From Bilabrum cf. latius (lineage: Eukaryota): a DNA stretch of 64,000 nucleotides. The translations under genes were made by a program, and so were the position numbers. The notes under the pieces were generated by a model. The model did not search any database. It had not been told where the DNA came from and saw only the letters and a program-made list of their open reading frames with translations. Numbering within the stretch: the first letter of the stretch is position 1; every line of letters starts with the position of its first letter. The stretch is from positions 62,001 through 126,000 of the forward strand of contig OZ237743.1 of NCBI GenBank assembly GCA_965178125.1, written 5' to 3'. Positions 1 through 64,000 of the stretch are shown here, in pieces.

Positions 1-498
1 GTATCCGATCATGGCCCCGAACGCGAATAGGAACTGGAACACCACCACGAGCCAGAACCCGGGGGCACCGAAGGCCCGCTGCACCAGCTGCTCGTAGGTC
101 GAGCAGCCGTGCGCCACGCCCAGTCGCATGAGCAACCTCACCGTGTGGTCTGTCAGGAACGCAACGATGAGCACCAGCAAAATACCCGGTAAGAACCCGG
201 CCTGGTTCAGAGCGTACGGCAGCCCGATGATCCCTGCTCCCAAAATCGAATTGATGAAGTTTGCGGAGGCTCCGATCGGGCTCGAGCCTTCTCCTTCACT
301 TTCTCCGGATCCATCCCCGACAATGCCCCAAGCAGCCAGCAGGCTGTCCTGTGGTGGTTGCACCTTCGATTCCTGCTTCTCGTCTCCGGGGCGGCCTGGT
401 TGGCCCGACCCGTACGACCCCGTCGTTTGTGACGGAGCAGCACTACCATCTCTCGAGTTGCTGCCAAGCAAGCTCTTGTCTGGCCTATCGTCAGCCAT
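1..498 (-). CDS. Amino acid transporter, SLC38/AAAP family (SLC38A11-like); 5' part, runs off the window start
   Basis: ATG at 498. Translation MADDRPDK...SSPIGASANFINSILGAGIIGLPYALNQAGFLPGILLVLIVAFLTDHTVRLL...STYEQLVQRAFGAPG matches the Aa_trans TM1 motif (N-x-I-x-GAGI-x-x-LP-Y-A). The frame is open to the window edge. Confidence 0.9.
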   Translation of the reverse strand, partial: MADDRPDKSLLGSNSRDGSAAPSQTTGSYGSGQPGRPGDEKQESKVQPPQDSLLAAWGIVGDGSGESEGEGSSPIGASANFINSILGAGIIGLPYALNQAGFLPGILLVLIVAFLTDHTVRLLMRLGVAHGCSTYEQLVQRAFGAPGFWLVVVFQFLFAFGAMIGY

Positions 499-828
499 GT
501 TCAGTTTCTGCGCTGCAAGTTGCAGCCTGAACCGCCAGGATCGACGAGTAAGTTGGCCTCTTTGTTCAGCCCAAAAGTCTGCTTAGGGTCAAAAGCCACG
601 AGCCAATACCAGCCTGGAGTATTAAATATAGCTCTTGGTTCGATTGTAGGCAATGGCCGGCACCTGAAGCTCAAATGATCCTTCCTCAAGCGAATATGGA
701 ACGTTCTTTTTTCAGAAGCGAACCTTTTCCTTTTGGTCGGCATTACAAGTCGACATTGTCTTCTATCATCGATGTGCTTAACCGTCTGAACATACCATAT
801 CAAATTGAGCTAGATGTAGCTTGATATA

Positions 829-1296
829 ATGGACTTGGAGGCGCGCTTGCGAGGCCGACCGCGCGTACGGAATTCCAAGACCTACGCCGAACGCGAGCCC
901 AAACTGTCAGACTAGGACGAACTGGATACGTCACCAGACCTAGTGCATTTGGCAAGTCTTACTAGCTTCCCCTCGCTGGTATCGGGAGCACGACTGCACA
1001 AGCATCCCTCGTAGCAAGCTGGACATGGTGAAGCGCATCAAGCGGGCACAAGCATTGCAGACGGCGCTGGCTCAGCGAATGATGATCTCGCTGGCTATCT
1101 TGCAGGATCCATGGCAACGAGGGCTCTTGATGGTTCTTCAAAGGCCCCTGCAACTGTTGAGGCTTTCCACGACAGCGCACCGGAGGAATGTGCCCTTGCC
1201 GTGCCTTTAGCCGCAGCAGCGCTGGCACGCTCATTGAACTTGGACGATCTTGAGGATGTTGCGGGCGCACTACTCAAGGAACTGGACGGGCACTGA
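829..1296 (+). CDS. Hypothetical protein (about 155 aa if TAG is read as Gln)
   Basis: ATG 829 to TGA 1294-1296, with in-frame TAGs at 913 and 1012. No recognisable domain. Confidence 0.4.
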
Positions 1297-1675
1297 TTCG
1301 TAGTGGGTTTTTGCTGCGAACGAACGTGTGAAAGGTCCAGCCTGCTGTGCTTGGGCTGCGGAGCACCCGTTGAAATTCTATGGACTGGGACGTACACGGC
1401 TCCTAATATTCATAGCTTTGTGGTACACTAAAAAAAAGGAGGGATTGAGTGGGCACAGCCCAAGTTGGAGTTGTTGCCGGGCTATTTGCCGTGATGAGTG
1501 ATGAAGCAGTCTGCTCGCTCATTCAGCTCGAAACAGTCTCGCCGATACGATTGCTATGCTTAGACATAAATCAAGGACAACTTGAATGCCCTCAGACAAC
1601 GCGAATGACTTGAATTCCCTCTAGCGAGAGCATTGAAGCAACTTGTGTAGCTCGCTAGTCTCACTCTCGAGCGCT

Positions 1676-2734
1676 ATGAGCCGGACCATGTCACTTTTGA
1701 AATTCACGATCGTAATCGATGTATCACTATGCGGAAGGGGTTCGTATCGCACGCGCATCGGGGAGGTGCTGCGAGAGAAGGTAGTTGCTTCGATTCGAAA
1801 CGTGCAGCCAGATTCGCATTAGCGTGCAGACATGTGCGGCGCTGCGCAGTAGCAAGCATTGCAAGGCATACATGCAGCTGTTCACGGCTTCAGGTTGAGT
1901 GCAAGCCCTCTCTTGTCAGAGGCAAGCACGTCGGATACCAACAGCAGAGCGAGCGTGGCGGTGTCGAAACCTTTGTCATTCGATGACCTTAATGATCGCC
2001 TAAAGCAACTCATGGACCACATTCAAAGCGTGTCCTCTCGCTACACTGCCAGTGTAGAAGCCGCTGCATCAGAGCTGCATGCCCCGCAGGGTGAGAAGGC
2101 ACTTGTGGATGTTTGCAGGGCGGCATATCCCCTAGTCCACGTTAGGTGGTGGACTCCGCCACTGCAAGTGCTGCGCATTCTACATGGATGTAAACCACTG
2201 TATTAGCCTGCGTATCGCGGCGAGGTATAGCCTTCGATGGCTGACTAGAGCCTACCACCGAGACTGCCGCAGCCGCCGCCTGCCCGCTTCGTCAGAGGTG
2301 CGTCGGCTCGCCACAGAGCCGTGGGTGGGATTCCAGCCCCCATGCTGCAGTCATTGAGACCATTTCAGCTGCAGTTCCTCTGGCGCTGCGCCGCCATGGA
2401 CGGCCGCGTGCTGCTCGCAGACGAGATGGGGCTCGGCAAGACCGTGCAGGGCATCGCAGCGGCCTGCATGTACCGGAGATCGGACTGGCCCTGTCTCGTG
2501 GTGGTGCCCTCCTCACTGAGGTGGCAGTGGGCAAGGGAAATCGAGCGCTGGTGCCCGTGGCTGCCCCCTGACCAGCTCCGCATGGTGACGACCCTCAAGG
2601 GCATGAGGGGCATGGATGTGTTTGCCAGGGCGAGGAGGCTGGCGCTGGGAGAGAGTGCGGCCGGGTCTATCGCTGCACTGGGGCATGGACATGGGTATGT
2701 ACGCAATGCTGCTGGGGCAAAGGGGCCAGGTAGT

Positions 2735-2772
<38 letters not shown>

Positions 2773-5700
2773 TGCGGTGCATACAGACAGTGGTGCCGCC
2801 CAGGCATGCTCCCCATGGCGAGGCATGGTGCTGGTGTCGTGGACCATGCTCTCCATATGGGCCGAGGGAGTTGTCAGAGACCTGGCCTCAAAAGGGGTGG
2901 GGGTCATGCCGAGCCGGAGTGGGATCAGGGGCGGGAGCAAAGGCGGGGCTGCAGCCCAGGAAGGGAGCAGGGCAGGCGCTGTGACGGGGGCGTCCTCTCT
3001 CGGGCACTAGCGGTTGGGCACCGGCATGCACGGCACAAGGTACAGGGATGGCCGCCTGCAGCAGTCGCACCGGCTTGTTGGCTCTGCCCTATCCACCGTG
3101 TTCCCCATGATAATCGGGGATGAGGCGCACAGCATGGGTGTCCTCTCCACCTAGCGAGCCAAGGTCTTTGTATCCGCGTGCAACGCCGCCCGGCGGGTCG
3201 TGCTACTCACTGGGACCCCTTGCCTGAGCCGCCCCCTGGACCTGCTCCCCCAGCTCATGGCGCTGCAGCCGGGCCTGACCCCCTCCGAGAGGGAGTTTGA
3301 GCGCAGGTATGCACTCCCCCTGGTGGGGTCCAAGCTCAGGAGACTGGCGAGGGGCAGGCACGCGGGGGCAGCCGCGGCCCAGGCCGCCCTGACTCCGCTT
3401 CTACCGCTGATGCAAGCCTTCCACCCAGGCCTTGCCGCGAGAGAGATGCGCCGCGGAGGAGGGGGGGGCGTTAGCAAAGCGGCAGTCCCCGTCGCCACGC
3501 AGGAGCACGAGGAGGAGCTCCACGCGCTCTTGCGGGACAGGGTCATGGTGAGACGGACCAAGGCAGACGTGCTGGACGAGCTCCCTCCCAAGGAGCGCAA
3601 GGTGGTGCACCTGCAGCTAGAGCAGGACAACAGTGGCCAGCACTCGCAGGATGGTAAGGCAAGTAGCCACAAGACTCGCAAGGGCTCCGCGACGGACGCA
3701 TTGGGGCCCAGGGAACAAGCTGAAAGAGCCAGTCGGCTCGTCTCTGCCGAGTTGGACCGGCTTGAGGCCCAGCGGCGAGAGGAGCCGAGCGGGACCCTGT
3801 CCGCAGCGGAGCTTGTTGCACTCGGTATTCGCTCGCCAGGCTCGCCACAGGCGTTATCGAGCCAAGCCAGTGCGGAAGGGAAAGGCCCTCTTGCTAGACG
3901 ATAGCCTGCAGACCATGGCCGGCGCCCACTGCGGTAGCTAGCGACAGCCCACGTAAAGATGCCGGCCGTGTGCAAATACGTGGCTCGCACTGTCTCTGAG
4001 ATGAGCCTGGACCGGCCCAACCGAGACGCTGCCACGGAGAAGCAATCAGAGTCCAGCCCCAAGTTGATCGTGTTTGCCCACCACCGAGTCATGCTGGACG
4101 CCATCGAAGAGGCTGTTCGAGAGCTGCCAGGGGGCAGCGGGACTGCGCATGGCGACCAGGCCAGCTTGCACGGGTCTGCCTCAGCAGCTGCGACAGCAGG
4201 CGCGACACAGCACAGGGGCATGCACGCGTTCCTCCGCGACGGGCTGCACTCGCATGATCTTGCGTCAGATGGGGACAGCGGCGCCAGGAGTGCCAAGTGC
4301 TGGGCCCACGGCGTGGACTACATGCGCATCGATGGGTCCACACCCGTCGCAGATCGCGCCGAGCTGGTGCGTCTCTTCCAGCGTAACCCGCTCTGCCGTA
4401 TTGCCATCGTCAGCACCACGGCAGGAGCGGTGGGTGTGGACCTGAGCGCAGCAACGGTTGTGCTGTTTGCCGAGCTGGAGTGGTCCGCGGGTCTGCTGCT
4501 GCAGGCAGAAGACAGGGCCTACAGGATGTCCAGAGCTGCTGGGGGCGCAGGAAGCGACGCCGGAGTGTCAGTGCGACACGCTGTCGAGGTCAGGTACCTC
4601 TTGCTGCGAGGCACGGTGGATGACACAATGTGGAGGTCCTTTCGAAAGCAGGCGAGGAGCGTCGTGACCACGGTGGACGGGGCGGCTGCCTCTAGCTCGG
4701 CACTGCAGACGGTACGGGCCGCCGATAAGGGTGCTGGAAACAGTCCCGGTCCAAAGGGCGGATAGCAAGTAAGCCTTTCCCCATAGGACGTCGCAGAAGA
4801 TCAAGGCAGTGTTGCATAGCCGGCGACAGGTACGCAAGCACCTGCACCCTCCCTGGCACCAGCGGCAGTATCGGGCCAAGTGCACAAGCTTGCTCAAGCA
4901 CAGCCCCATAGTGCCGGTGTCCAGCATCATGTAGGCGACCTCACGGACGTGTCGATACCCATGCGTGATCTTGCATTTAAGTGCCACCCAGAGACAGGGA
5001 CCGCGCACGTCTACGTTCGTTCACTGTGCGGCGCTGCAGTGCATCTTGGGTGTGCCTTTGAGCCTGAGCGGGCGTTAGCACCTGAGGGCATTCCCAGTGC
5101 CAGTTTCGGGGCATCAGGTGCCATGACCAGCCCCACTGACGACGGTACAAGTCGGTAGCTAGGAGAGGGCGATGGCAGCGACGAAGGCATGGAAATTGAC
5201 TCGGACTCCGAGTATGACAGCGGTGAAGAGCAGGACCAGCCCCAGGGCAAAGCATCGGGCGATAAAGCCACCCCGAATAGTGCAGCGCTGCCGTGGATTC
5301 ACACCGCCAACCCTGCGACCGCCATCCTGCACAGCTGCGTCAGTGCCAAGTGCATCATCCGGAGGGCCAGACGGGGGTTGGCTTTGAAAAGCGCCGGTGA
5401 GGCTGCTTAGGCATTTGTGGACCAGCCTGCCTGCCAGTGCCGGTGCGTGAGGCGGGTATCCCTCGCTTTCTCGGCCGAGTGGCTGGTGCTGCGGTCTGCA
5501 GTCCGCGCCCGGCTGTGCCACGAGCAGCCCTTGCGCCTCCCTCTTGCCCCGCAGGTCGCTGCGGTCTTGAAGTCATCATCTGCTCCGATGGACGACGGCA
5601 AGGCGTCGGGCGCTCTGCAGCCAGTGCTTGCCGCTGCTTCGTCTGGTAGTGCGGTTTCCTCCGCGCCTTCCACGGAGCGGTACGGCGAGGATCGCGGGGT

Positions 5701-7420
5701 GTCTGCCTCCTCCATCGGATAGTGTGGCGATGGCACCGTGCCTTGCTCCCAGTGCAAGAAGCAGGTCCCGATCGATTCGCTGACTCGAGTCCAGCTGAAG
5801 AGGCAGCCGGCAGTCGGCAGCAGCATTACAGGCAGCACGACTTCCATCCTGGTCTCGCCCTTTTGCTCGGAGGCATGCGAGACTGCATTCGGGCTGGCCA
5901 GGAGCGGGGCAGCGGTGCGGCGCCAGCTGCGAAGACTTGAGAAAGGCGTGTGCCAAGGGTGCGGGCTCGACACTGGGGCGCTTCGGCGCGCGTTCCACGC
6001 CTGCATGCGCAGAGACGTGTAGGCAGCGGAGCGTGAGGTGAGCTGGAGGGAGGCGCGGGTGCGGGAGGCTGAGCAGCTGCTCGAAGAGACGGTCGGGGTG
6101 AGGGAACAACAGGCCGAGATGGACGACCTGGTGCAGCTGGCTGCGAGCGCTGGTGCCGCCGAGGGTGACGACTAGGGGGGGGATACACCGGGCGACGAGG
6201 CGAAGTCCGAAGAGGCCATGCCTCTAGATGAACAGCAGAATGGCCTGCTTGAGGCGAGCGGGGAAGATACCCCTGTTGGCCGCGATGCTGGCAGCAACCA
6301 TGAGTTGGACTCCCTGGCCAGGCGCAGATCAACCGGCTCTGTGGTGGATATCGAGGCAAGCAGCAGCGAATCTGAGGACGAAGGTAGTCTAAACGAGGCG
6401 CCTGCTGCTGGCGCTACAACAAATGCTCCACCGCAAGGCGAACACCAGCGGTCTGATGCCATGGAGAGTGGCCAGGCGCTCCTACGGGAGCTCCGGGCAG
6501 AGGCCAAGCGGGCGAGGGCGGTGCTGAGGCGCCTGCTGGCGGACAGGTGCAGGGCACGGCAGCGGCTGCTGCTGCAGCACAACTTCGTGGCCCGGCGCAC
6601 TCCCCGCGGGATCCGGACGTTTTGCTCCTGCGAGTCGCAGCCCGAGGGCTCGTTCTGGGAGGCTGACCACATCGTGCCGGTGGTGGCAGGGGGAGGCCAG
6701 TGCGGGCTGCTCAATTTCCGCACGCTGTGCGTGCCTTGCCACCGAGAGGCCACCGCCAAGCTGACTGAGCTTAGGAAACGGGGCATCGTGGGCAAACGGG
6801 CCAGATCAGGGATAGGCCAGGGCACCGGCTCCTCCTCCTCCTCCTCTTCTTCCTCGTCCTTGTCCTCGTCCTTGTCTGCGTGGCTGGTGCCCGGGAAAGT
6901 CCCACCCAGCCGTACCACTGGGGTTACCATTGAAGGTAGGCGCACATCTGCAGGAGTGGTCGACCTGTGTCTGTCCGAGGACGAAGATGAGGCCGCTTCG
7001 GGCTCGGGCGAGTCTGGAAGCGATGGGCTGGCGGGGCATCAGCAGGCGGCTGGTGCGAAGAGCGGCAGGGGGAGCCGGAAGCGGCATCGGTAGCCGCCTG
7101 GTGCGGGTGCATCACATGGCGGCGTGCATGCTGCGGACGTGATCTCTGATCGCGCGCGGGCAGCCGTGCAGGAATCTAGGCGCCGAGTGGAGCTGGCTGG
7201 ACTGAGGGCGCAGGCGGGCAGCAGCCCAGCCACTGCCACTGGTCGCAGTGTGGGTGCATGGTCAGGGGCAGGGACAGGGGCACAGGCACAGGTAGGTGAG
7301 GTAGACAGCAGCATCGTGTCGGAGGAATCGTCCGGTTTGAACGCGTCCGGGCTTGCCTTGCTGGATCAGCTAAGGTCCCCTGACATGGGGCGCGCGCCGA
7401 AGGCCAGGAGGCGCATGTGA
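1676..7420 (+). CDS. ZRANB3: ZRANB3-like SNF2 annealing helicase with C-terminal HNH endonuclease (about 1910 aa)
   Basis: One frame with about 18 in-frame TAGs and no TAA or TGA until 7418. Motifs in order: LRPFQ, LLADEMGLGKTVQGI, LVVVPSSLRWQW, IIGDEAH, VLLTGTP, VMVRRTK, LIVFAHH, MRIDGST, LLQAEDRAYR, FCSEAC, GVCQGCGLD, and HNH WEADHIVPVVAGGGQCGLLNFRTLCVPCH. Start codon uncertain. Confidence 0.88.
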
Positions 7421-7614
7421 ATGAGTCAGTGCGGCCAGCTCGATGACACAACTGGAAGTGAGGTGATGCTCTCCGCATACAGCGTACAACGAACGAACGA
7501 ATCGACAGACACTTGTCCCCAACTGGCTGCACCGCACTGTGGCACTAACAGGTTCGCGGGGGTATCTTGTGAAACAGATTTCAAGTGACTGGCGCGAACC
7601 ACTTGCGCAATTAT

Positions 7615-8766
7615 ATGGCAACTAAAGAAGTGAGTGTCATATCTCCATGATACTTCGTGCACAATGCCTTCCAGGCACTTTTTTCAGACAACCAGCTTGT
7701 CCAACAATGAGTATTCGCAGATTGTGGTGCTATGGGCATCAATGTGTTCGAATCCCCTCATGAAAGGCCAATAGGAGAAATTATTCATGATGTTTGATTC
7801 AAGAGGGGTAAGATACCACCGCTTAGACGGCGCTGATGCTGAAAATCGTGACATTCGAGCGAAGTGAGTATTGTGTACATGCAAGAAGGATGCATCGGCA
7901 GGGATTCAAGAGCACAAGCAGATCATGAAGTTTGTGGATCGATTTCTGTTTTCACATGCAGGCTGTTTGATGTGTCGGGAAAGCGAGCGGTGTACCCGCA
8001 AGTATTTCGCTTGGTACCCAGCAACGCTGATGGGCCGGGCTCCAGGTACCCCTTGACAACAGACTCGGGCACATACGAATTTGTTGGTACATTCGATGAT
8101 ATAAATACCGCAAACGAAAACGAGGAAGACCGCGACTCTCTCACGACTCTTCTACAGTGTGAGCTGAGGGTAGGCCGCGGGGGTCCCTTCCGGTATGGTG
8201 CCCTCGCCACTGCCGATTCCGACGATAGCTCTGATCTAGAGGACCCTGAAGAAGACGATAGTTCTGATGATAGCGATAATAATGCGGAGGAGGCTGCGAC
8301 TGGCGGGACCGGCTCTGGCGCAGCGGGCCAGGCAGCAGGCACTGGAACTGGGGCTGGGGCTAGGGCTGGAGCTGGAACTGGGGCTGGCACGGGCAGTGGA
8401 GCGGCTGCAGTTGAAGGGGAGACGGGCGGTGGCGACGGAAATGGCGGTTGGGCCAGAGTGCTTAGCTCCAATGGAAAGTTCTACTTCTTCCACGCTGCCA
8501 CAGGGAACAGCCAATGGACAAAACCGAATGAGTATGACGAGACGGCGGACCTGGCGGCAGAGGAGGCCGTTCGGTCGGGCGAGCTGGACCTGAGTGCCTG
8601 GCGGGAGGCCTTCGATGAAGATGGTGACCCGTACTACTACCACACAGGAACGAGAGAAACGCAGTGGACGGCGCCGAAGGGGTGGCACGTGTGGAAGCAG
8701 CTACATGGCGGCGGCACAGGGACAGGGGCAGAGGCAGGCGGCGACGGGGAAGCTACCCCTACATGA
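7615..8766 (+). CDS. SH3BGR/glutaredoxin-like domain plus two WW domains (spliced)
   Basis: Spliced reading MATKE|IVVLWASMCSNPLMKGQ*EKLFMMFDSRGVRYHRLD...RAK|LFDVSGKRAVYPQVF...YEFVGTFDDINTANE resembles SH3BGRL (IKSQQSEV...PQI...YCGDY). WW domains: WARVLSSNGKFYFFHAATGNSQWTKP and WREAFDEDGDPYYYHTGTRETQWTAP. TAG at 7772; TGA at 8764. Confidence 0.75.
7630..7720 (+). other. Putative GT-AG intron 1 of the SH3BGR-WW gene
   Basis: GTGAGT donor at 7630. Acceptor TCGCAG at 7720 keeps the frame; an alternative in-frame acceptor TTTCAG lies at 7687. Confidence 0.5.
7864..7961 (+). other. GT-AG intron 2 of the SH3BGR-WW gene (98 nt)
   Basis: GTGAGT donor and TTTTCACATGCAG acceptor. Splicing joins the two halves of the SH3BGR-like domain, which lie in different frames. 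Confidence 0.75.
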
Positions 8767-9131
8767 CGGGCTGAGCGGTCGGCTTCTTTTGTTGGAACAG
8801 TATTTTGAGACAGGGAAAATGTGCACTGCATGCTGCGCAGACTCAATCCATTATTCTAGTGCCCCACGCTGGCATGCGCCATGATGGTGCCACTGGCAAT
8901 GGGGCAGTGCGGTGCAGCTGCCGAAAGGCCCAAACTTTCAGAAAGACACGGCAGCAAGCATCGACAGCTGTAGCAGGACTAGTGATATTGCATCGTGGAT
9001 TATAAACACTCTCTTTAGATTCCGTGTAGGCCATTAAAGGTGCCTGCTACGCAGATCCAAGCCCTGTGGGCCACTCCGAGCCGTTGGTATAATGTGCGGA
9101 TCAACGTAGTCGAAACGATGTGATCCTAGCC

Positions 9132-12100
9132 ATGGCTAAATCAGATATTGCTACCATGAGTGACGCAGATTCCGATAGGTTGGCTGAACCAACGGAAACT
9201 GAGCTAGATCAGCATGCGCAGTTTTTGTCACAATCGCGTGCGTCCTTCGAGCGCCCCGTACCATGGTCCTTCCCGGGCGGTTCTCTTGCGGCATCCAGAG
9301 GATTGGCTGCACCGGTTTACGTAATTGAAGCTGTGCTTGGCGGGCAGCACGCCGCGCTACGAACGTCACAAGGGGCTGTGTTCACGTTTGGCATGAACGA
9401 CCACGGTCAGTGCGGCGTGGGGTTCAGGGTTAGCGACGCTTCACCCAAGTTCATTCCACATCCACAAATCGTAGCTGGCCTTGGTGGCAGGAGAGTTACT
9501 AGAGTAGCGTGCGGCAAACAGCACAGTTGCGCGATCGATTCAAACGGCATCCTCTTTGCGTGGGGTGACGGTGCTTGCGGCCAGCTGGGCACCGGGGACA
9601 CCCGCTCCCAGTCACGCCCGGTCGCGGTGACAGATCCGAGTGTTCCTGTCGTGTCCGTGTCATGCGGGTCCCGGCATACGCTGGTGGTTCGCGGCCCTCC
9701 CATGGACGGAGTGGTGCAGGCTTGTGGCGACAACAGCTGCGGGCAATGCGGGTGCAGGGCGGAGCGGGTCACCTCCGGGGATCGATCCCGGGCAGTAGGA
9801 TCCTCAAGCGCCGGTGCAAACTCAAACCTTGCAGGCACTAGAGCACTTACCACACCGCCAGAGGGCCCGATGCCGATGGGGCCGGGGATCGATCCCCACA
9901 GCAGCACCACGAGTATCCCGTTGCTGCTCGACCAGGAGGAGAGTCACGTGACCGACTCGTTCGGGCTGCACGCTCTGGGGCACGGGCATGCAGCGCTGGG
10001 CAATGTCCTCGGACCCATGCCCTCCGTACAGTCGGTTCACACGGTGCGAAGCGCCAGCTACAGCCAGAGCGCCAGACAACAAGGAAGGGTCGCACCCAGC
10101 CGAGGGTCGGCCTAGGTGTTGCGAGAGGGCTTCAGCACGTCGGCCGAGACCATGGCCATAGCCGGCATGGAGGCCTCGCATATTAGGAATGCACCCGGGG
10201 CATAGGGAACAAGAGCAAGGGCGGGCCCGCCTCGCCATGTTCTGCGACTCGCCACCGTCGACTTCGAGTCGCAGTCCTCCCCGTTCAACTCCAGGGCAGC
10301 GGCAAGGGTCAGGAGCAGGAGAGTGCCCGTGAGCGGCCCCGCCGCGGACCATTCGCTTGCAGTGGACTTGGACACCGGGGCGGTGTGGGGGTGGGGCCGG
10401 GCCCAGGAGGGTCAGCTGGGGTGTGGCAGCGTCAGCACAGGGGGCAGCGGGGGCGACCGGGGCGGGACTGCAAGGGATGGCGGTGCCGGTGGTGCTGGGG
10501 GGACTGGGCGAGTCGGGCGTGGGTCTCGCCTGGCGTGCGAGTGGTATCCCCGGATGATTCGATCCCTAAAGGCGGAATGGGTAGTGGACGCAGCCGCGGG
10601 GGGGCAGCACTCTGTGTTCCTCACAGATGAGGGCATGGTATGGACCTGCGGCGATGGGGCCAGCGGGCAGCTAGGCATGGGCCGAGGCGTGCAATCGCGT
10701 GATCGGCCCTAGATGATCCCGCCTGCCTCCTTTGGCGAAAGGGTGTTTCCGCACAGGGTATCAGCAGGCAAGAGGCACACAGTGGCATTCGATCGTGTGT
10801 CGGGGCAGCTCTTCACGTGGGGAGAGACCGCCGGAGGCCTCGGGTGGCAGCAGCCTCGTGCCAATGCGGGAGCAGGTGCAGGTGCAGGTGCAGGGGCAGG
10901 GGCAGGGGCAGGGGCAGGGGCAGGGGCAGGGGCAGGGGCAGGGGCAGGGGCAGAAGTGTTGACGTAGAAGGACGTGGCAACTCCCTACTCCTGGCACCCC
11001 CGCCGCGTCACGGCCATCAAGCGAATCTCTCAGTCCTTGTTGCACGAGGTGTTCCCCCTGAAGCACAGGCCGCTGCCCCCGCTGCCCTCCGCTGATCAGG
11101 GCAAGGCAGAGGTGCTCAGGGTGCAGGCACGGGCGGTGCAGTCCGTTCCACCGAGCGTGCGGGCGCTGTTCTCTGATGCCGAGCTTCTGGAGCTGAAGCA
11201 CGGGTTTGACCAGGTGGACACGGACGGATCCAACGCGATCGACGGGCAGGAACTGCACACTGCGCTGAGGTCCTCTGGCAAGCTGGGGCAGGCCATCTCC
11301 CACGATAACGTGACGAGGATCATCACCGCATACTCGAGGCGCGGGGAGACGATGCTGCGAAGGGAACAACAGGAAGGCGATGGCTCAGTGCCAGGCGCGT
11401 CAAGGGCACTGCATGAGGCTAGGGCGATGCTCCCCGGTGAGGTGCAGGACGCAGAGGGCGGGTGGTAGGACTCTCGAGAATAGGAGGGTGACGAAGACGA
11501 GGATGATGAGGATGCGGAGCTGTCGTTCTCTGACTATGTTTGCCTTGTGCGGGATATCAAAGAGGGCAAGGTGGACATACCGGGGGCAGCTGCGCTGGGG
11601 GCCGTTCTGCCCGGCGGTAATGAAATCACAAAGGCATGCGAGGCCCGGCTGGAGAGGAGGACCAGCGCGCTGAATGAGGCGAATGACCGGCTGGAGGCTA
11701 GGCGCGTGTTCCTTGAGTAGGACGAGTAGGGGGTGGGCCTGCTGACCCCAGAGCAGCTGGGCGTATCTATGGAGAGGATGGGGTTAGTAAACCCGGGCAA
11801 GGTCGCCCTCGAGCGACTGGCCCTTGAGCTGGCCAGGGTGACCCAAGGCGGTAAAGGAGGGGGGGCTCAAAGGGGCAAAGGTAGGCCCCCGCCCATCGTA
11901 GCGGCAGCCAATCGCGAACGGCACCGCGGTGACACCCCCGAGTGGGGGAGGGGCAGCTCGGCTGTGGCTGGCCGCAGGATGAGCAACCTGCGAGGGGACA
12001 TGGATGAGGCCAAGCAGCCGTCCGATGCGGACACTCCGCTGGTGCCCATGCGGGCGTGGCTAGAGTACTTCACTGCTGCGAGGAAACAGGCAAAGGAGAC

Positions 12101-15100
12101 AGAGCTGGGCCGCATGGTCCTGCGTAAGACCTACAACCCGCCCCCGAGGGTTGGACCATTGCACGCGCGGCGATTTGTGGCGGCTGTGCGCAAGGCAGCG
12201 GCAGAGGGTGACATATCGATGCCGTCTAGGTTTCTTTCGCGTCTTGAGGAGCTGGCGGGGACGGGTGGGCTTAGGACCGGAGCCACGCGTGCTCTAGAGC
12301 GGGGCGAGCTGAAGCTGTCCCAGTGCGAGCTCAGGGATGTGCACGCCAACGTGCTGGCTGACGGTCTGCTGGCGGTGCCGGTGGCACAGCGGGTGGATCT
12401 GCGGGGGAACAACATCACAGACGCGGGGGCGGCTCATTTGCGAGAGATGCTCTCTAGTCAGATCCAGCAGGCGCAAGGATTTCTTGGGGCGGGTGGCGCG
12501 CGGGAGATCGGGGACGACAGCCCCGAGTTCATGGGTGGATTCCAGGGAGACGGGCCCGAGGCGGAGGCGGTGCGCGCTGCTCTGTCACCCGAGGTGCGGG
12601 CCTCGATCGAGGCAGAGGCACGGCGCGTGGGAGAGACGAAGCGCGCGGCGGCACTGGCGCTGGGCCGCAGTCGGGCGCAGGCGGACGCTGCTGCCAACCA
12701 GGCCAGGCTCCAGCACGTGGAGAGGGCAACGAGTCGGGTGGCTTAGGAGGCCGTGGAGAAACACCGGGGGCAGATGACCCAGCAGGCCAATCGCATTGAC
12801 GGGGGTCTGCTGCGGGATGTGGACCAGGATGAGGACCAAGGCAATGGCAAGGGAGAAGTACTAGAGGAGAAGGGCGGTACATCAACCGGTTCAGACGAGG
12901 AGAAGAAGGGCATGCCGACGCCCTCGCTGCCTGCGTCCCTCCCAAAACCACATGGTGGAGATGGTAGCGGCTTGCGACGGGACGAGGACCAGGAAATCAC
13001 GGCGGAACAGATTCGCCGCCGCCGGCGGCAGGCAGATCCCTAGGACATGCTGGTGCAAATAGACCAGCCCCCGATCGACCCCGAGGACGAGGAGGGCGAG
13101 GATCGGGGCGAGCAGGCGAAGCGGCGCGCCGAGGAGCTGGCACTCGCTGAGGTGGCTGCGTCTGGGGGTTGCCTGGGGACGTGTTTCGGGAGGCGGTTCG
13201 GGCCGGGCACGTCCAAGATCAGAGGTGCGCTGGCAGCCTCGGTGTTTCCAGAGGATAGGCAGGAGCCGGGAGGGAACAAGGCTAATGGGGACAAGGGGAA
13301 GGCAAGGGCAAGGCGGGGCAGCCTGGCGCAGCTGGTGCATGGAGACGGCGAGCTGCTCCAGCTCAGGATTGAGCAAGCCAAGCGGGAGGCCGATGAGAGG
13401 ATGAGGATAGAAGAGGAACAGGAACAGGAGCAAGACAGGGGCAGCAGAAGGGCCAGCACGGGCGCTGGAAGGGCCGCGTCAGGACGGACGGGTGGCTCCA
13501 CCCGTTATAATGACGGGGTCGGGGTCGAAGATGTGCCGCCAGAGCCGTACACGATCACCTGCATCAAGTGCGGCGCCACAGATGAGGCGACAGCCCTGGT
13601 GCCAGGAGGCAAGCGAGCACGATTCGCCAGCTTCGGGGATTTGCACCGATGCAACGCGTGCGGGTGGGAGTGGAGCCGCCCGCTGCACTTTGTGTGCGAG
13701 CTGCGGGCCAGCGAGCCCATGCAGGCAGGCAGGCTGCTGACGCTGGCCAAGTTCAACCTGCAGGCTGCCTCCGCGGAAATGGTTGCATCCTCCATCCGGC
13801 GCGAGGCTGTCACTTTGGATGGGGTCGAGCAGGAGTACAACGCGCTTCTCAAGGCACACGAGCAGGAGTTCGAGGAGACTCTGAGGCAGTTCGAACTGAG
13901 CAAGCTGGGGCCCTCTGCATCTAGGCTCACAGAGGAGCTAGCCGAGTACGGTGAGGCGCTGCTGAGCATGCACCGGCGCGTGTACCACGACTTTGTCAAG
14001 TGCTTGCTGCAGCAGGTCGCCGCCAGGAGACTCAACGGCGTGCGGGACCAGTGCCTGGCCATTGCCACGCGGGCGGATCTGCCCTCAGACTGGGCTCTGG
14101 CCGTGCGGCAGGTGAGGCAGGTGAGGTCCGAAGCGGAGCTAAAGGCCAGAGCCGCGGTGGAGGGGTGGACAGTGGGTGAGGGCTCCATGCAGGCTGTGCT
14201 GGAGGCGATCCAGAGGTCCGAGGGAGTGGTGCTGGGCTTCCTCAGCCGGGTGGTGGACCACGTGAGGGTACGATCGTGCAGTGCAGGTGAGGAGTCCTCC
14301 GTGGTTGTGACAGACGCGGACGAGGCGTGGATGGCCGGTGCCCTGAGTCTGGGCGCGCCTGCACCCGGGATCGTGCCCCTGGCTGTTCCCACGGAGGAGG
14401 GCCACGACATGCGCGTGGTGCGAGTGCTCGCAGCTGAAGTGTCGCAGCTGCGGGGCTGCGAGCAGAGCACGCTGCCTGGGCTTGGCGGGCGTGTGGTACT
14501 TCATGGGTTGGACCCCGCGGGCAAAGGCATGGCAGTGGTGAATGATGTGCCTCTGGGCAGGCGGAACGTGGGTGCTATTCGCTTGTGCTGCCGGCTAGCC
14601 GACTCGACCGGCGAGCAAGGTGAGCCTGACACCGAAGGTGATGGTCATGCGTCCGCTGCATCACACGGTCACGATGCCACGAGAGCGAGAGCGGGAGAGA
14701 CGGCAGATATGGCAGGGATAGAGACACACGAGCTGTTCGTGGACGAGCAGACCTGCCTGGATGGGCCCGACGGTCCTAGCCGAGACCAGGACAGGCAGAA
14801 TGCACGCAGTGGCAGCATCCTTGAAATGCGCAGGCTCCCATCCCTGGTGCCGCCTGAGTCTCCGCCGTATAGGACCATCCATGTCCGGCTGGGCGGAGTG
14901 CAGGGGCCGCTTCTGGCGCAGTTTGAGATGCGGCCAACCATCGACGCTCTGTCCCACATTGTGGCGGCGCTGGAGCTGCCCAAGTCCAAGGGGGCTCTGC
15001 AGGCGAGGCCAGCTGCCGTCACTTCTGTCACCGGGTCTCGGGGCCGCACGAGGCCGGCCCCACCCATCCCAAGCGGTGTGTCCCTGGACGTGCGCGGGGG

Positions 15101-15497
15101 CCAACCCCTCGGAGCGAGAGCCACGGAGGCTGTGGACCCTGCAGCAGGCCGGGCCGTGTTCTCCGAGGCCAGGCGCAGGAGGGTGCGAGCCAGGATGCGG
15201 GCGGTGCTGCGATTCGCGGCGCTAATGCTCCGGGGATAGGGTGCCTCGACCGTAGGGACGGGGTCGGGGTCGGGGCAAGGAGGAGCCATGAGTGGCCAGC
15301 TTGATGGTGTGCACGAGGCTGGGCAGTGGGAGACGCTTGTGGTGCCCTCGCAGTGTCACACATCGTCGCTTGCTCCGCGGGCGGGAGAGACAGCCGTGTC
15401 TCGGGCTTGCATGGACCACGTCGGGAGATGCCCAGTGTTCGTCTTGTTTGGGGCCGGGCTGGAGGGGCTTGCGGTGCAGTGGATCGAATTCGAATGA
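9132..15497 (+). CDS. Large protein with RCC1 repeats, EF-hands, an LRR segment and a CxxC...CxxC motif (about 2120 aa)
   Basis: One frame with 11 in-frame TAGs, TGA at 15495. RCC1 repeats: VACGKQHSCAIDSNGILFAWGDGACGQLG and AAAGGQHSVFLTDEGMVWTCGDGASGQLG. EF-hand: FDQVDTDGSNAIDGQEL. RNI-like LRR: VDLRGNNITDAGAAHL. Cys pairs: CIKCG...CNACG. Confidence 0.8.
10870..10953 (+). repeat. (GCAGGT/GCAGGG)n hexamer microsatellite encoding (Ala-Gly)n
   Basis: About 14 tandem hexamers within the RCC1 protein CDS. Confidence 0.9.
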
Positions 15498-15596
15498 TCC
15501 GGATTCCGAAAGGATTACCGGGTTGCAGGCAAAAGGCTTGCTCGCGAACCCCGAATAGTGTTGTTTGTTGAATCACTTGATGTCGAGAACGCGGGT

Positions 15597-18083
15597 TCAC
15601 ATACGCAAATCCACCCAGACCGGAGCGTGGTCCGACACTCGCGGCGACACCTCGACCACATCACAGACGCCGCCCGGCCTCAGCATTGCCTCGGGTACTG
15701 CCCCCACTGCAGGCAGCGGGCTGTCCCTGGCGAGAGCCAGCATGCCCGCCACGTCCCGAACGAATGAGATGGGCGCGGCAAGCGAGTCTTTGGCCCAGCC
15801 CGCTGCCTCCTCATTCCAGCTGCCCGCATGCAGCGCGTGTTGCCCGGCCATGCATCTCGCAGCCTGCTGCAGGGCATCCATGGCGTGCTTGGTGGCATGC
15901 AGCTAGACGCCACCCACGTGAGCCGTGATACCAGCCCCTCCCAAACGCACCCCCACTGCTTCCTCCCAAGGGTCTGTCTTTTCAGTCCGAGTCGCGTTTG
16001 GATCGCTTCTCTTTCTGTCCTGGGCTTTGTTGGCCTGCATCAAATTGCTCTGTCGCTGCTGCAGTTGCAGCATCTATCCCATCTGCCCGTCGAGCGCCTC
16101 CCACGACCCCACTGCCCCGCAGCCGACAGCAGCATGCTTCCACTCCCCAGTTGGTTCCGTGCAAGCCCACACCATGCGACCTAGCAGCTGAAGATGCGGG
16201 GGCCACTCGCCCCCCAGCCGCTCGATCCCGGCCCCGAGCACGGCCCCTGTCCTCAGCAAACCATCGGAAACCAGCACGTGGTCGAATAGAGACACGCCGA
16301 ACTGCATAGACCCTGCCGAAATGGGGGCCCAGGACCACCGGTCGGATTGGTTTAGCAACTGTGCAGTCGACACGAGCCGGAGAGGAGCACCGTGGTCGGC
16401 TGCACCCCAGTCTTCGTGCCCTGTGTCTCGCTGCCCTGCGGCCTGCCTGCGGCCCCCGCGCACCACTGCCACCACGCTCCCCACCGCAGTCTGCCGAACA
16501 CTCGGGAGGCCTGACGAAGTATGCCGTGCCGCACCACCGTCTACAGAACCTGCCCCAGACAGCTCCGAGCAGGCAGTGCCCCGTTCGCTGGCCTCTCTCC
16601 CCAGCAGGCGCACGTCATTACCCTGATGCTGGCTCGCGCGACCACCGTCCGACGCACCCAAGCCCACGTCGCACGCCAACCGCAGCGAAGTACGGCCCCG
16701 CATGCCCCCCGAACGACTATGCCGCCTCCCACGCTTCTTTCCCCTGCGCATTTGCTCCTGCTCCCGCTCCTCCCTGACCCTGTCCTCTTCTTGCCTTGCC
16801 TACGGCGTCACGGAGCGGGGGCCGGAGCTCTCGCTCGGGATCTAGTCGGGGAGCTCGTCCAAGTCAACCAGACCGGCTTGCCCCACCCGCAGCACCTGCA
16901 TCGCCCGCGAGGACGGCAGGTTGCCCCACGCGTCCAGCACGCTGACTCGCTGCATGGACAGCGCATCCCTTGTGGGCCTCCCCACGGACCCGACGCCGAC
17001 CATGTTCGAGGCACGGGCGGCAGGATGCAGTGCATGCAGGAGCCGCTGGTGGGTGGTGGGGGCCGGCAGCACAGCATCCTTACCTTGTAGTGCTTTGGAT
17101 TCACCCAACGCATCTACCTCGACTGGCCCAGCACCAGCATCAGTCCATCGCCCGCTCCCCTCGGCTCCCGTGCCATCGTCCAGGTCGTTCATGTCACCCA
17201 GCAGAACCACGGGGCACGCACCCGCCCCACCTCCCTCCTCGGCACAGAGCCGCTCCACCGCCCGTCGCAGCACCAGGGCCTGCCCCTCCCTCCTGGCACA
17301 GCTCCTCGCCTCGTGGGGGAATGCCTTCAGGTGGGCCACTGCCACCACGAGGAAGCGAGCACCGGCTGCATGCTCGCTGGAGTCGGGCGGAAGCTGCACA
17401 CGAACAAAAAGGTGCCTTACCAAGCCTTGAGTGGGTATATCGCGGAGGGCGCGGCGCCTCTTTCTTTGCAGCTGTGCTCGGACACCGTCCCAGGCGCTCG
17501 GTGACCTGGCAACCGCTTCTCGCTCATCTTCAGGCAACCAGATTCCGCAGGCAGACCCTTCGAGGGGAAGTTTGACCTGCTCGGCTGATTGCCACGCGTC
17601 AGCCACGGGTAAACGAGATAGCACGCCGACAGTCATGCCTTGCCTGTAATTGGTCGGTGCAGCAATAGCTTTCCAGTCGTGGTGGTACCACCTTGCGGGA
17701 CTTCGCCACGAAGCGTACGCGTCCCCACGCGGACACGATACACTTGCATGCGCAGAGGTGGCGTTGCTGAGGTTCGGACACATCATCCTCGAGTCCCAAA
17801 AGTTGAGAACCGCAGCAATGTGCTGGGCTACCGCTATGCCGTCGATTTCCTGCAGCCCCACAACATCAGCACCCAGCGACTGTATGCTATATGCTAGGAA
17901 ATTGGCATGCTGGACCCAGTCAGACGGATTGTTCCTAACGGCACCATACCAGGATCCGTTCTGAACCTGAATGTCTCCAAAAAACCCGTAGTAGGTGTTG
18001 AACGATGCCACTCTAAGGCTGGCAGCCAGCCTGCAAACAATAAGCGATACAAATAACGCAGATATTGGTGCGTCGTACCGCAT
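15597..18083 (-). CDS. Endonuclease/exonuclease/phosphatase (EEP, DNase I-like) family protein, probable signal peptide
   Basis: Motifs LRVASFN, ADVVGLQEI, VGVLSRLP, VAVAHLKA, VVLLGDMND, LFDHVLVS and SDHAPV all lie in one frame, but only across 4 TAGs (e.g. 16842, 16074). Ends at TGA 15597. ATG 18083 precedes a hydrophobic leader; an upstream ATG lies at 18230. Confidence 0.85.
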
Positions 18084-18229
18084 GCCTTTTTGTCGTTCAA
18101 GCAAACAGTGAGATCGAATATTGTTGCGGAATTCCGCAAGGTTGGCTGCACTGCACTGGAAACCACCGGCACGAGAGTCCACCGCTGGGCTAGAAGCTTG
18201 ATGTGGCACCAAGTAAAGCACTTGATGCA

Positions 18230-19544
18230 TCAGTCCATGTCATCAAGTGGATCCTATGAGACATTCCCGCCTGTCGCATGCCCCCGCATGCCCCCGAGCG
18301 CATCCTCCAAATCACCGTCATTCAGGTAGTCACCGGATCTACCCGCTGCCCCAACGCCAGAGCGCCCGGCCCCTGTCGCCGCACCCACCGCTTCAATACC
18401 GTCCTCGTTCTCGTCTTCGTCCCATGGCCCACCCCCACCACCCATCGGAGCAGACGGCCCGTCCCCCCTGCCCTCGTCATCTGCAACAGAGGCCAGCACT
18501 TGACTAGGGGCACCCGCTGGCACTGGCACTGCAACAGAGGCCAGCACTTGACTAGGGGCACCCGCTGGCACTGGCACTGCAACAGAGGCCAGCACTTGAC
18601 TAGGGGCACCCGCTGGCACTGGCACTGCAACAGAGGCCAGCACTTGACTAGGGGCACCCGCTGGCACTGGCACTGCAACAGAGGCCAGCACTTGACTAGG
18701 GGCACCCGCTGGCACTGGCACTGCAACAGAGGCCAGCACTTGACTAGGGGCACCCGCTGGCACTGGCACTGGCCCGTTTGGTGCAAACTCAGCGGCATGC
18801 GATGAACCCGCAGCATCACCTGCAGCTGCAGCCGAGGAAGAGGACGATGATGAAGCACTCGAGCCCTTCCCACTTTCCATTACCACTCTGCCCCCCTCTA
18901 CCCCTGCCCCTCCCTGCCCCAGTCCCAGGAAATGGTCCAGCTCCCGCACGGCCCTCAGCCCTGCCTCCTCCGCTGGACTGGCCTCGCTGCCTCCCATGGC
19001 ACCGAATTCCACCGAATGCTCTCCCATCCTCGGCAGCACGCGGCCCAGTGCTTCGGCATACGGCCGTGCGATCGAAGGGATGGATCGGTCCTCTTGTGCG
19101 GTTCCATTGGAGGCTCCTGCCCTTACCCCTGCACCAACCTTTGGTTCTGGCGGTTCAGCCACGTCCCCCTCCACTCCTAGTGCGTCTGCCTGCGCCTCCA
19201 CGCTCCCTGTGGGTCCCACACCCAGCCAGCGGCCCCACGCTGCAGCCAAGGCCGCCGCCTTTTTCTACCCTGGATCCACTTTCTCGGCGCTCTTTAGCTT
19301 GGGCAGCTCCCCAGGGATGCCCTGCTCCTGCTCCTCCTTCCCTTCTCTTCCTTCGCCTGCTGCCTCTGCTTTCTATGCATCGTTGTCACCCGGTTCTTTG
19401 TGTCCACTGGCTGACTAGAAGGGGTCCATGGCTGCAGCCTCGTCCTGGTCCGATGCTGCTGCCTTGGCTTGCCCCCCCCGCTTGCCGCGCCCCCGCTTCC
19501 CTTGCCTCCATTCGCCGCCTTCATCTTCATCTTCATCTACATCT

Positions 19545-19581
<37 letters not shown>

Positions 19582-20269
19582 AATCACCCCTCATGGCAAC
19601 GGAACCTTTCGCGCGTTGCCCCGTCAGTTCGTCTGCCGATCGTGCAGAGTCGTCTGCCCGGCCTCGTGACGAGCTGCTACGCTTGGCCCCACCCGCGGCA
19701 CCGAGCATCTTCGCTTGCACGTCTCGGAGTTGCGGAGGAGGGGAGATCCCAGCTGCAGCTAAGATCGAAGCAGCGTTCCTGCGCATTTCATCTGCATCCT
19801 CCTCTTGCTTGCCAGAGGCGGGGGCGGATGCCGAGCCCGCACCGGACTACGCACCTGACGGGCGCCCATGGCGTGACCCATCCACAGGATAGGGCCCCTT
19901 TGGCTTGCCGATACCTGTAGTGGCATCTCTTTGCGCTGCTTTCGGCAACTCTCCCACACCAATGAGCGAAGGATCGAACCCTAGGCCGATGCGGTCAAAT
20001 GCCCTAGAGTCTTCCGCTGCCTATCGTAGGTCCATGCCTCGCATCTGTTGCTCCAATAGGCTTATTTGCTAATCTAAACTTCCTAGCGGCATATCCGAAT
20101 CAAGTCTATCTTCAAGGGTCGCAATGTCTGGATCAGTCTATGCCATTTGTTCGAGCATGTCCTCCACACTGGTCCGAAATTCCTATTTTTCAGGTGTCTG
20201 CAAGTCATGTGATTCCAGCAGCTCTCCAAGTATGCTATCATCCAGCTAAGTGGGAGACTGACCACTCAT
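18230..20269 (-). CDS. Hypothetical acidic/coiled-coil protein with a 16-aa tandem repeat
   Basis: Single frame with about 10 TAGs from ATG 20269 to TGA 18230-18232. N-terminal heptad-like stretch LD*QISLLEQQMRGMDLR*, a poly-Asp run, and C-terminus DPLDDMD. Confidence 0.6.
18481..18768. repeat. Six perfect 48-bp tandem repeats (coding VPVPAGAPSQVLASVA on the minus strand)
   Basis: Unit CTGCAACAGAGGCCAGCACTTGACTAGGGGCACCCGCTGGCACTGGCA at 18481, 18529, 18577, 18625, 18673 and 18721, with no spacers. Confidence 0.95.
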
Positions 20270-20730
20270 AGTGCCAGGGTGCGTAGCAATGCAAGGCTAT
20301 AGTACCATCCATATCATCAGTTGCACTTAGGCGCCAGTGGTTCCGCACAACGAATGCGCGGCGTCAGATGCAGTGCACGACCGAGCCACACAGCAGGGCT
20401 GCGGTTGCGAGCAGCAATCGGATCTCGTGGATAGTGGCATCTGCTGATAAAAGAGTGAGGATCAAAGCAGCGATTGTTACTAATTATATTTGCTGCCAAA
20501 TTATCGTGATACAATTTGCCCGTCCGACCTACATCTCGCTTCAAAACACGTTGCTAGTTTCTGTTTTGTGTCACGCGATCCGCAGTGAGCGGGCGATAGG
20601 TGCCGGATCGCAGTCCAATCATGCGTTTCAGCGCGCTCGCGCGATTAGCAGCAAAATGTGAGCTCCTTGACCCGGCCATGCGTTGCGCAGTCGCTGCTGC
20701 AACATATTTAGTTTCACTTGCTGATGTCGC

Positions 20731-23700
20731 ATGTTGCACTTTTTCGCTGCCGCAGCTCCCCATCCCTCGCCAATTGCGCAACGGGGTCAGACAACATTGT
20801 TACGAAGTAACAGAGGGCAACACGGTCGCGCTGAAGCAGTCGCAGCCCCCGCATCGAGGCGTCGTAGCCTGCGACGAGCCGATCACCCATCCGGCGCAGG
20901 ACCGAGTCATGGCACTGCCGGCTCCCCGGGGCTGAAGCGAGCCGGTAGCTCGTGGGCGGACGTGCTTGCTCCCTCCCCGGAAGACCGTCGAGGCATCAGC
21001 GCCGGCATGCGCGGACCAGCGCCAGCGCAACGCAGTCCGGGGGCAGGCACGCAGCAGCACGCCACTGGGCGCTCGAGCGTGGGGGGCCAGGCAGCGGGGC
21101 GAGGCCGCAGCAGGGGGAACAGCAGCGTAGACTCACTGGGCAAGCCCCGCGTCTCGTGGGCCGCCGCCGCTCCCAGCTAGAGGCAGGGACAGGTGCAGAG
21201 ACAGGGACAGGGACAGTCGCGCAGGTCGCCTGCTGATGCGCGCAGGCGACTCAGGCAGCACCAGCAACAGCAGCGGCAGCGGCAGCACAGCGCGGATGCG
21301 GGGCAACGGCGGAGGAGAGAGGCGAGGGAAGGGCGTGTGACGAGTGCATCGGGACGGTCCTCCTCGGTGCCTCGCCACACGGGCACCCGCCAGGCCCGGA
21401 GCTCACCGGGTGCACAGCACGGTGGTGTGCCCCCGTCATTGTTGTCTGTGTCACCACCGTCTGCAGGAGGCAGCGGCGCGTTCAAGTCTCCCAGAGACAG
21501 GGCCCGAGGTCTGCGTGACCAGGAATCGGCCGCCCTCACCCCCGGCAGTAGCACCAGCACCAGCCCGTCTGCTGCCGCGACAAGGAACCAGCAGTTGCAG
21601 TAGCAGTCGCAGTCGCACTTCGACCAGCGCCCCCCCCTCCCGGACTCCCCCCGCACCCGGGCCCTCGTCGCCCGCAAGACCCCTCTGCTCACCGCCCGGC
21701 TGCAGGACACGCTCGCCGAGCTGCACACGAACGCGCACCTGCTGCACCCGGGCGGAGGCAGCCCCCTGACCTCTCTGGCACAGGACGCACGGGTGCTGGC
21801 CAAGGAGGTACTGGCCCGGTGGAGGCAATCCAACGCGGTGGCCATGGCAGGGCTGGCTAGGCTGGAGCAAGACCTGCTGGCCAAGGCCAAGCAGAGCAAG
21901 AAGAGGGCGAGGGAGGTGGAGAGGAGCAGGGCCAGGAGGAGAGAGGCAGAGAGGTCTGCGGCCATGCTGCGGTGCTTCTGCGAGCAACTGGCCAGGCGCA
22001 TGCCCGTGCACGAGGTGGCTGCGGCGGCGAATGCGGCACATGAGGAACTCAGGGAAGGTCAGGGGCGAGGGGGTGGCAGGAATGGTGTGGGTGCATCGGA
22101 GGGTGGCGCAGCGGACGTGCTGGGAGCTTTTGCTCCGATCGGCGTGCCTGTGGGCGGCAGTGCCGGGGGCCCCACCGAGTACCATGGGGCTGGTGGAGGC
22201 CAGCATGGCCAGGAGAGCAAAACCGAGCAGGGGCAGGCGAAGGGCGGTGCGCCCTTTGGATCTCCTGCGGTGATCGATCGGCTAGCGGCTGCTGTGAAGG
22301 GCGGAGACACGGCCGGATTCTTCGAGTCGCTCGAGCGGGAGGCTGGCATCGGGCCCGAAGGGAGGAATGGACAGCCAGCGAGCGCCGAGTCATCGCCAGG
22401 ACAGGCAGCAGGGGCCGGGAGCAAGCCCCGACAGTCGCCCCCCAAGCCGTCCTCCCCCCCTGCTCCCACTTCCAAGCCTGCGCAGCCCAGCTCCCGGGCC
22501 AGTACGCCGGAGAGAATTCCAGACCAGGGAAACGCAAGGGCAACCTCGCCCTCATCCCAGGGTAGCAGTAGAGAAACCTCTCCCAGGGAACAACCGATCC
22601 TTGCACTCCCGCAGCCCGGCCCCTCCCGGTGGTGGTCTAGCTTCAGGTCACACGAGGTGCGCAAGCTGTGGGGGCACGAGCTTACTGAGCACCTGCTGCG
22701 GAATCAGCCGGAGCTGGGGCGGGCGGGGGAGCGGGGGCGGGAGGAGAGGGTGCCGCTGGCCAGCGCCGTGTTTGCTGCACACGAAGTGCGGGCGGCTGCG
22801 GCTGCGTTACTGCAGGCCCGAGGGCTCAGGATGGTGGTGCTGGGCACGGGCACCAAGCCAGAGATTCCAAAGGATGGGCTGCCTGCTCGGCTGCTGGATG
22901 AGGGCACGGCACACGAGTTGGAGCTGGTCGCGGTGGTGAGGCCCAGGCCTGGACTGCAGGGAACGGGACAAGAACAGGAACAAGAACAGGGACATGGACA
23001 GGGACATGGACATGGACACGGACAGGAACAGGGAGAAGAAACACCCTTGAAGATCAGCCCGGCGTCATCCATTGGCTCCGTATCAGCAACGAGCACAACT
23101 GAGGAGCAGTTGCAAGAATCTAGTGGTGCCCCAGCATCGAGTGATGTGGCTGCATCGTTGCCCTCATCCTCGTCCCACCAGCCCCCCTAGCCCGCAGAGA
23201 ACAGGCGGCAGACAGGTGCCCCACAAATTCCCAGCGGCAAGCATCATCCCCCGGCTCCCAGCGGCAAGCACTCGCCCCCGCCACCACCTGGCGGCAAGCA
23301 TCATCCCCCGGCTCCCAGCGGCAAGCATCATCCCCCGGCTCCCAGCGGCAAGCATCATCCCCCGGCTCCCAGCGGCAAGCACTCGCCCCCGCCAGCTCCC
23401 AGCGGCAAGCATCATCCCCCGGCTCCCAGCGGCAAGCACTCGCCCCCGCCACCCCCTGGCGGCAAGCATCATCCCCCGGCTCCCAGCGGCAAGCACTCGC
23501 CCCCGCCAGCTCCCAGCGGCAAGCATCATCCCCCGGCTCCCAGCGGCAAGCATCATCCCCCGGCTCCCAGCGGCAAGCATCATCCCCCGGCTCCCAGCGG
23601 CAAGCACTCGCCCCCGCCAGCTCCCAGCGGCAAGCATCATCCCCCGGCTCCCAGCGGCAAGCATCATCCCCCGGCTCCCAGCGGCAAGCACTCGCCCCAG

Positions 23701-26250
23701 CCAGCTCCCAGCGGCAAGCATCATCCCCCGGCTCCCAGCGGCAAGCATCATCCCCCGGCTCCCAGCGGCAAGCACTCGCCCCCGCCACCACCTGGCGGCA
23801 AGCATCATCCCCCGGCTCCCAGCGGCAAGCACTCGCCCCCGCCAGCTCCCAGCGGCAAGCATCATCCCCCGGCTCCCAGCGGCAAGCACTCGCCCCAGCC
23901 AGCTCCCAGCGGCAAGCATCATCCCCCGGCTCCCAGCGGCAAGCATCATCCCCCGGCTCCCAGCGGCAAGCACTCGCCCCCGCCACCACCTGGCGGCAAG
24001 CATCATCCCCCGGCTCCCAGCGGCAAGCACTCGCCCCCGCCACCACCTGGTGGCAAGCATCATCCCCCGGCTCCCAGCGGCAAGCATCATCCCCCGGCTC
24101 CCAGCGGCAAGCACTCGCCCCCGCCACCACCTGGCGGCAAGCATCATCCCCCGGCTCCCAGCGGCAAGCACTCGCCCCCGCCAGCTCCCAGCGGCAAGCA
24201 TCATCCCCCGGCTCCCAGCGGCAAGCATCATCCCCCGGCTCCCAGCGGCAAGCACTCGCCCCCGCCAGCTCCCAGCGGCAAGCATCATCCCCCGGCTCCC
24301 AGCGGCAAGCATCATCCCCCGGCTCCCAGCGGCAAGCACTCGCCCCCGCCACCACCTGGCGGCAAGCATCATCCCCCGGCTCCCAGCGGCAAGCACTCGC
24401 CCCCGCCACCACCTGGCGGCAAGCATCATCCCCCGGCTCCCAGCGGCAAGCACTCGCCCCCGCCAGCTCCCAGCGGCAAGCATCCCCCGCCAGCTCTGCT
24501 GACCGATGTTTACTCGCCTGGTGGTGGCAGCCAGGCGGCAGCAGAGCAGCAGGGCCAGCAGGGCCAGGACAAGCCAGTCCGCCCCAGAGGACCCAGCCCC
24601 AAGTCGGCCCGCATGAGCCCATCGAGTCAGAGGGAGGGCAAGGGCTCCTCACCCCCCTCCTCGTCCTCCCCCTCCCCTTCCAAGCCCCCAGGGACCCCCG
24701 AGGCCCTCCGCCGGCGAGGCTCTCTGAGGCAGTTCCACAGGCAGTCAGGCAGCTCCCCCCTGGCTCAGGGAGACAAGGCATCCCTCCAGCTCGGAGGGAA
24801 TGGGCCGGCCTCCTCTTCCAGTCCCGGGGAACAGTCGCCTAGGTTGTCAGGCGGTGCCTCGCCAGGTCCAGTGACCCTGCCGCCAGGGCACGCGGGGGGA
24901 TCCGCAGAAGATACCACCCCGCCTTCTTTCTGTTCCCCCCTAGTTGCCTCCAAGGCTCCTACACCGCTCGAGGCAGCCCTGAGGCACGTCGCGAGCCGCA
25001 GCGGGCGGGTGCTGGCTCGGGCCCTGAGCCACCCCAGCCAGCGTGGCAGGCGATCAGCCGTGATGACGAGTGTGTTCGAAGCTGTGGATGCAGATGGCTC
25101 CGGATCCATCGAGTGGGGAGAGCTGACCACGTACGTGCGAGCACACGCAAACGGCCAGCAGGAGGCGAAGGAGAGCGGGTAGACGAAGAGTGAAGGGGAG
25201 GGCGAGCACGTAGAGGAGGAGGAGGAGCAGGAAGGGGGCATCCCACGGAGCGTGCACGTGCTGTTCTGCGAGGTGCTGCGAGCGGCGCCCAGCCTCAGGG
25301 AGCTCTTCGACAGGTATGACCTGGACGGGAATGGGTCACTGAGCCACGGGGAGTTTTTGCTGCTGGGGGAGGACGTGTTCGTGAAGGGTGGCCCGCAGGT
25401 GGTGGAGCTCCGAGAGAGGCAGATGCAGGAGAGCAGGGACAGGGCCAGGGAGTTGGGGAACAAGGTGGTGGAGAGAGCTGCCAAGGAACAAGGAGAAGGA
25501 GCACGAGCAGAACCATAGGGAGTGGGGAATCGCCAGCACGGAGGTCTAGGCCCCGCATCGGGAGCGGGAGTGGGTATGCAGACAGGAGCAGGAGCAGGGG
25601 CTGGGAGCTCTATGGACTCCGCAGCGACACCAGCGGACGGCGATTTGGACTCCGGATACAAGCTGGCCCAGCGTGCCGCCTTTGCACCCATGCTGGCTGG
25701 GATGGGCGGCAGCAGCCGTCGGCTGGACCGGCTGTCCAGGGCCAGCGCGAGCAGCGGCGGCGGGGGCGGGGGGGCTGCCTCACCTTCCGCCTTCGGGGGC
25801 GCGGGTGTGACGAGTGCTTCGGTGCAGGGCCCTTCCTCCTCGCCGGCCTCCTCGCCGTCGTCCCCAGCGTCGAGCTGGGTGGGGCCTCGCCCCAAGCGAC
25901 CGTCCATCAAGCCGCCCAAGCCGTCGACTTAGCCGGCCGACACAGTGGGAGGCAAGGACACAGTGGGAGACAAGGACACAGGTGCTGGCGGTAGCTCTGG
26001 GACAGGCAGTGCAGCGGCAGGCCCCCCACCCAGCACTGAGCAGAAGGAAGCTTAGCCTGCTAGCAAGTCATCGGCACCCGCTTCGGCCCAGCCGCAGGCC
26101 CCCCCGCCTGCACGAGGCGCTGCCGGTGCCAGCAGTGCATCGGGGGCGCACAGGGCGGCAGGCAGACCCAGGAAGCCGAAGGGTGTGGGGCCAGGACAGG
26201 TGCCTGCAAAGTCACCGCCTCCGCCTCCTGGCATGGGTGGCGCCCCGTAA
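20731..26250 (+). CDS. Large low-complexity protein with coiled coil, His/Pro repeat and two EF-hands (about 1840 aa)
   Basis: One frame with 7 in-frame TAGs, ending at TAA 26248-26250. EF-hands: VFEAVDADGSGSIEWGEL and LFDRYDLDGNGSLSHGEF. Start uncertain. Confidence 0.7.
23230..24495 (+). repeat. Composite coding minisatellite of 27- and 30-bp units (PSGKHHPPA / PSGKHSPPPA / PSGKHSPPPP / PGGKHHPPA)
   Basis: Roughly 45 interspersed variants built on a GCGGCAAGCA core. All unit lengths are multiples of 3. Confidence 0.95.
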
Positions 26251-26449
26251 ACCAGGTGTCTGGTGGGCAGAACTGGCGCACCGCAGCCACGTCTTTGCCT
26301 CATGATGAGTTCCGGTTTGGAGAGTCCCCCCGCGTCGAGATTTCATATCAATTTTGCGTGCAGTTGCGTTTATTCTGCTCAATATTTTGGGTCCCACTCG
26401 ACTGGTCAGTAAAACGCGTCTCGTCTGGGCACGCTGTCTGTCGATATCC

Positions 26450-27676
26450 ATGCCGAAGCACAAGTTCTATGCAGTTTAGGCGGGCCGTAGAAAAGGAATT
26501 TTTTTGAGCTGGGACCAGTGCCAGAAGCAAGTGTCTGGATTTCCAAATGCTTCCTTCAAGAAGTTTTCTAATCGATCTGACGCCGAAAAGTTTGCGTTTG
26601 GGCTGGCCGCGACGTCTGGCACTGGCAGGGCTCCCGAGGACGCCATTCGGCCGAGCCGACAACCTCGGGGACCTCGGGCTCCTAGTGCGCCCCGGGCGCC
26701 CCGAGATGGCCGCCGGCGGGCAAGCAGCACGAGTAGAAGTGCAGCGGCAAAGAAGCGTGCTGTATCAGAGGCTATATCATTTCCCGAAGGCGAGGCCGAC
26801 ACGTTTGTCATGCAGTTCGACGGCGCTTCTCGAGGGAACCCAGGGCTCGCCGGGGGCGGGGCACACCTGATGGATTCGGACCGCAACGAACTAGGGCGGG
26901 CCATTGCGCGCTGGCCGCACGGACTTGACCGCGTGATGCACGACGGTCACTTCGACGGCGCCAAGGAGGTCCCTGGGGCTGGGATGGGCGCCGAGACTGC
27001 CCTCTGGTTGCAGGCACGCAGGAGGGGCAAGGGGCTGGGCACCAGCAACCAGGGAGAGTATCTGGGTCTCCTCGCGGGTCTGTGTCTTGCCAGGGACCTC
27101 CTCGCGGTTCCGCTGCTGGCGGGGCGCCGCGGGCTAACGACGGCCCAGGCACGCGCTGCTTTCGTGCGGGGCGTGGGGGATGCGGAGGGGGGCGAGGGGG
27201 ATGGAGTTGGGGAAGGGGTAGGGAGGAGCGGGGCAGCAAAAGGTGGTGCCGAAGGCGCCAGTGCTGCAGCAGCTTCGTCTTCGCACCCATCCCCGTAGGT
27301 TGCTTGCTCGTCCAGCCGTGCCGTGCCTCGCGGTCTGTCCCACACGCGGGCCCGACTGGTGCTGCTGGGCGACTCGCAGCTGATAGTGAGGCAGCTGAGA
27401 GGCTCATACAGCGTCAAGTCGGACTCAATTCTCGTGCTGCACAAGCGTGCACTGCAGCTGCTGGACCGGCTTTGGTCCGCAGGAGTGCACTGCGACCCCA
27501 GCAGCGACATTGGGCATGTACCTCGGGCGCACAACGCCGTGGCAGACGCTCTGGCCAATGAGGCTGTGGACCTGCCCGAGGGTGAGCACTTCAAAGAGGC
27601 GCTAGTGAGGGACAGGGGGCAAGCAAAAGGCAAGAGTGGGGCATCTGGCGCTAGTGAGGAGGACAGCCTGAACTGA
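26450..27676 (+). CDS. Ribonuclease H1: N-terminal hybrid-binding (Cauli_VI) domain plus archaeal/plant-type RNase HI domain
   Basis: Hybrid-binding domain [38 protein letters not shown] (TAG at 26477). Catalytic motifs FDGASRGNPG, TSNQGEYLGL, GDSQLIVRQ and HVPRAHNAVADALAN. A TAG at 27296 separates catalytic motifs; TGA at 27674. Confidence 0.9.
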
Positions 27677-27890
27677 CTGCAGTTCTTTTCCGTGATGCAG
27701 GGTCGCGATCAGCTGCCTGGTAGACTCCTTCGAGTTGCTAACCTTTCAATAGCACGTGGCAAGCTGGTGGCGGTCGACGGTGTGACGAGCTCGTTAAGTT
27801 CCGGTTTCGTAGCAGCACCGCGGTGGGTTGGGCAGGGCTAGCGAGTCTTATCTCACACTTTGGCATCTCAACCTTGAGCGCAAGGGCAAC

Positions 27891-28244
27891 ATGGCAGCAG
27901 CAGAGGGTAAAACACCATCACATGTACGCTTAAATGTGACTGTGACGCTGGACAAGTCGGACACGACTCTAGTGGACGATTACAAGAAGTGGGTTAGCGC
28001 GCACTGCCCGGTCGTGATCGAAAACGGGGCCACGAGCGGTGAGATCCTGCAGCTGCGGACGGCCGAGGGTGAGGATGCGAAGTTCCTATCGACGTACGTG
28101 TTTCCTTCCCAAGCTGCGCTGGACAAGTACGTCAAGGAGGTGGGCCCGAAGATGGCGGCTGACCTCGAGAAGTCTATAGGGGGACGCCCGATGACCTCTG
28201 AAGTAGCGGTCGGGAGCTGCTTCATCGCTGTCTCGGGCAAGTAA
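27891..28244 (+). CDS. Small DUF4286-like (dimeric alpha-beta barrel-like) protein, paralogue A
   Basis: Pattern LNVT...DYKKWVSAHCPVV...FLSTYVFPSQAALDKYVKEVGPKM resembles DUF4286. A clear paralogue starts at 29497. The TAA stop overlaps a possible GTAAGT donor, so the 3' end is uncertain. Confidence 0.65.
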   Translation: MAAAEGKTPSHVRLNVTVTLDKSDTTLVDDYKKWVSAHCPVVIENGATSGEILQLRTAEGEDAKFLSTYVFPSQAALDKYVKEVGPKMAADLEKSIGGRPMTSEVAVGSCFIAVSGK

Positions 28245-29093
28245 GTACTTGGACATCGAAATTTGGTATGTTTCCAGTCGGTGGTCCAGTGGAGCACTAG
28301 GCTGGTCAAAGAGGCCGGCTGCCAGGCTCCCGCTGTCTACTGGTGGGTTGGTGGTCACAGTTGGCCTCCTTGAATAAAAGACAGGTATACCTCCTGGCTG
28401 CAATAGTAGTCTATCACTATCTATATACAACAATGACATCATAGCTTTAAGTTTTAAGTTATCGATCAGCACAGAAGAAATAAACATGTTCAACCGGCGG
28501 CGAGGAGCAGAAGCCCAACATTTATTCGGAGAGATACAGTTCTTTGATCTGCGCATTCCGGTCGTGAATATGATCATTAGCAAAGGTGGCAGAGGCTGCT
28601 TAGAAAATAATGACTGAATACCTGTTGCTGTCCGTTCGCTCCCTACGATCCAAAATTCCGGATCGATTACGAGAAAGCAAGCAAGACGCAAAACAGCTAG
28701 ATAGATTCAGCAGGAGCAAAGCTTCCTGGAAACTAACACGTAAAATGTGCACATATCTTAGGAAGGCTGCCAACTTACAGCCGCAGTAGTGCCGCCAGTG
28801 GGGCACTTGTCAGATCCATGCAATTTGATAGACCGCCAAGCGCAAGGCTGACTATCCAAGCGAATGGAGACCACCGGCAGAAGCATGCATATGTGCACCA
28901 TGAATGCTACCTCTGCAGAGGATCGCCTACCAGGCTTGGAGGCCGAAGCTACCGCAACAACCGAGCTACTAGAACGCCAGCAGCAAGTAACAATTGGATA
29001 AGGGCACATATGAGCCCACAATACTCCCTTTAAATATGTAGGCTTCGCTTCATTGCTATCCTGTCCAGCCAACTCCCGCTCGCCATCCCTCCT

Positions 29094-29357
29094 GCGCTGC
29101 CTCAGATCCCCCGCGAATACCTCGTGTCTACGCGGCGACACGCAGGGCAGCACCACGTCCACCAGCAGAGCGCGCCACTGCTCCAATGTTTCGATCTTTG
29201 CGTCGCTACCACTGCCCCCATTGGCTGCTTCGGACGCGCCCAGCACTCCGCCCTGCCCCTGCTTCGTCCCCTCACACACCCCCATTAGCCGTTCTACTAG
29301 TGCACTGGCCCGCGAGGCGTCCCCCGCCCACACGCACAGCTGGGCATACGCTTGGGT
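29094..29357 (-). pseudogene. Duplicated internal fragment of the HIRA 3' region
   Basis: About 264 bp matching 30873-31136 in the same orientation, with about 6 mismatches. The flanks are unrelated. Confidence 0.85.
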
Positions 29358-29496
29358 GCTATAGTCATACAACTATGCACCAGCACGCTGCAAGAACACT
29401 CGATATCGGATATTTCCGGTTTATGAGCGCCGCGGCGCCAGTGGGTTGGGCTGCGCAGTCACATTTAGGCGTCTCAATCTCGAGTACGGAGGCAAC

Positions 29497-29877
29497 ATGG
29501 CAGGTCTGGAAGAGAGATCGCCGTCGCATGTGAGGTTGAACGTGACTACCACGCTGGGCAAGTCCGACGCAGCGCTGGTGGAAGACTACAAGAAGTTTGT
29601 CACGGCGCACTACCCGATCGTGATGGAGCATGGCGCAACGAGCGGTGAGATCCTGCAGCTGCAGACGGCTGAAGGGGAGGATGCGAAGTTCCTGTCGACG
29701 TATGTATTCCCCTCGCAAGCTGCGCTGGACACGTACCTGAAGGAGGCCGGCCCGAAGATTGTGGCTGCGAGGGAGAAGCATCTTGGCGGGCGACCTCTCT
29801 CCTCAGAAGTCGCAATCGGAAACTGCGTTATCGCCAGCTCAAGCGGCGACGTAGGGCGTGTGTGTTTAATTCTATGA
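29497..29877 (+). CDS. Small DUF4286-like protein, paralogue B
   Basis: About 70% amino-acid identity (by eye) to 27891-28244, with a homologous upstream sequence. Ends at TGA 29875. Confidence 0.65.
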   Translation: MAGLEERSPSHVRLNVTTTLGKSDAALVEDYKKFVTAHYPIVMEHGATSGEILQLQTAEGEDAKFLSTYVFPSQAALDTYLKEAGPKIVAAREKHLGGRPLSSEVAIGNCVIASSSGDVGRVCLIL

Positions 29878-30653
29878 GGCGGGGCGGCACGTCTAGGGTA
29901 ATGCAATGTAGCTGGAGGATAGGGCTTCTCACGGCTGCAGAGCTAGAGCCTCGATTGCACCAGTGTGGGTTGGAGCTTATTTTTTCCAGGTCTTTATGAA
30001 TGTCAGTTCCACTGTGGTCATATTATCCAATAATTGAAAATAAATCACTCATACGAAATGGGCCAGAAGTATAAAAGGGCGTACTGGTAGTACATGGGGC
30101 TTTTGTTCGAACGAGACGGCCAATTGGTAGGATGGCATCACCGCAGTCTCTGGCAGACGAGCAACCTAGTCGCCTTAAATTCATATAAGTTGGTAAATTG
30201 ATCCACTCTATCGCATTTCTATCTGCGGCTGCTCACTTGCGATCGCGTAGTGGTCGCAGAACAATGGCTTCGGCATGCGATCCTTGTTCCATGCGCGAGT
30301 GAAGCCTCTCAAAGCCCTTTGATTGCCGCGGTGTGCCGCATGCTTCTCCCAAATCTAAGTGGAATTATCCGACTCATGACTCCTCTTTCGCTGCTTTGCC
30401 TTGGTCTCCATAAAGCCCTAGACATTTAGCGTGCGACCGCTGCCAATCAAGCACAATGAATCGGATCACAAACGATTCAGTGTGTTCAACAATAGGATGT
30501 TTGTTCGCCGGTCTAACCGAAGAGATATTAGCTCGCAGCGCCCTTGGCTTCCAAACCCATCCCGGATGCTGGACGCTGTCCTGGGCTAGCCTACACGAAG
30601 GAGAATTTTTCCAATTGAACGGATCAGCTGTACTCCAATGCAAGGACGCAACT

Positions 30654-33600
30654 TCATGCTGATTGGCCGCGGTCCTACAGTAATGAGGCAACTGCTGCCT
30701 CCACAGGCGAGGGGCCGGCCCCGAGCTTCTCTAGAGGGCTTGTCGCGCCTGCAGACCCCACTCCCGCCAGCAGCAGCTCATCTTCCAGAGCCAGGTGTCC
30801 CGATGCGTTCTCCTTTCTTTGCTTTTTCTTCCCCTTGCTCGCGGCAGTCCCTGCCTCGCCCAAATCCCCCCAGCGCTGCCTCAGCTCCCCCGCGAATACC
30901 TCGTGTCTACGCGGCGACACGCAGGGCAGCACCACGTCCACCAGCAGAGCGCGCCACTGCTCCAATGTTTCGATCTTTGCGTCGCTACCACTGCCCCCAT
31001 TGGCTGCTTCGGACGTTCCCAGCACTCCGCCCTGCCCCTGCTTCGTCCCCTCACACACCCCCATCAGCCATTCTACTAGTGCACTGGCCCGCGAGGCGTC
31101 CCCCGCCCACACGCACAGCTGGGCATACGCTCGGGTCCACACCACCTCCTCCACACTGGGGGCATACTCATCACACCATGATCCGGCTCCGAATCCCCCC
31201 GCTCTCCGCACCGCCCTCGCGGCCCACAGCCGATCCTCGGCCTCCCCGAGACCGTCCACCAGCGCGCGAGCCGCCTGCAGCCGAGCGGCCTGATCCTGGT
31301 CCTGATCTGCTGCAGTCGAGGGGCGGACCCGGGCCCGGGGGCTCGCTTTTCCTTGTTCTCCGGGTTGTTCCCTGCCCCCCATAGAGGCAGAAGCAAGGAT
31401 CCTCGCGGCTGCATCGGCTGCTGCGTCGCACCTCGAAGCGATCTCGCCGATCTGGGCGCCTAGCCCATCAGTCTCTGACCCTGTCGACCCGCGGCCTCCC
31501 TCACGCGCGAGCCCTGCCGCCGCCACGGCCTCGGCTGACTGCACCAGCGCTGCCCTGAGGTCCCCGCCCAGTCCCCGCGCCCGCAGGACCAATGCACTGC
31601 CCCCCATCCCGCCCTCACCCTCGCCCTCGCCCTCGCCCTCGCCCACCCGCGCCGCCAAGCCCTCAAGTGCAGGCAGTGCACGGCGGGGCAGTACGGAGGG
31701 GAGGAGCCTCCATGCCCTGGCTCTCGTGTCAAAGACCATGTCCAGCACGGAGGGAGGAGCGGCGGCCGCCAGGGCCGGCGCATCTGCCCCGGGTGGGGCC
31801 CCGAGCCCTGCCTCGATCTGGACCAGGGGCCAGCCGCCGCGGCTGAGCCTGATCCCGCGGACGCGATGCACCATGGGCCACTGGGCTGTGGGGCCGACCC
31901 GGGTACCTGCTGCCCCCGTCCCCGCCCCTCCTGCAGCTGGAACTGACGAAGCAGTCGCGATGCCCGCCTCGGCTGCGGCCGCCGATGCCCGAGCCAGGGC
32001 AGGCGCGACCGAGCACACACAGTCCGCCACCAGCTCGCCACTACCCCCGCCCCGGCCTCCCCTGTCCTCGAGAGACCACGCGATCAGCTGTCCATCTGCC
32101 CCCAGGGCACACACCCGCACTGAGGCAGACACGGCGCCCGCTCCTTTCCTATTCCCAGCAGACCCGTCTCCCTGTCGCACGTCCAGGTACATGGCCACGA
32201 CGGGCGCCCCCAAAGACACAGGCCCAGCCACCCGCTGGCCCGCCCCGCCCAGCAGAGCCACCTCCCCGGATTCAAAGCCGACTCCCACCAGCATGTCCGT
32301 CCTGCCCTCGTCCTGCTGGGCGCCTGTCCGCCTCCTCGCTGCGGCCACGGAGCACGCCCGTCCCGGCAGACGGGCCATCCACACGACCTCCTCGGCTCCA
32401 CCGGCCCGGCCAGAGGAAGCAGAGAATGAGGAGGAGGAGGAGGAAGGAGGAGGGGGCATCTGCGACCCTCCCGACTAGCCCACAGCCAGGGTGCCGCCAT
32501 TGCCACTTGTCCTACCGCTACTTGATGCGCCAATCACGGCGGCCGAGCCACCACCAGAGCCCTCAGTTCGCCTGCTCAGAGCCACAGTGGAAGTGAAGGC
32601 AGCAGCACCTGCCGCGACCAGTGCATTCGTGACGCCAACCCCCGCGCCAGCTCCTTGCACTACCGTGGGCTGCACCTGCACGCGGGCGGTCTCCGACAAA
32701 GAGGCTTGCACGCCGAGCACCACAGATCCGCCGGGCCCTGCGCTGACAGACCAACCCGCCCCGCTCCTCTGCCAACCACCGCCACCAACAGAGGATCCAG
32801 CGCCAGATGGCCCGTCACCTGCGCCCTCTGGGTGTGCCAGCAGCCAGGGGCGGCCGCTCGCGCGCGCAGATCTCAACGCAGGCATCGACCGCGCGGGCCA
32901 CCTGGTTGCAACCGCGTCGTGTGGAGCCACCCCCGGCAGGGCAAGGGCCATGCCAATGCCTGCCCCTCCCGCGGCCCCTCCTAGTGCGGACTGCAGCGCA
33001 GACAAGAGCCCCTGCATCCCCGGCCCGCCAGCACCAGCACCAGTCCCCCCTCCTGCTCCACCCCCCCTCGCCACCTGCCTCAGCGCCCTCGTCAGCGCCA
33101 GCACCCCTTCTCTCTCAGGCGTGCCCATCCCCGCCCCACCGTCGAACCCACCACCCAGCCCCATTCCCTCGTCTTCGTCTTCGTCCGCCCCACCGTCTCC
33201 ATCGAACCTCCTTGTGTCCCCTCTCCGCCTCTTGGCCGCCCGCCCCCTCTCACTCCCCCCCTCCTCGTCTCCATCCTCCAGCAGCTGTACCTCGTCGTCG
33301 TCATCCTCCCCCAGCTGCCCTAGCGCCTCCCCTCGCCCTCTCTTCTGCCCCGCCACTGGATACGCCCCTGCTCCCCCTCCTCCGCCCCTGGACCCATACT
33401 ACCCCCCCTCCCCTTCCCGCTCCACGATCTTCTTCGAGGCGGGGCCCTTCCACTGCAGCGCGTGCCTCTGCCTCCCTGTCCTCCTCGCCCTCCACCTGCA
33501 CCCGGGCACCGGACACAGGGGGGGCGGCTCCACCAGAGCGGCATAGCCGTCACCCCCTTCGCTGGCCTCTGCTTGTTCCCTGACAGCGCCTTCCTCTTCC

Positions 33601-33957
33601 AGCAGCCGATCCACGAGAGAGGCCACGTCATCAGAGGTATCGGCTCCTGCGGCACCGCCGCTGCTGTCGATGCTCCCGCCGTCCGCGTGCTCGAGCCATG
33701 CAGTGTCCCATGGAGCGGCGCGTGCAAATGCAGAGCCCCAGCCAGCAGCCGAGTCCACCGCGTGTGGCGCACCCCGATGCCCACCCACGTGCCCCTCTGG
33801 CAGCACCGGCGTTCCAAGCCGGGAGGCCGGTCCCACGGGCAGCATCAGCAGCGCCACGTGACCGCTGGCACTGCTGGCGAACAGCGGCAGAAACACCTCC
33901 AGGGGCTGATTGGTGCTCGGATCAGAGCTTCCGTTGGAGCCCATGTCACCCCCTTCA

Positions 33958-33991
<34 letters not shown>

Positions 33992-36267
33992 TGCCTGCCT
34001 GCATGAGACCACGGCGGCCCCGGGACTGACCGCTGCCCCTCTGCTGCCCCTTCCCCGCCATCGCCCTGCGCGCCGCCACGAAGGGGTTGGCCCCCAGCGG
34101 GACAGTCATGACCTCGCCGTCCTCCCGGCGCACCACCAAGCACCGCCCCGCGGATAGGTCAGTGACGGGCTGGCGGAACACCCCGGTGAAGCGAGCCACG
34201 GGGCGCGCCCTGTCACTGGCCCACACGAACACGCCGCCCTGCGCATCCCCGGTGGCCACGATCGTCCGCCTCCTGCGCTTGGGACCAGGTGGTGGCGGGC
34301 GGACCGCGGGCCAGGCAGACCCCTGCGGCAGAAAGTCCGCGGGCAGGGCAGCCGAGCAGACCACGGGGGCCTTGTGCCCCACCAGGTCGGCCACAGGGCG
34401 GGCCGACAGTCGGCTGGACCTGCCCCCTGCAAGCAGCCTCCTCCACAGGTCCCCGGTGCCCCCCTGCTGCTTGCCAAGCAGCACGTCCGCTGGCTTGAGC
34501 CCCGAGAGCGCGTCGGACTCCAGCCCCTTCAGCCACTCCGGGGGGGCGTCCAGCGATGGCCCACCCCCGTGCTCCACCCCCTCCCCAGCGGCCCTCCGGC
34601 TCGCAGACACGACGGGGGCTGCCCTCCACGGGGCCCTAGGCACCACAAGGTCATCGCAGCCCCCCGGCAAGCGGGCGTGCAGCGCGTCTGGCATGGGCGG
34701 ATCCTGGGCGGGCAGGTGCGCCAGGGGGGTGCGAAGGGCGGGCCTGGCCACCACCGAGGCCACGGGGACCGGGTCATGTTCCGCACCCGGTAGCACGAGC
34801 GCGGCGCCGTAGGGGTCCCACGCCAGCCTCCGGAAGAGCCCCTGCTGGTCAAAGAGCCTGCCCAGTGAGCCGTCGTCGTTCTGAGTGCGGAAGGGGGCGG
34901 TGATGGAGCACTGCCTGGACCACGCAGTCCCCGGAGCGGCTGCTGCGTCAGCCTCTTCCTCTTCGTCCTCGCCAGTCTTCTGCTCCTCTCCCGGTGAGGG
35001 CGCCGCCAGCTGGGACTGCTGCGTCTGCAGCAGCAGCTGCATCCCGGTGGGGGCGCCGGCACCCGCTTGCGATAGACCAGAGCCCCCCTTGGACCCGATG
35101 CCACCCGTGCCCCCCCCCTCTTTGCCCACCCCCGCTGTGGCCCGCACCGCGCTTTCCTCCTTCTGCACCCAGCGCCGCACCCCCCACGCCCCGTCGCACC
35201 TCCGGTACAGGTCCGCCCGCCCCGCCCCGTACAATACGGCCAGGTACTCCCCTCTCGGGCCGAAGCTGGCGCTCAGGGCAAATCCACCGTCTCTCGACTC
35301 GATCACAGCCGCCGGTGACGTCACCGCGATGACTGGATCCTGCGCCGCCACCACGTGAAGCCCCGCGGCTAGCTTGTCCGCGTTTGAGGCCTGCTTGGCG
35401 GTGGGCTCCCCCGCCCTCCTGGCAGCGGTGTCCATGGCTGCCTGCGAGAGCGCCCCTCCCCTGGGAAGCACAGCAAGGGGGGCTCCAGCTGCTGCTGAGG
35501 AGGAGGAGGAGGAGATGGTCGATGGCTGGGGCAAGGCTGCTGCTACCTGGGAGCCAGGCAGAGATGGGGGTACGGTGGCACTGCCGTCCGTTGTTCCCTG
35601 GCCCCCTCGATCCCCCGTACTGTGTGGCACAGAAAGACCGAGGGCCGCGATGCTATCCATGCTGTCCTCCCCTCCCGCGAGCCCTCCTCCTCCTGCCGTC
35701 CCGAAGGCACCCATGGAGTCCTGGCTCAGCCCACCCAGCTGCATTGCCTTGCGGTGCCTAGTGGACCGCAGCAGCGCCTCGGCCACGTCCCAGACCAGCA
35801 CCCTCCCATCCGTCCCCGATGTGACGAGCAGCCGCCCGCAGGGAGACCATCCAACGCTCGTGGCCTTGCACACCCCCCTGCCCCTGTGCTGCAGCGAGGC
35901 AGCGCAGTGCCACCACCCTTGTTCCCTGCCCTCGGCAGGCCTCCCAGGCAGCGCCCCCATCACCTCGGCCAGGTCATGCGAGGCCTCTTGTTCCCTGAGC
36001 ACGGCTGCCTCCGCTGCCACCGCGGCCCTCTCCCGCTCCCCTTGTTCCCTGGGCAGCGGTTCGAACCGCGCCTCTGCAGGAGCGGGCAGCGAAGGCGGCT
36101 GGGCAGGGTCCTGTCCAACATGGGGCGGAGCTGAGGCAGACCTAGTCATCGTCTCCTGGGCAGGTGCCCCTTGGGCCTGAGCAGGGGGTGCCTGCAGCTG
36201 CTACTGCTGCTGCCCCTCCACTGCAGCAGCGGGTAAATCCGTGGCGGCCGACTGCTGCGACTATCCA

Positions 36268-36298
<31 letters not shown>

Positions 36299-37094
36299 TG
36301 GCCGCCTGTCTCTGCTTGGTTCTCTCAGCGGCTGCCTCTGCCTGCAGCTGCCTGAGCCTGTCTCGGTGCAGGGCGGCTTCGTGCGGGCGGGGCCGCTTGG
36401 CGGGGGGCTCCACGGCGGAGTCTGTGCCCAGCTGTGCTCGCCAGTAGGCCACAGCTAGAGGCCGGAGAGTCCCGTCGCCAGAGTCCTCGTCATGCTCGCC
36501 CTACTGCTGCTGCGGGCCCGATCCCGCCCGCTCCTCTCTGCACTTGGCAGCAGATGCCGGGCGGAAGGACCAGATCCTCACCGTGCCGTCTTCGCACGCA
36601 GTGGCAAGGTGGCCACCGCCGGGGGACCATCGTACCATGATGACAGCGCTGTCGTGCCCTCGGAGCGTCGCAAGGCGCCTGCCGCGCTCGCCCGCCAGAC
36701 CACGCGATCTAGGGCGATCCATCCAACCGCCAACGGAGCCTCCGACGTTAAGGCCGAGAGACTTGGCCTCATATTTTATAGAATACAGCGGAAGAGTGGA
36801 CCATACGCTCACGTCTGTTCCGAGGCCGCAGGTGGCGATGCGCCTGCCGCCTGGCTGCACATCCACAGCGTGTACAGACATCCCTGCGAAGCACAGCTAG
36901 CCAAGCATACATAAATACGTCAACGCTAAATGCCTATACATTAGCACCGAAGCGGGTCTTTGATGTCCTATTCTCTCACGTCTTAGCACAATGTCACGGT
37001 GAGCCAGCCACGAAGCCACCGACACTTCGCAGTCAGCGGCAGCATTCTGCGAAGAATCGGGAGATCGCCGGTGGAGCGACGGTGGCGACTACAT
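30654..37094 (-). CDS. HIRA: HIRA histone H3.3 chaperone (WD40 repeats plus C-terminal Hira domain)
   Basis: HIRA-like motifs in order: SVHAVDVQPGGRRIATCG, HDSAVIMVRWSPGGGHLAT, WSRQCSITAPF, FRRLAWDPYG, DLVGHKAPV, VWASDRARPV...VFRQPVTDLS, then C-terminal GFESGEV...GQRVAGPVSLG and LSRGGWPLV. One frame with about 8 TAGs, ending at TGA 30654. A short 5' intron is possible and the start is uncertain. Confidence 0.85.
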
Positions 37095-37271
37095 TGAACC
37101 ACCAAACGCTGCCAAAAGCGCTACTATGGGCGCGGATCGACTTAAAATGCCTGCGACGGAAGAGAGATTTGAAACTGCGGAACCACGAGAAGGTGGGGCG
37201 CGGCGGCCGCGGCGCCGCCTCCATGGCTGGATCGGATTCTGCGATTTCATCACTCGATTTCCGTGCCCGAC

Positions 37272-38465
37272 ATGGCAGCAGTAGCAGCAGGAGCAATGCC
37301 CTCGAGCAATTTGACAGTAGATACTCTGGATGGGAGCGCACAGCCGGCTTCCATCCACCGGAGGTCTGGTATTACCAGCTTCGACAAGTGGGTAACTGTT
37401 TTCCTACCTGACTTTCCCATCACTCGCGGTTGCTACTACTACGAGGTAGAGCTCCTTGGCCCGCTAATGTATCCATAGATTGGCTTCGGGACGATGGCCA
37501 CCAACGCAAGAGGCACGTCGGGACTGGGTGATGACAAGAACGGGTGGGCTGCTGATCCCAGTCGCTGCACTCTCTGGCATCGCGGGCAGCAGGGCGCTTT
37601 CGGTGCTCAGCGTTCGAGCGGCGTGCTTGGATGCATGATCGACACAGATGCAAGAACCATCCGCTTCGGCTTCAACGGCAACTACAGCAGGCCGTGGGGC
37701 CTGGCTTTTTCGGGTGCAGACATCGGCCGGGAGCCCGTGTTCGCGATGATGAGCTGTCAGAACGGGAGGTGTCGATTCCGTGTGGGAAGCACTTACCAGC
37801 CGTTCGTGCACGGTCCGCCGGCGGGATCTGGGGCGCTGCCGCTGTGCCAGGCGGGGGCAGGCGGGTATGCAGTGCCAGAGGCTTTGCCGCTGCGGCCCGC
37901 CCCGGACTCGGGCGCTCCGCCGTCCAGCGGCGCGTCGGGGGCTGGCAGCGGATCTGCCAGCGGAGAGGTGGGTCGATTGCGTGGTGAGGTGGCCCGTCTG
38001 ACCTCCGAGCTGGATGGGCTCAAGGCCCGCATGACGCTGATGGAGAGGCTGCTGGCGGGGCAGGGGCCGGGGCAGGGGCTGGGGTATGGGCGCGGGTAGA
38101 GGGGGGGGAGGGAGAGGGGCAGGGAAGATCGGCCGGAGGAAGATGAGGGAATGCCACGAACTTCGCACCCTCGGCGGCCTGCAGAAAGTCTCTTCCCCCC
38201 TTCTGGTCCCATGCCAGCGGAGCCTGATCCCAGGATGGACCCGCGCTTCGACCCAAGGGCACCCCCACACCCAAGCCTCCCCCCACACACAATGGTCCCC
38301 CCATACTCTAGAATAATCGCGGCGCCTGCATCTGTACCGGGCAGAGAAGGAGAAGGAGAGGGAGCAGCAACCGACGGCGATGGTCCCGTGGAGGAGGCAG
38401 AGCCAGCCCCGCCCGGTGCTTCAGTCAACCCGTACGCGCATGTGTAGAGCGTACGGATGGTTTGA
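37272..38465 (+). CDS. SPRY-domain protein (RNF123/RSPRY1-type SPRY) with a short coiled coil
   Basis: GCYYYEVELLGPLMYP*IGFGT...GLGDDKNGWAAD...VLGCMIDTDARTIRFGFNG. TAGs at 37476, 38097 and 38445; TGA at 38463. Confidence 0.8.
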
Positions 38466-38545
38466 TGTTGTACCCCCCGGGTCCATCCAGTAGGAATCCA
38501 AGGAGATTTTACAATTCACGGTGCGCAAGATTCAATTCTTGCGAT

Positions 38546-41500
38546 TCACGGGCCCCCCCTGGCCCCCAGATCCCCGCCTCGCAGATCACCGTCCTCCTCG
38601 TCCTCTCCAGAGGACAGACCATCCACCACGAATTCACCAGATCGGGGGCCCATCGGCAAGGCAGCCACACCTCCATTGCGGACTGCCGTCGGAGAACCGA
38701 AGACTTCATCCACCTGGTTGCCCCCCTCTCGACCCCCCCTCTCTCCCAGCTCCAGCTCCAGCTCGGGAGACTCGCCCCCCCCTCCCCTCGAGCCATCGCT
38801 CTCCAGCCCAAACTCGCTGTCGTCATCATCACCATCACCACCATCATGGTTGTTGCCTCGCTCACCCCCACGCCGCCCCCCTCCGATCACCCTCCTGCCA
38901 CTCCCGCGAGACCCCTTCACGCGCTCGTACCCCGGCTTGCCCCCGCCGCCGCCACCGCACATGCCCCTGCACGGGCACCCTCGCCCCAAGCACCCGCAGC
39001 AGAGGAACAGCAGCACGCCCAGCACCCTCCCCACGCCCCACCCTGCCGCACCCGGGCTTCCCGCAGCACCCTCCACCTCAGCCTTCTCCTCACGAGCAGC
39101 AACCCCACTCGTCACACCGCTCGCACCCCGAGCAGCTCGCCACGCTTCCACCGGGTCGCATCCAGCCCTCGCCAGCGCGGCAGCGTTCCTCCAGCAGCCC
39201 ACGGCGCAGCCCAGCACGGCAGCGAGCGACACCACGAAGGCACCCACACCCCCGAGCCACCCCTGCGGCAGCACCCGAGTCGCAGGCGCCCCCACGGCCC
39301 CTCCCTCCCCTTGTTCCCTGTCACTGGCGTCCTTCCCCCCGCACGCCCCCTCGTCCCCTGGAAATCTGGGCACCTCCTTGCAGGGCCCCACTGACGGGGA
39401 CGCGCTGGGACTTGGGGCTGCGGTTGGCCCGGGGGCAGCGGAGGGTATGGCAGACGACGGGCTGCCGGCCTCATTCTCGATGCTCGATACGGCCTGCAAC
39501 AGATCCAGCCGCCCTTCAGCACCAGCGCCCTCTTCGTCAGCAGGCACCAGCTCCACCTCCACCTCGAGCAGCACGGGCACGGGCCTCGACCGCCACTCCA
39601 GCCTCCCCCGCACCACCCTCCCGTTGGCCTCCTGCAGCCACTGCCGGTCCGTCCTCGCCCGCGCCGAGTGCGACTGGGGTGCCGTGCCGGCGGGCATCGG
39701 GTTGCTTTGCCGCGCCCATTCAGCGTCCACCTGCCGCGCAGAAGCCACGAGGAGGTAGGCGGCTGCAGCTCTCCGCCGGAGAGTCCTCACCGATGCATCG
39801 CCCTGCCGCCCCTGCCCCTCCGACTCCCGCCAGGTCTCGTCCACCCACACCAGGTCGTCCAGCGGGAGCGGCACCCGCGCCGAGGCTCGCTCCTTGTAGT
39901 GTGACGAGTGCATGTTGGCGCCGTTGCTGCGGAAGTCCCCCGAGCCCCAACGGGTGCTCAGGGCCCCGCTGCCGGCCTCCCCCCGCACCTTGGCCCAGCT
40001 CGCGGGAGAGCCCCGGCGCCACCCCGCCAGCAGGGGGCGTGCTTCATTGTTCCCTGGGCACCCGCACTGCTGCGTGCCCTCCTGTTGCTCCTCATTGGGC
40101 AGCAGACAGAGGCACCTCGTGCTCATCCCCGCCCTCGCGGGGGGGGAAGCAGCAGCGCCCCGTCCATCGGCCAGAACTAGGGGCACGAGAGCAGCTTCAC
40201 CCACCCGCTGCATCCATTCGGTAGGTCGCGGCTGTCTGTGCGCGCGAGTGCCTGCCTGCAGGGCCGCTGCGACAGAGGCTGGGACCGAAAAAGGTGCATT
40301 GTGGCCAGTCACCGTCGCGGCTGCGGCGTCGGACGACAGAGCAGCGGCCTCGATGGATCCGTTGAGCACGCCGAGCGCGCCTTCCAGCCAGGGGGCGCCA
40401 CCTCCATCGCCCCCTGCTGCCGCGAGGGGGGACAGCAGGCCAAGATCAGCGCCCAGGGGCCACCGCAGCAGCAGCAGCTCCGTCTCTTCCACCCTCAGCC
40501 CGCCCCCTAGGTCCCACGAGAGCCCCACAGAGGGCAGACCGCCGACCAGACTACCGCTCATGGATCCGCTGGGCCCGAAGGCAGAAAGCACCCGGGCCAG
40601 CGAGGCATTCCCAGCCGCTCCCTCGTCCCAACGACCAGCATAGACTCCGGCTCCTTGTCCGGATGCTGGTGATGCGTGTCGCGCCCCGCCAGACCCTGCA
40701 TCGAGCCTCAGCTGCATGGAGCTCGCCTGCTCTGGATCTAGGCCCAATCGTCTCAGCTGGCTCCTTGGCTTGTCTCCCAGCGCGGCCTCTAGCACTGCCG
40801 CCGGCACTTTTGCGCTGACGGTCCCACCCACCACATGGGCCCTCCCTCGCAGCTGCTGGAGCAACGCTGCACTGATCCCACCTGCCCCCAGCCCCTCGTT
40901 GCTTCCAGATCCGCCGTTTGCCTCGTTTGCAGCCTTTCTTAGCTCGCCTCCAGCAGCACTTTGCCCCCTTCGGCCGCTCGTCGCGCCACCAGTACCGCCG
41001 CTCGTGCCATTGGCTCGTGCAGTCTATGGCAGGACGACCGCGGCCGTGGCACCAGCCGCCCCGAGGGAGCCGCTGTCTGTGCGAGTGACGAGCGGCTGCA
41101 CGTACGGCTCGACCAGGTCGAGCATGGCTAGCGCAAGCCTCACGTTTCTCGTCACGTGGGCGTCTCCTTTGCCCTCCGTGCGCAGCATCTCCTGCCAGGA
41201 ACCCAGCATGCCCACTGGAGGCGTTTTTCTGTCGGATGTCTCGACCAGCACGTTCAGTGTGCGGAAGGAGACAGGGTTCGGGTTCTCTGTGCGCGCCCGG
41301 GCGTAGCCCCCGTAGGTGGTGGGCTCGCAGTACCCCACGAGTGGGGTGTCCCAGGAGGAGGCGTACGCCCAGTCCTCCATGCCTCCTCTCACGCCGTACA
41401 CGACGTCGTTCATCCGACCCACGGGGTACTTTTTGCTTGGATACCTCCCCGCGAAATCTCGCATGACTCCTCCCAGCTGTGCCTGCGCCCTGTCGTCTGG

Positions 41501-42700
41501 CGACTCGGAGTTCCTGTTCTTCCCTTGCCTTGAGGGCGCGCCCCATTCGTATGCGATGGCCTGCATGCCCCCGTGGTACGTGACCGCCATCTGGAACACG
41601 TGCTCCCGCCACAGCTCGTTCAACACCCGGGCCACCACCGTGCGCATGCAGTCATGCGTGCCCGGGGCCATGTCAATGGGGAAATCCCGGTTCGGGTCTA
41701 TGTGCAGCTCCTCTCGCTTGCCCTGCTCATACCCGATCGGGTTGGTCACCGCCAGGAGCACCACCTCGCGCGTGTCCAGGAGCCTGCGGAGCCAGGCGTT
41801 CCCCTTGACTCCGAATCCGCGCAGGGAGTGCTCCTCCGAGATAAAAGGGACGGTCTTCCCGCCATTGGCCGCTTGCATCCCCCTGCTCCCCGTGCCCACA
41901 GTTCCCTGCAGCCGCCGACCACCGAGGGGGGTCAACGGGGACAGGAGCCCGTCCAGGTCTACGGCCACAGGGGGCGAGTCGCCCAGCAGCTGCTCGCGAA
42001 GCAGCTCCGTCAGGTTCATTCCTTCTGCTCCTGCTCCGCCGAGCGCCGCGCCGTCTGCCTGCCCTGTGCCAGTGGCGCTCCCTCCCACCCCGCCTTCCTC
42101 CGGCGCGCAGTAGGCGCCTAGCAATAACTCCGCCAGCTTGATCACAGTCATCGGCCCAACCTTCTCATCACCGTGGAGATTACCAGAAAAGAATACTTGC
42201 GGTCGTTCAGGGTCCTGAGAGAGCGTCGCACGATTTGTGAGCCGGATCACCCAGTGCTCGCAGGCATCAGGTGATTTGGTCCCGTCGGCCTGGTACGTCT
42301 TGCACTTGCCTGCAGATGGCAGCCCGTAACGCTTCTGCGCTGAAAACAGCTCTGCAAGTCCCGGATATGCGTCGGCAAGCGCATGCAACCGTTTCACAAT
42401 GTCAGCGTACGAGTGATATGAAATTTGCCGTTTCGTGACCAGCCGCTTGCCCGTCGTTGTTCCTAGCTACCTCTGGTTTCCATCATCAACAGATAGCGAT
42501 CGGCGCAAGACACCGGGCTCCTTTGCTGGTACCGCAATCCCGCACGGCAGTGGAACGTCTTCAGATGCAAGAGAAACACGCCTCTGCGAGCTGACGCCTG
42601 GTGGGCTCAATGTGCCGGTACCGACAGCTCCTTGGCCCAACACGAGAGCGGCGACGACAATAATAGCTAAAGATTCGAGTAGTTGGCCTGGCATGAACAT
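38546..42700 (-). CDS. M14 zinc metallocarboxypeptidase (carboxypeptidase D/N/E-like) with signal peptide and C-terminal TM segment
   Basis: Hydrophobic leader, then YHSYADIVKRL, GNLHGDE (HxxE), DPNRDFP, TYHGG, GGMEDWAY and VETS. TM segment WLGGVGAFVVSLAAVLGCAVGCW. TAGs at 42467 and 41024; TGA at 38546. Confidence 0.87.
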
Positions 42701-42825
42701 TGGGGTGGCGTTATGGACACGTTCGTACACGATCCTGTGGCTTTCGCGTATTTTTCCTCGCTCCGAGGCTGCAAACGAACCTTCGTGAACGACACCAAGC
42801 ATTCTGCAACGCCAAACAAATGCAC

Positions 42826-45495
42826 TTACAACAACCCCCCTTGCAGCAGAGCGGATCTCTGCACGCCCCCTGCAGCCGCCCCCCAGGTGCCTCCCATGCC
42901 CTCGAGCCCCTCCCCGGCAGCAGCAGCAGGAGGAGGCCCCGCGCCGCCACCCGTGCTCACACCGACGGCACCTCCCTCCATACCGATCCCATCGCCCCCG
43001 TCTCCCCTGCTCCTGCCCAGCCCCGCATCCGGCCTGCCCGTCGTGGCCAGGCTCAGCTGCCGCAGCAGCGCAGCGAACCTTCCATCGAACTTCACCAGCC
43101 AGTCCCTATCGAAGAGCTGCCTGCCCCCGATCCGATCCACCTCCTCAGCGGCCAGGGGCAGCCCAACAGTCCCCGCGCCCTGACCAGGCCCCGCACTGGT
43201 CCTCCACCGATTCCCACCGCCGTGCGATGCACCCCCTCGGGCACCCAGCCAGCTGCGCTTGCCCCCACCCGCGCCCCGGCTCCGGCCCAGGATGCTGCCG
43301 CCGTCCAGCTGCGTCACCGATCCCGTGCCCGTGCTCGAACCTCCCATGGACCCGACAGACCCTGCCCGCAGCCTGCCCCTACCCCCACCACCGAATATTC
43401 CCCCTTGGAGGCCTGATCCATCCTCAGGGCCCATGCCTCCGGCGCCGACTGGCACTGGCGCCTAGTCCTCGGTTCCGTGTTCCTCGGCCCCTTGGCTCTT
43501 CTTCTTCTTCTTCTTCTTCCCTGTCTTCTTCTTCTTCCGCTTCTTCTTTGGCTTTGGTTTCATCGACTCGCTGGCTGCAGCTCCATCGCCGGTGTCGTCC
43601 CCCCGGTCCTCGCGCTCGTCGCCTGCACCACCGTCCTCCTTGCCCTCACCTGCCCCTGTGCCCGCCCCCTCAACCCCTATGCCCCCGGCCCCGCCCTTCT
43701 GCTTCTCCAAGCCCATCACGATGTCCGCTGCATCCCCCGCCCTCCTGCCGGTGCCCTCCCCTTCATCACCCAGCCCACCCCTATCACCACCTCCCCTGTC
43801 CCCGCGGTGAATGCGCCCATCCCCCCCCCTTCTACCCCCACCGCGGAGGGGGGACAAAGCCGGGCCAGCTCCGGATCCGCGAGCCTTCGAGAACGCGCCT
43901 CGCCCCTTCCCCAGCCGAATCGGACTGCCCATCGACGAGGAGGAAGAAGAAGAAGAGGATGCCACCGGACCAGACCGGGCCCCTGCCCCAGCCCCTGCCC
44001 CTGCCCCCTCCATGGGGCCACTCGCCATGCCCGCGGGCCTTCGCCTCGAGGCACCTCGAGACCGCAACCGACGGCTATCCCCCGCCGCAATCGATCGCAC
44101 GGGCGGCTGGGCCGCACCATAGGCAGCCCTTGCCGCTGCAAAGCCGCTCCCCACCCCGAGTCTGACACCACTTGCCTGCCCAGCGCCGCCCTGCTGCTGC
44201 TGCTGCTGCCTCCGCTGCTGCTTCTTCCTTCTCTCTGCTGCGCGCTTCCTCCTGCGCCGCAGTGCATCCGCCTCCTCGCCCGCGCCCGCACCCACAGCAA
44301 TCCCGCCTGCAGACACTTCACCGCCCTTGGATTCTGGTCTGCCCCCACCGGGGTGACCCCCCCCTGCCATGCCCCCACGACCCCCCCCTGGTTGCCCCGC
44401 GCGGCCAGGGGCACCCGCCCCCGCCACCGCCAGCACGGCGTCCTCCACCTGTTCCCTGGGCATTCTGGCGAGGCTGGACGCTAGCACACCCAGCAGCCGC
44501 AGCACGCCCGTGGAGCGCCGCCCCCGCAGCACGTCCCAAGGCCGGATGGCGGCGGGCTGCCCCGTCAGTCGAGCCACCAGCGCGAGCACCCTCGCGACCA
44601 TCTGCTTGCGAGCCTGCTCGCTGCTCAGCAGCACAGAGGGCGCGGCCGAGTCCCCAGGGAACAGTGCGGCGAGGGGCCCACCACCTCCTCCTCCTCCTCC
44701 CCCCTGCTGGTGCCCTGCTTGCCTCGATTCGCCGGGGCCGTTTTGCTCGCCCCGTGCCGCGTCACCCGTGTCCCCGAGAAGCGCCAGAATCACCCGCATC
44801 ACCACCACGAAAGGCACTGTTGCACCCAGAAGCTCCTCTTCGTCGACTGGCGAGTCCCCGACCACGGCCCGCAGCCAGTGCAGCAGCTCGCGCGCGGCAT
44901 CGTGGCGGAGCGGAGCGTCTTCGTCCAAGGCTGAAGACTCCAGAGATGCAGCGGCCACGGTCTATGCAGCCGACGAACGAGCCTGTGGGGTTATAGGAGA
45001 AACAGACCTCAAGCCTGCCGCAGGCTGGCCCGCAGCGGAGCGGCTCGAGGCGGTGGATGGCGGGCTGCTTCCCGGTTGGCCTCCTTGCGCGAGCCCCACG
45101 CTCCCACCGAGACCACTCTACGGCTCAGCTTCCATTGGTCTCATACCAAGGCTACCTATGCCAGGGTTGGGAGCAGCGGCGTTATCTGCGAGCCTTGTCC
45201 GGCCGCCAGCCCCGGTTGGCCGGTTGTCGTCGCTGTCACCATCACCGTTCGAACTCATGGAATACTGGTCTGAATCGCCCTCGTCTTCAGCTTCCCCTGC
45301 TTTCGACTCAAACATGGATGGACCCGAATCCAGAGGGCTTGGCTTGCTGTCAAGCTGTTTGCGCAGCCCAAGCGGCGTCGTCGGCCCTACCGAGTCTTGT
45401 GGGGCTGCAGCAGAAACACTCCCAGATTCTTCTTCGTCAAACTCATCTGCGTAGTCTCCTAAGCTGTCGTCGTCACCTAATGCAGAGCTTGCCAT
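42826..45495 (-). CDS. Low-complexity protein with a possible CH-like (IFT54/TRAF3IP1 N-terminal-like) domain
   Basis: One frame with 3 TAGs, ending at TAA 42826. The segment RKQMVARVLALVARLTGQPAAIRPWDVLRGRRSTGVLRLLGVLA weakly resembles the MIP-T3 CH domain. Contains a Lys-rich tract. Confidence 0.55.
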
Positions 45496-45940
45496 TGCAA
45501 GGCCTGCAGAAAGTGTTGCATTCAAGGTCCGCAAACGGAAACACGCATCATGATGTTGCTACAGTGCAATGATTCGTCCAGAAGGTCGAATTCTTCGAAA
45601 ATACGTCTGATTGACCGCGCTACAGCAAAATTTCTTAATCAAGTCAAAGCTCCCAGCAGTTCAAGCCGCAAAGACCAGCTCCTGCACCCAGTGCATACTC
45701 AGCGAGCAGGTGCATGCCAAGTTAGCGCACCAGTTGTCATGTGTCCCTGGCAACACACGCCAGGTCCTGGCCACTTGCAATACAGTGCCTAGATGGAAAT
45801 AAATATCACGCTGAACTCCCAATACGCTGAGTTGCAACGGGAAATCAGAGCTAGGAGGCATTGAAATTCGTTTCCAGACCATGCACTCCTCCAGTTATCA
45901 CACTTCACCCCGGCTTTCCTGTTGGTCAAATCATAATAGT

Positions 45941-46237
45941 TCAACCTCCCCTGCACACCATGTACATCGTGAGCAGGCTGCCCTCCGCTACGCCGTATTC
46001 GTCCAGCTATCGACCATCCTCGACAAGCCGTCGTCCCTCGCAAACAAAATGCATGTTCTCCAATAGCATTTTTCCAATGAGTGTGCGAACTTCTTTTTTG
46101 AGGTCCAAGACGGTACTAGCTCCTTGCAACTCGATATCGAGGAGTCTCCCGTCGAGACTCTTCACCTTGACCTTGAAGCTGCCAGTCGCGCTTGTCTCTA
46201 CATCAATGCTCGTAGTACCGGTAGGTGCTGCAGCCAT
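45941..46237 (-). CDS. Ubiquitin-like protein with C-terminal di-Gly (98 aa)
   Basis: FKVKVKSLDGRLLDIELQGASTVLDLKKEV...FVCEGRRLVEDGR*LDEYGVAEGSLLTMYMVCRGG then TGA. The TAG at 46007-46009 sits inside the beta-grasp fold. Confidence 0.85.
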
Positions 46238-46452
46238 GCCTTCAAAGACAAAAAATCTCAAGGGAACTGTGGTTGCAATCGGACGATCCAACAAGCGCGA
46301 TAATCCGTGAAATGATGCTCGTGTAGGCTTGCGGGTCGCACCGCTCAGCTAGGCCTAGCCGAAAACAGGTCGCAACTTGAACACGCTGCGATCGTCCTCT
46401 CGATTACCCGGCACGAAAGAGGTCAGCCTCGAATTCGCAGCTGTTAGTACCA

Positions 46453-49400
46453 TCAGTTCCAATTCCACCCCTACTGCTCCTCCGCATACCCCCCACCTCC
46501 CCCATCACCCCCGTATCCCCCCCCACCACCATAACCCCCCCCATCGTTGTACCCCCCACGCGCAGCCCCCCGCGCCCCCGCGTCATCCTCATCCTCCTCT
46601 GCTCGATCCGCAAGCACGAGACCCTCCCCTGCGGGACCCCGCCCGGGCCCCGCGTTCAAGCGCTCGACCAGCCGCAGCAGTCTGCCCTTGGACTCGCCCT
46701 CTGACCCTGCGGGCCTGCCGTCCCTCGTCCGCTCGATCGGCTTGCGGCAGGCCCGCAGCTTGCCGGCGCCGTGAATCAGACGGACCAGGGATGTGTTGGG
46801 GGCCAGCAGCGCTTGTATGCGATGCATCAGCAAACTCCTTGTTCCCTCGGGGTAGCACGCGTGCACGGCCTGACCCAGCAGCCGCACGGCGATCTCGGCC
46901 GCTGTCACGGCCCCCCACGCGTCGCAGACCAGGTCCTTGTCCTGCTTAGCAGCCGCATCCCCGAGTGCCTCTGCCCTTGAGTTCACGGCGTGCAGCCCGT
47001 TGATGCTCCTCGCCAGCACCGTGTAGCACAGCTGGGTGCAGGCAGGAGGCCCGTCTTCCTACTGGCCATTCCCCTGGGACTAGGATGCTGCCTCCACCTG
47101 CGCGCCCATGGCCGCGGTGCGGCACAGCAGCTCTAGCCGCAGCCGCTGCGGATCCCTCGCCGCTTTGGACATGTAGACCACCTCCGGAAGGCCCGCCCCC
47201 CTCCGCCTCTCCGCGTCTTCCGCCACCCCTCTCGACTCGGCAAAGGGGCACTCGAGCAGAACCAGGCCCTCTAGGCGCTGGAGGAAGGAGCCTGCCCCGG
47301 GGGGCATGAGCCTGTGCAGGTGCGCTGCGAGCAGGGCGTACGGCTGCATGAACTTGGGGTACTCGCTGGCTTCCTTGCCCAGCACGTTGCCCACGCATCG
47401 GTCGATCAGCGCCCCGGCCATCAGCACCGGCACCGTCCCCTTCCTTGCCCGCTCCGGGGTCTGGTCCAAGATCCCCTTGAGGGCATCTGCGCGGGCGTTC
47501 ACCTTGCTCAGGTAGGACTCGATGCCCGACAGCCGCTCCAGCATGCGGGTGTAGTTACCCGAGCTCTGGCCCTTGCCCTGGATATATAAGTGGGCAGCAA
47601 GCCCACGGTCGTAGCTGGCCCGGGCTGGATCGCTGCTGCTCTTCTCTCTCGGCTTGGTCTTGGGCTTGCCTGCTCCTGACGGCCCTATGTCCCCATCAGG
47701 CTAGGTGTCACCCTCCCCTGCGCCAGAAGCCGGGCCAGCCGCTCCATCGTCACCCTCATCCTCATCACCGTCCTCGTCTTTCGACTCCTGCTCCTCCTCC
47801 TCCTTCCTCTTGGCTTCCTCCTCGGCCTGCTCCTGCTTCATGCGCTCCGCCTCCGCCTCGATCCTCGCCCTCGCCTCCGCCTCCTCCTTGGCCCTGCGCT
47901 CCTGCTCTGCGTGCGCCCTGCGCGCCTCCTCGGCTTCCTCCCACGCCCTCGACCTCTCCTCCTGAATCTGCCTGATCCGATCCATACCCTCCTCCACCAT
48001 CTCCCCAGGAGTCTCCCACTCCTCCTGCAGCTTGGCACCAGCTTCCCGCTGCTGGAGGTCTGCCCGCGGCTCCAAGGCTCGCTCCTTGGCCTCCTCGTCA
48101 TCCATCTCGCCAGGATCGGCGCGGAACAGCTCCACCTCCTCCTGCTCCCTGCCCCGCTTCGCGGCCTCTTCCGCAGCCCGCAGCTGCCCCTCGATGGCCT
48201 CCTCCTGCGCGCTGGGCCGCAGCTGCGACACCTCGGCGGGACTCAGCCGCCGCAGGGTCCCATCAGACGCGTCCTCCTCATGCCTGGCTAGGGGCCCCCC
48301 CATTGGTGCGAGGGTGCGCCTGGCCCCCCGGGGCTGTCCATGTGTCCCCACGTTGGGGACCTTCCCTGTTCCCTCAGGTGCCCCCCCGGGTGTTCCCGGA
48401 TCCACGCCCTGCACTGTGGCAGAGACTAGAGCCTCGAAGGCGCCTTGCCCCCCGCGGTGCACGTGGAGGGCCAGTTCCCTACCGCGACCGGCAGCACCAG
48501 CAGATGCCTCGCCCCTGGAGGCGTGCAGCTTGCGGGCGCGTCTGCCGGCCCTGAACCCGCCCTCGCCGCTCTTGTTCCCCACCAGCTGGATCGACCCGCC
48601 GCTGGCACGCGACCCGCCCGTGCTCGCCGCCCCCGGCCGTCCCTGAGGCGTGCCGACTGGGGTCACGGGGAGGCTGCGGCCCATCCGCGGCTGCCTTGGC
48701 ACACGGGAGCTCCTCATCCTCTTGCCCTCGGTCGACCCCAATGCATTGCTGGAGGGTGCAGCGCCAGGGGAGCTTCCCTGCTTGCCGGCTCGCATCGCGG
48801 CCTTGACGGCAGGCGAGAGCATGGACCTGACCTGCGACTAGGGCGAGGTGGCATCGGCAGTACCGTGCGATGCACCCACCGCCCGACGGCCCAGAGCCCG
48901 CATCACGACGGGAGACAGAACGGCCCGTCCTCGAGGCCGTCCCGCCCCAGTTCCTGTTCCTGTTCCTGTTCCTGTTCCAGTTCCAGTTCCTTCACTGCCT
49001 GGGCCAGCCACCGCGGGAGTTCCTGGCGACAGTCTCCCGGTCTCCTCACTCTTGCTCTATCCGCGGATCCCACCGCCCGATGCACCAGGTCCAGCACCGC
49101 CCGCCCGAACCAGTGCTCCCTGCAGCAAGATCTGCACGGGGCGCTTCATCCCCTCCCGCATCGCCTGCTGCAGCGCAGCCGCACCCACCTGAGCGCCGGA
49201 CCTGCCGCACTGGAAGAGGCCCAGCTCCGGCCACAGGGCCAACACAGGGTCTTTGCTTGGCCACAGGACAGAAGGCAGCATTGGGGGCCGGGGAACGCCG
49301 GTGAGCCCGCACCCACCCGCCCCGAGCTGCATGAGGGCCGGGACAGGCCCAACAAATGATGCGACCCCGGCCTTACCCTAGTCGTTGCCGGCACTGCGGC

Positions 49401-52400
49401 GAGCGAGAGTTCCCTGCAGTTGCTCCGCCCCCCCGGATACGTGTTCCCTCGCTCGGTCGGCAGCCCGCGCCAGCTCGCTCACCGCGCCGGCCACCTCCAT
49501 CTCGTGCCCCAGCCCGAGTGCCTCCTCCGGGGCCAGTGCCGCCTGAGGTGGCACCAGCGGCTGCTGCCCCTCTCCCACCCTCTCGTATACAAGCATGACA
49601 GACAGCCGCACCGCCCGGCTGGCGGCCGCCCCATCCAGCCGCGCGGCAGGCCCCGCCGCTCCCCCGGAGCCTCCTCTTAGCCAGTGCCTCGCCACCGGCT
49701 CCATCGAGCTCAGTGCGGAGGTGATGCATGCGTCGGCCCGCAGCCCAGGTGCGCCCGCGGAAGACACGCAGGAAGGTGTCCAGACAAACCACGCAGTGTC
49801 CTCCCACGGCAGCATGCCGCCCTCTGTGCCTAAAGCCGAGTAGCCCGCCGCGGGCACCGACCGCTGCAGCACGGCCACTCCACGGCGGGGGTCCAAGTCA
49901 GAGGCCCCTCTTCCTTTCCCCGGTAGCCCCATCGCACCTGAGGGAACAAGGGCAGCGACCAGCTCGTACCTGTCCCCGCGGCGTAGAGGTGCATTCACCA
50001 GGGCGGGGTGGTCCCGGAGCAGCTGCAGCGGAACCTCCACCTCGGCGCTGCGCATCATGTCCGCCGCAGCGCTCCTCACATCCTCGGCTGCCACCGCGTC
50101 GGGCACGGGGATCTGGCCCCTGTCCAGCTGCAGGGCCAGCACGCGGGGGCAGCTCAGCAGCCGCCGCTGGGTGCAGGCAGCTGCTGCCCCCCCCGACCCC
50201 GGACCCGACCCCGACCCGTCGCTCGCTGCTCCCCCCAGGCTGCTCCCCGATCGAGAGCCTGCCCCCGCCACCGGCCCCCCTGCGACCGCCCCCGCAGTAG
50301 CCTCTGCAATGTCACGCTGCCAGTCTGCCGACCAGCTGCCTGACGCCCCGAAGAGCCCAGGGAAAGCCGCCGCCGCTGCCGCCGCCTGCACATCCACACC
50401 AGCTGCTGCTTGCCGGCCAGGTGCCTCCCCCTCGCCCCCACCGTGGGGACCACCCCCCCCTGCCTCCTCGGGTGCCTCCATGCTGGAAGGCATGCGAGCA
50501 GGATCCGGCCCCTGCCCAACAGGCCCGCTCTCTGGTCCCACGGGCGCGGCCCAGTCAATGAGGCAGTGCGATAGGGTCGTGCTGAGCCCATCCTCCTCCT
50601 CCTCATCATCACCCTCTTCTTCTTTGCCAAATACCCCAGCCTCGAACCTCACCGCCGGCACACCACGCCTGGATACAGAACCATCACCATCACCATCACC
50701 ACCCACATCCCCGTCCCCGCCATCCACGCTCTCCCCACCCTTGCATTCCTCGGCCCCGCTCGCACCGTGCCCCGTCTCACCAGACGGATCCGCAGCCAGC
50801 GCCCGAACAGCCCGCCCTGCCCTCCGGCGGGGACTGTTCCTCGCCACGGACCGCCTGTAGAGGTCGTCCTCCGTGGAGGCACGCAGCAGCGCACTCACCC
50901 CTGCCCCTGCCCCTGCCCCTGCCCCTGCCCCTGCTCCGGTCCCGCCCGTGGACCGTCCTACAGTCTTGCGCCGAGCAGAAACGGAGGGGGAAGCAAGCGG
51001 ACTTGCCCCGATAGCCGCGCGCATGGCCGAGGCTGACGCGCGTCCGGCTCCGAATCCGCCCCGAACCCCGTGAGGACCTACGTCTATTGCGCTGTTCCCT
51101 CGGGCCATGGAGGCCCCCCTCGGCATGGAGGCCTCCCGGGCCATGGACGGCCCCGCCCCGCTTCCTCCGGCGCCCTTGCGTTGCAGCGCCCTGGCCAGGG
51201 AGGGCCGCTGGGAGTGTCCTCGCGGCAGCCTCGCGGCACTCGCACCTCGCCGGCTGGACCGTCTGGCAGACCGCCCGGTCCTCGCCGACTGCGAGGTCAT
51301 GCGCGAGACAGTGGCCAGCGATGACAGCCCGCGTCCCTGGGATGTCTCCCCCGCGTCCACCAGACCGGCATGCAGGCGGTCGGTCCTCGCCGCCGCCATG
51401 AGTGTCCCGCTCACATCGAGTCGAAGCACCCCCACCAGCTGCCCCATGCCCCGTCCATGATTCCCCATACCCTCACCCACACCCTCACCCTAGCTCCCGG
51501 CCTCGCTATCTCCAGTGTCCTCCTGCACAATAGGAAGGAGGCACTCCCTAAGGACCCCTGGAGAGTGAGCCACGCCCTTGTCCACAGCCAGCGCTCCTGG
51601 ATCCAGCCCCGCCCCTATCCAAAGCACGGCCTCGCACACGGCGCCCAGCGGATCCGCTCCAAACTCCCGCCCCGCTGCCCGCAGGTGCTACAGCAGATCA
51701 TGCCCGCACAGCTCCCGGACTAGTCCACCCAGCAGGAGGCACATCGCAAAGGACGACGAGACCAGCGGCACGTGTCCCGGCACCCCGGCCCGCAAGGCCT
51801 CCAGGACCAGTGCCCCCCGAAGGTGGCTGCTGTCCCACGCCGAGCCCAGCACGCCGTTGGCCGTCCGCCGCACGCACCTGTCGAAATCCAGCCCCGCCGC
51901 CCTAGCGACCGATGACTCCCCCAGTGACCCCGCCTCGGCCAGGTGTTCCCCCTCGCGGGGGGCACCGCAGACATCCACGGCGAGCCGCCCGCCCAGCAGC
52001 GCCCGGCACAGCTGCACGGGCCCGTTCCCCGCCACGGGCTGCCTGCTCCCGGGGCCAGGCATGGCCAGTCCCTGCTCCAGCCACGCCCATGGCGCCGCCC
52101 GCTCCCGCTTGCTGTCCCACTCGTTGGATGGCGACCTGAACTGATCCATGCCCCCCCTGCGCTTGCTTGGGCTTGGGCTTGGGCTTGGGCTTGTGAATTC
52201 TCCGTTGTTCCCTGGATCGTGCCCCCCCTTGCCCGGCTAGGGCTCGTCCATTTGCAGATAGTCCCTGTGCCATGACACGGGGGACCGGCTGTCGATGCCT
52301 ACCCTCCCCGATGCGCCCCGATCGGCCGGGAACCCTTTGGCCCTTGCGATACCGGTCTAACCGTCGTGCATGCGCAGTGCACTGCAGGCAGTCTGCAGCG

Positions 52401-53466
52401 CGGCAGAGCCAACCTGTGCGTGTGCCCTCGCCAGGGTCCACCGAGCCCACGGCGAGCCGGCCAGCAGCTAGGCAGCCGCCTCTGCCCCGCGGGCCGCATC
52501 CAGCGCGCTCGAGGACGCGATCCATCGCACCTCCAGCCCCTGGTTCCTCCCGCGTGCCTCACCGATCGATCGGAGCACCTCCCCCGCCGCCTCCAGCTCC
52601 CCCAGCCCGGCCACGTCCTCGGGGCCTACCCCGGAGGAGACGAGCACGTGCCGGCTGGCCGCGAGCCGGACAAGCCTCGATCGGAGCCGTCCGTTCGATG
52701 CCGCACGCCACGCTGCCTCCAGCCGAGGCCTCCCCGGAACCGTGCCCGGCGCAACGACAGGCGGTACCGGCTGGTTGCCACCAGCAGCAGCGCCACCAGA
52801 CGCACCCGCCGCTACATCCAATGCAGAGGCGCGCATCGGCCCCAGTTTCGCCCCGCAGCCCAGGACAGCAGCCCGCAGGCGCTGTCCCCGCAGAGGCACG
52901 GCAGTCCCCGCGGGCCACCGCCGGGCCTCCCCCTGGGTGCCGCACTGAGAGAGAGTGCCAAGCCGCACCATCACGCCCTTGAGAATGAGAGGGCAGTCCC
53001 CAAGTGGGGCAGTCTCGCGAGGCGCTGCGGACGATCGCCGCTGCGGTGAGCGCCCCGATTCAGTCCTCGCAATACCGGTGGCGAGCGCCACCGCCTGATC
53101 CATGAAGTGGCGCTGGCCGGACGGGGCAGCACCGCTCCGCAACAAACCTCCAATTGGATCCCCGCAAAATACCCTGCCGCTCCATAGGTCTAGCCACAGC
53201 TCAGTCGACCGTCCAGAGGCCCCACACGCGCAACAAGAGCACCCGTGCGCGCTTAGCACGTTCTAACCGTCACCACCGCTCCAGCGTCGCATATCGCGCG
53301 GAACTAAGTCGCGAATCATGCTGTCAGGGCGATTTGCAGCCGCCTCTGCGGCCGCTGCTGCGGTACTGCTGGCTGAGGCGGCCAACTGGTCTTCTTCGCG
53401 CGTTCGAATCTAAAGGCCGGTACGCGCATACTATGGCAGATTTTCCTCCTCTGATACACGTAACAT
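46453..53466 (-). CDS. Putative fusion: degenerate ZnF-UBP/USP5-like domain, coiled coil and GLE1-like domain (about 2340 aa)
   Basis: Single frame with about 15 TAGs, ending at TGA 46453. N-terminal USP5/13-like segments: CCACG...LWLDLWSGRVFCG...PLILKGVMVRLGTL, RRLLSCPRVLALQLDR and YELVAALV. C-terminal GLE1-like segments: PYALLAAHL...LVLLECPF, VLARSIN, LLGQAVHACYP and GRLLRLVE. Confidence 0.6.
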
Positions 53467-53645
53467 ACTAATAACGCAAAGTTGCGTCTCAATTTGCTGC
53501 ATGTTAGCCTCACAGGGCCGTGCAATGTCTGTTCCAAGACAGGCCTCCATCTGCTTCGTAGCACTCGTCACACAGAACTACCCAACTTTCGCTCCACGGG
53601 CGGTTGCAGTCGCCACGCACAGTCTCGCCGAGTGGTGCGGACGAC

Positions 53646-56600
53646 ATGATCGGCAAAGAACCGCCTCCAATGAATGCATAGAGACCGATTGCCAAGCGAA
53701 CGAACGCGGCCCCGGTGTTCGTATTTGACTCAGGAACCGGCCGCTGCAAGTGCCTAAAAGTTGCTGCAGCGGTATTCGTTTTGATGCTCTGCTCTGTTGG
53801 GACAATCGTGATTGGGACAGCCTCCCACGGCAACGTTGCGTCCAGATATACCATGCTCCCACATGGGCTTATGTGCTGCGTGTTTTCTCTCCTTTCCGTG
53901 GCTCTGCACTACGGCAGGGCGTGCGGATTCTGCGACTGCCTGTGCCCGGTTGACCCGCAATCCAAGAGGATCCGTTCCCGCCTAGCCATGTTCAACGTAG
54001 CGGTTGCTATTATTCTAACTCTTGGCATGATATCCATGGGAAGCGCGCTGACTGCTCCCTTCGTGCTGGAGAGGACCGGTTTCGTCGGTGGCCGGGGCTA
54101 GGCCAACGTCGCAATGGCGCTCCTGCCCAGCGGGGTGCCCGACTTCAACGCAGCCAGCAGCGGGGCCCGCATGCGCGCGGTGGGATACATCGTAGTGACG
54201 GCCATCGCCGCTGTCCTGGAGCTGAGCGCCTTCTTGCTGCTCATGCGCGGGTCCGTGCCTCGGTTCCCGGGCAGCGGGCCCTGCGGGCTGCTGCCGCTGG
54301 GCTCGACTCTCCCCGCGACGGCTGCGGTCCTGGCCATCCCGCTGGGGCCCTTCCTGCCTCTGCTCCCCCCTGTGGCACAGGCACTGGTCGCCGTGGTGCT
54401 GCTGGGGCTGGGGGCGCTGTCTGCGTGGCAGTCGAGCCAGGCGCCCGGCTGGGAGGTGGTGCGGGTGCGGGCCCGGGGGCTGCGGCAGGAGGCCCAGAGA
54501 TTGGCTGGGGCGCTATAGCTCGGGCCCCGCAAGGGGCAGACCAGAGGCAAAGCAGAGGGTAAAGAGCAGGAGCTGGAGCATGGGCATCGGTACTGGGGGG
54601 CAGGAGGCGGCACAGGAACAGGAACAGAGCTGGGTCTGCCAGTGGGCCGGTCTCCGTGGCTGGACGAGGAGGAGCAGGAGGCTGGCGTGCTGGCCCAGCT
54701 GGCCGCGCTTGCTTCTGCGTACTGGCTGCGGTGGGGCGGTAGGGAAGTGATCAGGAGGACCAGTGCTAGGGAACACAGCCGGAGGGGGATCCAGGGGCCG
54801 CCCCCTGCACCCGTGGGGCCCTCCCTGTCGGGCAGTGGCAGCGTGGGCTCTGTCTCCAGGCACCGCTCCATCGACGCCCAGGAGTGGGTGACTGACCTGA
54901 GGATCAGAGAGGCGGGGCCCATGAGGAGCATGTCTCCGCAGGCACAAGGGGCCATCGGGGGAACACAAGGGGCCATCGGGGGAGCAGCACCAGCAGCAGC
55001 AGCAGCACCAGCATCAGCCGGGGCAGCCCCTGGAAGCGCCTCGCCGACAATGACTCTCCCACCGGTGCAGATCGCTGCAGCGGCCCCCTCTGCAGGCAGC
55101 CAGCGAGCGGCCCCTGCCGCTCCTGAAGCGATGCACCCGGTGCCACACGGCAGCGCCTCCCCGCAGCAGTCTCAGCAGAGCAGCAGCCCGCTCCCAGTCC
55201 GGATCATCCAGCTGACCGACGTGCACCTGGGGCACCTGGACCACGAGCGCATCCTCAGGCGGCTCTGCGAGGAGGCCGTGGACAGCAGGCCTGACCTCGT
55301 GCTGCTGACGGGCGACTTCTTCGTGCCCGATGGAGACGCCGGGGGCACGATCGGGGTGGGTGAGGCCGATTGGCTGGCTGGAGCCCCCCATTCGTCCTCC
55401 CCCTCCTCCGCGCCATCGTTCGACCCCTACTCCCCGGACCCTCCTGCCTCCGGGCGCGCCATCCTCCGGTGGTGCCTTTGGCCGCTGAGGAGCCTCCAGG
55501 GGCGCTGCTTCGCGTGCTGCGGGAATCACGACGAGGAGTCTCTTCGGGTACATGGGATCGTGCGGGCTGACCTGGTCGCATGCGGGGTGGAGCTCCTGTA
55601 CGACGACGCAGTGGCCGTGCCCACGCCCGCGGGGCCCGTGGTTGTGCACGGCCTCGCGCAGTACAGGATCAGCCGGACAAGGGCCGCGGTGGAGGGCGGC
55701 GGCGCCTTCACCTACAGGCCCAGGGGCAAGGAGAAGCTGCACGCAGCGACCGAGCTGCTCTTCTGGGCGAGACAGGCCCTCGCTGCTGCAGCCATGGGCG
55801 GGGGTCCCACCCCCAGCGAGGGGCCAAGGAACAGGGCCAGGTCCATCGGCGGGTCGCATGGTATGCCTGGGGGGAATGCCAACGCCGTGGGAGATGAGAC
55901 CCGGGGAGGATCGGGGGTGCTTGGAGCTGGCAATCAGCAGGAGCAGGAGGAGGACGAAGGGGCTCCCGACAGTCGCGCAGCGAGGACAGCAGCCGCGCTA
56001 GGTGCACACTCGTCACATGGAGGCGCCCCGGGCCAGCTGGCGCTTCCACCCCCACCGGACACGCCCTCAGCTGTGGTCGCCGCCGCATCCGTGCCCGGCT
56101 CCAACCGCATGCCGAGCGCGGGCTCCTACCGCAACGAGTCGGGGGGCCGGGGCAGGGCGGCGCTGTCGATCAGCCGACCCCTCGACCGGGGCCGACCGCT
56201 GGACAGAGGCCGTGCGCTGTCGGGCCGCAGCACGGGGTCGGTTCCCCGGCGCATCTCTGGTGAAGCGGGGGCGGGAGCGGGACCTGGCGGAGAGGGTGGG
56301 CCGGTGGTGAGCCCCTCGCTGTCCTCGTCCCAGGGAACAAGGCCCCGGGCCTCCTCGTTCCACCCCGTCGTGCCGCGCAGGGGATTCAGGAAGCGCACTA
56401 CCAGCGAGATTAGCGGGAATGGGAGCGTGAATATTCGCGGACGCATTGTGAGCGCGGATACAGGGGGTGCCAACAGGAGGACAGCCGCCAGCGGTGGCTC
56501 TGGCGCCGCTGGTGCGCTGCCACTCGCCGGCGGGTCTCTTGCGGCAATCGGCGTTCGTGAAGGTTCTTCGCCGTTACCACCGTCCCTGCGACGGGCCGTC

Positions 56601-57476
56601 TCGGCAGACGAGGCCTCCTCCCGGCGAGCCCAGCTAGAGGCAGGCAGCAGCGGCCCAGGTCTGCCGGTGCTGGCCGGTGCGCTGGCCGGGGCACTCGCGG
56701 GGCCACTGGAGCAGGGCATGGAGGCTGTGAGCTCGCCGCGTGTGACGAGTGCCGGTGCCGGCGCCGGTCCCGGGTCCGAGTTGGGTGCGCCAAGTCCCCA
56801 CGTGACGAGTGCGGTCGCCCCGCAGGTCGGTGCCCTCGCAGGTGGTGGCCTTGGGGGCGGCGGGGGTGGTGCCCGTGATGGTGAGGAGGAGGAGGAAGAA
56901 GAAGAAGACGATCCGTTCGAGGGCCTGGGGGGCACGCTGGGCACGGATCGATCGGAGCAGGTCCTCTCCCTGTCGAGGCACGGGCCCCCCGTCCTGCTGG
57001 TGAGCATGATCCACGACCCGCGGGTGGCGGCGGGGGTCTGCGCCTCCATGCCTGCCCTGCCCGTGCTCTTCCTGTGCGGACACACGCACGGGGGGCACGT
57101 GGGCTGCGTGCAGTGCGGATGCGACTGGACGCTCACTCGCCAGGGAACAGGGGAGCCGGATCACGGGCTGTTCGGGCCGGAGGAGGGGGCGGGGGACTGG
57201 GACTGGGGAACACAGCTTGACCAGGAGCGGGAGGGGGGGTCGGATGCAGGGGGTGAGGTCGTGGGCGTGGTGACGGGGGGAAAGGGGGCTGAGGATCCAA
57301 CAGCTGACGGGTCGCCGGCCTCCGCGGTGGCGAGGGCGTCTGGGTCCCTTGCCCCCGCGAGCCTGGCGCGGCTGTACGTGCACAGAGGGCAGGGGTTCCG
57401 GTCTCTGAGCAGCGACCTGGTGGGCCGGCTGGGGGTGCCTCCCGAGATGTCGCTCATGGAGGTATGCGTGGAGTGA
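53646..57476 (+). CDS. Transmembrane metallophosphoesterase (TMPPE/YkuE-like)
   Basis: Several N-terminal TM segments, then IIQLTDVHLG, VLLTGDF, GNHD, IHDP, LCGHTHGG, LYVHRGQG and RLGVPPE. TAGs at 53679, 54099 and 54516; TGA at 57474. Confidence 0.85.
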
Positions 57477-57650
57477 AGGTGCTTGTTTGCAATTGCGTTG
57501 CGTAATGTTTGCTTGCCTTGATACTGTGCTGCTTCGTGTCTGTGGGCACTGCATGAAGTGGTTGCAACCGCTCGGAGCTCTCGTCGATCCTTCAACAATC
57601 CTTTTGGGATCGGGTCAGGAGGCTGCTGTCCTCCTTTGCATTTCGAGAAT

Positions 57651-60600
57651 ATGACCGCTACCGATGATAACAGTACCATAGAGCTTGGGTTTCACGTGCT
57701 TGGGCTGAGCCTCTTTGTGATTCTCAGCGTGCTGGCAGCATGGAGAGCGGCAGTCTAGGGGTGCTTTCCAATCGAACGCCGCAAGGCTGCTCACGTGCTC
57801 ATCGCGGCGTTTGCAACGGCTCGATGGGTTGATATCGCATGGGTCCTCGGTGCGGACGAACCGTCTGCAGCAAGCGTTCTCAGCGGCCGAATCAGCATAA
57901 TTCTGTACTTTGTCCTTCTATCTTTGTTCGTGTACCGGTGGTAAGCAAGACTAGTGCCCTCCCTGCTCCGTGCAGTGCTTCAATTCGCTATATATTCGCA
58001 ATCGTAAGGCCCCCGATCCAATGCGAGGTGTTCTGTTGCGCAGGTCGGCACTGCTGCAGTCGAAACGGCACGGGTACAGGTGCTGCACGAGGCTGCACAT
58101 ACTGGTCGCCGCCAACATCGTATACGCTATATTTGCGATGGTAGTCCCTATCATTAGTTTTACGAACGTGGTATCGGTGCAGGCATCCACGCTGGCGCTC
58201 CCGTACCTGGTGGTGGCCTTCGCTTCGCTCGTGGTGGCCGGTGCGATCGCTGTCTACGGCACGAGCATGTACGCGCAGGCAACGCAACTTGTGCGTTCCG
58301 TCCGCGACCGAAATGCGCTGGACCGCCTGCTCATTCTGCTGTCCGCCTTCGTCCTGCTCGTGGTGGCTCTGTTCCTGGTTCGGCTGGTGCTCATCTCGCT
58401 CGCCTTCGCGAGGACCATCCACGACGATTACACGGCCGAGCCGAAGAGCAAGAGCCACGAGCCCATCAACCTGGTGAATCCAGACCTTCTGCTCATGTCC
58501 CACTGCCCCGCCATGAGCGCGGGGGCCTGCACGTGGGTGGCCATCTGGCTCCCAGAGCTGGTCCCCGCCACGTTCATGCTCGCTCTCCTGTGGAGGCCAG
58601 AGGGTGACAGGGCTCTGGCGGTGCTGGGGCCAGAGCTGCAGCGACTGGCAGAGGAGGGGGAAGGGGGCGCCGTGGGTTCTCTGCAGGTGGGCACCGGCAG
58701 AGGCAAGGAGAAGGGCAAGGGCAAGGGGGAGTGGAAGGACGGCTCGGGCACGGGCTCGGGGAGTTCCTTCGGAACCTTCGGTGGGACGGGGAACACGCGG
58801 GCAGAGAAAGGCAGGGGCGATGGAACACCCGGCGGGCTGGAGCGCACACGCCGGGGATCCAGCACTGCGAGCCTAGCCCGCTCGCGCGTGAGCAGGCTGG
58901 GTCTGTAGACGCTGGTGGATGCCACTGTGCAGGCCAGGCGCGGCAGGGGCAGGGGCAGGGGCAGGGAGCACCGCCTTGTGTCGTAGGGTGCGTCTGACTC
59001 GCAGCTACAGCTCCGAAGATCGGGCACTGCTGCAACGGCTGCTTCCGCCGAGGGGGCCGTCCTCCTTGGCCTGGACAGGGCTGCCTCGGTCGGGCCGGGG
59101 GCCATGGGGCTGTCCTCGTCCTAGTCCTCGATCGGTGCTGGTGCTGGTGCTGGTGCTGGTGCCGGCAGCGCAGGATCAGTCAGAGACAGGCCCGGCGGGC
59201 GAGACCGTAGGGAGGATGGGGAATCGTCGAGGGCCCGTCTGAGCCGCAGCTTCGCGGAAGTGGGCCAGCCCGACTGGCTGGAGCACGGTGACATCGCTCA
59301 CCCTCCTGCCAGGAGCGGCTTCCTGCTGGATTCAAGAGCTGGGGCGGGTGCGGGGGCCGAAAGCGAAGACTCCGGGGCCGAAGGAAGCGGGGCGTGGGGC
59401 GTGGGCCGCGCAGGAGTGCTGTCTCCTGCCACTTCGGAGGAGGACGAGGACGAGGACGAAGACGGGGAGTCTGGTGACGAGGGGGACACGAGCAGGGGTG
59501 CACAACGGCACCCCCTGGCCAGGGAACAAGGAAGGTAGCTGCACCGCGCCATGGTGGGGCAGGCCTACGGGAGGCAACGTGTGCAAGGGGGCTGGGCGGG
59601 CGGCAAGGGGCAGTCGCGCGTGCGGGTCCCTCTCTACTTCGCCTCTGTGTACGGGGAGGCCTCCTTCGGGCTTGTGTACTCCTCGGCCTGGGACGCGGCG
59701 CTGGCAGACGCGCTGGCGGTGTCGGCTGCGGCAGCAGGGGCCGGTGGCCGAGGCCGGGGCGGCGGGGCGGGGTCGTCGGGCGGCAGGGGCAGGAGCTCCG
59801 GGGCGGGGGGCTGGGGCGTGCTTCCCAGCCTGGGGGCCTTCTCCACCGGGACAGGGGTGGCCGGGGTCCCCAATGTGGGGTCACCCCTGCTGGGCCCCGG
59901 GGCCCGCTCCCCCCACCTGAGCGAGGAGAAGGCCGGGGGCAGAGGGGGTCCATCCCCGGTGGCCCGGAGTGCCTTCGAAGAGGTCCTCCTGCAGGCGGCC
60001 AGGAGGGGTGCCACGGATGAGGTGGCCAAGCTGGACGAGAGCGGGGCCTCGAGGGAGGGCGGGCAGGAGCAAGGGCAGGGGGCCTTGCCCCCGCTGGACC
60101 TGGGGGCCAGGGCAGGGGCAGGAGCGGGAGCAGCCGGGTCAGGGGCTAGGGCAGCGACGCGAGTGCCCCATGGCCCGGTGCTCACTCGTCACATGACCCG
60201 CCGCTTCGACGACAGCCGCATGGTAGTGGACCGGGCCGGCGTGGTGCTGCAGGCCTGCCTGAGCCTGCAGCTGGCCAACGTGAGGGCACCACCGGACATG
60301 GATGCAGTCTTCGCGACGGTGCGCACGAGGCCGGCCAGCTTCACAGAGATGGGCGCCTCCGGGTCAGGCCTCTCTCGACAGGCATCGGCAGACGCAGCCG
60401 CGACAGGCCAGAGGAAGGGCACTGGCCAGGGCGTTGCCCCAGCTGGGAGGGCCCGCAGCAGCGATCCGGCACCTCGCGCCTCTGCCCATGCCTCTGCCTC
60501 TGCCTCGGCCTCGGGCAAGCAAGACCACCCGGGTGCTGGACTGCGGTCCATTTCTACCCGGGGGTCAGGGAACAAGGGCGGCAGGGACCCCGTGCAGGCC

Positions 60601-63600
60601 ATCCGCACGAGCACCGTAACCTTCGCCGGGAGAACAGAGGCCCGGCGGCTGGCTTGGGCCGAGGATATGCCCGCCTATGCCAGCAGACACACCATCAGCG
60701 GGGGCAGCGGGCCGCACGCCAGGGTTGCCTCAGCTGTGCCCCACGCGCACGTGCTGCAAGCTCAGGGACACGGACACGGGGCCGGGTCCATCCCCCTCGC
60801 CAGGCACGTGAGTGCGGACGCCAGCGACGATCGGATCAAGGGGGAGATGCCTCACGCCCCGGGGAAGGTATACCGGGGCGAGTCTTCGGGCGCGATCGCA
60901 TCGCAGAACAGCGCGCCCTCAGCCAGCGCTGCGGGACGGACTCACCTGCCCGGGAGCGGCGGGGGCGCGGCGGTCGCTGCGCATGCGGCGTCGCATCCCG
61001 AGGTGCACGGTGTGCTGGGCGGCGGGAGGCACGACCTGGCCCCCTGGTCCTTGCGGAGCTAGCTGGCGTGCCCCCCGTTCAACGGATGCACCTTCCACAT
61101 GCTCCTGCGGCTGGAGCTGCAGCTGCTGGAGATCGTAGGGGGTCAGCTGCCCGGGGAGCCGGGCCGCCGTGGGGTGCCCTCCGGCTGTGTGCGGGTGGAC
61201 AACATGCTGTTCCAGGACCAGCTGGTGGTGGTGGAGATCTTCGCTGCTGGGAGCAGGGACGATGCAGAGCAGGCCGACGCGGACTACGTGCGCCTCCCAA
61301 CCGAGACCAGGACCATCGCCTCGGGGTGGAGGCAGGCAGCCGTGAAGGCCGTGTGCAGGGAGCGCTCGCCCTCTCCCGTGCGGCACGTGGACCGCCGGCA
61401 ATCGCAGCTGCAGCAAGTGGCGCTGGCCATGGAGGAGCTGGAGATGGGCCGGCCGGCACACTGGGAGAGCGGGGCGGCCACCACGCCTGGGGGCAGGGCC
61501 AAGGCGGATGCAGCGGACGCGAAGGCCGTCAAAGCGGCCGACAAGGTGCGGTGGGTGGGCAGCGCCAGCTTCAGGCTCTCAGAGCTCTTCGCCTCCAGCA
61601 AGGCCCAGGTGGAGGCAGTGGCCGTGCGGCCCGCCACCGGCTCGCAGGACCTGCGGGCGAGGAGGGGGACGAACCCGAATCGCGCCATGCCGGTGGAGAG
61701 ACACCTCACCGACAGCCCGAGAGGGGCCGTCCCGGTCACCCCGATGGCAAGGAGCGGCATGCGCGGAGCCCACACGGGGGGCAGCAGCAGTGCCAGCGGG
61801 CCGCCCCCGCTGTCCTCGCTGGCGGGCACGGGCCCGGGGTCTGGCCTGGCCACGCCCAGCCCGGCCGACCTGATGCTGGAGGGGGGCCGAGATCAGGGGC
61901 CCGACGAGGGCGAGGAAGCCAGGGACGGGGGACCCGGAGTGGAAATGATCAGCCCCACGGGGAGTCCCCCCGCCGTGGGTAGGGCGGCGGCAGGCGCCGC
62001 GGAATAGGAGCGGATGCAGCGGCGGGAGCGGAGTAGGGCCAGCCCGGTGCCGATGCAGGCTCCAGCTCCGCCCGATGTGGTGCGTGACCCGGAGGGCCGG
62101 GCCCGCATGGTGCGCGTGGCGCCTGCTGAGGACGGGGGGCTGGCTCTGGTACTGGAAGAAGAGACGTGCCTTGCCACCGCGCTGGTGCAGGTGCAGCTGC
62201 GGGCCCTCAAGCAGGGCATGGCCGAGTACTCGAGGGGTCCCGGGCTCGTGTAGCCAGTGGTCATTCGAGACGCGGGGGAGCTGATCAGGCAGGCGGACCG
62301 CAGGCGGCTCGTGAGGGGCCTGCAAGGCAGCAGGAGCAACGATAGAGGCGTCATCACGAAGGGCGGGAGGGGCAGTGGGGGCGCTGCAGAGGGTGCTTCG
62401 GACCGGGTGCATGGTGGAGGTGGCGGCGGGGACGGCAAGTCGTCGCAGTGGGAGGAGGAGGGGACAGGGCTTGTCAGCAAGGGGGGCACTCGGACAGCAA
62501 ACGCCGCTGCTGCCTCGTCGCACTCGTCACACCACTCGATGGAGCGGGCCGTCCGCATCGCCACGATGTTCAACGCGATGGCCACCGGCCGCGTGACGGG
62601 CCCTCGGCCCCGCCACCGGCCTGTGATTTCGCCCGAGAGGAAGAGGCAGCTGGCCGCGATGCGAGCCGCGCGACGGGCCACCGGGGGCCATTCCGATTCC
62701 GATTCCTCGGACGACGACGAGGAGGCACAGCGGCGAGCACGCGGGGGCAAGGGGCACCGCATCGATTCGTACCAGCAGCCCCTGCCGCCGGCCCCAGGGT
62801 CAGGCCAAGCAGCCCGTGCCCCTGTCTCTGGCGCGGGAGGAGGCAGAGGAGGAAAGAGAGGGAAGGGAGCCGGCAGCGCCCGCCCGTCCTCCCTACCCAA
62901 GCCGCCGCCCGCCGCCAAGACATCGGCGGGTGTGGGCTGCCGCACGAGCCGGTGGTTCAACTTCACGGGTCGCGGCGGAGACACGCTGGTGGTTGAGGAA
63001 GACATGCGGGAGAGCAACTACTGCTTCGACGTGCCGCACAAGATGCTGCTGCTGCTGCGGAGGCAGAGGCAGCAGCATCTTGACGCTGTGCGGGGGGAGC
63101 TCTACCGCTTCGAGGGCCAGCTGGACGCGCTGGGTCCGGTGATCCGGGGGACCATGCGGGCGCACGATCGGAGGGCAAGCAAGGGTTAGGGTGCGGGCGG
63201 GCGGGTGGGCGGGGCTGGCACCGCTTCCACTCCACTGCTCGGGGGGGTCTCGTCCCCAACCAGGGGCGGGGCCACCGCGGGTGGTCGCAACCTCGTGGAC
63301 TCCGAGGGCGAGGAGGACGAGAGCGACGGGTGGAGCGTCGCGGACATGGATTTGATCGACCAGTACAGCGCGCTGGAGGCCACTCTGTCGCTGAGGCGGG
63401 AACTCGACTACGTGCTGGGCTGGCTGCGCGCGCACGAGACCAAGGTGAGGCAGCAGATGGAGCTGCTGGACCAGGCCGTGCAGGTGGGCCACGGGGGCGT
63501 GGGCCCCGACGCGAGCACATTCAAGCAGAGCACCAAGCGCAAGGCGGCGGACTGGGCCTACATGCCCATTAACCTGCACGTGCAGGAGCTCAGGGTCAAG

Positions 63601-64000
63601 GAGCTCAACGACCTGCCCCCCGCCAAGCGCTACCACGGCACCGCCAGGGAACTGAGGATCCTCGAGGATTCCCAGGGAACAATGGGCGGCGGCAGCCAGC
63701 TGGACCGACGGGCCGCATACGTGGAGGCCCTCAAGATCGCCCAGTGGGCCGTGGCCAGCGACCAGCTGGGCGAAGGGGGGCACCAGGACGACGCCGGCAG
63801 TGGCAGTGGCAGTGGCGCCGGGGCTGGGAGAGACCCTGCATCCTCCCGTGCCTCGCGGCTGAAGCGGCTGCGGGCCCAAGCTGCGGCTGTGCTTGGGCCC
63901 CCCGTCGCCGTGGAGCACTCGATCCGGCCGTGGAGCCCCTTCGGCCGGTGGGCCCAAGCCCAGCGGAGACTGAGAAGGCTCGTTGACGAGATGCTGGCGG
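57651..64000 (+). CDS. 7TM (GPCR/GPR137-like) domain fused to type I inositol polyphosphate 4-phosphatase (INPP4)-like region; runs off the window end
   Basis: About 7 hydrophobic segments ending WLPELVPATFMLALLW, then an interrupted C2-like region. INPP4-like motifs SRWFNF...LVVEEDMRESNYCFDVP and TFKQSTKRKAADWAYMPINLHVQELRV (compare INPP4A FKASSLK...FVPTNLHIQRMRV). Nine TAGs and one intron. Confidence 0.78.
57941..58043 (+). other. GT-AG intron (103 nt) in the 7TM-INPP4 gene
   Basis: GTAAGC donor and CTGTTGCGCAG acceptor. Splicing joins TG|G (Trp) and switches to the downstream open frame. Confidence 0.75.

Follow-up and report, generated by a model that had tools for sequence, protein, structure and literature searches.

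Gene content of the window

The window, the whole stretch of 64,000 nucleotides that was analysed, contains 16 genes, of which 15 have complete 3' ends. Its G+C content is 65%. Of the first 14 ORFs, 11 gave eukaryotic domains, and an additional gene has a SPRY domain. The genes and features are listed here.

1676..7420, plus strand: G1, ZRANB3-like SNF2 helicase with HNH; 1914 aa, 18 in-frame TAG, TGA stop
7787..8766, plus strand: G2, WW-domain protein; exon 1 7787-7863, exon 2 7962-8766, TGA stop
7864-7961, plus strand: G2 intron, GTGAGT..CAG, 98 nt
9132..15497, plus strand: G3, RCC1 and EF-hand protein; 2121 aa, 11 in-frame TAG, TGA stop
15597..18230, minus strand: G4, endonuclease/exonuclease/phosphatase family; 4 TAG, TGA stop, likely start ATG 18083
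18230..20317, minus strand: G5, no Pfam family; 695 aa, 11 TAG, TGA stop
20731-26250, plus strand: G6, EF-hand, Pro-rich repeat protein; 1839 aa, TAA stop 26248..26250
26450..27676, plus strand: G7, RNase H1 (Cauli_VI and RNase H-like); 2 TAG, TGA stop
27891-28244, plus strand: G8, DUF4286 protein; 117 aa, TAA stop 28242..28244
29497..29877, plus strand: G8b, paralogue of G8 (DUF4286); 126 aa, TGA stop
30654..36908, minus strand: G9, WD40 protein; 2084 aa, 7 TAG, TGA stop
37272..38465, plus strand: SPRY-domain gene; 397 aa, 3 TAG, TGA stop
38546..42802, minus strand: G10, M14 zinc carboxypeptidase; 2 TAG, TGA stop, likely start ATG 42700
42826-45495, minus strand: G11, no Pfam family; 889 aa, TAA stop 42826..42828
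46453..53679, minus strand: G12, no Pfam family; 2408 aa, 16 TAG, TGA stop
53646..57476, plus strand: G13, metallophosphoesterase-like; 3 TAG, TGA stop
58021..63999, plus strand: G14, the 16th gene; 1992+ aa, 8 TAG, leaves the window before any stop

A longer G9 ORF spans 30654-37580, and its first 224 codons are antisense to the SPRY gene. When TAA and TGA were taken as the stops, ORFs of at least 300 codons totalled 124,591 nt (longest, 7,767), compared with 68,373 nt (longest, 2,958) under the standard code. Translation table 15 reads the genes of the window open.

In-frame stop codons

In the refined gene set (15 complete 3' ends, 16,753 codons), we found 87 in-frame TAG codons, no TAA and no TGA. 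The first gene set, before gene-model correction, gave 95, 0 and 0 in 18,557 codons. At least one in-frame TAG occurs in 12 of the 15 refined genes. The five other frames of the same DNA each hold 24-32 TAA, 69-115 TAG and 115-304 TGA codons. TAG is as dense in frame as out of frame, and we saw no sign of its avoidance.

The first frame calls took TAA as a stop, and the recount was done with TGA as the sole frame boundary. The TGA-bounded frames of G1, G4, G9 and G10 (1,928 + 881 + 2,589 + 1,533 codons, the G9 frame being partly noncoding) contain 35 TAG and no TAA. In the remaining long TGA-bounded frames, TAA is found solely 5' of the first ATG, or at or after the called stop.

Terminal codons and the three TAA ends

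TGA closes 12 of the 15 complete 3' ends, TAA closes three, and TAG closes none. The original prediction had genes ending at TGA or TAA with no in-frame TAA inside them, and both statements hold, although its figure of about 14 TGA ends comes down to 12. It had also named TAA ends at 26248 and 42826 and, as a possibility, at 28242. All three (26248-26250 and 28242-28244 on the plus strand, 42826-42828 on the minus strand) close a long open frame. Past each of them GC, at 0.63-0.73 before the stop, drops to about 0.5, a change also seen past the TGA stops. The coding score goes from 0.19-0.53 to values of -0.13 to -0.38; neither measure recovers.

The TAA of G6 lies in the context CCG TAA ACC, outside any GTAAGT word. 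Here GC goes from 0.73 in the last 60 nt to 0.60, 0.52 and 0.50, the coding score goes from 0.41 to -0.13, and G7 starts 200 nt downstream in another frame. The other two stops sit within GTAAGT (28241-28246 in G8; 42829..42824 on the minus strand in G11), a context that the original prediction did not mention. GTAAGT is the classic 5' splice-site word. It occurs six times on both strands and holds 6 of 249 TAA, yet it holds two of the three terminal TAA (chance about 0.002), and its occurrences in a sense coding frame are just these two.

The alternative is that GTAAGT acts as a splice donor at 28242 and 42826 and both genes run on into further exons, with TGA as the working stop and TAA avoided or unassigned. 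Introns do exist here, and the position and GTGAGT donor of the G2 intron are conserved in L001, a syntenic contig of 6.1 kb that comes from a distant relative. Excising a 26-nt GTAAGT..GCAG segment past the G11 stop would fuse G11 in frame with G10, and a candidate 37-nt GTAAGT..TTTCCAG intron can be drawn in G8. However, we consider this alternative improbable. It does not account for the G6 stop, and coding signal is lost past all three TAA. The sole verified intron is 98 nt long with a GTGAGT donor, whereas the two candidates are 26 and 37 nt, and a 26-nt intron is too short for a branch point. The word GTAAGT is not always a donor, since its occurrence at 37796 (minus strand) is antisense to the SPRY gene.

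At G8, the TAA lies 19 residues past the DUF4286 match (residues 14-98 of 117 aa). The paralogue G8b ends at a TGA nine codons further, and from the G8 TAA onward the two loci no longer resemble each other. A spliced G8 would still end at a TAA, at 28375-28377. At G11, GC drops from 0.70 to 0.50, 0.53 and 0.50, and the coding score from 0.53 to -0.38 in its own frame or -0.22 in the frame of G10. In our reading of the translation, the G10 start at ATG 42700 is followed by what looks like a hydrophobic, signal-peptide-like stretch, so G10 looks like a gene separate from G11. The spliced join of G11 to G10 through the 26-nt intron was judged unlikely.

The stops at 28242 and 42826 are probably real terminators; we grade them as probable because both lie inside a splice-donor-like GTAAGT. 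On sequence grounds, UAA would then serve as a terminator in this code, in 3 of 15 genes. The earlier claim that TAA still terminates is thus supported, on evidence thinner than was claimed, given the GTAAGT context of two of the three sites. None of the runs on record as RNA contains this stretch.

TAG codons just before TGA stops

In four genes a TAG lies 6-8 codons ahead of the TGA stop, against about 0.5 such genes expected: G5 (18256..18254, minus strand, 8 codons), G9 (30677..30675, minus strand, 7 codons), the SPRY gene (38445-38447, plus strand, 6 codons) and G12 (46473..46471, minus strand, 6 codons). For the three genes with a TAG at most 7 codons before TGA, permutation gave P = 0.009, with a distance threshold set after the data were seen.

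These sites are what a dual meaning of UAG would produce, with glutamine within genes and a stop near the mRNA end, as in Condylostoma, karyorelicts and Blastocrithidia. However, genes that formerly ended at TAG and were lengthened to the next stop predict the same pattern, and 4 + 8 + 3 is a plausible ancestral TAG/TGA/TAA usage. No gene among the 15 complete 3' ends need end at TAG. The equal TAG density in and out of frame speaks against a dual role, and the discussion in PMC11687900 reports none for comparable ciliate codes. We give such a dual code little credence, but TAG may still terminate in some contexts.

The amino acid encoded by UAG

Alignments with related proteins indicate that UAG is a glutamine sense codon; we put the probability of this reading, with UAA and UGA kept as stops, at roughly 80%. 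Across TAG sites aligned with two related environmental taxa, glutamine is opposite at 9 of 27 (its background is 4%), and every other residue occurs at three sites at most; the sample is small, and most TAG codons lie at variable, fast-changing sites. In the close relative, nine TAG sites could be aligned (Q, Y, K, Q and Q, H, E, S, L), all nine flanked on both sides by stretches 84-92% identical to its proteins. In P0121, a protein of this relative with 84% identity, the residues facing G1 TAG codons 1030, 1037, 1048 and 1161 are Q, Y, K and Q, and P0008 has Q facing G1 TAG codon 493. In G3, glutamine is opposite the TAG at 12744-12746 (codon 1205) and at 10113-10115 (codon 328) in relatives.

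The comparison with L001 was made in both directions. Its residue is Q at 2 of 8 aligned TAG sites of the window, and the residue of the window is Q at 4 of 10 aligned TAG sites of L001. The CAG codons of G3 at 12387-12389 and 12543-12545 face TAG in L001, a pairing that C/T transitions alone favour, irrespective of what TAG means. In the motif AVYPxVF, the G2 codon CAA at 7999-8001 likewise has a TAG of L001 opposite it. This motif, FMGGFxGDGPEA and P(I/V)AxRVDL are the three best conserved, and glutamine is found in all of them; at the P(I/V)AxRVDL site P0182 and three Cafeteria proteins have it too. TAG also occurs inside glutamine runs, such as QQQxG and QQQxQLQ. Read as glutamine, UAG makes up about 11% of Gln codons.

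Opposite TAG, single aligned sites also have L, S, K, E, Y, H, A, D, G, C or M, as might be expected if UAG encoded another residue, such as Leu (the rhizarian exLh) or Ser (Scotinosphaera). Leu is found at 1 of 27 sites and Ser at 3 of 27, neither of them in any conserved motif. Set against the excess of glutamine, its place in the conserved motifs and the TAG codons within glutamine runs, this makes another residue very unlikely.

It is still less credible, and close to refuted, that UAA and UAG both encode glutamine (table 6) and that TAA is merely rare in a 65% G+C genome: GC3 is about 0.7, the A-ending partners of two-fold codons make up 16-23% and CAA:CAG is 147:597 in the coding frames (CAA 147/744), but a TAA used like CAA would be expected about 23 times in frame beside 95 TAG, none was observed (P about 8e-10), the other frames are not short of TAA, and three ORFs stop exactly at TAA with loss of the coding signal. 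Chance does not account for the absence of in-frame TAA. The 1,626 codons of L001 likewise contain 11 TAG, no TAA and no TGA, with 3-13 TAA in its other frames. L001 has 57% G+C and a CAA:CAG ratio of 17:30, so that zero TAA beside 11 TAG has P = 0.007. Taken together, the in-frame counts, the drops in GC and coding score and the pattern in L001 bear out the original prediction that UAG is a sense codon, with UAA absent from coding frames and used at gene ends.

Comparison with known codes

The original prediction stated that most eukaryotic variant codes change UAA and UAG together, and the PMC5304391 abstract and PMC11687900 introduction are in line with this. Uncoupling of the two has been described on several occasions since 2017. 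Iotanema spirale (Fornicata; Panek et al. 2017, PMC5304391) likewise has UAG as glutamine with UAA and UGA as stops. Its primary stop is UAA, whereas TGA ends 12 of 15 genes in the window; Iotanema is an anaerobic metamonad described from a transcriptome only, whereas the window is genomic and GC-rich, and its homologues point to a Cafeteria-like stramenopile.

The phyllopharyngean ciliates Hartmannula sinica and Trochilia petrani, and Protocruzia tuzeti, also reassign UAG alone to glutamine (McGowan et al. 2024, PMC11687900). As described there, UAG is widely used in most of their genes, as it is in the window, and these ciliates show no sign of a dual meaning. In contrast, UAA makes up 86.9-98.3% of their stops and UGA is least used, the reverse of the order found here. 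Their genomes have 27-54% G+C (PMC11687900), and the window, with its long multi-gene DNA and a GC-rich, Cafeteria-like gene, is not ciliate-like.

NCBI table 15 (Blepharisma nuclei; some phages, with TAG = Q) has the same pattern of stop and sense codons, though it is a formal table and not an organism. Its phage users are unrelated; eukaryotic domains and a spliceosomal-type intron set the window apart. Table 6 (Tetrahymena, Hexamita, Dasycladales and others) shares UAG as glutamine, but there UAA is also glutamine and UGA is the sole stop, whereas the window has no TAA in 16,753 codons and three TAA gene ends. UAG alone is reassigned, with UAA a stop as in the window, where UAG is Leu (the rhizarian exLh and uncultivated phyllopharyngean ciliates) and where it is Ser (Scotinosphaera; PMC5304391, PMC11687900 and PMC8271138 for these codes together); in these the amino acid differs, the aligned sites of the window favouring Gln.

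In the favoured reading of the code, translation ends at UGA (12/15 genes) and UAA (3/15), and UAG is an ordinary glutamine codon. By analogy with Iotanema and the ciliates, the tRNA-Gln that reads UAG would carry the anticodon CUA, descend from tRNA-Gln(CUG) and be unable to read UAA owing to a C:A mismatch. The eRF1 would no longer recognise the G in UAG, or only weakly, while still recognising UAA and UGA. The original prediction likewise proposed an eRF1 blind to UAG and a CUA-anticodon tRNA without a UUA counterpart. Section 9 of PMC5304391 had already predicted the same for Iotanema (a tRNA-Gln(CUA) and an eRF1 with altered UAG recognition, as we apply here) and for the rhizarian exLh, and names the GTS, NIKS and YxCxxxF region as the eRF1 N-domain sites for the third base. 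We found no tRNA gene, no Rfam match and no eRF1 gene in the window or in L001.

Lineage and significance

Among named organisms, the closest homologues are those of Cafeteria (a bicosoecid stramenopile), an affinity that rests on one protein. In the best explanation, the glutamine code included, the window is probably nuclear DNA from a GC-rich protist with densely packed genes and few introns. The code change is old enough for three environmental taxa to have it in common (protein identity 84-92% and about 44%). Since the Cafeteria orthologue has Gln at one TAG site, the change post-dates or lies outside Cafeteria.

This type of code is rare but known (table 15; Iotanema, some ciliates), and it is the lineage that appears new. 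In the published record searched, we found no account of this code in a Cafeteria-like stramenopile, the likely source of the window. We tentatively suggest, at somewhat less than even odds, that this is the first nuclear genetic-code change in stramenopiles, in an uncultured, GC-rich clade of Cafeteria-like flagellates represented by at least three environmental taxa, with UAG alone reassigned to glutamine, UGA as the main stop, and the near-end TAG codons as fossil stops or residual termination. If so, the four near-end TAG codons would be fossil stops that record how a proteome absorbs the loss of a stop codon; alternatively, they would show UAG termination persisting in some contexts.

Gene content and gene models

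Under the standard code, ORFs of at least 300 codons in the window totalled 68,373 nt, and the longest was 2,958 nt. When TAG was read through and only TAA and TGA ended a frame, the total rose to 124,591 nt and the longest ORF to 7,767 nt. We regard these long frames as real genes, since 11 of the 14 first ORFs matched eukaryotic Pfam families. The content of this type comprises SNF2 + HNH (ZRANB3-like), WW, RCC1 + EF-hand, endonuclease/exonuclease/phosphatase, EF-hand, RNase H1, DUF4286, WD40, M14 carboxypeptidase and metallophosphoesterase. A SPRY gene (37272-38465) was added after the first ORF set. The G+C content of the window is 59-71%, and genes are spaced by 80-960 nt.

Several gene models were revised. 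In G9 as first called (30654-37580), the opening 224 codons run antisense to the SPRY gene, and the G9 start is now placed near 36908; a GTAAGT at 37796 (- strand) was rejected as a G9 intron. The model of G2 was extended by an upstream exon, and its intron (7864-7961, 98 nt, GTGAGT..CAG) was verified by comparison with L001, a syntenic environmental contig of a more distant relative. There it lies at about 953-1069, at an identical position and phase. Because no other intron was verified in the 64 kb, the genes here are almost intronless.

Some genes are tightly packed. At 18230 the G5 TGA overlaps with the first ATG of G4's frame; the divergent frames of G12 and G13, each taken from its first ATG, share 34 nt (53646-53679); and at most 125 nt separate G11 from G10 (42701-42825). 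The true starts of such genes are probably inner ATGs, as is probably the case for G4 and G10. The unannotated stretches yielded just one more candidate, a - strand ORF (4-582) with a weak coding score, which runs off the window start. No tRNA genes or RNA families were found in the window or in L001.

Low-complexity sequence and tandem peptide repeats are abundant in coding regions, including G6 (23000-25300), G5 (18700-19000) and many other genes. G6 has units of the PPAPSGKHH type, G5 has VPVPAGAPSQVLASVA in six copies, and Gly-Ala and Gly-Thr runs also occur. The G5 and G6 arrays contain no TAG. A local duplication carries the DUF4286 gene twice, as G8 (27891-28244) and its paralogue G8b (29497-29877). 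Between them, on the - strand, lies an apparent fragment (28761-29285) that copies the last ~60 codons of G9 (30654-30900, - strand). The word GTGGGTTGG occurs four times in the window, always at this duplication (27823-27831, 28343-28351, 29441-29449 and 29965-29973, + strand): G8 and G8b each have one copy ~60 nt upstream of the ATG and one ~100 nt downstream of the stop. The expectation is 0.77 copies, and four were reached in 1 of 100 shuffles. The word may act as a promoter or terminator element, or may simply have been copied with the duplicated unit.

Among named homologues, those nearest to G3 are proteins of Cafeteria roenbergensis/burkhardae, which are 35% identical to it across residues 473-1137 and 28% identical across 1475-1805. 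A bicosoecid-like stramenopile is a reasonable source, and unproven, because the assignment comes from this one protein.

TAG occurs in frame while TAA and TGA do not

The original prediction held that TAA still terminates genes here, that it is absent from their frames, and that TAG is sense. Among the 15 complete gene ends of the corrected set we counted 12 TGA, three TAA and no TAG. Each of the three TAA codons proposed as gene ends does stand at the close of a long frame:

26248-26250, + strand: TAA ending G6
28242-28244, + strand: TAA ending G8
42826-42828, - strand: TAA ending G11

The corrected set contains 87 in-frame TAG and neither TAA nor TGA in 16,753 codons; the first, uncorrected set contains 95 TAG and neither of the others in 18,557. 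Since the first frames had been called with TAA as a stop, we counted again with frames delimited solely by TGA, and the result agreed. The TGA-to-TGA frames of G1, G4, G9 and G10 contain no TAA, and in the other TGA-bounded frames it occurs only upstream of the first ATG or at or after the called stop. Each of the remaining five frames of this DNA contains 24-32 TAA, 115-304 TGA and 69-115 TAG. By this comparison in-frame TAG (95) is as common as out of frame, and TAA and TGA have been purged.

The absence of TAA cannot be attributed to GC bias. Among two-fold codons the A-ending partner makes up 16-23% (147 CAA against 597 CAG), so that TAA read as Gln would predict ~23 TAA beside the 95 TAG; the probability of finding none is ~8e-10.

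The main codon pattern is repeated independently in L001. This contig (6.1 kb, 57% G+C) was recovered as DNA and contains, arranged as in the window, the end of G1 followed by G2 and G3; it is more distant than the close relative whose proteins are compared below. Both of its complete gene ends are TGA, and its G3 frame of 1,236 codons is open only with TAG as sense. Its 1,626 codons include 11 TAG and no TAA or TGA, at a CAA:CAG ratio of 17:30, and the other frames hold 3-13 TAA.

TAG codons correspond to glutamine

Comparison of G1 with 120 homologues of near length was uninformative, since TAG sits in variable, unconserved stretches. Searches that admitted short proteins yielded partial proteins from a close relative, whose genes had been broken at their own TAG codons when called under the standard code. 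Two of these fragments (P0121 and P0122) are 84-87% identical to G1 and two (P0150 and P0151) are 84-92% identical to G3; the same search with G12 gave no matches. Opposite nine window TAG codons the close relative has Q, Y, K and Q in G1 and Q, H, E, S and L in G3, and all but one of these nine residues are a single base change away from TAG. Such a result fits a picture in which TAG codons arise and decay at loosely constrained sites. P0151 terminates directly before G3 codon 863 (TAG), and the terminus of P0150 lies opposite a CAG in the window.

Against L001, window TAG codons face Q at two of eight aligned sites, and L001 TAG codons face Q in the window at four of ten. Over all aligned TAG sites Gln accounts for 9 of 27 and any other residue for at most three, against a Gln background of 4% of residues. 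Within the well-conserved motifs AVYPxVF, FMGGFxGDGPEA and P(I/V)AxRVDL, Gln stands at the TAG site in all three, and at the last of them also in three Cafeteria proteins and one further homologue. The protein P0008 has Q opposite G1 codon 493 (TAG), and some TAG codons lie within Gln runs. From the aligned sites, the three motifs, P0008 and the Gln runs, we infer that TAG is almost certainly read as Gln.

TAG codons shortly before TGA

In four genes a TAG lies close to the terminal TGA:

18254-18256, - strand: TAG in G5, 8 codons before TGA
30675-30677, - strand: TAG in G9, 7 codons before TGA
38445-38447, + strand: TAG in the SPRY gene, 6 codons before TGA
46471-46473, - strand: TAG in G12, 6 codons before TGA

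About 0.5 such genes are expected. Three genes have a TAG at most seven codons from the stop (permutation P = 0.009, with a threshold picked after seeing the data). On the simplest reading, these four TAG codons may be the original stops, the proteins having been extended to the next stop after reassignment. Four TAG, eight TGA and three TAA would be a believable ancestral stop usage for a GC-rich genome. The same positions, 6-8 codons before TGA, may also indicate that TAG still terminates in some contexts.

TAA as a termination signal

Past each of the three TAA codons GC drops from 0.63-0.73 to about 0.5, as it does past TGA stops. The codon-usage score, calibrated at 0.33 +/- 0.26 in coding and -0.39 +/- 0.35 in intergenic windows, falls from 0.41 to -0.13 at G6, from 0.53 to -0.38 at G11 and from 0.19 to -0.22 at G8. 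The G8 TAA lies 19 residues past the DUF4286 match, and G8b ends at a TGA nine codons beyond the G8 end, where the similarity of the two loci stops. Together with the codon statistics and L001, this loss of coding signal supports the core of the original prediction, UAG as sense and UAA kept as a stop. What had been missed is that the TAA codons of G8 and G11 each form the middle of a GTAAGT, the canonical word of 5' splice sites. The two strands together have 249 TAA, of which only 6 lie within this word and none of these in sense inside a coding frame; the chance of two of three terminal TAA falling in it is roughly 0.002. The G6 TAA (CCG TAA ACC) lies outside this word.

The G8 TAA could belong to a candidate 37-nt intron (GTAAGT..TTTCCAG), but the spliced frame would again stop at a TAA (28375-28377). 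Splicing of G11 to G10 across an intronic TAA is unlikely: removal of 26 nt (GTAAGT..GCAG) does put the two in frame, but the sole verified intron is 98 nt with GTGAGT, 26 nt leave no space for a branch point, the 34 codons past the join score as non-coding (-0.22), and G10, as read from its translation, has a hydrophobic, signal-peptide-like start of its own at ATG 42700. An M14 ectoenzyme requires a signal peptide at its N-terminus. This judgement is based on composition and on the G10 start.

Sequencing data and wider searches added little. Among the runs that contain this DNA (eight rows, four studies), none is listed as RNA, three rows being only guessed to be RNA. Over 25600-45500, runs X5-X8 gave only contigs; most of these were short and did not differ from the window, and they supplied no usable variants or transcript ends. 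No credible splice joints were found in them; those listed had 20-27-letter sides at low-complexity repeats. Past the stops, no consistent pattern was seen for the poly(A) signals TGTAA, AATAAA or ATTAAA. Scans with G7 found no relatives in the metagenome collection (597 pattern matches) and likewise none in genome contigs, scans of viral contigs with G8 and G10 found nothing, and the collection scans yielded no orthologues of the G6, G8 and G11 ends.

Taken together, these data suggest that TAA is a working stop in the source organism (probability roughly 90%), and each of the two GTAAGT cases is probably a real stop.

Mechanism and relation to known codes

The codon statistics and the glutamine correspondence come directly from this analysis, and a mechanism can be proposed from them. 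A tRNA-Gln(CUA), one base off tRNA-Gln(CUG), would read UAG and could not pair with UAA, and eRF1 would have stopped competing at UAG while retaining UAA and UGA. The same argument is made in PMC5304391 and PMC11687900.

The code equals NCBI translation table 15 and is not new in kind, because UAG-only reassignment with UAA as stop has been described since 2017, first in Iotanema (Gln) and the rhizarian exLh (Leu) according to PMC5304391. Later cases, as given in PMC11687900, are Scotinosphaera (Ser; PMC8271138), Protocruzia (Gln) and phyllopharyngean ciliates (Leu; Gln twice). By these accounts, few codes treat UAG and UAA differently. UAA closes 86.9-98.3% of genes in the comparable ciliates (PMC11687900), whereas the main stop here is UGA (12/15). 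The window also differs from the known cases in its genome (65% G+C) and in a source that looks like a stramenopile near Cafeteria. Full-text searches, covering few subscription journals, gave no report of nuclear UAG reassignment or code change in stramenopiles or bicosoecids.

P0121, P0150 and P0151 begin or end at or beside TAG sites. Because standard-code callers split genes in this way, table 15 is needed to avoid mis-annotation of environmental genomes from this clade. It is a standing question whether UAA and UAG are coupled by wobble decoding and eRF1 or are free to diverge, and a further independent case would be of value in a very different genome, GC-rich and with UGA as the main stop. 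The lineage probably has a cultured standard-code relative, Cafeteria, and the code is carried by several related taxa at differing distances. Together these would form a natural series for finding which eRF1 and tRNA-Gln changes suffice for the switch, and for dating it.

Follow-up and report, generated by a model that had tools for sequence, protein, structure and literature searches.

The question raised by this locus is how a TAG triplet at positions 37476-37478, lying within an open frame that encodes a SPRY domain, is read: as the stop that the standard code prescribes, or as an amino acid, and in the latter case as which one. In the preliminary description of the window (by which we mean the whole 64-kb stretch of DNA analysed), the triplet had been placed in frame at the conserved Gln of a 'QIGW'-type SPRY motif related to those of RSPRY1 and RNF123, and Gln had been preferred to the other candidate residues. 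The results described below leave little room for doubt that this TAG is translated and, on comparison with homologous proteins, make it very probable that it is read as Gln. The gene has the following features.

37272..38465, + strand: SPRY-domain gene, running from ATG 37272 to TGA 38463-38465, 397 codons with TAG taken as sense.
37434..37784, + strand: SPRY domain, protein residues 55-171 (Pfam PF00622).
37476..37478, + strand: in-frame TAG, codon 69, at the conserved Gln column of the sub-family (P-Q-I-G-W/F), as judged from the sequence and the column counts.
37758..37760, + strand: CAG (Gln163), at which the closest homologue (P0002) ends.
38097..38099, + strand: second in-frame TAG, a stop in the standard code, followed by 121 further open codons.
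38445..38447, + strand: third in-frame TAG, with the terminal TGA 6 codons later.

The frame 37272..38465 encodes a genuine SPRY domain and is not a chance open reading frame. Its translation around the TAG, GCYYYEVELLGPLMYP-TAG-IGFGTMATNARG, agrees letter for letter with the string quoted in the preliminary description, the longer translation in the same + strand frame being ITRGCYYYEVELLGPLMYP-TAG-IGFGTMATNARG, and both the PF00622 match and the alignment with P0002 straddle the codon, which confirms that it lies in frame within the domain. The PF00622 match covers profile positions 2-118 of 121 and scores 45.6 bits (E 9e-12, cut-off 26.3); the score is 44.7 bits with X at the site and 35.6 bits for the part downstream of the TAG alone, counted from ATG 37491. 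About 9 bits are thus owed to the 14 residues of the domain that precede the TAG, which indicates that this stretch is part of the SPRY domain. ATG 37491, located 3' of the TAG, is the start of the open reading frame under standard-code annotation. In codon usage, frame 0 of the + strand scores best in the SPRY domain part (+0.108), above all five other frames, and the same frame is also best, but weakly (+0.063), in the extension 38100-38462.

The SPRY protein is predicted to fold as a beta-sandwich like those of solved SPRY domains. The AlphaFold2 model, obtained with a 45-row alignment of the protein and its homologues as input, has a mean pLDDT of 88.2, a pTM of 0.84 and 13 strands, 4 of which lie upstream of the TAG; residue 69, encoded by the TAG, is the first residue of strand 69-73 (block pLDDT 97), and strands 54-61 and 69-73 both belong to blocks with pLDDT 95-97. 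A Foldseek search relates the model to the solved SPRY domains of Ash2L, DDX1, RyR1/2, SPSB2, RanBPM and HERC1 (E about 1e-10), with TM values of 0.55-0.82 for the matches to Ash2L, DDX1, RyR, SPSB2 and HERC1; these domains share the fold and the Pfam family with the SPRY protein, although the sequence identity is just 16-25%. A product stopped at TAG 37476 would consist of 68 residues and contain no domain, and the existence of the SPRY fold requires that the TAG be translated.

TAG is used as a sense codon throughout the window, in which the following further genes bear on the argument.

1637-7420, + strand: ZRANB3-like helicase gene, with SNF2-rel (residues 245-309), Helicase_C (890-964) and HNH (1665-1707) domains in one frame.
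9093-15497, + strand: RCC1-repeat gene (Pfam).
26450-27676, + strand: RNase H1 gene with an N-terminal hybrid-binding domain (Pfam).
30654..36881, - strand: WD40 (HIRA/CAF1B-like) gene, the divergent neighbour of the SPRY gene, with 6 TAGs in frame, of which two lie in CAG runs.

With TAG read through, 13 open reading frames, 397 to 2,471 codons in length, take up about 56 kb of the window (about 88%), and each of them carries in-frame TAGs, 99 altogether in 18,574 codons (5.3 per 1,000); in the ZRANB3-like gene, they lie between the SNF2-rel, Helicase_C and HNH domains. The 12 complete frames end in TGA (10) or TAA (2). When TAA is freed as well, 6 frames become longer by 41-123 codons at their ends and none are merged, while about 27 in-frame TAA would be predicted were TAA also Gln (CAA:CAG ratio 0.29); on both grounds, the code of these 64 kb is taken to be one with TAG as sense and TAA and TGA as stops. 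The GC content varies from 54 to 72% along the window and is about 65% overall. Besides the genes listed above, Pfam identifies an M14 carboxypeptidase, an endonuclease/exonuclease/phosphatase-family protein and a metallophosphoesterase; the genes are of eukaryotic type, and none of the recognised ones needs introns. A search of prokaryotic genome contigs with the window sequence and with the P0002 gene gave neither an exact match nor a relative. We consider it probable that the window is a GC-rich part of a eukaryotic nuclear genome, apparently free of introns, whose code has TAG as sense, most probably Gln, and TGA (mainly) and TAA as stops.

The identity of the amino acid is addressed most directly by the column in which the TAG of the SPRY gene falls. 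Residues 1-215 of the SPRY protein, with X at the TAG, were searched against 1.84 billion representative proteins, giving 751 matches at E ≤ 1e-3, the best 150 of which were taken on; as the query carried X at the site, the count of Gln in the column involves no circularity. A word-indexed search with the whole protein gave 1 match only, because low-complexity words dominate. Local re-alignment by phmmer of the best 150 of the 751 together with P0001 yielded 195 stretches, 22 of them gapped at the TAG column and 173 with a residue there, which is Gln in 129. Counted per protein, by the best stretch covering the column, Gln occurs in 121 of 140 proteins, the other 11 having no covering stretch. 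The column is thus Gln-dominated in the closest homologues, as the preliminary description had expected. In 9 of the 19 proteins without Gln, a Q-x-G-[W/F/L/V/M] motif is present, displaced by a shift of the alignment. Leu, Glu, Tyr and Lys are each found in 0 of the 140, Arg in 2 and Trp also in 2, at least one of the latter (P0003) being a register shift. The Gln column is conserved about as well as that of the next Gly (128/140) and better than the Trp/Phe position (93 and 36 of 140). In a MAFFT alignment of 44 short homologues, picked by length (about 350 aa or less) from the best 150, Q69 is invariant in 44/44 (the query row was entered as Q and is not counted), and it is one of four invariant columns, E58, Q69, G71 and G86. 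The best match, P0002 (E 1e-35), shows 50% identity by BLASTP over query residues 33-162, spanning residue 69; its sequence across the site is YYEVEMLSRLDSPQIGFGT, with SPQIGFGT opposite the P-TAG-IGFGT of the SPRY gene.

When each residue is scored in place of the TAG against a profile built from the homologues, Q is at the top with 260.0 bits, followed by C (257.1), R and H (256.8), K and W (256.4), E (256.2), Y (255.1) and L (254.9), although the lead of Q over the runner-up is just 2.9 bits. The preference for Gln over Leu, Glu, Tyr and Trp is borne out by this profile together with the column counts. The generic Pfam SPRY model, which had been suggested as a check, does not discriminate: PF00622 gives W 46.8, R 46.1, C 45.9, Q 45.6, L 43.8 and P 43.4 bits, and as the 20 readings span only 43.4-46.8 bits (3.4 bits) with Q in fourth place after W, R and C, the test is uninformative at this column. 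In RyR2 SPRY2, the nearest solved sequence, the HMMER alignment puts V-G-W two positions off the I-G-F of the query, and when the G-W/G-F pair is set in register by eye, Arg, not Gln, stands in the TAG column. The column is variable across SPRY domains as a whole, as seen in PF00622 and RyR2 SPRY2, and Gln is accordingly a trait of the sub-family; the strong conservation that had been ascribed to it holds within the sub-family (121/140) and not for SPRY in general.

In the Q-x-G-W/F sub-type, the Gln follows the YYE strand and stands two residues ahead of the conserved Gly-Trp/Phe; the flanks of this motif are present in the SPRY protein (YYEVE...P-TAG-IGF), the Gln position itself being the codon at issue. 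As to the proposed likeness to RSPRY1 and RNF123, an M-Q-I-G-W-type motif is found in some of the homologues (P0079, P0082 and P0143). Orthologues of these proteins are recognised by a SPRY domain combined with a RING finger; SPRY is the sole Pfam match (E ≤ 0.01) in the 430-residue open reading frame, and no RING domain was found. Among 24 homologues scanned, the partner domains include U-box, NEL, ADP-ribosyltransferase (ART), ankyrin, TIR/SAM, SET, thioredoxin, SDE2 and MIB/HERC2. Judged by these alignments, the Gln column marks a SPRY sub-family with many different partner domains.

Besides the SPRY site, only three TAGs in the window fall inside domain alignments, all at variable polar columns.

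3152..3154, + strand: TAG in the SNF2 domain of the ZRANB3-like gene, after motif II (homologue column, Pfam).
10710..10712, + strand: TAG within one of the RCC1 repeats encoded by gene 9093-15497 (PDB alignments, Pfam).
26477..26479, + strand: TAG in the N-terminal (hybrid-binding) domain of RNase H1 (structures, homologues, Pfam).

At the SNF2 site, the first 60 of 120 listed matches gave 58 aligned rows, with K in 14, Q in 13, T in 10, R in 5, S and L in 4 each, V in 3, A in 2, and P, D and E in 1 each; the Pfam scores are K 23.5, Q 22.9 and L 21.7. In a full-length alignment of the ZRANB3-like protein with its 30 best matches, 1 of 18 TAGs is well aligned, namely this one (residue 506, window position 3152). 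At the RCC1 site, nine repeat alignments, drawn from three solved chains, have two instances each of R, K and T and a single M, H and Q, and Q is top of the Pfam scores (37.7), followed by R and T (37.4), L (34.9) and W (31.8). At the RNase H1 site, 3 solved structures have R and the 2 nearest homologues have A, none of them Q, and the Pfam values are W 78.3, R 77.9, A 77.5, K 77.4 and Q 77.0; the homologue search gave 11 matches, only 2 of them with the N-terminal domain. The three sites are compatible with Gln by their alignments and scores and count against Leu, Tyr, Trp and Glu. The sums are given below, the deficit to Q being calculated from the Pfam scores of the three other sites (SNF2, RCC1 and RNase H1) plus the sub-family SPRY profile.

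Q: three other sites, 137.6 bits; four sites by generic Pfam, 183.2 bits; deficit 0.
R: three other sites, 137.5 bits; four sites by generic Pfam, 183.6 bits; deficit 3.3 bits.
K: three other sites, 137.6 bits; four sites by generic Pfam, 182.3 bits; deficit 3.6 bits.
E: three other sites, 134.1 bits; four sites by generic Pfam, 178.6 bits; deficit 7.3 bits.
L: three other sites, 132.1 bits; four sites by generic Pfam, 175.9 bits; deficit 10.6 bits.
W: three other sites, 130.5 bits; four sites by generic Pfam, 177.3 bits; deficit 10.7 bits.
Y: three other sites, 129.8 bits; four sites by generic Pfam, 175.2 bits; deficit 12.7 bits.

The summed deficits exclude Leu, Tyr, Trp and Glu well, but disfavour Arg and Lys by no more than about 10:1. 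The raw counts of the SPRY column (Q in 121, R in 2 and K in none of the 140) press harder against Arg and Lys than the profiles do; the SPRY TAG at 37476 is the only one in the window at a strongly conserved column. Tests based on the neighbourhood of the TAGs gave no significant signal for Gln: within ±3 residues of the TAGs, there are 32 Gln against 24.2 expected (1.32-fold, p = 0.07); a naive-Bayes neighbour test of TAG identity did not pick Q, which came 11th of 20; and adjacency of TAG to CAG or CAA is found in 9 of 99 cases versus 7.7% overall, rank 10 of 58 codons. As an anecdotal observation, two TAGs extend CAG runs, CAG CAG CAG TAG CAG at 36201 and CAG CAG CAG TAG at 36501.

That TAG is sense but stands for an amino acid other than Gln appears to us quite improbable. 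Arg and Lys are the least excluded candidates, in view of the generic Pfam sums over the four sites, in which R (183.6) and K (182.3) flank Q, the Arg of the three solved RNase H1 structures, and the slight excess of K over Q (14 and 13 of 58 rows) in the SNF2 column. Leu and Glu have precedents, and nuclear codes with UAG as Leu have been described in the rhizarian exLh (PMC5304391) and in some phyllopharyngean ciliates, which are uncultivated (PMC11687900). The SPRY column, however, holds scarcely any of these residues (R in 2 of 140; K, L, E and Y in none), and in the sub-family SPRY profile Q is ahead of R by 3.2 bits, of K by 3.6, of E by 3.8 and of L by 5.1. For Leu, Tyr and Trp, a further 5.5-7.8 bits are lost at the SNF2, RCC1 and RNase H1 sites, and the portions of the stop-reassignment literature retrieved, by a search not aimed at Arg and Lys, contained no case of UAG read as either. 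Gln remains the preferred assignment, and a different departure from it would be an ambiguous code, in which TAG is Gln internally and terminates, at least partly, towards the 3' end of a gene, where a TGA close by serves as back-up. This would accord with the TAGs located 6-8 codons ahead of the terminal TGA in 4 of the 12 complete frames (18254, 30675, 38445 and 46471), for which a binomial P of 0.0011 against the in-frame TAG rate was calculated post hoc, with the purine that follows all four, and with the context-dependent stops known in other protists (PMC4967479, PMC12005148). We nevertheless consider it unlikely: the near-terminal TAGs are few and were spotted after the fact, their pattern is also what one would expect of relics of ancestral TAG stops, with translation now continuing as far as the following stop, the in-frame coding score is still present, though weak, at 38100-38462 beyond TAG 38097, and no significant difference is seen between the base that follows in-frame TAGs and the base that follows codons in general (p = 0.08). 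The base after TAG does differ from the base after CAG (p = 0.007), with no clear read-through context.

Two further explanations would confine the matter to the SPRY gene, in contrast to the translation of TAG as Gln throughout the window. One C-to-T change in a CAG would yield TAG 37476, and the gene might accordingly have decayed to a pseudogene, or the TAG might stem from faulty sequencing or assembly or from a private nonsense mutation, for which there is no other support; the 99 in-frame TAGs spread over all 13 frames leave a pseudogene or sequencing error without explanatory value, and the SPRY domain is intact on either side of the TAG with the coding signal going on beyond it, so that we regard this explanation as highly improbable. 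Likewise, the TAG could be spliced out within a 33-nt in-frame intron from GT 37446 to AG 37478, whose boundaries are of the GT...AG type and whose length is a multiple of three. Such splicing would, however, remove VELLGPLMYP-TAG, which is aligned residue for residue with the homologues (VEMLSRLDSPQ in P0002), and the putative intron falls on the predicted strands 54-61 and 69-73 with their pLDDT of 95-97; as no other gene of the window needs introns either, we find this explanation scarcely credible.

In the mechanism that we propose, TAG 37476 would be read as the Gln that opens a core beta-strand in a SPRY domain of the Q-x-G-W/F sub-type. UAG would be decoded by a tRNA-Gln with the anticodon CUA, pairing with UAG and not with UAA, and eRF1 would be altered such that recognition of UAG is lost. 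This follows the argument of Panek et al. 2017 (PMC5304391), in which a sense UAG beside a stop UAA requires the CUA anticodon, as no pair forms between C and the A of UAA, and code reassignment is thought to depend also on eRF1 changes that weaken the recognition of UAG; in Iotanema spirale, these authors predicted a tRNA-Gln(CUA) and noted a substitution in the GTS motif of eRF1. In the present case, both the tRNA-Gln(CUA) and the altered eRF1 are predicted components, and neither gene lies in the window: no tRNA genes or Rfam families were found in the 64 kb, and hence no tRNA with the anticodon CUA, and no eRF1, in which the stop-recognition motifs would be GTS, NIKS and YxCxxxF, was seen by Pfam among the open reading frames.

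The kind of code deduced here is already known, and the instance may represent a new lineage. Codes in which both UAR codons are read as Gln (NCBI table 6) occur in many ciliates, hexamitin diplomonads, some ulvophytes, oxymonads and an aphelid. They resemble the code of the window in the conversion of a stop to Gln via a tRNA-Gln with a stop-reading anticodon, as proposed above; however, they read TAA as sense, whereas the window does not, given that no frames merge when TAA is freed and that about 27 in-frame TAA would be expected. The closest counterparts are the codes of the NCBI table 15 type, in which UAG is Gln and UAA stays a stop, described for I. spirale (PMC5304391) and, among ciliates, for Hartmannula sinica and Trochilia petrani (PMC11687900). 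A reassignment of UAG only, an inferred Gln, a UAA that is not sense and a tRNA-Gln with the anticodon CUA as the predicted decoder are common to these taxa and the window. The main stop is TGA in the window (10 of 12 frames), whereas UAA is reported as dominant or preferred in I. spirale, H. sinica and T. petrani (PMC5304391, PMC11687900), and UAG is described as scarce in I. spirale (PMC5304391), in contrast to the 5.3 TAGs per 1,000 codons of the window, which is further set apart by its GC content of about 65% and its long open reading frames needing no introns. The codes with UAG as Leu also change UAG only and keep UAA as a stop, as in the window, but none of the 140 proteins has Leu in the SPRY column, and over the four sites Gln leads Leu by 10.6 bits. 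Amoebophrya ex Karlodinium, in which all three stops are reported as sense and introns are present (PMC12005148), is unlike the window.

A GC-rich, intron-poor eukaryote with a UAG-only Gln code was not met in the portions of the literature retrieved, the search terms having included neither GC content nor introns. We tentatively entertain the possibility, which we hold to be less than probable, that the window derives from an undescribed GC-rich, intron-poor lineage with an independent reassignment of UAG alone to Gln and mainly UGA stops, the near-terminal TAGs being either fossils of ancestral stops or codons that still terminate. If they are fossils, the TAGs 6-8 codons before TGA would constitute a dated record of stop-codon capture; if TAG still terminates in the context of 3' ends, the code would be an ambiguous one outside ciliates, trypanosomatids and Amoebophrya. 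Split meanings of UAG and UAA are reported as rare in nuclear codes, the examples being Iotanema, the rhizarian exLh and a few phyllopharyngean ciliates (PMC5304391, PMC11687900), and a further case, GC-rich and stopping mainly at UGA, would provide independent evidence of the way in which eRF1 and a CUA tRNA can separate the two UAR codons. In practical terms, correct protein sequences for this genome depend on knowing that TAG is Gln; annotation under the standard code would shatter nearly every gene, for the longest open reading frame in the window then measures 985 aa and exceeds 2,000 aa once TAG is taken as sense.

In 4 of the 12 complete ORFs of the window, the terminal TGA lies only 6–8 codons downstream of an in-frame TAG, at the following positions:

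18254, TAG with TGA 6–8 codons later
30675, TAG with TGA 6–8 codons later
38445, TAG with TGA 6–8 codons later
46471, TAG with TGA 6–8 codons later

Judged against the in-frame TAG rate, this placement has a P value of 0.0011, calculated post hoc, and the base following the TAG is a purine in all four cases. These codons may be remnants of ancestral TAG stops or may reflect a leftover termination role for TAG.

Three further in-frame TAGs are embedded in runs of Gln codons, two of them in the HIRA/CAF1B-like WD40 gene:

36201, − strand, WD40 gene, CAG CAG CAG TAG CAG CTG CAG
36501, − strand, WD40 gene, CAG CAG CAG TAG GGC
21601, + strand, CAG CAG TTG CAG TAG CAG TCG CAG

In each case a poly-Gln tract seems to have tolerated a C-to-T change; across the ORFs of the window as a whole, TAGs show no significant tendency to lie next to Gln codons.

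Among the database homologues of the SPRY gene product, the closest, P0002 (186 amino acids, first residue V), has its last residue aligned directly before Gln163 (CAG 37758–37760) of the SPRY gene. Such an end would be consistent with a fragmentary ORF from a relative in which an in-frame stop occupies a Gln position. Four other homologues, P0026 (VGW...), P0057 (MQFGW...), P0097 (MAQLGW...), and P0131 (MAQIGW...), start at or just past the column of the conserved Gln and look like truncated gene calls, and we speculate that the start of P0026, right after this column, could reflect a Gln encoded by a stop codon in the organism it comes from.

Four long ORFs (698 to 2,471 codons), each with 4–16 in-frame TAGs and with abundant Gly/Ala/Ser/Glu low-complexity tracts, gave no Pfam family at E ≤ 0.01:

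46453–53868, − strand, long ORF
57901–63999, + strand, long ORF
42826–45660, − strand, long ORF ending in TAA, upstream of the M14 carboxypeptidase gene
18230–20326, − strand, long ORF

The third of these overlaps, in a different frame, the ORF of the M14 carboxypeptidase gene (38546–43144, − strand) by 319 nt (42826–43144, − strand); the bounds of both are stop-to-stop, and the true start of the carboxypeptidase gene probably lies further downstream than its bound.

The gap at 27700–30600, roughly 3 kb long and lower in GC (0.55), contains no ORF of at least 250 codons except two of about 260–290 codons when TAG is read as sense; it shows a coding signal in none of the frames, no tRNA, and no Rfam match.

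Large tandem repeats occur inside two genes:

23229–24484, + strand, 57/84/141-nt array in which the 57-nt unit recurs some 22 times, coding for PSGKH(H/S)PP(A/P)P units
18481–18771, − strand, tandem 48-nt unit, 6.1 copies with 100% identity, coding for PVPAGAPSQVLASVAV

The TAG triplets within both repeats are out of frame.
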